Part shown: piece by piece, positions 1 through 36,858 of the stretch
Layout of the letters: each line of letters opens with the position of its first letter
Position numbering within the stretch: the stretch's first letter is position 1
From: Catajapyx aquilonaris
Lineage: Eukaryota
Direction of reading: 5' to 3'
Assembly: GCA_000934665.2 (NCBI GenBank)
Contig: JYFJ02003887.1
Span: 1-36,858 of the forward strand
Length of the DNA stretch: 36,858 nt
Made by a program: the position numbers and the translations under genes
The notes under the pieces: generated by a model
What the model was told of the DNA's origin: nothing
The model's input: only the letters and a program-made list of their open reading frames with translations
The model's database searches: none

Positions 1-97
1 AACGGGTGAGGGTGGGGGGGGGGTGTGGATGTGATTGGCATCCTCACTGGCAATAAGTCCGAAGAGATTGAAAATGTGGTGGGCACTGTAGGCCGCA

Positions 98-180
98 GGC
101 CTAGAAAAGAGCGAGCGAAGCGAGCGGTTTTCTAGGCCAGCGCCCTAGGAAAATACGAGCGGAGCGAGGGTTTTCCTAGT
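98..180 (+). mobile_element. Helitron-like 3' terminus (two tandem hairpins ending CTAG|T)
   Basis: Stems ggcctagaaaa/ttttctaggcc (98-138) and ctaggaaaa/ttttcctag (145-179), each looping a cgagcg(a/g)agcgag motif. The second ends in CTAG followed by T, the usual Helitron 3' signature. Confidence 0.55.
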
Positions 181-745
181 GTTAGTTTAAAAACATATTC
201 AGGTTCAACGGCATTACTTCAAGCCTGTTTCGTAATGAATTGCAAAATATGGGATTAGAGCAACAGATGGCTTTAACAGACTCTGTATGTAGTAAAATAT
301 TGCCCCATACAAAGTAACCTAGAATTTTTTAGTATGGTACAGGTCGAGGATATTTCACTGATGGATCAGCACAATCATAGCAATAAAAATAGGTATAACC
401 TGGCAACCACACTGGATACCCCTTTATGGGAATTAAGCTGTGATGTCGATCAATAAAAATGTGGACTTTTCATAATTAATGAGTTACTTGGGTATCATCA
501 ATATTATTAGTAGAGTGCAAAACATACTCCCAAGCAATGATTTTGAAGGGGAAAACATCCCAGAATTGCTTATTTACGAATTGACACCAATGCACAACCC
601 GATCAGCCGATTCGTTGTTTTGTGTGGTTCTACAAGGCCACCTGCATCTTAAGGTAAAAACTACCCATATCAACAATCAGTCCGCACGGAATTCCCTTCC
701 TTATTCCGGCCATAATTCCCCCCCGCCAAAACCCGCTCCACTTAC

Positions 746-1030
746 TCCCTCCAGTAGAGCACAACGGACACGATCAGCTTGAGCACCTCAGTCAGCAGCA
801 CCACAGTCACCGTGTTGTACCCGTAGCTGTTGTTGCCATTCTGTGATGCCGTCACCAACAACCCTGCAAAAGAAAAACAATCCAATTATTTCGCTTGACA
901 GGCAGACGATCCCAAACCTTGACCCCAATGAGCTCATACTACCTTGGTTGATGAAGAGGGCCATGTAGGCCACGAATATCGCGAAGCTGACCCGGGTCGG
1001 GAACAGCTCGCCCATCTTCATGCCCACCAT
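746..1030 (-). CDS. senju: Nucleotide-sugar (UDP-galactose) transporter, SLC35A family, senju-like; first two coding exons, gene continues left of the window
   Basis: Exons 1030-943 and 863-746 with GT-AG sites splice to MVGMKMGELFPTRVSFAIFVAYMALFINQGLLVTASQNGNNSYGYNTVTVVLLTEVLKLIVSVVLYWR. This matches the N-terminus of Drosophila senju as I recall it. Confidence 0.85.
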
Positions 1031-2429
1031 CTTCTTAGGCCAGATATCCAGGTTACATGGGCTCTTTTTTTTTTCCGGAGAGAGACAGAGAGAGAACGAT
1101 TAGGAAAGCAGAAGAAGAGATTAAAAATTTCGTCTGCTACGTGGCTGCCATCTTGAAAACAATGTTGCCAGATTCAGAAGGGGTTGGGTCCAAGGGGGGC
1201 GGATTTTCTTATCAATTATTTTTATCACTAATTTATCGCACTTACTATGTTTGCTAAGATAAGGGACTATTTTTAAGACGGAATTGTAGGCTACAGAAAA
1301 ATATGGCAACACTTGACATTATTTGGGGAGGGAAATATCAATATTTGTATGATTGACCATTGATTCAGTTAAAACAAATTACCGCATAATACCCCCAATT
1401 AATTATCATAGCTGATGAGCCAACAAAATTGTCCGCTGCTAATCGCTTAAGATCATACCTGCATCCTGTCGGAAAAGTGAATGGTATCTCTCACTGTTGA
1501 AATGTACGCCCTTTTTCTGCCAACTGTTTGCCCACCTGTCACATTAACATTCGCAACAAGTCATGCCATTGTAAAGTACACACAGGATTTGCAGGTGTTT
1601 CTTTTCATGGCTGACAGTTCATGTGTTGTAAAAGGTGCAGGTACCTGAAAGATGATTGTTGAAGCTATGCGAATAAATATGAAAAAAAAAAAGAATGCTG
1701 AATCAGTTTTGAAGTGTTTATTACAAAATAAATCTGTCAGGCCTGGACTCATGAGTTCCGCTATTGGCCTATCTACAACAATGCTAAATGGAAACGAGAG
1801 GAAGGGATGATTTTTAACAGTACCGTAGAAAAAGGAAATGTATGGCCCTAGTTATTTATGGCGCTGGTTTACCTAGCAGCACACACGTGATAATTAGTGC
1901 TTTTTACAATGTTTTAAGCACTCGTTGCAACATAGGCTACGAATGTTGGGAGTCGAGGGTAACATTCATCTGCGTTATGGAAGCAAGAAAGGGGACAATC
2001 GCCTCAAGGAAATCTCTTGCGGCATTGTAATCGAACACGAGGGTAAGAAACGATGTGGGAGAAAAACACTTGCGTAGTTTGCTGCTTCATCAATAAATTC
2101 TGACGCATAGTCAATAAATATACAGCCATAATATCTACATCAAGGTTATATATGTACAAAATCAGCAAAGTTTCCAAAATAATGGCAAAATAAATTTTCA
2201 AGTTGTTGTAAGACTCAGATCTCCCAACCAGAAATAACAGTAATAAACTTGTGTAAGGTCTTCAAATAAAAGCCAGGAACAAATTACCAGCCCCCATCAA
2301 AAACTGAGTACGTATACATGAAAGCAATGATTTAATTAAATATGACTCGTCTCAACATTTACTTTCAATCTGCACCTGTATTTACTCTCTCTCTTCTCTT
2401 GCAAATACCTTCCTCAGTATGGACCTGTA

Positions 2430-8423
<5,994 letters not shown>

Positions 8424-8634
8424 CTTGCCATTTTTGACGTGTACACGACCCACTGTTGCCAGATCATTGCACACACACAAAAAAGAAATGGAACACTGAT
8501 ATTAGAATATTTTTAAAAAAAATTCAATATTTCGATCCTTGACCTTCCCGGGTTAAACGGAGGTCAAGTGCTGACCCGGCACGTGACGTATAGGTGTCGC
8601 CTGCTTCGGGGGATTTCGGAAGATGCTGCTGAAG
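8424..8634. promoter_or_regulatory. Bidirectional promoter between TBC1D23 and Tom70
   Basis: Divergent ATGs only about 210 bp apart. Contains GTTGCCAGAT (8455-8464) and CACGTGACGT (8580-8589), and both starts lie in YY1-like AAGATGGCG context. Confidence 0.7.
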
Positions 8635-11167
8635 ATGGCGGCTGCGTTGACGGCAGCGGGCGGTGGCACCGGCGTGTCCGCCTCCTCGCTGATGGGCAGG
8701 GGCATTGGAGGGGCAGGGTCGCCCGGGGGAGGGTCCGGGGCAGGGTGGTCCAAGTGGCAGATCGCGGCCGCCGTGTGTGTCCCGGTGGCAGTGGGCAGTC
8801 TGGGATACTGGTACTACAAGAAGGGACACAGGTGCCTCTTCCCAAAGGCAGACGGTGGGAAGCCAGAGGCTGGAGACGCGCCCTCGTTCGACGAAGGGAC
8901 GGACCAGGGGCGGAACCAGGGGGAGGAGGAGGAGGAGGAAGAACGGGAAGAAGAGGCACAGGTTTGGTCCTACACTAAAACGACTTAACCCGCACTAGAC
9001 CGACCTAACCTACACTAAACCTACCTAACCCGCACTAGACCGACCTAACCTACACTAAACCTACCTAACCCGCACTAGACCGACCTAACCTACACTAAAC
9101 CTACCTAACCCACACTAGACCGACCTAATCTACACTAAACCTACCGAACCCACACTTAACCGTTAACCCACACTTATTTATTGGCATGCGTTGGACATAC
9201 CGAATGAGTTACACCATGGTTTTTGTTGCAGGATCCGATCACTAGGGCGCAGAATGCAAAGAACAAAGGGAACAAGTACTTCAAGGGTGGGAAGTACGCG
9301 GCTGCCATCAAATGTTACGATAATGCAATCAACCTTTGTCCGAAAGATAACACGATGGATCTGTCCACTTTCTACCAGAACCGGGCTGCTGCGTATGAAC
9401 AGATGGTGAGTCTCGCTGTCGTCCAAGCGTGCCTGAAATTAATTTTCCTAATGTGCACAGGGCAAGTATGAGGAGGTGAAGGATGATTGCACCCAAGCCC
9501 TGGACCTCAACCCGAGGTACATGAAGGCTCTGTTCCGCCGCGCAAAGGCTTTAGAGCAACTACGTGAACTGTCTGGATCGCTGGAGGACATAACTGCAGT
9601 GTGCATCCTGGATGGGTTCCAGAACCAGGCCTACCTCATGATGGCGGACCGGGTGCTGAAGGACCTGGGTCGGTCCAAAGCCAAGGAGGAGCTGGCCAAG
9701 AAGGAGCCGGCTATGCCTGCGAGGCACTTTGTCCGCACCTACTTCTCCTCTTTCTCAACCGGGCCTCTGCGCATGGCAGCCCTGGAGGCACAAGGTGACG
9801 GTGCAGGCGAGGGGCTAACTGGTGGTCTAGCAGAGGCTAAGAGGGCACTGCGGCAGGAGAGGTATGAGGAAGTGGTACCATGCTGCACACGGGAAGTGGA
9901 GCAGGGTGGATCAGGCCTGGGGGAGGCATTGCTGCTGAGAGGCACATTCTACCTGCTGCGGGGAGAACATACCAAGGGTCTGAAGGACATGGAGAGCATC
10001 ATCGAGTCAGATAGTCCAGTCATGACTAATGAGGTGAGGGCCACGTATTAATTCACGGATATGTTTTTTCCTCAATTTGTGTCGATAGAACTGGCCCCAA
10101 ATGTCTCCTTACAGGGGCGCAAAGACAACATATGATGTCCGTCAATTAACATTTCTCTCTCGTAATCAGATTAAAGTGAATGCCTTGGTGAAGAGGGCAT
10201 CGCTGTATATCCAGTTGGAGGACCCCGAGCGATGCTTGGCGGACTTCAACCATGCAGCGGAGATGAGTCCGGATAATCCAGACATCTATCACCACAGGGG
10301 CCAGGTGTACCTCCTCCTAGATCAGCTGGACAAAGCCCATGAAGACCTGGAGACAGCGGCTAGGCTGAACCCAGACTTCAAGTTGGCCCAGGTCCAGAAG
10401 ATCTACACGAGCTACAGGCAAGCCTTGGCTGCCAGGGATGGCCCAGGGGTGTCCGCAGTGTGCGGGCAGTTTGAGAACTTCATAAAGGAGAACCCTAATT
10501 GCAGTGAGGGATACAGTCTTTATGCGCAGATGCAGACGGACCAGCAAAACTTTCAGGAAGCAGACAAGCTCTACCAGAAAGCCATTAAGACTGATCCTGG
10601 AAATGCAACGTTAATAGTGCACAGAGGTACGTGTGATTGGCATCGGTTATGTGCTGCGAACGAGACATTCCATCCGCAACGGATGGAAAAAATTAGCTAC
10701 ATTTTTCCTTATTACAATAACAATGCAGGCTTCCTTATCATCTTGCTGCATTTTGCAAAGTGATGTACGTATTTTTTACATTCTCTATTTATCTACTTGC
10801 CTACAGCCATGTTGAAACTTCAGATGATGCAAGATGTAGAGGAAGTGAAGAGCTTAGTCAACGAGGCCATCAAGGTGGATGACCGGTCGGAATTTGCCTA
10901 TGAGACTCTCGGTACAATCGAGGTGCAACAGTGAGTACCTTTAATCACTTCTGCAACACTTGTTGGTTTCATTTAGGCAAGTGATCTAATGGAATTCTTA
11001 ATCCCAGGGGCCACCTAAAGGAGGCTGTGCAGCTGTTTGAGAAGGCAATCCGACTGGCCAAGACCGAGGTGGAGATGGCTCACCTGCTTTCCTTGAGGGA
11101 TGCTGCAAAGGCGCAGATAAAGGTTGCGAAAAATCTGGATATCAAGACAATGGACGTTAACCAATGA
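8635..11167 (+). CDS. TOMM70: Mitochondrial import receptor Tom70 (TPR protein), 6 coding exons
   Basis: Exons 8635-8961, 9232-9405, 9461-10033, 10170-10626, 10807-10930, 11008-11167; an in-frame ATG also lies at 8623. N-terminal anchor KWQIAAAVCVPVAVGSLGYWYY, TPR clamp AKNKGNKYFKGGKY..AI.CY and STFYQNRAAAYEQ, PDIYHHRGQ, C-terminal FAYETLGTIEVQ..LAKTEVEMAHL. Confidence 0.96.
8987..9160 (+). repeat. 40-bp minisatellite in Tom70 intron 1 (about 4 copies)
   Basis: Unit aacccgcactagaccgacctaacctacactaaacctacct, itself built of two related 20-mers. Confidence 0.9.
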
Positions 11168-12191
11168 GCGTGCATTCGAGGCGAGCAATTTTTTGTAGGA
11201 AGTCACTCGTTGCACTTTGTTATTCCCGTAACCGGAAGTAATGAAGTCTGTTGCCTGTTGTTTTCATTTTTTTTTCCGTTGTTGTTGTTGTTAAAATCGC
11301 TATTTTTTTGTAGCCACAATTGCATGTACTTTCAATCATGAGTGAAATTATTAGTCTCTGGTGGTGTTTAGCCACTGCTTCCACTGCCAGGGTCACATTT
11401 TTATACTCTACATTTGTGCAGGGATGGTACGCAGTAAAATTAATCTCAATTTTCTTTTGCAACGATCACTGTAGTTCTCGCAGAAGGACCCGTGGCATGT
11501 GGGTAGCAATTCAGAGAGACAAAGTTAACATGGCAATCAATCTACTTTCAATTTGGAAACCCAAAGGAAAAGCATAATATCAGTTGCGATGTTCACATTC
11601 TCTCTGTCAATTATTACCTCTGAACCACAGGTGCTGATGCAAGAACTTTAATTGGGTAATGTCCTCATAAGCATGCCTGTCGGGCACAAATTGTTTACTG
11701 AATGATATGGATGAACTTTATTGTGCACCACCCCACACCGGTCAGTGCATTGCTTTTTTTACTTATGCAATCGCAACAGGCTTCAAGTGTCAAATTCTGC
11801 ATTGTAAAATGAACGCCCCACCACCTCTCGTTGAATTGTATAATACCTTACATATGCAGGGCTAGAAACTTAAAAACAAAATATATATATATGCAGGTAG
11901 ATGAACAGATGTCCACTTTAGGTGCTCAACCGTGAAGGTTTGTGACTGATTCCATTTTATAATATACCAATGCGGAGAAGAAAAGACTAGTCTTAATTGA
12001 GTGATAAGCAGACCTGAAACACGAAATGTAACAAGGTTGTGCTGGGTATCTCGCCTCCGAGTCGTGGCAAAATAAATAAATAAAAAGTGTCAAGAGTCCA
12101 ATAGACCTTTCAAATCAATTTCATTGCTAGGGACAAATTACTTCCATACAGGATATCTAACAGAACAAGCGGAGGGAGTGAGTACCAAGGT

Positions 12192-13052
12192 TCAAACCTG
12201 GTACCCAACAATGTGCCGCTTCCCGATGCACTCGCCAATGAAGAACCAGCAGACGACCTCCACGCCAACCAGGGTGTTCAGCCAAGCCTCCTGAACAGAT
12301 CGTTGGAATGTCACGTTAGTAATTGGCAATATCACAAATCCTGAATGAACTAGTACAGGTATGATTGCGTGTTCTGCACAGGATTTGAACTACAAAAGTG
12401 CGCATTATTTGGCTCCAATCACCATTGTACCTGCACTACTGAGCATTACAAGGTCTTTTTTGTACATGCGAAGCTAGTGATTTTACCTTGACGGTCAGCT
12501 GCTTCCACCTCTTGGCACGCATCCCACCCATGAGCCTCCCAATCCCACGAGCGATCTCTGGGATGTCCGCTGGGGTCGGAGGAGTCAGCTCCACACGGGC
12601 ATACTTTGCAAACGTCTGCAACTTTGGACGAGCCAATTTCATCAGGTCTGGAATTAAATAGTGCTTTATACTCTTTATGCGGATATTAACAAGCAATAAA
12701 TGATAATGTAAATTATTCGTTCAAATGACAGCGAGCCCCCACAAGGGATTCAGTTGCATGTAAATCCAGGGCAGGTTCAACCCCTGCAACATTTAGAGCC
12801 ATCAATTGTTCTGATTATTTTTGGAACACTTTCAATATTAGACCAGTAGTTATGAAACAAGTTATCCCTTTTATTTCCCCCCCCCCTCCTTCCCCAGATG
12901 ACCGTGGCTACCTCCCCATTCCCCACCAGCCCACCCGGACCCTTCCTTCAATCCACCTGGACCATCCCCACAGGAAGGGAGGCAGAGAGGAGGCTGAAAA
13001 GGGGCCGAAAACTGAGCTTACTTTGGACCATCGGCTGCACGGAACTCGCCAT
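12192..13052 (-). CDS. ATP5MG: Mitochondrial ATP synthase subunit g, 3 coding exons
   Basis: Exons 13052-13022, 12647-12487, 12290-12192 splice to MASSVQPMVQNLMKLARPKLQTFAKYARVELTPPTPADIP...WKQLTVKEAWLNTLVGVEVVCWFFIGECIGKRHIVGYQV*. Confidence 0.96.
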
Positions 13053-13269
13053 TTTGACCAGCAGGAGGAGGGATCGACGTTGCCAGATTTGCTCTACTCC
13101 ACTGCGGATCGATCAACTGGCAACAATGGAAAAGCGTGCCATCTGGCGTTCGAAATCAACACTACTTGATACTGTATTTTTGGCACCGTATCTATGGCTC
13201 ATTATAATAAAAAAATAAAAAAAATGAAATAAAAAAAACACTAATGGTTGAATTATGTAATTTCACAAG

Positions 13270-13631
13270 AGGTTCTGTAGGCGTGCTGTCATTTGTACTA
13301 CTGCAGTTTCCATACTTTGGGGGTTTATTCAAAGTGTACACAGACAGAAGCTTATGGAGCTGCAGAAATGTTGGCGTAGCTGGATGATCCTTTGATCCCG
13401 CTGCCAGCCTGACTATCCCAAAGAACCTCTGAAACAGAACAGTTAATTATGCTCACGGCTATGGATAGCACTCAATTGCTGGTCTTACCTCTAGAGAGTC
13501 TTGGTTCATCCTGCCAGTGAGGACATATTCAAAACTTGTCTTTCAGGTACTGGCATATACCACTGGTCGATTGCAAAATTACTCGCACACCTTCTGCATT
13601 TGAGTCCATCGACATTAGATTTGCTGAATAT
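13270..13631 (-). pseudogene. Decayed P-element/THAP9-like transposase fragment retaining a 60-nt intron
   Basis: Splicing out GT-AG intron 13488-13429 gives EYVLTGRMNQDSLE|RFFGIVRLAAGSKDHPATPTFLQLHKLLSVY...PKYGNC, the QDxLExFFG catalytic region of P-type transposases. Frameshifts are present. Confidence 0.85.
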
Positions 13632-13712
13632 CTGCAGTACAGGGAAGTACAGTAAATGTAAATTAATATATACATCTTATTACTGCAAAAGAGATGAAAT
13701 AAATGCACCCTT

Positions 13713-14040
13713 ATTTTTGGTTATCGTTTTAAACGTGCATTTACATGTGAGCGATTTGGTCGTGCGATGTCATCGCCAAGCGACGAATCCAATTGTTTGG
13801 GGCGAAAGTAACAATCATGGTAACAATATATTTTCGCCCCATACGATAGGATTCGATAACATTGCTGAGTAACCCAAGTAACCAGTATTGTTTGAAGCGA
13901 AAATCGGTTGTTACTTTAACCTCAATCAATATTGGTTGCTCTAGTTACGAACTCAGCGATGTTATCGCTCTGCGAAGACTTAGCACTTAGCTCGTCAAAT
14001 CTCGCACATGTAAATGCACCTTTAAAATGAAACCAAAAAT
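13713..14040. mobile_element. MITE with about 45-bp terminal inverted repeats (PIF/Harbinger-like)
   Basis: atttttggttatcgttttaaacgtgcatttacatgtgagcgatttg is the near reverse complement of caaatctcgcacatgtaaatgcacctttaaaatgaaaccaaaaat. No ORF. Confidence 0.65.
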
Positions 14041-14284
14041 TTACTGCTGAATAAATTAACACGTTATCATGGCTTGTGGATGTCAAATATTGCGCACATT
14101 TTAAAATTAAATTAAATTAAACCATCTGAGAGTACAGTAATTAAAGTGCAATTTTTAAAAACTATAGCACTTATTTTGGCTGAGGCCTAAATAGACAACG
14201 CCATCACATTTTCATTGATTAAATAGCAGATCACATGACATTTACCATGAGTGTACATACCCTAACATTTTATTCATTTCATGC

Positions 14285-16063
14285 TTACCAGTCATGCCAG
14301 AACATCTTCTGTAGGACTGGTTGCCCCCCTTCTCCCATGGCCAGGCTCCTCCCAATGGCACCAGGTTGAGTCTGGCTCGATGTACAAACCTCCAGTCGAG
14401 TTGTAGTTGACCTGGCGGAGGTCCAGATGTTCTGGTGCGCATTGCTACGCAGGCGGAACTCTCCCTCGTTGGAGCCGTTCAGGAAAGCCAACATTTCTGC
14501 CTCACTGATGGCCTCCATGCTCAGGCGCCCCTCAACTGTAGAGCGAAGATCATCCTCAGCCAATTCCCTCACTCCAAATGGAGGGCGTGCACAACGTTGT
14601 TCGTAAAATTCCTGGTCCCAAGGCCTCTCTGAATATGCCTCAATGAAGGACTCCAACTTCTCCTTGGGAATATGGCACTTTTCACTCTCTTCATCCAGCA
14701 AAAGTCTAAAGGCTTTCCTGCGGTTGCGTCGGTAAAGCCGTTGAATGGCCCTTGGATGTCAATTGGGTTTTTGGTAGGGTCATGGTTGCCAGAAGATGGG
14801 GGGATGCGGGCAGTCTCCCTGGCGGTGGCATTTAACTGATCGAGCAGCTCTTCGAACAGGGCCCAAGCCTCTTCAGTCCTGCCCAAATTGCGTATTCGAG
14901 CCAGGCCGGGAGGTAATCATGTATCGGCGTCCGACCATCCCCTGACAGAAGCTCCTCCCCCATCGAGAGCTCCTCCATGACAGGGTCGCCCTCATGGTCA
15001 TGGTGATCAGAGGAATCATCATCGTCTAGGTCAGCATCACGAACATCATCATCATCATCATGCGAGTCAACACCACCATCATCCATGCACAAGACATCAC
15101 CACCAGCACCATCAGGAGGGTCAGCACCCCCTGCACCCACGTCCAAGACACCACCACCAGCAAAATCACCTAGGCCATCACCACAAGCACCAGCAGGAAG
15201 GTCAGTAGTATCAATGATCGCAGGTGTGAAAGCCGCCCTGTGGACTGGAGGAGGTAAAGAGCGACCACATCTGATAGGATGGGCACCACAGTATCAGGAA
15301 CATCAGCGATGACTTCACACTATGGCGTTGCACAGTCTGGTAAAGCAGGCACCGAGGTGGTGGTCGGGGTGAGCCTGAGCATTCTGGATCTACCCCGAAC
15401 AGGAGCATCACTGGCAGGACAGGCAGGCCCCCTGGTGGTCACGTCCGCCCCGTCTGCAACAGCAGGCCCCGAGGTGGTGGTATCCTCCGAGCTACCAGCC
15501 AACAGCGTAATGTCGTCTGCGAGGGCGAAGACATGGTGATCGCCCGCCTCACCTGGCTGGATCGCCCAGAGGACAGGGTCAATAGCCACATTGAAGAGTA
15601 TGCTGGACAGGGGGTCATCCTGCCGGATGCCACAGTCGGTTCAGATGGTGGAGGTAGGACCCTCAGCAGTCAGGATGGTGGTGGTGCTGCCCCGGTACAA
15701 ATCCATGGCGACTTCGGTGAGGGTGTCCCCCACTCCCGCCGCTCGCAGGGAAGCTTCGATTGCACCGTGAGGCACCGAAGTATAGGTTGCAGTGAGGTCC
15801 ATTCAACCAATGCACATGTCCTCCTTCCCGTCCAGCGCCCTGCCCATGGCCTCCTGGAGCCCAAAATTGTGCTCCAGGACACCATCGTAGGGGCGGAATC
15901 CTTTTTGGCCGCAGTGCAGGACCTGGTAGTTCTCCAGCCACGTCGACAGTCTGGCAGCGACGCAACCAGAGTATAGTTTGGCGATCGTCCGTAGGATGGA
16001 GATAGGCTGCCAGCTAGTTGACTGGGTCCACCGGGTCACCCTTCTTGTGGATGAGCACGGTGG
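14285..16063 (-). mobile_element. Utopia-like RLE non-LTR retrotransposon mosaic, block A (RT core piece, acidic linker, pre-RT piece, post-RT piece, DWRFVHRARL piece)
   Basis: Peptides TVLIHKKGDP, QKGFRPYDGVLEHNF, LADDITLLA, DGRTPIHDYLP, LYRRNRRKA, FLNGSNEGEF, DWRFVHRARLNLVPL. Frameshifted and not colinear. Confidence 0.85.
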
Positions 16064-16376
16064 CAGCCTGACTATCCCAAAGTACCTTTGAAACAGAACA
16101 GTTAATTATGCTCACGGCTATGGATAGCACTAAATTGCTGGTCTTACCTCTAGAGAGTACTTTAACCTCAAACAATATTGCTGGTTACGCTGGTCACTCA
16201 GCGATGTTATCACTCGGCAAAGACTTATTAGCTCGTCAAATCTGGCACATGTAACCGCACCTTTAAAACGATAACCAAAATTTTACTGCTGAACAAATTA
16301 ACAAGTTATCGTGGCTGGTAGATGTCAAATTTTGTGCACATTTTAAAATTAAATTAGATTAAACCATGTCAGAGTA
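16064..16376 (+). repeat. Local duplication of 13405-13498 fused to 13912-14132
   Basis: cagcctgactatcccaaag...cttacctctagagagt is followed directly by actttaacctcaa...attaaaccat. About 410 bp of the original is missing. Confidence 0.9.
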
Positions 16377-16489
16377 ATTCAAGTGCTATTTTTTGATCCA
16401 TACCAGGTATGTCATCCCCCGTGGTACCTGCGCTGGCTCTGCGGGTATGTAGTACATGCCAAGCAAATGATGGTCGTCTTCCCACACGT

Positions 16490-16580
16490 GGCTCGCAGGG
16501 AACCCGCCATCTTGACCAGCGGTTGCCAGATTTTCTCTACTCCTGAGCGTCACGTATAGACCGATCCATCTGGCAACAGG
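16490..16580. promoter_or_regulatory. Diverged copy of the ATP5MG start/promoter module
   Basis: cgccatcttgaccagc..gttgccagattttctctactcc..gatc..ctggcaaca aligns with cgccattttgaccagc..gttgccagatttgctctactcc..gatc..ctggcaaca at 13047-13126. On the minus strand ATGGCGGGTTCCCTGC corresponds to ATGGCGAGTTCCGTGC. Confidence 0.6.
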
Positions 16581-16930
16581 GGCCAGGAGAGGGCCACTTG
16601 CTGCTCGAGTGAGACATGTTGGAACGTGTTCGAAAGAAGAAGCCACAGTCTCTCAGTCTCTCGCGGGCATGTTTGACGAACACTAATTCAATCACATCAT
16701 TCCCTCTGTGCGAATTGGAACGGGTACATTTTAATGGCCCTATTTTAGAGCAGCTTTTATAGTGAAGCGCCTGTGTCGCATGTGGGTGACGTCAAGCAGG
16801 TAGCCTTGAAGCCGGCGGGTGATGCTGCGGGCCCCATTGCTTGGCTGCTCCTGGACGGGGAAGGTGCACACGGGACAAGTAGTAGTGGCACCCGGAGGAC
16901 ATCAGCGTCATGTGTACCCGCGTACAGGTA

Positions 16931-18004
16931 CGTTGAGAGGTGTAGTACCTGCACATACTTGGCATATCATCGTGTTCTGTACTTTTCATGCATACATGCA
17001 ATCACTGGGTGCTTGTCCAGCAGTCAAATTGGGGTGGCAGCTGTTTAATGTTGCAATGCTCCTAATCGCACATATTTTAACGCAGGTGAGACCCAAGCAC
17101 CTTCCCCATGGACCAGAGGCAACTACACTGTATCACCAGCAACAGCAGCGAATGCAATCGAACTGGACCAAAATGCTGTTGCGTCATGTGCGACTGTGGA
17201 TGAAGCCGTCCTGCTGTCGTGACTTTGGTATCGTGAGTCAAATATGACACCATTAACCCATTTCCCTTCCCGGTGGCATCTCAACCTTGGCGTGGTGGGG
17301 GGGCTTGCGTTCTCCCGTGACCCCGAAGGGCTATGCTGGCGGTAGCTTAGTCTACTGGCAGGGTCACCCTAGCCGGACAGGTCTTTGGGGTAGGAGACAG
17401 ACGAAGAGAGATGCCACCCTCATTTCCCACACATTCCTTCCTACCTGCCTTCATGTCCCACCTTTTCTATTTCCTATATAACGGCCAGTTGTGGCTCTAT
17501 TATACTAAACCCTATTCGCCTTGAAGGGAGGTAGGCCAGTGAAGGCCACCCACCAAGTCTGCTCTGACGTGGTTGCATTCCCTGTAGAGGTGGAAATTAG
17601 AATGTGGTTTACCAAGTATCATTGCTTTATTATATAATCATTATAGGCCTACATTACATATAATTACGACCTGAAAAATGTTTATGGCTCTCACATCAGA
17701 AAAATGGGGCCGCTTAATTTTCCTCTTAACTTCGGCCCCCATCTAATTCTTTCATAACTGCATTTAATCTCGCAGTACTCTTGTGCATTATTGCATGTTT
17801 TTGACCAGAAAGTAATTTTGGCCAAATAAATACCTGTACTGGTCTTAACAACAAATGGCTCAGTTGCCCCATTTTAGTAGACCATGAGCATGGATAATTA
17901 ATAATTATATTATGCTCTTTTGAGAAAAGGTGTTGGACGCAGAGTAAATTCCAATGAAAAGTTATATTGCAGGCGAAGACCATCTGACTTTGATCTGTTG
18001 ATAT
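16931..18004 (+). repeat. Non-coding spacer unit, copy 1
   Basis: Highly similar by eye to 20330-21649, 26294-27512 and 30780-32182. Lacks the first ~200 bp shared by the other copies. Confidence 0.92.
17272..17418 (+). mobile_element. RTE-clade LINE 5'-UTR structured element (Bov-A/Expander-like); also at 20886-21033, 31340-31487, partial at 26755-26820
   Basis: accttggcgtggtggggggg-cttgcg...gctatgc...ggcagggtcacccta-gccggacaggtc...cagacgaagag follows the conserved RTE 5' motif as I recall it. Closed by an 11-bp stem ggtggcatctc/gagatgccacc. Confidence 0.7.
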
Positions 18005-18023
18005 TAAGCTGATAAGAACAGAT
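18000..18023 (-). ncRNA. U2 snRNA fragment (about nt 38-61), Utopia target-site 3' flank; not a gene
   Basis: Minus strand ATCTGTTCTTATCAGCTTAATATC, immediately after the AATAAA ending the element 3' UTR. Confidence 0.88.
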
Positions 18024-19445
18024 TTATTATAAATATCATTAGGTATACATTGGATGAAGCAGAAATGTCATAAGTTATGTCATGGTTGAGGCAAGACGTA
18101 GTGAAGGCAGAGAGTTCATAACCTGAAATGGAAGGTAAAAAACTTTCCCACTGGCTTTATTTTGACACTGATCCTGCATTAATATTGGCAGTCGCCAGAC
18201 AAGTGATCGCAATAAATGTCCCGAGACCAACGTATGACATCACTGACGCAAAGACGTCTAGACGTCCGTAGATAGCTCCTGGAACAGAGCCGCCTCATCA
18301 GTCTGTCGTTCATTGGGTCCCAGGATCCAAGAGCTCCAACCACCACCTCTTCAACCATCACCCTCCGGTATCTGGAGCCGAGCAGCAGGGCCAACGGTGC
18401 GTACTTGTCGATTTTGAGTTGCCGAGCCGCTTGCAAGGATTCAGGTCTGTTGTCAAATGGGGTGGTTATATCCACGATGATCGCAGTATCTACTCCTTGG
18501 GTCAGAAGCAGGTCAGGGCGCAGTGAGCAGCCAGGGAAGACCTGTTGGTTACATTTCGTAACAGTGAACTTCGCCGAAGCCGCTCGCTTGACCCTCTCCA
18601 CTACTGAGTCGTGTCTCTTTTGGTATGCAACCGAGTGTCGGGCCATGCAATGATCAAGGACGACATGAGGCAACGTTTCCTTTGGTTCTGGGCAACGCCT
18701 GCAGGCCGTAGAGGACGTGGTGTCCCATGGTCGGCATCCATGTAGCGGGACTAACCTCAACCTCGCCCGGTGTGCAAACCTCCAATCCGCAAATCTAGTG
18801 TAGTGGCCAGTGGATAGGAAGTGCGAAGAGCTAGGGTGTTTGGCAACACACTCTAGCACCTTCCCTTGGTGGGGCAAGCCGTGCAGCCGCGCATCCCTTA
18901 CCCGCCACAAGGTGTCACGAAGCAGTCGTACCACTCCCTTCCTCTGTATTGGGTGGACGGTGGTGTCGTTCTTGGTCAGGGATGGGAGACTGTCGTTGAA
19001 TGACCAGGTGATACCAAGTCTTGTGGCCGCCTTCCTGCCCTCTGTCCATAGGTTCTGGCAGCGGTTGGTGTGGCGCCTGAATTCACTGTCATTGGTGCCG
19101 GAGAGGAACCGTTGCACATCTACCACACCAGCCACCCTCCGTAAGCGAGCGCTGACTGTTGAATTTAATTGGAGTTCAGCGAGCACCGCTACATCTACGT
19201 CAGGGGAGGCGAGGAGTTTGAAGCAACTGTCCAGTCGATATAAGTCAGATTCCTCCGCTGCCAGAGGGAACCCACAGGCACCCGCTTTCCTGTTGCCATT
19301 GAGGTAATCACTTGTAGCACGGGTAGGAAGGTACAACGTCTTCAAGATGTTGTGTTTGAAGGCCTTATCCAGCCTCTCCCATGCAAACTTCAGGAAGGTG
19401 CCCGTCCTCATTGGGAACACAAGGGCTGAGTAAACAAAGGTCTTG
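18024..19445 (-). mobile_element. Utopia-like element 3' third: post-RT region, CCHC knuckle, restriction-like endonuclease, stop and 3' UTR
   Basis: Open 413-aa frame (19420-18179): FADWRFAHRARL, CRRC..ETLPHV..HC, RHDSVV, RPDLLL..IIVDITTPFDN, KIDKY, VVGALGSW. Ends in AATAAA plus U2 flank. Confidence 0.92.
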
Positions 19446-19469
19446 ATCCGTTCAAGTGGGTGATATATG

Positions 19470-20329
19470 CTTCATGTGACCAAGAGATAGTAACATCTGA
19501 CACACCGTTTTTGAAACAGTCTAAGGTAGGACCTGCTACACATCCTCTTCATCACCTTGTTGTTCGCAGGGTCCCAAGAGCCCAAGGACCCTATGATGAT
19601 GGCCTCGACTGTCACCTGGCGATAACAGGTCTTTAGTTGTTCAGCCAGGTCAGCATACTTGTCCTCCAATTTGCTCGCCTCTGCAAATGCCGTCAGTCAG
19701 TTGTCAAACGGAATCGTGAAGTCTATAATGATGGCAGTGTCGTTGCTGACCAGCACCAGGTCAGGGCGTTGTGGGCACTCCCTCAGCACCTTCTGATTTT
19801 CCCCGAGGATGGAGTACTTCGTCTTCACCCCCTCCCCCACATGCCTCGCAACTGCATTATGTCTTTTTTGGTAAAATGCAGCATGACACATGCAGTGGTT
19901 CAGCACATGAGGGAGGGTTTCCACTGGTTCTGGGCATCTCCGGCACTTCTGGCGTTGGTCTCTCTCCCAGGGTCTAGCACCACCCAACAGGACCATATTC
20001 AGACGGGCCCGATGTACAAAGCACCAGTTTGCAAAAGTTGTGTATTGCCCATCTGACATAAGTGGCTCCAGGCTGCTGCTTTCCCCACACACTCCATGAC
20101 CTTCCCCTGGTTCGGCTTGTCCAGCAGTTGTTGATGGAGCTGCTTCTGGGTGGCTGCCACTGGACGCCCGCTTCCCTCTTAGCCGGGGGTTGCTCGCAGC
20201 CGTATGATCAGTCTCCGTAGGACTGCTCGTAGTCGTAGGTCCGGTACTCGTCATAGGGTTGCTCGTAGCCATAAGGTATGTCCCCATAGGACTGATCATA
20301 AGTCTGGCACTCGTCGCAGGGCCTCCTGA
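19470..20329 (-). mobile_element. Second Utopia-like RLE/CCHC fragment fused to a low-complexity N-terminal piece
   Basis: CRRCPEPVETLPHVLNHC, RPDLVLV..IIIDFTIPFDN, DKYADL, IIIGSLGSWDP. Clearly diverged from the 18-19 kb copy. Confidence 0.88.
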
Positions 20330-21649
20330 GACCTCCTCAATTGCTCCTACAGGTTGTGTAAAAATGTATTATTGTTGTCTTACTAATGAGCATACTCGCA
20401 CTGATCTTGCAATAATATTTGTAATTATCAATATGAATTCATCCTAACATGAAATATTTTATGTGAATGGCAACCTGCCATACAATGCTTCTGGCGAATT
20501 AATTTCCAAATACCATCATGTCGCCATACCGATCCGTTGAAATGTGTACCTGCACATATTTGGTAGAGACTGGCATATCATTGTGTTGTGTACTCATACA
20601 TGCATGCAATCACTGTATGCGTGTCCAGTCAAATTGGGGTGGCAGCTTAATTTAATATTGCAATGCCCCTAATCGCACATATTTTAACGCAGGTTATCCT
20701 GTGAGACCCAAGCATCTTCTCCATGGACCAGAGGCAACTACTGTATTGCCAGCAGCAGCGAATGCAATCAAACTGGACCAAAATGCTGTTGCATCATGTG
20801 CGACTGAGTGGAAGCCGTCCTGCTGTCGTGACTTTGGTATCGTGAGTCAAATATGACACCCTCTATTAACCCATTTCCCCCCCCAGGTGGCATCTCAACC
20901 TTGGCGTGGTGGGGGGGGCTTGCGTTCTCCCGTGACCCCGAAGAGTTATGCCGGCGGTAGCTTAGTCTACTGGCAGGGTCACCCTAGCCGGACCGGTCTT
21001 TGGGGTAGGAGACAGACGAAGAGAGATGCCACCCTCATTTCCCACATATTCCTTCCTACCTGCCTTCATGTCCCACCTTTTGTATTTTCTATATAACGGC
21101 CATTTGTGGCTCTATTATACTAAACCCTATTCGCCTTGAAGGGAGGTAGGCCAGTGAAGGCCACCCACCAAGTCTGCTCTGACGTGGTTGCATTCCCTGT
21201 AGAGGTGGAAATTAGAATGAGGTTTACCAAGTATCATTGCTTTATTATATAATCATTATAGGCCTACATTTCGTATGATTACGACCTGAAAAATGTATAT
21301 GGCTCTCACATCAGAAAAATGGGCCGATTAATTTTCCACGTAACTTCGGCCCCCATCTAATTCTTTCATAACTGCATTTAATCTCGCAGTACTCTTGTGC
21401 ATTATTGCATGTTTTTGACCAGAAAGTAATTTTGGCCAAATAAATACCTGTACTGGTCTTAACAACAAGTGGCTCAGTTGCCCCATTTTAGTAGACCATG
21501 AGTATGGATAATTAATAATCATATTATGATCTTTTGAGAAAAGGTGTTGGACGCAGAGTAAATTCCAATGAAAAGTTATATTGCAGGAGAAGACCATTGG
21601 ACTTTGATCTGTTGATATGAAATGCTTAACCCTAGACAAATGTCAATCC
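20330..21649 (+). repeat. Non-coding spacer unit, copy 2
   Basis: Starts acctcctcaattgctcctacagg, ends agacaaatgtcaatcc. Confidence 0.95.
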
Positions 21650-24600
21650 GGGGGGATAGGAGGGAGCGAGTAGGTAGTAAAAGATGGAACAACCGATGAG
21701 GTTAGAAGGGAGGGAACCAGCACCGACCCTGCCCTGGCAAAAACGGGACTTACCAGGTCGACTGCTGGGGGGAGGAAAGGGGAGGGGGCAATAAAAGCAG
21801 GACCAGCCTGTGGGAATTGGGGTAACGGACCACATAGGTTAAAATGAGGACCAGCCTCATGGAGGGGGGGTGTGGGGTGGGGGACAGGATTAAAATCGGT
21901 TAAAAGCTCGCCTCCTTCTCCCACCCGGTCCAGCGTCGCCTGCTGGCCAATGGCCATGCCTAGTCATTTATGCTTCTTTCGCTTGGATGGGGGGCTAATA
22001 ACTCCCACCTCACCCTCCACTTCGCAACCAGACTGCGGGGGTGGGGAACGCCTTCTCATATCTGGCTTCCGGCGGGTGCATCTTCTCTCAGGAGATCCGT
22101 TCTTTTCACGGCAACTGCTCCTCCACATGCCACCGAAGATGGTTCCGGATGCCTATCTTAGTATGATGCATTTTGCCACATTCTGCGCAAGTGAATTTCC
22201 CCAAGGTAATATCCCCGGGTGCTATCTGTTCAGGCTTCTCAGGACATTGCTCGATGTGGTAGGATGGCCGCAGTGTCAGTTCCATCCCACCCCACCTGCA
22301 CAGTACCTCCTCGATGGGCTCCAGTTCATGACCCCTCCGCAGGTGTCGGATCAGGGACTGCTTCACGTACGTCCACACGTCCCCTTTGTAGACATGATTA
22401 CATCCCTCAACAACACACCGAACCTCCAGGGGCATGGGGAACCAGATGGTCAGCTTACCCTCCCGGAGCTCAGGTGGCTGCAGGGCAGTGTTCACCTCAG
22501 CCTCTCCTACCAGTGGGGTAGGCATCCCAGCACCACTTGGCTCAGCTGGTCCCTTTGGGGAGCACGCCAGCATGACCCCCCGCAGGTTCTCCAGAGACTC
22601 CCTTCGTGCCTGCTGGACTGCCTCCGCCGCCCCCCTAGCCGCTTCCGCTGTGTACTGTGCGGCTTCCGCTGCTTCCTCAGTTTCTTTCACCAGCTGCTGT
22701 GCCCTTTGCAGCTGCTCCTCCATGGTTGTTTGAAGTGAGGAGGAGGATGGTGGTGATGGCTGGTTAGGGGTATGAGGCATAGAAGCATTGTTTGAGGAGG
22801 AGGAGGGAGTGGGTGGGGCACTAGAGGCCCGCTTACTTCTCGTATCCGCAGGCCCCGGCTCGTACCCGTAAGGCTGCTGTTCGCACCCATAGGACTGCTC
22901 ATGATCATAGCGTTGCCACTCGTAGCCATAACTGTCTCTCTCAGCCATAGAGCCATCGCTCGTGGCCGTAGTTGTCCCCCTCGTAGCCATAGAGCTGCCG
23001 CTGCTCGTAGCTGTAGTTCTTTCGCTCGAAGTCTTAAGGCCATTTCACAAAAAAATGTCGCGCGGCAAACGGCGCGACTTGCGGCATATTTTTTATTTAT
23101 ATTTATTATTGCCAACAATTGGCAACAATAAATATAAATAAAAAATTTGCCGCACGTCGCGCCGTTTGCCGCGCGACATTTTTGGGGGGAAATGGCCTTT
23201 AGAGCCGGTGCTCGTAGCCATAGAGCTGCTGGTGCTCGTAGCTGTAGTCTTAGAGCCGGTGCTCGTAGCCGTATCAGAGCTGCCTGATAATCATAACATT
23301 GCTGCTCGTATCCTTAACAGGATTGTCATGTTCGTAGCAGAGCTGCTCGCAGCCTTAGCTGGGCTGCTCATAGTCCTAGTGTTGCCGCTCGTAGCCACAG
23401 TTTTCCCCCTCGCAGCCAGTGAAGGGGCATTGTACATCACCGGACAGGCCATGGCATCGGCCATGGCGTTAAAAAGGAAGGAACCAGCACCGACCCTGCC
23501 CTACTAAAAGCGGGACTTACCTGTAGGTCGAATGCTGGGGGGAGAAAGAAGGAGGGGGGNGAGGGGGGGGGGGATAAAAGCAGGACCAGCCTGTGGGAAT
23601 TGGGGTATCGGATCACATTGAGGACCAGCCTGTGAGGGTTGGGTAATTGGGTTAAAATGAGGACCAGCCTCAGGAAGAGGGGGTGTGGGGTGGGGGAAAG
23701 GACTAAACTCTGTTAAAAGCTCTCCTTCTCCCTCCCGGCCTGGCGTAATCTGCTGGCCAACGGCCACGCCTAGTCACTTAGGCCTCCTCTTCTTAGATGG
23801 GGGACCAATAACTCCCACGTCGTCTCGCCCATCATCATCACGTGGCCTCAGGGGCGGGGTCTCCCCGTCGGCCAAAGCAGCAGTACTGGGGGCAGACCCG
23901 CATTCTGTCTCAGGTGCTCGCTGACATGCCAACGAAGGTGGTTGCGGAGGGCACTTTTATTGTGAAAGTCCTCTCCACACTCGGCGCAGATGAATTCCCC
24001 CTTCTTCACCTGCCCCATTGTTCACTCCTCAGGTGGTAGGAGGGCCTCAGCTTGAGGTCCTTCTCACACCACCTGCAGCGGATCTCAACTTGAATAGTTT
24101 TTGGGACAGCGCTATGCACACTTTCCAGGTGCTGCATAACAGACTGTTTAAGTGCCGTCCAGGAGTGACACTTGAATGTACCGGAGCAGTCTTCCCGGAC
24201 ACAAGCGACCACTGGAGGCATGGGAAACCATGTGATTAATGTGTCCCCCTTCATTTCTGGTGGCCAGAGGACAGCTTCCTCTCCACTCCCTGACGTCACT
24301 GGCTCTGGTGTCTCTGCATCACTTGGCCCGGCTGGTTCCTTTGGGGAGCACGCCAGCATGACCCCCCGCAGGTTCTCTAATGACTCTCTCCATGCCTGTT
24401 GGGCCGCTTCCGCCGCCCCCCCTAGCTGCTTCTGCTGCATACTGTGCAGCTTCCTCTGCTATCTCCGCCTCCTCAGCCAGTTGCTGCGCTTTTTGCAGCT
24501 GTTCCTCCATTGTGGTATATAATGGGAAGGGGAACAATGACGATGGCTGACTGGGGGTCTTGTTTGAGGAGGAAGGAGTGGGTGGGGCACTGGAGGCCCG

Positions 24601-25626
24601 CATCCTTCCGGCACCTGTAGACCTGTGGCTCGTATTCATAGGACTGTTTGCATCCATATGGCTGCTGCTCGTACCCATAGTGCTGCTCGTGGCGGCACTC
24701 GTAGCCGTATTATCTTTGCTGGCAGTAACTAGCGTGTCATTCGGCCTAGTCAACATACGGCTGCTAGCAAACCTATCAACCCTTCTGGACCCAACCTTTG
24801 AAGGTCCCCCCCCCCCCNCCCAGCACCGCTTCCTCCTTCCATCGCTGGGCAAGCACCTGGGCCCAGGGTGGCACTACCGGCGCTCGTAGCCGGAGGCCTG
24901 CTGAAAGGAATGTTAGGGGGAGGTACCTGGTTCCAGTCCTTGGCCACTGTCCCCTTCTTTGTGGCCAGGGGTCTTCTCAAGTCGTCTGGCTTCTGGCGGG
25001 CACATCTTCTCTCAGGAGCTCCGTTCTTTTCACGCAACTGCTCCTCCACATGCCACTGAAGATGGTTCCGGATGCCTATCTTAGTGTGATGCATTTCTCC
25101 ACATTCTGCGCAAGTGAATTTCTCCAAGGTAATATCCCCGGGTGCTATCTGTTCAGGCTTCTCAGGACATTGCTCGATGTGGTAGGATGGCCGCAGTTTC
25201 AGTTCCATCCCACACCACCTGCACAGTACCTCCTCGATGGGCTCCAGTTCATGACCCCTCCACAGGTGTGGGGTCAGGGACTGCTTCACGTACGTCCACA
25301 CGTCCCCTTTGTAGACATGATTACATCCCTCAACGACACACCGAACCTCCAGGGGCATGGGGAACCAAATGGTCAGCTTACCCTCCCGGAGCTCAGGTGG
25401 CCGCAGGCCAGTGTTCACCTCAGCCTCTCCTGTCAGTGGGATAGCCGAGGCGGCCGCGGCGGCTCGTGGCACTCGCTTCATGGTTCACTTGTCTTAGTAT
25501 CTGGGGGTACACCCCCTATGTCGGCCCCCCGGCCAGAGAATCAAGGTGCAGCACTGTTCAACAATTATTTTGTTTTATCGCTTAAAGTGTTTTGCCTGTT
25601 TCGGGGATTCGCGCGCTAGGCATGAG
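21650..25626 (-). mobile_element. Three Utopia-like N-terminal fragments (C2H2 zinc fingers, Pro-rich and Ser/Thr low-complexity regions) plus a probable 5' UTR
   Basis: CVVEGC..HLRRGH / CRWC..SYH / CAECG..RNHLRWH fingers at ~22120-22430 and ~25050-25360, with a diverged version at ~23930-24230. The same sequence at 29640-30620 is contiguous with RT-proximal coding sequence. Confidence 0.8.
23037..23198. mobile_element. 162-bp fold-back MITE with TTA target-site duplication (PIF/Harbinger type)
   Basis: aggccatttc...gaaatggcct, near-palindromic over its whole length, flanked by tta (23034-23036, 23199-23201). Removing it restores gtcttagagccggtg, a motif repeated at ~23247. Confidence 0.9.
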
Positions 25627-25647
25627 ATTAAGCTGATAAGAACAGAT
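25627..25647 (-). ncRNA. Second U2 snRNA target-site fragment
   Basis: Minus strand ATCTGTTCTTATCAGCTTAAT, preceded by AATAAATGATA. Confidence 0.85.
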
Positions 25648-26293
25648 TATCATTTATTGATAGCAAGGCGATCATATATTCCTTCCTCCCGCTGGTCAAG
25701 GGTTCGGCCAATGAGTTCATTCAGTATGAAATTGTGTTCAAGGACCCCGTCGTATGGTCGGAACCCGTTCTGTCCTTTGTGTAGAACCTGGTGCTTCTCC
25801 AACCAGGACGAGAGCCTTCTGGCAAGGCACCCAAGAACAGCATTGCAATGGTTTGCTGGATGGAGATAGGTCGCCAGTTGGCTGGATCGGCCTGGTCACC
25901 CTTCTTGTAAATTAGGACTGTTGTAGACGATCGCCAGGCGTCCGGGACACGGCGAAGCTGCAGGCAGATGTTAAAGATGGAGACGCCTCCTCGCCTCCAT
26001 GCCCCACGTCCTCCTCCGTCTCCTCTCTGGCTCCGGGGGGCCCGGCTGCAACAACTGCTCGGCGGCTTGTCCAGCAGTTGTTGATGGAGCTGCTTCTGGG
26101 TGGCTGCCACTGGACGCCCGCCACTGGACGCCCGCTTCCCTCTTAGCCGGGGGTTGCTCGCAGCCGTATGATCAGTCTCCGTAGGACTGCTCGTAGTCGT
26201 AGGTCCGGTACTCGTCATAGGGTTGCTCGTAGCCATAAGGTCTGTCCCCATAGGACTGATCATAAGTCTGGCACTCGTCGTAGGGCCTCCTGA
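25648..26293 (-). mobile_element. Utopia-like mosaic (low-complexity piece, post-RT piece, RT piece, about 35-nt 3' tail)
   Basis: IFNICLQLRRVPDAWRSSTTVLIYKKGDQADPANWRPIS. 26063-26293 duplicates 20113-20329. Confidence 0.82.
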
Positions 26294-27512
26294 GACCTCC
26301 TCAATTGCTCCTACAGGTTGTGTAAAAATGTATTATTGTTGTCTTACTAATGAGCATACTCGCACTGATCTTGCAATAATATTTGTAATTATCAATATGA
26401 ATTCATCCTAACATGAAATATTTTATGTGAATGGCAACCTGCCATACAATGCTTCTGGCTAATTAATGTCCTAATACCATCATGTCGCCATACCGATCCG
26501 TTGAAATGTGTACCTGCACATATTTGGTGGAGACTGGCATATCATTGTGTTCTGTACTCATACATGCATGCAATCACTGTGTGCGTGTCCAGTCAAATTG
26601 GGGTGGCAGCTTAATTTAATATTGCAATGCCCCTAATCGCACATATTTTAACGCAGGTTATCCTGTGAGACCCAAGCATCTTCTCCATGGACCAGAGGCA
26701 ACTACTGTATGGCCAGCAACAGCAGCGAATGCAATCGAACTGGACCAAAATGCTTACTGGCAGGGTCACCCTAGCCGGACAGGTCTTTGGGGTAGGAGAC
26801 AGACGAAGAGAGATGCCACCCTCATTTCCCACACATTCCTTCCTACCTGCCTTCATGTCCCACCTTTTGTATTTTCCATATAACGGCCAGTTGTGGCTCT
26901 ATTATACTAAACCCTATTCGCCTTGAAGGGAGGGAGGCCAGTGAAGGCCACCCACCAAGTCTGCTCTGACGTGGTTGCATTCCCTGTAGAGGTGGAAATT
27001 AGAATGTGGTTTACCAAGTATCATTGCTTTATTATATAATCATTATAGGCCTACATTACGTATAATTACGATCTGAAAATGTACATGGCTCTCACATCAG
27101 AAAAATGGGGCCGCTTAATTTTCCACGTAACTTGGGCCCCCATCTAATTCTTTCATAACTGCATTTAATCTCGCAGTACTCTTGTGCATTATTGCATGTT
27201 TTTGACCAGAAAGTAATTTTGGCCAAATAAATACCTGTACTGGTCTTAACAACAAATGGCTCAGTTGCCCCATTTGAGTAGACCATGAGTATGGATAATT
27301 AATTATTATATTATGATCTTAGGAGAAAAGGTGTTGGATGCAGAGTAAATTCCGATGAAAAGTTATATTGCCGGAGAAGATCATCGGACTTTGATCTGTT
27401 GATATGAAATGCTTAGCCCTAGACAAATGTCAATCCAGTGGTTATACTTGTCTGTTAAATACGATTTTTTTTTGTATGTGTGTGTGGGGTGGGGGGGGGA
27501 TATGTGGCGAGT
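26294..27512 (+). repeat. Non-coding spacer unit, copy 3 (internal deletion removes the 5' half of the RTE-like structure)
   Basis: ggaccaaaatgct is joined directly to tactggcagggtcacc at ~26755. Confidence 0.95.
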
Positions 27513-30500
27513 TAGGACCACGCCACCGTGGGAATGAACCCCTTTTGGGCCCCATGTGGGACGGACGTATACGCGGCGGAGAAGTCCATCCATCCGACAC
27601 GCAAGTCTGCCTTCTCCAACCGCTCCTCGTCCATCCTCTGTTGAAGGGTGAAGTTGTGTTCAGCCACCCCATCGAATGGCATAAAGCCCTTTTGGGCAGG
27701 GAGGAGAACCCCCAGTTTCTCGCACCAGCCAGACATCCTGGCCGCCAGGCAACCGGAGTACAATTTGTTGATGGTGCGGCAGATAGCAATAGGTCTCCAG
27801 TTGCCCGGATCAGTCAGGTCACCCTTCTTAGGGATGAGGACAGTCATAGAATGTCGCCACGCGTCTGGTATTCGACGATGGCAAAGACACAGGTTAAATA
27901 TGGCCGCCAACGCCACCCCATCGGGATCTAGCTTCAACCAATGCTGGTATGTCAGCTGGTCATCACCAGGGGCTGTGTTCTCCTCCTTCTTCAGTCGCCG
28001 CAATATCTCGTCTGGGGTGAACTCATTCATCTCCAGGGGGGGGTGCATTTGGGTCGAGTCATAGAACGTTTTATCCCAAGGGCGGGCAGCATAGGCTTCA
28101 ACAAAAAATTCCTCAAGCTGCTGGGCAGGGATCTGGCACCTCTCCCCCTCCCCTTCAACTATTAGTCTAACCGCCCTCCTGCGGTTCCGCCGGTAGAGGC
28201 CTTGGATGGCTTTGTGGTCCTCGACGTCGATCTGCTTCCTGGTTGGGGCGCCCTCACCAGACCGGGAAGGGATCCGGGCAGTTTCTCTGGCCGTAGACGT
28301 GAGTGCTTCCAGCTCTTTCTCAAATTGCATCCACGCCATCTCTGTCTGATCCAAATTATAGATGCGTTTTAAAGCTGGAAGGTGGTCGTGGATGGGCGTC
28401 CTTCCATCCGGGGACAGCCACTCCTCCCAAGGTGCGGATTGGGTAGCGGCCTCTCCGTGACCATCATCGTGACTGACATGGGGGTTGTCAACCCGTAGGG
28501 CGTCGTCGTTGCTTTGTCCAGAATCTGACTGACTGGCAGCTTCTGGCTCTTCCTCGGGTTGAGTATCCAAAAGAGCAAACCCCCTTATGTTCAATTACTC
28601 CGTCATGAGGGAGGAATCCCTTCTGGGCAAGGTGCAATACTTGGTACTTTTCCAGCCATCCCGCCAGACGAACCGCCAGACATCCGGAGAAAAGCTTGTT
28701 GATGGTCCTGCTAATGGCAATTGGCCACCAATTAGCAGGGTCACCGAGGTCGTCCTTTTTAGGAATAAGGACCGTGGTTGACCTCCTCCAACTGTCTGGA
28801 ATACGACGGTGCCTCAGGCATATATTGAAAATCGCCGTCAGCAAAACTCCCTCCGGATCCAGCTGCCTCCAGTGTTGGTATGCCAGCATATCTTCACCTG
28901 GGGCCGTACTCTCGGCTCCCCCCAGCTTTCCAACCACTTCCCCAGGGTTGAAATCTCTCATCTCGAGTGGGGGTCGAGTACTTCTTTGGGAATAAAAGTC
29001 AGGGTCCCAGGTTCGGGCTTCATATGCTGCTTCAAAAAAGGCTTCCAGTTGTGCCATCGGTATTTGGCACTTCTGCCCCTCGCCCTCCAGAATGAGCCGC
29101 ACCGCCCTCCGCCGGTTCCGTCTATAGAGGCTCTGGATGGCCCTGCAGTCTTCCACATCCATTGGCTTCTTCGTTCGTCCGGAGTTCCTGGTGGGTTCAG
29201 GAATATGGGCGGTCTCCCTGGCCGTGCCAGTCACTCTCTCCAGGAGCTCCTCAAATTTGGCCCACGCCTGCTCCGACTTCTCCATGTTATAAATTCTGGC
29301 CAGGGCGGGGAGATGTATATGGATAGGAGTGCGTCCATCAGGAGACAACCACTCCTCCCATGGTGGTGGCTCTCTCCCCTCGTCCGGCGCAGGGTCACCC
29401 TCTGATGGTGGACCATCTGGGACTTCATCCTGACTGGGAACACCCAGCTCGTCCCCTTCGTCATCCGGTCCGATGTGGTCATTCTCCTGGCCACCCATCT
29501 CTGCATCTGCATCGTCCTGCTGGTCATCGTTGATGATGTGGCCAGTAGCAGGCTCGTCATTGGTCTGGGTATTAAACAAGGCGAAGCCAGCCGGTGAAGG
29601 GGCATCGTATTTCACCGGACTGGCCATGACGTCGGCCGGCGGGATAGGAGGGAGCGGATAATCAGCTAAAATCGGAACAAGTGATGGATGTAAAAAGGAA
29701 GGAACCAGCACCGACCCTGCCCTGGCAAAACCGGGACTTACCAGGTCGACTGCTGGGGGGAGGAAAGGGGAGGGGGCAATAAAAGCAGGACCAGCCTGTG
29801 GGAATTGGGGTAACGGACCACATAGGTTAAAATGAGGACCAGCCTCATGGAGGGGGGGTGTGAGGTGGGGGACAGGACTAAAATCGGTTAAAAGCTCGCC
29901 TTCTTCTCCCACCAGGTCCGGCGTCGCCTGCTGGCCAATGGCCATGCCTAGTCATTTATGCTTCTTTCGCTTGGATGGGGGGCTAATAACTCCCACCTCA
30001 CCCTCCACTTCGCCCCCAGACTGCGGGGGTGGGGAACGCCTTCTCACGTCTGGCTTCCGGCGGGCGCATCTTCTCTCAGGAGCTCCGTTCTTTTCACGCA
30101 GCTGCTCCTCCACATGCCACCGAAGATGGTTCCGGATGCGTATCTTAGTGTGATGCATTTCTCCACATTCTGCGCAAGTGAATTTCCCCAAGGTAACATC
30201 CCCGGGTGCTATCTGTTCAGGCTTCTCAGGACATTGCTCGATGTGGTAGGATGGCCGCAGTCTCAATACCATCCCACACTACCTGCACAGTACCTCCTCG
30301 ATGGGATCCAGTTCATGACCCCTCCGCAGGTGTCGGGTTAGGGACTGCTTCACATACGTCCACACGTTTCCTTTGTAGACATGATTACATCCCTCAACGA
30401 TACACCGAACCTCCAGGGGCATGGGGAACCAGATGGTCAGCTTACCCTCCCGGAGCTCAGGTGGCCGCAGGGCAGTATTCACCTCAGCCTCTCCTGTCAG

Positions 30501-30779
30501 TGGGGTAGGCATCCCAGCACCACTTGGCTCAGCTGGTCCCTTTGGGGAGCACGCCAGCATGACCCCCCGCAGGTTCTCCAGAGACTCCCTTCGTGCCTGC
30601 TAGGCTGCCTCCGCCGCCCCCCTAGCTGCCTCTTAGCCGGGGCTTGCAGCCGTATGATCAGTCTCTGTAGGAGTGCTCGTAATCGTAGGTCCGGTACTCG
30701 TCATAGGGTTGCTCGTAGCCGTAAGGTCTGTCCCCATAGGACTGATCATAAGTCTGGCACTCGTCATAGGGCCTCCTGA
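27513..30779 (-). mobile_element. Two head-to-tail Utopia-like 5'-half fragments from different subfamilies (zinc fingers to RT domains 1-3)
   Basis: ORFs 28488-29945 and 27512-28594 each contain WLSPDGRTPIH, LYRRNRRRAVRL, TAPG.D, VLIPKK.D..DP.NW.PIAI, QKGF.P.DGV.EH. Confidence 0.9.
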
Positions 30780-32182
30780 GCCCTCCTCAATTGCTCCTAC
30801 AGGTTGTGTAAAAATGTATTATTGTTGTCTTACTGATGAGCATACTCGCACTGATCTTGCCATAATATTTGCAATTATCAATATGAATTCATCGTAACAT
30901 GAAATATTTTATGTGAATGGCAACCTGCCATACAATGCTTCTGGCGAATTAATGTCCAAATACCATCATGTCGCCATACCGATCCGTTGAAGTGCGTACC
31001 TGCACATATTTGGTGGAGACTGGCATATCATAGTATTCTGTACTCATACATGCATGCAATCACTGTGTGCGTGTCCAGTCAAATTGGGGTGGCAGCTTAA
31101 TTTAATATTGCAATGCCCCTAATCGCGCACATTTTAACGCAGGTTATCCTGTGAGACCAAAGCATCTTCTCCATGGACCAGAGGCAACTACTGTATGGCC
31201 AGCAACAGCAGCGAATGCAATCGAACTGGACCAAAATGCTGTTGCATTATGTGGGACTGCGTGGAAGCCGTCCTGCTGTCGTGACTTTGGTATCGTGAGT
31301 CAAATATGACACCCTCTCTTATTAACCCATTTCCCCCCCGGTGGCATCTCAACCTTGGCGTGGTGGGGGGGGCTTGCGTTCTCCGGTGACCCCGAAGAGC
31401 TATGCCGGCGGTAGCTTAGTCTACTGGCAGGGTCACCCTAGCCGGACAGGTCTTTGGGGTAGGAGACAGACGAAGAGAGATGCCACCCTCATTTCCCACG
31501 TATTCCTTCCTACCTGCCTTCATGTCCCACCTTTTCTATTTCCTATATAACGGCCAGTTGTGGCTCTATTATACTAAACCCTATTCGCCTTGAAGGGAGG
31601 TAGGCCAGTGAAGGCCACCCACCAAGTCTGCTCTGACGTGGTTGCATTCCCTGTAGAGGTGGAAATTAGAATGTGGTTTACCAAGTATCATTGCTTTATT
31701 ATATAATCATTATAGGCCTACATTACGTATAATTACGACCTGAAAAATGTATATGGCTCTTACATCAGGAAAATGGGACCGATTAATTTTCCACGTAACT
31801 TGGGCCCCCATCTAATTCTTTCATAACTGCATTTAATCTCGCAGTACTCTTGTGCATTATTGCATGTTTTTGACCAGAAAGTAATTTTGGCCAAATAAAT
31901 ACCTGTACTGGTCTTAACAGCAAATGGCTCAGTTGCCCCGTTTTAGTAGACCATGAGTATGGATAATTAATTATTATATTATGATCTTAGGAGAAAAGGT
32001 GTTGGACGCAGAGTAAATTCCGATGAAAAGTTATATTGCAGGAGCAGACCATTGGACTTTGATCTGTTGATATGAAATGCTTAGCCCTAGACAAATGTCA
32101 ATCCAGTGGTTATACTTGTCTGTTAAATACGATTTTTTTTTTAGTGTGTGTGTGGGGGGGAGGGGGGGGATATGTGGCGAGT
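30780..32182 (+). repeat. Non-coding spacer unit, copy 4
   Basis: Longest copy; same start as copies 2 and 3 and same end (gatatgtggcgag) as copy 3. Confidence 0.95.
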
Positions 32183-34325
32183 CAGGACCACGCCATCCGT
32201 GGGCATGAACCCCTTTTGGGCCGGATGTAGCACGGAGTAGGTCTCAATCCACTGTGCCAAGCGCGCCGCCCAGCACCTATAGAGTACAGCTTGTTTATTG
32301 TCCACCACATCCTCTCCATGGCCTCCCGACTCAGCCTCTCTCCCACCATTGTATGCAGGTCCTCCTCCGCCAGTTCAGCCACACCCTGGTCAGGGGAGGT
32401 CAGAAGTTTGAATGCTGTATCTACCATGAGGGCGTCGCAGCTGTTGGCGACTCTGGGCAGGCCACATCCTCCAGCCCCCAAATTATAGATGCGTTTTAAA
32501 GCTGGAAGGTGGTCGTGGATGGGCGTCCTTCCACTCCAACTGGAGACGGGTGGAGGCAGATCTGGCCACGGTCCAGATGTTCCGAAGTCTATTGCTTCGC
32601 CTTCGATACTCCCCCTCATTGTAACCGGACATGAACTGGGCCAAGTCCCCGTCCGATACGTCTCGGCCGAGGCGTCCCTGCACCGTCCGGGTCAAGTCCT
32701 CCATGGCCAGTTTCTGTACGTTGGGGTCAGGACAGGTGAGGAGTTTATAGGCGGAATCAACAACCATGACATCGCTGTCTTCGGCCGCTTCCCGCAGTCC
32801 AACACCACCATCTCCCCTGCCTCCATAGATGTACTCACAAGCAGCGCGCACCGGTAGGTTAAGAGTTCGCTTAATTAGCTGGCGGACCTGGGTGTCGGAA
32901 CTTTTTCCACTCTGATTTTTGGAGTTGGCCCATTCGCATTGGGAATGTCATTGCTGAATAGACGAAAGTTTTCACTGCGTCTATCCGTTGCCACGGGGCC
33001 AGGTTTGATCTCAGGATTTTCTCAGCCACTTTGATGAATTTGTCAGCAGTGGTGAAATCCGGTAATATGTTGAAGCCCACCGGTCTGCCCAGGAACTTTA
33101 TGACCTCGCCCCCTAGGCGAAACACGGTGGGCCTCACTCCCACAGGCGTCTTACCGGATAAGTGGATAGTAGCAGTTTTGTTGACATTGACCTGTATAGA
33201 GATACGCCTCGCCTCCTCCTCAACCAGCTCCAGGTTCTTCTGAAGCTCGTGGGGGCTGCTAGCCAGTAATGTAAAGTCGTCCGCGTAGGCCAGTACACTA
33301 TGACTTGGGGACCCACTTGGTTGGACCCTCCACAGTATCTGGTCCACCGCCAGGTTAAAAAGCAGACAGGAAAGGGGATCCCCCTGGCGGATACCATTCC
33401 GAATAGGCACAGGTGACGTGAATCCACTACTAGTGAGTATCCGGGTGGTTCCTCCCTCACACAGGTCTCCCACTATGTCCCGGTACACTGTCCCAACCCC
33501 CGCGGTTTCCAATGCGGCAGTGATCGCCCCATGTGGGACAGAGGTATACGCGGCGGAAAAATCCATCCACCCTATGCATATATCCTGTTAGTTCATCCGT
33601 GCCTCGTCCATTCTCTGCTGGAGAACAAAATTATGTCAGCCACGCCATCAAAGGGTAAAAACCCCTTTTGGGCTGGGTGTAGTACCTCCAGCTTCTCCAA
33701 CCAACTGGACAGCCTCCCAGCCAGGCAGCCAGAGTAGAGTTTGTTTATGATGCGGCATATAGCAATGGGTCTCCAGTTATCAGGATCCGCCCGGTCCCCC
33801 TTCTTGGGGATGAGGACCGTTATGGAGTGCCTACACGCATCAGGGATGCGACGGTGAGTCAGACACATTGAATATGGCCGCCAACGCCACTCTGTCTGGG
33901 TCCAATCTCAACCAATGATGGTACGTGAGCTGGTCATCTCCAGGCGCCGTGTTTTCCGCCTTCAGTCTTCTCAGGACCTCATCTGGGGTAAACTCGCCCA
34001 TCTCCAGAGGAGGCCGCGCTCGATTCGCAGTGTAGAAGAGGGGGTCCCAGGGGCGAGCAGCATAGGCATCCACAAAGAAGGCCTCCAGTTGCTGGGCAGG
34101 GATCTGACACCTCTCCCCCTCCCCTTCTGTTATCAGCCTAATCGCCCTCCTACGATTCCGCCGGTACAGGCCCTGGATGGCCTTGTGGTCCTCAATGTCA
34201 ATAGGCTTTTTCAATGAGGCGCCACTGCCATCAGGGTAAGAGGGAATCCGGGCAGTCTCCCGGGCGGAAGTTGTGAGCGCCTCCAACTCCGCCTCGAATT
34301 GCGTCCACGCCACCTCCGTCTGGCC
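32183..34325 (-). mobile_element. Utopia-like RT fragment (32534-34325, frameshifted) followed on the minus strand by three micro-fragments (32183-32533)
   Basis: WMDFSAAYTSVPH, NGIRQGDPLSCLLFNL, LAYADDFTLLA, KFLG, LAPWQRIDAVKTF, GGVGL. Confidence 0.92.
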
Positions 34326-36858
34326 CAAGTTATTCATCATCTCCTGTTGCCGATGATGGTCCTGCGACGGGTGGGCCGACCGGGGATCCAGGGGAACAAG
34401 TCAACAAAATCTCCCGGAAGTGCTCAAGAGATTCCCGCCTGGCCTGCTGGGCTGCCTCTGCTGCACCCCAAGCTGCTTCCGCTGCGTACTGCGCTGCCTC
34501 CTCAGTTTCTTTCGCCAGCTGCTGTGCCCTCAGTAGCTGCTCTTCCATTGTTGTTTGAGGTGAGGAGGAGGATGGTGATGGTGACGTCATGGAGACATTG
34601 TTTGAGGGGGAAGGAGTAGGTGGGGCACTAGACGCCTGCATCCTTCTCACATCCATATGGCTGCGGCTCGTATCCATATGGCTGCTGCTGTACCCATAGG
34701 ACTGCTGCTCGCATCCTTAGAACCACTGCTCGTATTCATATGACTGCTGTCCGTAACTGTGTCTCTCGTAGCCGTAGAGCCACTGCTCGTAGCCGTAGTT
34801 TCAATGCTCTTAGCCATACTTTTCTCGCTCGCAGCCATAGAGATGCTGCTCTTAGCCGTAGTCTCCACACTGCTGCTCGCATCCATATGGCTGATGCTCG
34901 TACCCACAGGACTGGCCGCAGTGTCACTCGCATCAGTATTCGTATTCGCAGGATTGCTCGTATCCCCAGTGCTGCCTGTAGCAATAGTGGCGGAACTCAT
35001 GTTCGTAGCCTTGCTGGTCGTAACCATCGTGGCCGTAGGCTTAGTCACCATACGACCTGTCGCAACCCTACCGACCTTCCTTAATCCGAATTTTAAAGGT
35101 CCCCCAGGCCACCCTCTGGTTGTATCTTCCACAGCACCTGGTCAATGGCCAGGTTGAAGAGCAGGCAGCTGAGGTGGTCTCCCTGCCTGATCCCATTGCT
35201 GACCGGTACAGGGGCTGTCGGTCCTTCCTCCGTCATGATCTTGGTGGTGCCCCCCCTACACAGGTCAGCCACCACCTCCACAAAAACTGCTCCGGTCCCG
35301 GCCGCCTCGACGGCCATCTTCAGTGCGCCATGCGGAACCGACGTATAGGCTGCGGTGAAATCCAACCATCCTATACACACCTCCGTCTTCTCCCTCTTCG
35401 TTCGTTCCATACAAGCCTGGAGGACGTGGTTGTGCTCGACCACTCCATCGTGCGGCATAAATCCCTTCTGTGATGGGTGGAGTACCTGGTAGGCCTCCAA
35501 CCACTTCGCTAGCCGGCCCGCCAGACAACCAGTGTACAGCTTCGTGATGGTCCTAGAGATTGCTATGGGCCTCCAGTTACCTGGGTCCTCCAGCTCTCCC
35601 TTCTTTGGAATGAGGATGGTCACGGAGTGGCGCCAGGGGACAGGGACCCTGCGATGAGTGAGGCAGACGTTGAACACAGCCGCAAGCAGCACTCCCTCCG
35701 GGTCCAACGTCCGCCAGTGCTGGTAGGTGATACAGTCGTCCCCTGGCGCCGTGTTCTCCGCCCCCCTCAGTCTGGCCCATACCTCCCCAGGCGAGAACTC
35801 CCCCATTGGAATCTCCGGCCTGGCCCTGGCTGTCTCTTCGAAGGTATGGTCCCACGGCTTGGCTGCGTATGCCTCCGTGAAGAACTCTTCCAGCTGACCG
35901 GCCGGAAGGGCGCATTTCCGGCCCTCCCCCTCCAGCAGGAGGCGAATGGCCCTCCTCCTGTTTCTTTTGTACAACCGCTGGATTGTCGTCGCGTCCTCCA
36001 CATCTACCGGCTTCCTTGTTGTCTTCCTCTCTCCGGATGGCTGAGGAATCCGGGCAGCCTCCCTAGCCGTTTCTGTAATTCTCTCCAGGAGGTGCTCGAA
36101 CTTCTGCCAAGCCTCCTCGGTCCTGCCCAGGCTAGCCACCCTGGCCAGTTCTGGGAGGTGGTCGTGGACTGGTGTGCGCCCCTCCACGGTGAGGAAGTCA
36201 TCGATATGGGAAGGAGGTACCTGTCCCGTGGCTGACAGGTTCGCCCCCCCACTATCATCCAAGATCAGCGGGTTCATCGCACATGTCCCAGCGTCGTCCT
36301 CTTCCTCCTCCTGACCAACGGCCATCTGTTCGCCCCCCGCGACCTGGTCGCTCTGTCGGCAGGAGTGGTCAAAATGGATGGCCCTCTCCACACCCACAAC
36401 ATGTCTCACATGCCTCACATGCAGTGGTTCAGCACATGAGGGAGGGTTTCCACTGGTTCTGGGCATCTCCGGCACTTCTGGCATTGGTCTCTCTCCCAGG
36501 GTCTAGCACCACCCAACAGGACCATATTCAGACGGGCCCGATGTACAAAGCGCCAGTTTGCAAAAGTTGTGTATTGCCCATCTGACATAAGTGGCTCCAG
36601 GCTGCTGCTTTCCCCACACACTCCATGACCTTCCCCTGGTTCGGCTTGTCCAGCAGTTGTTGATCGAGCTGCTTCTGGGTGGCTGCCACTGGACGCCCGC
36701 TTCCCTCTTAGCCGGGGGTTGCTCGCAGCCTTATGATCAGTCTCCGTAGGACTGCTCGTAGTCGTAGGTCCGGTACTCGTCATAGGGTTGCTCGTAGCCG
36801 TAAGGTCTGTCCCCATAGGACTGATCATAAGTCTGGCACTCGTCATAGGGCCTCCTGA
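34326..36858 (-). mobile_element. Utopia-like N-terminal low-complexity piece (34326-35100), another subfamily's pre-RT/RT piece (35100-36400), and a duplicate of 19880-20329 (36412-36858)
   Basis: ORF 35093-36484: EGRTPVHDHLP, LYKRNRRRAIRL, NGIRQGDHLSCLLFNL. The window ends at gggcctcctga, exactly where spacer copies 2-4 begin. Confidence 0.88.

Follow-up and report, generated by a model that had tools for sequence, protein, structure and literature searches.

A decayed head-to-tail pile-up of Utopia retrotransposons, stacked at a U2-derived target formerly present at the locus, probably accounts for the array of retrotransposon fragments that fills the last 22 kb of a 36,858-nt stretch of Catajapyx aquilonaris DNA (contig JYFJ02003887.1, hereafter the window). 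Ordinary repeated site-specific insertion would suffice for this 22-kb stretch, and the special memory locus proposed in a first-pass annotation is unnecessary.

Composition and orientation of the array

When four full-length homologues (P0002, P0007, P0005 and P0003) were used as tblastn queries, all 98 protein matches fell on the minus strand, and 0 on the plus strand, between 14257 and 36695. The matches merge into 19 blocks totalling 10,474 bp and can be grouped into ~17 collinear fragments of one RLE (restriction-like-endonuclease) non-LTR retrotransposon family between 14.3 and 36.86 kb, none of which is a full-length copy (Table 1). The longest collinear pieces run from 32104 to 28488 (5′UTR to RT, ~residue 580 of a 1219-aa reference) and from 35141 to 32528. 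Domain order along the minus strand, given here as residues of P0002, is scrambled: 989-1071, 333-681, 333-953, 858-910, 546-574, unit, 40-580, 330-613, unit, 494-583, 40-202, 47-153, 7-153, unit, 987-1201, 802-1218, unit, 512-700, 391-445, 890-950, 1025-1056. The pre-RT motif LY(R/K)RNRR occurs five times, always on the minus strand (14717-14737, 28178-28198, 29109-29129, 34149-34169 and 35954-35974). The first-pass annotation had described more than 15 RLE-type fragments, all minus, none full length and shuffled in domain order, along with at least five versions of this motif, and each of these descriptions holds.

Coding matches and the recurring unit described below make up 16,067 of 22,574 bp (71%), and the remaining ~29% is mostly linker and N-terminal coding sequence of low conservation, repeated among copies. 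All repeats within the array are direct, and no inverted repeats of 100 nt or more were found in the repeat comparison. The array is interrupted by ~0.9 kb of host-like DNA at 16052-16922 and by two small MITE-like hairpins, both repeats. Other coding transposon debris was not detected between 13 and 36.9 kb, where a Pfam search of 133 stop-to-stop ORFs of at least 70 aa (70 plus, 63 minus) returned matches at E≤0.001 for two, both on the minus strand and both RVT_1. The earlier remark that no gypsy, L2 or CR1-like coding debris was seen agrees with the profile search. Outside the array, a TOM70-like gene lies on the plus strand at 9452-10763; its best TOM70 matches are in insects, at ~50% identity.

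At least six RT lineages are represented, and the six RT fragments compared share 57-77% protein identity. Against 26 homologues of other organisms they nevertheless form one clade (support 100/99). With divergence of this size the array does not stem from one or two insertions later duplicated, the ordinary explanation that the first-pass annotation had offered as its own undoing. The alpha zinc-finger copies are 90-93% identical to one another in protein, and the beta copy is 52-54% identical to them. Collectively the fragments span residues 7-1218 of the 1219-aa homologue, with no single copy complete, and supply the layout of Utopia-type proteins: N-terminal zinc fingers (C2H2-type in ORFs 22106-23044 and 24750-25484), a central RT, and a C-terminal zinc finger with a PD-(D/E)XK endonuclease. 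Invariant residues of the CCHC finger (C257, C260, H269, C275) and of the endonuclease (P319, D320, D334, K353/K356) are present in alignment A3, and the CCHC+RLE region matches the R2 protein in PDB 9nl2_A (E 6.6e-07).

Table 1. Features of the array, listed down the minus strand.
Feature	Position	Strand	Content	Support and comparisons
Copy E	36416-36858	minus	Part of the unit that holds the ORF start, fused to RLE residues 989-1071; cut by window end	98.2% identical to 19887-20329 over 443 nt; alignment crosses copy B's deletion junction and ends at 36416 in CATGTG microhomology (E/F36.1 junction)
F36.1	35093-36415	minus	Linker, pre-RT and first half of RT, residues 333-681; 469-aa open frame truncated at both ends	tblastn E 4e-96; RVT_1 E 2.4e-14; LYKRNRR at 35954-35974
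F34.3	32528-35141	minus	Low-complexity N-terminal stretch followed by residues 333-953 (pre-RT, RT, thumb); zinc-finger region not detected	tblastn chain E 2e-133; RVT_1 E 1.4e-18; 34391-34818 71% identical to 22557-22991
Patchwork of short pieces	32105-32527	minus	~50-nt linker (GRTPIHDHLPALKRIYNL), residues 851-916, residues 546-585	Last ~130 nt (32105-32236) also upstream of unit C; 26755-27565 95.8% identical to 31422-32236
Element D	28488-32104	minus	Unit D (5′UTR, 30629-32104), ORF start, two to three zinc fingers, linker, RT to ~residue 580; 3′-truncated	Most complete copy; one reading frame from 30830 to past 29600 with 4 stops, continuing in 487-aa ORF 28488-29951; unit D 95.6% identical to unit B over 1482 nt
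F28.3	27437-28594	minus	Linker and RT residues 330-613, short QKGF piece, ~110-nt C-rich/ACAC/poly-A tail abutting unit C	tblastn E 3e-68; 76-77% protein identity to F34.3
Element C	25648-27436	minus	Unit C, ORF start, RT residues 494-583, ~70-nt tail ending ...CAATAAATGATAA	
U2 snRNA fragment, nt 39-61	25624-25647	minus	ATCTGTTCTTATCAGCTTAATCTC	Pattern search hit with 1 mismatch (chance expectation 0)
Z25.3	24873-25623	minus	~150 nt of 5′ sequence, then zinc-finger region, residues 40-202; alpha lineage, same as D	95% nt identity to 22061-22521 and 30040-30508
Z24.2	23440-24872	minus	N-terminal region, zinc fingers (47-153), linker; second lineage (beta)	Linker 23468-23821 ~75% identical to 21701-22011 and 29691-29999
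X_B	21650-23313	minus	Alpha N-terminal region, zinc fingers (7-153), part of linker; cut off by unit B	Hairpin repeat at 23055-23179; 21648-22645 94% identical to 29636-30632
Element B	19499-21649	minus	Unit B (5′UTR), ORF start, directly CCHC/RLE residues 987-1201; 3′-truncated deletion derivative	
G19.4	18024-19471	minus	430-aa open frame: thumb, linker, CCHC zinc finger, PD-(D/E)XK endonuclease (802-1218)	170-nt 3′UTR after ORF, ending ...TTTATAATAAA; tblastn E 3e-120
U2 snRNA fragment, nt 39-61	18000-18023	minus	ATCTGTTCTTATCAGCTTAATATC; between G19.4 3′ end and 5′ part of unit A	
Unit A	16923-17999	minus	5′UTR only, without first ~35 nt of the B/C/D form; cut at equivalent of 20527	91.6-96.2% identical to B, C and D
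Direct repeat R	16052-16393	none	Host-like, GT...AG intron-like signals; second copy at 13393-14156	341-bp direct repeat, its copies flanking the scrambled block; second copy with ~410-nt insertion at 13500-13911; 13912-14156 83% identical to 16158-16393
Block of five scrambled fragments	14157-16051	minus	Residues 512-700, acidic linker, 391-445, 890-950, 1025-1056, tail with AATAAA	

The recurring unit is the element's own 5′ end

A unit of 1.1-1.5 kb recurs in five copies that are 92-98% identical (16923-18007, 20113-21649, 26063-27436, 30629-32104 and 36642-36858, the last cut by the window end). Its recurrence had been recognized in the first-pass annotation, with the fifth copy listed as probable, and there it was taken for an independent non-coding repeat. 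That interpretation fails, as the unit in copy D reads in frame into zinc fingers and RT: the unit comprises the 5′UTR and the beginning of the ORF in the youngest lineage and in those derivatives of it that carry internal deletions. DNA contigs from four runs pass the 5′ end of the unit at 21649 into other sequence, indicating that the sequenced sample also contains the unit with another flank.

SIDE-like derivatives keep both the 5′ and the 3′ end of their parent and have a deletion junction common to several copies. Here B and E share an internal-deletion junction at 98% identity and both lack the 3′ end; C, the single copy of its type in the window, retains the unit start, a 270-nt RT remnant and a tail followed by a U2 piece. 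With the unit start on its 5′ side and the U2 piece beyond its 3′ end, element C may be a complete, internally deleted copy, SIDE-like in form.

U2 remnants and probable stacked insertion

At two junctions (18000-18023 and 25624-25647) an element 3′ end (...AATAAA) is followed by TCTGTTCTTATCAGCTTAAT(A/C)TC and then by the next element. An nhmmer profile of U2 nt 39-188, built from nine U2-flanked relatives and run on the whole window, recovered the first piece at E 8.6e-05 (profile positions 1-23) and the second at E 0.0015 (positions 1-22), with no further match below E 2. The 18000-18023 piece is identical to Rfam-confirmed U2 in locus L008 and others, and its junction is bridged by DNA contigs (X2 record 9, 17952-18601; X3 record 17, 17952-18344). 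An unambiguous C-terminus and 3′UTR precede the U2 piece at one of the two junctions only, that of G19.4. Neither an intact U2 nor nt 62-188 was found, with nothing at the Rfam gathering score in the window, nothing at E≤10 in 13000-36858 and a negative nhmmer search; rather than residing within a U2 gene or U2 array, the elements are accompanied in the window by nt 39-61 pieces only.

Related elements show the same association. The U2 motif is present at 13 of 66 metagenome loci that code for relatives of the C-terminal domain, and Rfam U2 scores above the gathering threshold in 12 of these 13. At 10 loci it lies on the strand of the ORF, after the ORF and an ...AATAAA...TTAA tail; when loci are required to extend to the C-terminus and 700 nt or more downstream of it, the count is 8 of 36. 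At L010 the 5′ junction consists of U2 nt 1-58 and then the element. The two C-terminal fragments of the window fall in a 28-row clade with the U2-flanked locus L001 (SH-aLRT 96), and the sister clade (97) holds nine U2-flanked loci, in a quick tree built without curated Utopia, NeSL, R2, R4 or HERO references, so that clade names rest on target site as a proxy. Domain layout, the junction at U2 nt 39 and these relatives together identify the family as Utopia on sequence grounds, the assignment suggested at first pass.

Because the remnants of U2 nt 39-61 sit exactly at element 3′ ends, the target was presumably once here, and since the target dictates orientation, stacking in one direction is to be expected with no dedicated capture system. 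The contrary argument, that a target-specific element could accumulate only in a dedicated memory locus, is undercut by the same two remnants. In the proposed sequence of events, Utopia (NeSL-clade, RLE) would nick the U2 snRNA gene, and the element's 3′ end would become linked to U2 at nt 39. Each insertion would be copied by target-primed reverse transcription, its orientation fixed by the target, and a 23-bp duplication of U2 nt 39-61 left beside it would cause later insertions to land adjacent and in the same direction. Several co-existing lineages and internally deleted non-autonomous derivatives may have used the site, with the youngest lineage and its derivatives contributing their 5′UTR and ORF start as the recurring unit. 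Truncation at 5′ ends, template switching or internal deletion, loss of upstream DNA upon insertion, and unequal recombination among near-identical units could have produced the scrambled order and the missing 3′ ends. We infer the original U2 target at the locus, the order of events and the process behind each breakpoint, the target from the two 23-nt remnants only, as U2 from nt 62 onward is absent from the window.

Several observations sit less comfortably with a pile-up. The U2 piece is kept at 2 of ~17 junctions, a clear 3′ end is seen in G19.4 only, and most breakpoints need secondary deletion or recombination. At 16923, where the main array stops on its low-coordinate side, a cut 5′UTR adjoins host-like DNA in place of a 3′ end with U2, and young units are interleaved with older lineages, which misfits a simple oldest-to-youngest stack. 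The 23-nt spacer also differs from the arthropod Utopia families, for which PMC4640811 reports no target-site duplication (TSD), and the 341-bp host-like direct repeat around 14157-16051 is unexplained by ordinary insertion.

The array might instead be, or have been co-opted as, a uni-strand piRNA source, in which a plus-strand precursor antisense to all Utopia fragments, for example read-through from the TOM70-like gene ending at ~10.8 kb, could contribute to silencing every lineage resident in the genome. Clusters of the uni-strand type, flamenco among them, have a precursor transcript and piRNAs as their defining features and carry antisense fragments of many unrelated transposon families trapped by chance. 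The array resembles them in its long one-orientation run of retrotransposon fragments (98 of 98 matches) next to a host gene, here upstream and on the plus strand, and its six or more lineages also speak for such a role. However, it holds one target-specific family, with target remnants at junctions, plus two small hairpin repeats, and the 133 ORFs yield RVT_1 of one clade only; in the literature searched, Utopia and piRNA clusters were not found together. As target-directed insertion fully accounts for the architecture, orientation adds no weight, and we regard a piRNA role as unlikely, although it is compatible with an insertional origin and may hold on top of it.

It is improbable that the array arose in a few large events, whether as chimeric cDNA from RT template jumping between lineage RNAs or by replication-based template switching with segmental duplication. 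In favour of such events are the short pieces (50-270 nt) that abut one another in sense at 32105-32527, 14285-14760 and 25716-25984, the microhomology between E and F36.1 and the ~130 nt upstream of the unit common to C and D, and the R2 RT is documented to jump templates in vivo (PMC3414825). Yet a U2 spacer follows an element 3′ end twice, which indicates three or more independent target-primed events; divergence is 2-8% among unit copies and 23-43% in protein among lineages, and a 22-kb cDNA is implausible.

Mis-chaining of reads from dispersed Utopia copies into one array is very unlikely. The region is repeat-rich and includes two single N (23560 and 24818), DNA contigs contain alternative joints (for example 25750 to 19500, with 19 letters between, and 29554 to 34794), and the runs contain only 0.65-0.71 of sampled words; against this, three DNA runs cover 30 of 30 bins across 16000-35999, the 18000-18023 junction is bridged by contigs from runs that may be the assembly's own source, and uniform strand with clean U2 junctions is unexpected from mis-chaining. 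Finally, a host scaffold that acquires subfamily fragments as memory is barely credible: the unit does alternate with differing cargo five times, but it belongs to the element itself, as 5′UTR and beginning of the ORF, and in D shares one frame with the zinc fingers and RT; unit A comes immediately after a U2 target remnant, the position expected of an inserted element; DNA contigs leading past 21649 give the unit a different flank; and cargo comes in runs of 2-4 fragments with no unit between.

Relation to known site-specific elements

Stacked site-specific insertion has a close parallel in R1 of Drosophila 28S genes, which forms tandem arrays separated by a 14-bp target-site duplication with SIDEs interspersed, according to Eickbush & Eickbush 2012 (PMC3414825), where R2 insertion is also associated with deletion of upstream DNA. 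Head-to-tail site-specific copies, target-duplication spacers and interspersed, internally deleted and apparently non-autonomous derivatives are common to both. R1, however, relies on an endonuclease of AP type and duplicates 14 bp of rDNA, whereas the window has an RLE and a 23-nt U2 piece; and R1 SIDEs consist of a ribozyme and 3′UTR, whereas the derivatives here keep a 1.3-kb 5′UTR and coding remnants.

Utopia itself, as described by Kojima & Jurka 2015 (PMC4640811), has downstream U2 starting at nt 39 (for example ...TAATAAA joined to TCTGTTCTTTTCAGCTTAATATCTGA, S1 Fig) and 20-bp TSDs in reptile families. Some families also insert outside U2 genes. Tandem insertions are described there for Nasonia, the 3′ flanks in N. 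vitripennis being 74 U2, 20 Utopia and 0 other, and several families share one U2 array in Phytophthora. The window departs from these published cases in retaining two 23-nt pieces (nt 39-61) and no U2 gene, in its 17 fragments from at least six RT lineages within 22 kb, mostly without 3′ ends, in the long (~1.3 kb) 5′UTR of its youngest lineage, and in a 23-nt spacer where arthropod families have no TSD and reptile families have 20 bp. It agrees with them in a single ORF bearing N-terminal zinc fingers, RT, and CCHC and PD-(D/E)XK domains, in an ...AATAAA 3′ end at U2 nt 39, and in the presence of several lineages at one target, with tandem Utopia-Utopia junctions and disrupted targets outnumbering intact ones.

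Fragments of one family on one strand

Four full-length homologues (1172-1335 aa) used as tblastn queries gave 98 matches running from position 14257 to the end of the window, none of them on the plus strand, and these merge into 19 blocks (10,474 bp) that group into 17 collinear fragments. None of the fragments is complete and their order is scrambled: numbered on a 1219-aa full-length reference homologue, the residues covered down the minus strand are 989-1071, 333-681, 333-953, 858-910 and 546-574; after unit D of a recurring repeat, 40-580 and 330-613; after unit C, 494-583, 40-202, 47-153 and 7-153; after unit B, 987-1201 and 802-1218; and after unit A, 512-700, 391-445, 890-950 and 1025-1056. 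Self-comparison of the array yields direct repeats only. Among 133 ORFs of at least 70 aa on both strands, Pfam matched two, both to RVT_1 on the minus strand, and no coding debris of other transposon classes was seen. The first-pass annotation had described just such a uni-strand, fragmentary and scrambled array, with five LY(R/K)RNRR sites and free of coding debris from other elements, and each part of that description holds.

Taken together, the fragments display an RLE-type layout with N-terminal C2H2 fingers, an RT, and a C-terminal CCHC finger and PD-(D/E)XK motif. The latter two are invariant across a 16-sequence alignment, and this C-terminal region aligns with its counterpart in R2 proteins of known structure (9nl2_A, E 6.6e-07). 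A complete C-terminus is retained in one fragment only (G19.4, residues 802-1218), where it is followed by a 170-nt 3′UTR ending ...TTTATAATAAA, then by a piece of U2 snRNA, TCTGTTCTTATCAGCTTAATATC, and then by unit A. A second copy of this U2 23/24-mer, with one mismatch, follows ...CAATAAATGATAA; 0 are expected by chance. Utopia elements are defined by a 3′ end joined to U2 at nt 39 (Kojima & Jurka, PMC4640811, in part), and the junctions published there join ...TAATAAA to TCTGTTCTTTTCAGCTTAATATCTGA in sea urchin and ...AATAAAAAA to TCTGTTCTTATCAGCTTAATATCTGATACG in tick. When nine U2-flanked loci were used to construct a profile of U2 nt 39-188, it matched the window at its two junctions only (E 8.6e-05 over positions 1-23 and 0.0015 over positions 1-22). 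Neither Rfam nor this profile found a U2 gene, or U2 sequence past nt 61, anywhere in the window, and searches for further degenerate U2 pieces at other junctions (a 14-mer with up to 3 mismatches, nhmmer and tiled local alignment) returned none. The 3′UTR of G19.4 and the tail preceding the second U2 piece each occur once in the window.

A metagenome scan with an alignment of the C-terminal domain as query found 66 loci encoding relatives, where a single-protein query gave none. A U2 motif is present in 13 of the 66, with Rfam U2 above gathering score in 12 of these. At 10 loci the motif lies 3′ of the ORF, on the same strand and after an AATAAA-bearing tail, an arrangement found in 8 of 36 when the count is restricted to loci extending to the C-terminus and carrying 700 nt or more beyond it. 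Those relatives have U2 sequence identical to the 23-mer of the window. Locus L010 preserves the opposite side, with U2 nt 1-58 immediately upstream of the element. A quick tree built on 57 C-terminal sequences places both fragments of the window in a clade that includes a U2-flanked locus (SH-aLRT 96), and its sister clade (SH-aLRT 97) holds nine more U2-flanked loci. The layout, the junctions at U2 nt 39 and these U2-flanked relatives show that the earlier designation of the family as Utopia-like was correct.

Two of the metagenome loci display the genomic setting of relatives. Downstream of a related Utopia, L013 (1800-3858) carries U2 (from nt 39), U1, tRNA and U4 genes on one strand, and this snRNA gene cluster is the home of that element. 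In L052, two Utopia 3′ ends (738-917 and 2493-2675), 1.8 kb apart on one strand, are each followed by U2 from nt 39, so that disrupted U2 genes line up there in a small array of one orientation.

Pairs of fragments from the window mostly share 44-77% protein identity over overlapping columns. Near-copies form two sets, namely B and E (93% protein, 98% nucleotide) and three copies of one zinc-finger region (90-93% protein). Six RT-region fragments constitute one clade relative to 26 homologues from other organisms (ultrafast bootstrap 100, SH-aLRT 99), with end branches of 0.14-0.57. From these identities and branches it follows that one family is represented at the locus by six or more lineages, which diversified within the host's lineage; this rules out the case named beforehand as damaging to the first-pass reading, in which one or two insertions were later duplicated.

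The window is eukaryotic, with pieces of host genes in its first 13 kb; the best matches of the TOM70-like exons are in insects, at ~50% identity.

Coordinates of host exons, repeats, U2 pieces and other features in the window
Feature	Position	Strand	Remarks
TBC1D23 C-terminal domain exon	3157-3618	minus	Pfam E 1e-07
GC-rich stretch	8.0-9.0 kb		both strands carry long open frames
Two large TOM70-like TPR exons	9452-10763	plus
Direct-repeat copy R′	13393-14156
Insertion in R′	13500-13911		~410 nt, missing from R
Hairpin inside that insertion	13790-13849		weak mir-548-like match, E 3.8
Block between R′ and R	14157-16051		1.9 kb
Direct-repeat copy R	16052-16393
Candidate host promoter and first exon, by appearance	16500-16830	minus	TGACGTCA motif, ~25 nt on TATAAAAG, then ATG-containing sequence; directed away from array
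Unit A	16923-18007
First U2 piece	18000-18023
Complete C-terminus (in G19.4)	19471-18194	minus
Unit B	20113-21649
180-nt segment of unit	20788-20967		in A, B and D, missing from C
Palindromic hairpin	23055-23179		sub-threshold Rfam matches to plant miRNA families: MIR4372, 45 bits (gathering 100); MIR7502, 46 (gathering 71)
Second U2 piece	25647-25624
Unit C	26063-27436
Unit D	30629-32104
Unit E	36642-36858		cut by window end
LY(R/K)RNRR motifs (n=5)	14717, 28178, 29109, 34149, 35954	minus

The recurring unit and its derivatives

Copies of the unit are 92-98% identical. In copy D, one reading frame with four stops connects the unit's low-coordinate end ('...MISPMGTDLTATSNPMTS...'), by way of zinc fingers, with a 487-aa frame reaching the RT. 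Because this frame is continuous into the zinc fingers and RT, the unit is the ~1.3-kb 5′UTR and ORF start of copy D's lineage, not a host scaffold. The first-pass annotation had instead proposed a repeated non-coding unit and a dedicated repeat-and-cargo system; the former is not borne out, since the sequence is the element's own 5′UTR and ORF start, in frame in D, and the same identity contradicts the latter.

B and E have the ORF start joined directly to the CCHC/RLE region, through an identical junction in both. In C its partner is an RT remnant of 270 nt, after which come a short tail and then the second U2 piece. B, C and E resemble non-autonomous derivatives that lost internal sequence, akin to the SIDEs of R2 and R1 (PMC3414825); that they are non-autonomous and were mobilised is our inference. 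DNA contigs from four sequencing runs track the unit to 21649 and then diverge into other sequence, so in the sequenced sample the 5′ boundary of the unit also exists beside a different flank.

The 180-nt segment missing from C represents an indel within the 5′UTR or a small insertion. A DNA contig from run X2 matches unit D to 31479 and continues for 118 nt, starting on the plus strand with CCTTTTGGCTAAGATCAAAGTGT..., a stretch similar to the 5′ portion of arthropod-type U2 (nt ~13-35). Part of the unit therefore adjoins a U2 5′ region, in opposite orientation, at some other place in the sample.

Several other identities for the unit were rejected. It is not a repeat of U2 or other snRNA, rRNA or tRNA genes, as no Rfam family reaches its gathering score in the window, searches at E<=10 of 13000-36858 and 17960-18110 gave only weak miRNA- or snoRNA-like chance matches, and ARAGORN found no tRNA. 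A 5′ ribozyme was also discarded, with no Rfam ribozyme family at E<=10. Nor do shuffles lend significance to the first ~35-75 nt as a diverged U2 5′ half: the score observed in local alignment of the unit start was reached in 95-105 of 500 shuffles for U2-bearing loci, and in 95-251 of 1000 for U2 nt 1-58 from L010. The 10-mer AGATCAAAGT is common to the unit start and U2, and no significance is claimed for it.

Probable assembly at a decayed target

Most likely, Utopia elements and derivatives of them with deletions piled up here in one orientation, at a U2-derived target that has since decayed. Target-primed reverse transcription sets the orientation of an element relative to the target and, with duplication of U2 nt 39-61, each insertion would leave a half-site on both sides. 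A later adjacent insertion would then yield two elements separated by a 23-nt spacer, which is the arrangement seen after G19.4. The scrambled order and lost 3′ ends may reflect 5′ truncation among further processes, all of which have precedents. Upstream DNA may also be deleted when an element inserts, as reported for R2 (PMC3414825, in part) and proposed for Phytophthora Utopia (PMC4640811, in part); this could contribute to both, and so could template jumping, as several pieces are only 50-270 nt long and in sense orientation, and the joint between E and fragment F36.1 (35093-36415, minus strand, residues 333-681) sits in CATGTG microhomology. Unequal recombination between units might likewise be involved, C and D sharing ~130 nt upstream of the unit.

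Some features count against this origin or are left unexplained by it. U2 sequence is kept at two array junctions only, the low end of the array (16923) is a cut 5′UTR beside host-like DNA, and young units are interleaved with old lineages. In addition, a block of five scrambled Utopia pieces lies between the copies of a 341-bp direct repeat (R and R′), which is host-like DNA bearing GT...AG intron-like signals and would be either a target duplication of unusual length or a duplication that arose locally. Contigs from DNA runs also give alternative joints, all with short sides of 20-46 nt: from 25750 to 19500 with 19 letters between, from 24908 to 25623 (skipping 714) and from 29554 to 34794 (skipping 5239). 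These joints suggest that the sample also contains the pieces in other arrangements, and may represent paralogous arrays, alleles or repeat artefacts.

Two small repeats accompany the Utopia pieces. The insertion in R′ is probably another small inverted-repeat element. Within the array, a near-perfect palindromic, MITE-like hairpin is probably a high-copy repeat, because the bin containing it (22670-23336) has a summed contig depth of ~4300-5300 in three DNA runs, compared with tens elsewhere, a depth not used as copy number.

Possible antisense roles, persistence and known arrays

A secondary role as a putative antisense piRNA source, for example by read-through from the plus-strand TOM70-like gene, is conceivable and in our judgment unlikely. 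Uniform orientation no longer favours a cluster because the target explains it, and none of the papers searched links Utopia with piRNA clusters. Contigs of run X5 (type unspecified) fall in 7 of 30 bins, from which nothing is concluded about expression. Even more doubtful is a self-renewing landing pad, wherein each Utopia insertion would regenerate a 23-nt half-site (U2 nt 39-61) sufficient for the next. Such a stack might also be a self-building, family-specific uni-strand piRNA source, since all of it would lie antisense to any read-through from the plus-strand gene alongside. With such a landing pad, at least six lineages and non-autonomous derivatives would survive in a 'safe harbour' at a distance from functional U2 genes, which would answer how a family targeting a low-copy gene survives. 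A cluster that trapped elements by chance is disfavoured by the lack of other TE families.

The pile-up at a decayed target implies that target-site specificity alone can build a multi-lineage 'archive' of a single retrotransposon family in strict orientation, and cautions against taking uniform orientation as a sign of a piRNA cluster. Kojima & Jurka (PMC4640811, in part) raise the question of how multiple Utopia lineages are maintained when their target is low-copy. The locus offers a compact natural example, with at least six lineages and deletion derivatives on a now-dead target of which only 23-nt U2 remnants are left. Were these remnants still usable targets, decayed arrays could serve as refuges. 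What may interest specialists is how many lineages reside here together, the long 5′UTR carried by the SIDE-like derivatives, and the possible continued targeting of the remnants.

Comparable arrangements are described in parts of two earlier reports. Among Nasonia Utopia copies, which occur in tandem, 20 of 94 3′ flanks are another Utopia, and in Phytophthora several Utopia families share one U2 array (PMC4640811). Tandem copies of R1 are separated by a 14-bp duplication and have SIDEs interspersed (PMC3414825). The array is like R1 in its head-to-tail copies, apparently split by a target-site duplication and with SIDE-like derivatives among them, the spacer here being 23 nt of U2.

What the first reader, a model, noticed from the sequence alone, without database searches (positions are those of the whole stretch)
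18000..18180. Utopia 3' end carried here with only about 23 nt of its U2 target, with no U2 gene present
Seen on the minus strand: RLE stop (18179), about 155-nt 3' UTR, AATAAA, then TCTGTTCTTATCAGCTTAATATC, then spacer unit. The joint uses a GATAT microhomology: other spacer copies read gttgatatgaaatg, here gttgatattaagctg. The U2 match begins just after the GUAGUA branch-point-pairing sequence, which as I recall is the Utopia insertion point. Inference: the fragment was copied from an element resident in U2 elsewhere (read-through RNA or DNA) rather than inserted here by normal target-primed reverse transcription.
Basis: partly seen in the sequence, partly recalled or inferred. Interest (0 to 1): 0.72.

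Follow-up and report, generated by a model that had tools for sequence, protein, structure and literature searches.

The report
Utopia element end with U2 stub
The tail of a 'Utopia' jumping gene, which normally lands inside U2 spliceosomal RNA genes, is followed here by only 23 bases of U2 because it sits at a head-to-tail joint inside a pile-up of such elements; the feature is real, but short U2 stubs like it can already be seen in published data.

Summary
On the minus strand an intact 430-codon frame (thumb, CCHC finger, restriction-like endonuclease) stops at 18181-18179. A 156-nt 3' UTR follows, ending in AATAAA, then 23 bases identical to U2 nt 39-61, then a 1.1-kb repeat. No other U2 sequence is detectable anywhere in the window.

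A second copy of the 23-mer (one mismatch) lies at 25646-25624, behind a different Utopia 3' end, and stops at the same U2 position. The 'spacer' is probably not host spacer. It runs co-linearly into a Utopia N-terminal coding region, starts at three different 5' points, and holds a 98-nt segment that is 78% identical to a metagenome contig, where that segment abuts a Utopia 3' end in a U2 gene.

All 25 tblastn matches of a full-length relative lie on one strand and come from several diverged lineages. My best reading (0.45) is a head-to-tail joint in a pile-up at a used-up U2 target, with U2 39-61 as a separator the size of a target-site duplication.

Kojima and Jurka 2015 already show 20-23-nt U2 stubs, tandem copies and a 20-bp duplication. 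This is a new member of a known kind, of modest interest.

The parts
18179..19471 (-). Copy A: 5'-truncated Utopia-type open frame (about aa 905-1330 of full-length relatives: thumb, CCHC finger, PD-(D/E)xK endonuclease), with no stop or frameshift
   Evidence: 52% identity to P0003 over aa 910-1330; C-terminal match to R2 protein structures, E 6.6e-07. The CCHC motif (CRRCPEPKETLPHVVLDHC) and the RPDLLL...VDIT...KIDKY motif were read directly from the translation.
18023..18178 (-). 3' UTR of copy A, 156 nt, ending in AATAAA (18028->18023)
   Evidence: Unique in the window. No unusual fold (z 0.10). The sea-urchin families in S1 Fig also end in AATAAA directly on U2 nt 39.
18000..18022 (-). 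U2 snRNA nt 39-61, 23 of 23 identical to published arthropod U2 flanks. The last 5 nt (ATATC, 18004->18000) are shared with the repeat.
16960..18004 (-). Repeat ('spacer') copy 1. It lacks at least 31 nt at its 5' end compared with copy 2, and about 130 nt or more compared with copies 3 and 4.
17280..17376 (-). Segment X inside the repeat: a conserved, strongly paired stretch of about 98 nt, also present in the other repeat copies (for example 31348-31445)
   Evidence: (77.6% identity over 98 nt to L088 nt 1-95, E 6.7e-15).
19441..20116 (-). Neighbouring endonuclease fragment of another Utopia lineage (52% aa identity to copy A). It breaks off about 4 codons before its stop, where copy A begins.
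20571..21649 (-). Repeat copy 2. It starts at GGATTGAC, behind a C-run and a 3'-truncated zinc-finger fragment, and runs on into the Tyr/Gly-rich region D3 (to 20113).
26535..27436 (-). Repeat copy 3. The sequence it shares with copy 4 continues upstream to 27569.
31021..32104 (-). Repeat copy 4 (shared sequence continues to 32239). It is followed co-linearly by D3, the coiled-coil region, the zinc fingers and RT (30626->28578).
25624..25646 (-). Second U2 nt 39-61 stub (AATCTC in place of AATATC)
25647..25981 (-). RT fragment (aa 608-696 of P0003) joined to a short Utopia-style 3' end (...CAATAAATGATAA) that abuts the second stub
   Evidence: The AATAAA plus 0-16 nt pattern of 3' ends is seen in S1 Fig.
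24750..25623 (-). Sequence after the second stub: a 142-nt leader unique in the window, ATG at 25481, then the N-terminal zinc-finger frame of another Utopia copy
   Evidence: Relative P0005 likewise starts almost directly with the zinc-finger region.

Best explanation
The stub marks a head-to-tail joint between two Utopia-type units inside a pile-up that grew at what was once a U2 target.

Inferred order of events:
1. A unit carrying the long 5' leader (the 'spacer') was laid down in U2. Its 5'-truncated cDNA end was joined to the upstream U2 DNA at nt 61 through the shared ATATC. This means the second-strand break lies about 23 bp downstream of the first nick, and it leaves U2 1-61 in front of the unit.
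2. Copy A was then inserted by ordinary target-primed reverse transcription at the canonical nick before nt 39 of that remnant. This leaves A, then U2(39-61), then the next unit.
3. Joining of A's 5' end removed upstream DNA. That is why A abuts another lineage's endonuclease frame, which lacks its last 4 codons and its 3' UTR.

Shown: the anatomy of both joints, the single orientation, the lineage diversity, and the absence of other U2 sequence. Inferred: the order of events, the position of the second-strand break, and that the repeat belongs to a Utopia transcript.
For: 1. There are two stubs, behind two different Utopia 3' ends and in front of two different sequences, and both end at U2 nt 61.
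2. The second stub is followed by what looks like a true 5' end: a 142-nt leader, an ATG and the zinc-finger frame. Relative P0005 has the same layout.
3. The repeat behaves like the 5' part of a retroelement. It has three different 5' start points with a common continuation. It runs co-linearly into a Tyr/Gly-rich region that resembles the N-terminal frame of other copies (E 3e-4 in a tiny database). Its segment X is 77.6% identical to L088, where X sits directly 5' of the last ~90 nt of a Utopia 3' UTR inserted in a full U2 (39->end).
4. All 25 of 25 tblastn matches of P0003 lie on the minus strand across 14.3-36.7 kb. The lineages differ by 41-48% at the protein level, so these were many independent arrivals at one directional target.
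5. Precedent in Kojima and Jurka 2015: reptile families make 20-bp target duplications, Nasonia copies occur in tandem (20 of 94 3' junctions in N. vitripennis are followed by Utopia), and 5' junctions are variable.
6. A fetched locus shows the same architecture with a longer separator. L105 reads Utopia, then U2 39 to about 88, then a 55-nt Utopia tail, then full U2.
7. The stub ends at nt 58-61 in several families whatever the distance from their AATAAA: Nasonia 23 nt, Pelodiscus 23 nt, aphid 20 nt in 3 copies. That fits a limit set on the U2 DNA.
Against: - The paper reports no target duplication for arthropod families, and copy A's nearest proteins are from arachnids and other arthropods.
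- It is not proven that the first ~630 nt of the repeat belong to a Utopia transcript. Only 1 of 4 repeat copies is preceded by a stub.
- No U2 5' half (nt 1-38) is found anywhere. A's own 5' flank is not U2.
- The similarity of region D3 to the N-terminal frame is low-complexity and weak.
- L088's homology begins at the first base of its contig, so where X sits within an element is unknown.
- Other stacks of fragments in the window (for example 36695->32189) do not end in a 3' UTR plus stub.
Confidence: 0.45

Rival explanations
1. The stub was carried on the RNA. Utopia transcripts made from copies resident in U2 genes run about 20-23 nt into U2. That tail normally pairs with the nicked target to prime reverse transcription. 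Here either a break inside the repeat primed on the tail through ATATC (an off-target insertion), or the reverse transcriptase, on reaching the end of one template, jumped onto the U2-tailed 3' end of a second RNA. Either route gives A, then the U2 tail, then the next unit.
For: - The 18 U2 bases upstream of ATATC are absent from the three other repeat copies, and the break lies inside otherwise continuous repeat sequence with 5 nt of shared bases.
- Both stubs end at the same base, as a defined RNA end would give.
- Families reported to make no target duplication (arthropods) still show 20-23-nt stubs followed by unrelated DNA: Nasonia 1 copy, aphid Utopia-2_APi 3 copies.
- Partial stubs also occur in metagenome loci: L042 and L067 have 22 nt, L032 and L078 have 18 nt.
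- AATAAA sits 0-6 nt before both stubs, so cleavage 23-29 nt downstream is in the usual range. That range is established knowledge of polyadenylation and was not tested here.
- End-to-end template jumping of R2-type reverse transcriptase is recalled from the literature. I read no paper on it here.
Against: - There is no poly(A) between stub and flank at either site.
- The stub end tracks the U2 coordinate (nt 58-61) rather than the distance from AATAAA. Pelodiscus has AATAAA plus 9 nt plus 23 nt, and Nasonia has no AATAAA.
- An off-target landing would have had to fall, in the same orientation, inside a Utopia pile-up and, at site 2, exactly at another copy's apparent 5' end.
- A's upstream flank is not the missing part of the repeat.
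Confidence: 0.3
2. This was an ordinary insertion into a complete U2 gene, followed later by a deletion. Repair between the ATATC of U2 nt 57-61 and an ATATC further downstream removed U2 nt 62-190 and whatever lay between it and the repeat.
For: - The 5-nt direct match at the joint is what microhomology-mediated deletion leaves.
- The region is full of deletions and rearranged fragments. Examples are the internally deleted element at 15293->14263 and a form in public-run contigs that joins 18025 to 18183 and so lacks the whole 3' UTR.
- U2 copies with internal deletions occur elsewhere (L029).
Against: - The second stub ends at the same U2 base with a different downstream partner. Two independent random deletions would rarely share an end point.
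- The same end point recurs in a wasp and a turtle.
- No trace of U2 nt 62-190 or of a U2 5' half is left anywhere in 26 kb.
Confidence: 0.15
3. The joint is an assembly artefact: a false join between a Utopia copy in a U2 gene and a repeat copy, made through shared short words.
For: The region is highly repetitive. The repeat has several times the contig depth of copy A.
Against: - A 401-nt contig built independently from public reads covers 17944-18344 with 0 differences in run X1. Similar contigs with up to 6 other letters (plus a 3-nt gap in X3) appear in X2 and X3, and a longer one (17952-18601; 11 other letters, 6 gap letters) in X4.
- Only 5 nt are shared at the joint, too few to mislead an assembler.
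- The runs are probably the assembly's own sample, so this is not fully independent.
Confidence: 0.03

Closest known systems
Utopia, U2 snRNA gene-targeting non-LTR retrotransposons of the NeSL clade (Kojima and Jurka 2015, PMC4640811). I read the abstract, Results parts 1-2 and supplement S1 parts 2 and 8, plus searched passages.
   Same: - Restriction-like endonuclease class with a CCHC finger.
- The 3' end (AATAAA) is joined exactly to U2 nt 39.
- Nearest proteins come from host groups listed in the paper (ticks, spiders, turtles, ants, aphids, a dragonfly).
- Tandem copies occur.
- Copies followed by only 20-23 nt of U2 are already visible in the paper's S1 Fig and in the Table 2 footnote.
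   Different: - No complete U2 gene or U2 5' half is near these copies.
- Two stubs with the same end point lie inside a multi-lineage pile-up.
- One partner carries a leader of more than 1 kb.
- The paper does not discuss what sets the stub length. It attributes non-U2 flanks to weakened target specificity.
R2 elements of 28S rRNA genes
   Same: Same enzyme class, with a weak C-terminal match to solved R2 proteins. The following points are recalled and were not read here: R2 has precise 3' junctions but variable 5' junctions with target deletions, downstream target sequence on the RNA helps priming, and short internally deleted derivatives keep only the 5' and 3' ends.
   Different: The target is U2, not 28S. 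No Myb domain was detected in the N-terminal frames. Protein similarity to R2 is far lower (E 6.6e-07) than to the Utopia-host group (E down to 6e-156).
Keno, an APE-type non-LTR element at the same U2 site (as described in PMC4640811)
   Same: The 3' flanking U2 sequence is identical, starting at nt 39.
   Different: Keno encodes an apurinic/apyrimidinic-like endonuclease. Copy A encodes a CCHC finger and a PD-(D/E)xK endonuclease.
YURE elements in U2-derived satellite repeats of Ciona (mentioned in PMC4640811)
   Same: These relatives of Utopia sit in repeated DNA that holds only U2-derived pieces rather than functional U2 genes.
   Different: Here the repeat shows no U2 similarity beyond the stub. 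No YURE sequence was available for comparison.

Membership tests
Utopia (U2-targeting NeSL-clade non-LTR retrotransposon) | 3' end of the element joined to U2 snRNA gene sequence starting at nt 39 | tested here: met
   Two junctions, 18023/18022 and 25647/25646, matched against the U2 flanks in S1 Fig and the statement 'started at nucleotide 39'.
Utopia (U2-targeting NeSL-clade non-LTR retrotransposon) | One protein with N-terminal zinc fingers, RT, then a C-terminal zinc finger and a restriction-like endonuclease | tested here: met
   Copy A holds the thumb, CCHC and PD-(D/E)xK parts. RT (PF00078) and zinc-finger parts are present in neighbouring fragments. No single copy in the window is complete.
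Utopia (U2-targeting NeSL-clade non-LTR retrotransposon) | RT groups with named Utopia families in a phylogeny | tested here: inconclusive
   No named Utopia sequence was available and no tree was built. Indirect evidence only: the best protein hits (41-52% identity) are from Ixodes, spiders, Pelodiscus, Camponotus, Solenopsis, aphids and Ladona, which are genera or groups in the paper's Table 1. A termite-type locus with a true U2 junction (L042) matches A's endonuclease region.
Utopia (U2-targeting NeSL-clade non-LTR retrotransposon) | No Myb domain (the criterion used to separate Utopia from R2 in PMC13188248; passages read) | tested here: met
   Pfam found no family at all in the N-terminal frames 22106-23044, 24750-25484 and 24006-24458. 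This is a weak test, because the zinc fingers were not detected either.
Utopia (U2-targeting NeSL-clade non-LTR retrotransposon) | Resident inside a U2 gene, with U2 on both sides (seen for 10 of 65 families in the paper) | tested here: not met
   No U2 5' half and no U2 nt 62-190 anywhere. The paper itself accepts families and copies without full U2 flanks.
Keno (APE-type U2-targeting element) | Apurinic/apyrimidinic-like endonuclease | tested here: not met
   Copy A ends in a CCHC finger plus a PD-(D/E)xK endonuclease.
HDV-like self-cleaving ribozyme (candidate: segment X) | Nested double pseudoknot with strands in the order P1, P2, P3, P3', P1', P2' | tested here: inconclusive
   The three helices can be drawn: 93.4% of cells pair, against 17-49% when partners are slid. 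There is only 1 compensatory pair, and 129 of 500 shuffles do as well. There is only one diverged homologue (L088).
HDV-like self-cleaving ribozyme (candidate: segment X) | Match to curated ribozyme models. The recalled core features are a G.U pair at the cleavage site and a C-rich L3. | tested here: not met
   No Rfam match at E up to 10 over 16500-27500, which holds three copies of X. By eye, P1 starts with C-G and L3 reads ACUAAG. The hallmark features come from recall, not from a call.

The most novel reading that the evidence does not exclude
Utopia builds self-renewing landing pads. Each insertion leaves the 23 bp of U2 nt 39-61 next to an element end, and that stub, with the resident 3' end in front of it, is enough to be nicked and used again. 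Head-to-tail arrays of several lineages can then grow and persist for long periods with no U2 gene present. The constant end point at nt 58-61 in wasp, aphid, turtle and this genome would then report a conserved second-strand cut about 20-23 bp downstream of the first nick.
Probability: 0.2. Interest if true: 0.6.

Novelty: new member of a known kind. Interest (0 to 1): 0.3.

Why it matters
Utopia depends on a low-copy, essential gene family, and how it persists there is an open point raised by its describers. A locus where several diverged lineages have stacked up behind 23-bp U2 stubs suggests that the element can keep a private target alive outside functional U2 genes.

The fixed stub length is a measurable handle on the stagger between the two strand cuts, or on the 3' end of the RNA template. 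Neither has been measured for this clade as far as my two literature searches show.

For genome annotation, the lesson is that a short U2 match next to AATAAA marks a Utopia junction, not a U2 pseudogene.

Tried and rejected
- **Whole-genome search for U2:** no genome is held for this window, so the species' own U2 genes and U2-resident copies could not be examined.
- **Earlier findings of the scan:** nothing on this genome or sequence. Two unrelated notes were returned.
- **RNA evidence:** no RNA holder was listed, so transcript ends could not be looked at.
- **U2 5' half:** a 21-nt motif from the paper's S1 Fig gave 0 matches at up to 3 mismatches. GGCTAAG...AGATCAAAGT at the start of repeat copies 3 and 4 looks like U2 nt 19-33 split by 14 nt. 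I could not test it further and treat it as chance. A by-eye resemblance between the 36 nt before segment X and U2 nt 1-38 needs 6 mismatches in the first 16 nt, so I dropped it.
- **Host taxon:** the TOM70-like exon finds nothing above 53% identity, so the taxon is unresolved.
- **Region D3 against N-terminal regions:** nucleotide BLAST and tblastx found only D3 copies. Protein-level similarity is weak.
- **Sequences around the stubs:** the leader after the second stub, the tail before it and A's 3' UTR have no other copy in the window. I could not draw a ribozyme-like fold for the leader by eye.
- **3' UTR plus stub:** it folds no better than shuffles.
- **tRNA:** none in the repeat.
- **Stub-length tally:** an automated tally over the 106 metagenome matches was too noisy, because allowed mismatches extend chance matches. 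I rely instead on reading the table. About half the matches run on into full U2. Some 40 are chance matches or 14-nt-only cases. A handful are true partial stubs.
- **Contig depth:** this cannot be turned into copy number, so I draw no conclusion on how many copies of the joint exist.
Full report
**What is there.** I read the minus strand. A stop-free frame runs from 19471 to a TAA at 18181-18179 (430 codons stop-to-stop). A 156-nt 3' UTR follows, and its last six bases are AATAAA (18028->18023).

The frame aligns over its whole length with the C-terminal third of 750-2150-residue proteins (125 with E up to 1e-5, best 6e-156, identity 41-52%). With tblastn it maps to residues 910-1330 of the 1335-residue P0003. 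It carries a CCHC finger and a PD-(D/E)xK endonuclease motif, which I read from the translation. Its only solved relatives are R2 proteins, and the match is weak (E 6.6e-07). It is therefore the 5'-truncated 3' part of a restriction-like-endonuclease non-LTR retrotransposon, with no stop or frameshift.

**Is the 23-mer U2?** Rfam cannot score so short a piece. The supplement of Kojima and Jurka 2015 prints dozens of Utopia-U2 junctions. The U2 flank in ants, bees, a tick and a spider reads TCTGTTCTTATCAGCTTAATATCTGATAC..., directly after ...GTGTAGTA. The text says the flank begins at nt 39. The window's 23 bases are identical to nt 39-61 of that sequence. With up to 3 mismatches the 23-mer occurs twice in the window and never in 100 shuffles. 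Sea-urchin families also end in AATAAA directly on nt 39.

- Rfam finds no U2 at gathering score in the whole window.
- It finds none at E up to 10 in 11000-36858 or in 401-nt stretches around each stub.
- I took U2 nt 62 onward from ten fetched loci that hold real U2 behind a Utopia end and aligned them locally to the 250 nt after the stub. Nine of 10 did not exceed shuffles. The tenth (L103, score 14, 7 of 200) scores the same on repeat copy 2, which has no stub.
- A 21-nt motif of the U2 5' half has no match at up to 3 mismatches.

**The joint.** I aligned the four repeat copies: 16960-18004, 20571-21649, 26535-27436 and 31021-32104 on the + strand. The other three read ...GGATTGACATTTGTCTAGGG(C/T)TAAGCATTTC ATATC AACAG... 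This copy reads ...CAGCTTA ATATC AACAG.... ATATC is therefore common to U2 nt 57-61 and to the repeat. The 31 nt or more of repeat that should precede it are not found next to copy A (one search finds that 36-mer only in copies 2-4).

Contigs built from four public runs of one sample include a 401-nt piece covering 17944-18344 with no difference. They also include pieces that leave the window's sequence at 18004 into GAAATGCTTAACCC, which is the stub-less repeat form. The joint is real, although the runs are probably the assembly's own sample.

1. There is a second stub at 25646->25624, with one mismatch (AATCTC).
   - In front of it lies a different Utopia end: an RT fragment (residues 608-696) joined to ...CAATAAATGATAA. 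This has the AATAAA-plus-a-few-bases form of published Utopia 3' ends.
   - Behind it lies a 142-nt leader unique in the window, an ATG at 25481 and the N-terminal zinc-finger frame of another copy.
   - Relative P0005 also begins almost directly with that region.
   - Two different elements are thus each followed by U2 up to exactly nt 61, and then by two different sequences.

2. The 'spacer' is probably not host spacer.
   - It is on the same strand as everything else.
   - In three full copies it runs straight into a Tyr/Gly-rich stretch, D3 (a fourth stretch, cut by the window end, shows only D3). D3 resembles the N-terminal frame of other copies, but weakly: 19 of 41 residues, E 3e-4 in a 1001-letter database, with no nucleotide-level match.
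   - In copy 4 the order continues through the coiled-coil region and zinc fingers into RT.
   - The repeat has three different 5' start points (copy 1; copy 2; copies 3 and 4) with a common continuation. That is the usual look of 5'-truncated retro-copies.
   - A 98-nt segment of it (X; 17376->17280 in copy 1) is 77.6% identical (E 6.7e-15) to the first 95 nt of metagenome locus L088. There X sits directly in front of the last ~90 nt of a termite-type Utopia 3' UTR, which is inserted in a full U2 (39->end). X therefore keeps company with Utopia in a second organism.

3. The whole right half of the window is a pile-up.
   - All 25 of 25 tblastn matches of P0003 lie on the minus strand between 14302 and 36695.
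   - They come from diverged lineages. Copy A is 52% identical to the endonuclease fragment next to it, and two RT fragments are 59% identical.
   - The repeat copies, by contrast, are 93-96% alike.
   - Copy A begins about four codons before the end of that neighbouring endonuclease frame, whose stop and 3' UTR are missing.

**What is already known.** I read the abstract, Results parts 1-2, supplement S1 parts 2 and 8 and searched passages of Kojima and Jurka 2015.
- 3' junctions are precise and 5' junctions vary.
- Reptile families make 20-bp target duplications, and arthropod families make none.
- Nasonia copies occur in tandem (20 of 94 3' junctions in N. vitripennis are followed by Utopia).
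- One P. sojae copy is followed by a 21-nt U2 fragment.
- In S1 Fig I found further short stubs followed by non-U2 sequence:
  - a Nasonia copy with 23 nt, the same end point as here;
  - a Pelodiscus copy with 23 nt, and others with 21-23 nt;
  - three copies of aphid Utopia-2_APi with 20 nt;
  - many alligator copies with 4-12 nt.
- The authors read the non-U2 flanks as weakened specificity and do not discuss stub length.

From the table:
- about half run on into full U2;
- roughly 40 are chance matches or 14-nt-only cases;
- a few are true partial stubs: L042 and L067 with 22 nt, L032 and L078 with 18 nt;
- L029 is a U2 with an internal deletion;
- L105 reads Utopia, then U2 39 to about 88, then a 55-nt Utopia tail, then full U2. 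This is a tandem with a U2 separator.

**Explanations.**

*Best reading (0.45): a head-to-tail joint in a pile-up at a used-up U2 target.* The downstream unit's 5' junction lies at U2 nt 61, joined through ATATC at site 1. That position is what a second-strand break about 23 bp downstream of the first nick would give. Copy A was then laid down at the canonical nick before nt 39, and the joining of its 5' end deleted the resident copy's last ~170 bp. This accounts for several observations:
- the shared end point of the two stubs;
- the apparent 5' end behind stub 2;
- the single orientation and the many lineages;
- the absence of a U2 gene.

Weak points:
- The paper reports no duplication in arthropod families, and A's nearest relatives are arthropod.
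- It is not proven that the first ~630 nt of the repeat belong to the element.
- Only one of four repeat copies has a stub.
- No U2 5' half survives.

The tail was used either at an off-target break or as the acceptor in a template jump. It explains stubs in families without a duplication and the fixed end.
- Against it, there is no poly(A) at either joint.
- The end tracks the U2 coordinate rather than the distance from AATAAA.
- An off-target hit inside a same-strand pile-up would be a coincidence.

*Other rivals.* A later microhomology deletion from a full U2 (0.15) fits the ATATC, but not two identical end points. An assembly artefact is unlikely (0.03).

**Verdict.** The 'spacer' premise and the 'not inserted here' inference do not follow.

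This is a new member of a known kind. The one point of wider interest is the recurring end at U2 nt 58-61 across phyla, together with the possibility that such stubs serve as reusable targets. That point needs genome-wide junction counts, transcript ends or nicking assays, none of which were possible here. No genome is held for this window, and no RNA run was listed.

Noticed in passing
window 17280-17376 (also about 20895-20992 and 31348-31445, and in repeat copy 3); L088:1-95: Segment X, a 98-nt stretch of the repeat, is 77.6% identical to a metagenome contig, where it lies just 5' of a truncated Utopia 3' UTR in a U2 gene. It can be drawn as a nested double pseudoknot in the HDV-ribozyme strand order, with one compensatory pair. 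Rfam does not match it, and the recalled core features are not evident.
   Followed up: partly
window 18025/18183 (contigs of runs X1-X3): A contig form joins 18025 directly to 18183 and skips 157 nt. This would be a copy in which the end of the frame runs straight into AAA plus the U2 stub with no 3' UTR (CAATA|AAA, which re-creates both a stop and AATAAA). Depth is 12-16, with only 26 nt on the short side.
   Followed up: no
window 25480-25530: About 100 nt after the second stub, the leader reads GGGGGTGTACCCCCAGATACTAAGAC. This resembles U2 stem-loop IIa plus the following bases as seen in L041 (local score 16, reached by 1 of 200 shuffles, one of 30 comparisons). It could be chance or a scrap of U2.
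   Followed up: partly
window 23051-23183: A near-perfect AT-rich palindrome of about 130 nt flanked by GC-rich arms. It gives sub-threshold matches to several plant microRNA precursor models on both strands (best 52 bits against a gathering score of 130). It is most likely just a hairpin-forming inverted repeat inside a Utopia N-terminal region.
   Followed up: no
window 14263-15293: A Utopia copy with several internal deletions: the linker before RT, then residues 502-559, 1003-1063 and 1138-1190 follow each other directly. This is the downstream end of the pile-up. No 3' UTR or U2 follows it.
   Followed up: partly
window 8949-9168: A tandem array of 20-nt units that alternate between two forms (CCTACACTAAACCTACCTAA and CCCGCACTAGACCGACCTAA), in a GC-rich stretch upstream of the TPR exons.
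   Followed up: no
window 9452-10763: Two plus-strand exon-like frames with tetratricopeptide repeats. The best relatives are mitochondrial import receptor TOM70-like proteins, at only 45-53% identity, so the host taxon stays unresolved.
   Followed up: partly
L005, L015, L023, L035, L065, L075, L080, L081; L055: Eight contigs, at least some with ids like those of other coral-associated hits, share AAAATAAAAAGAAACCACT, then 14 nt of the U2 stub, then one common downstream sequence. This is possibly a Utopia-like repeat with a very short stub. L055 has CAATAAATGATAAGA before the stub bases, nearly the same tail as window site 2.
   Followed up: no
L105: One contig shows a Utopia 3' end, U2 nt 39 to about 88, a 55-nt Utopia 3' tail, and then U2 from nt 39 on. 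This is a natural tandem with a 50-nt U2 separator.
   Followed up: partly
window 27437-27569 and 32105-32239: In front of repeat copies 3 and 4 lie a short RT scrap (AQKGF...), a C-run, (CA)n and A9. Copy 2 is also preceded by a C-run. The origin of these runs at the repeat's 5' borders is unexplained.
   Followed up: no
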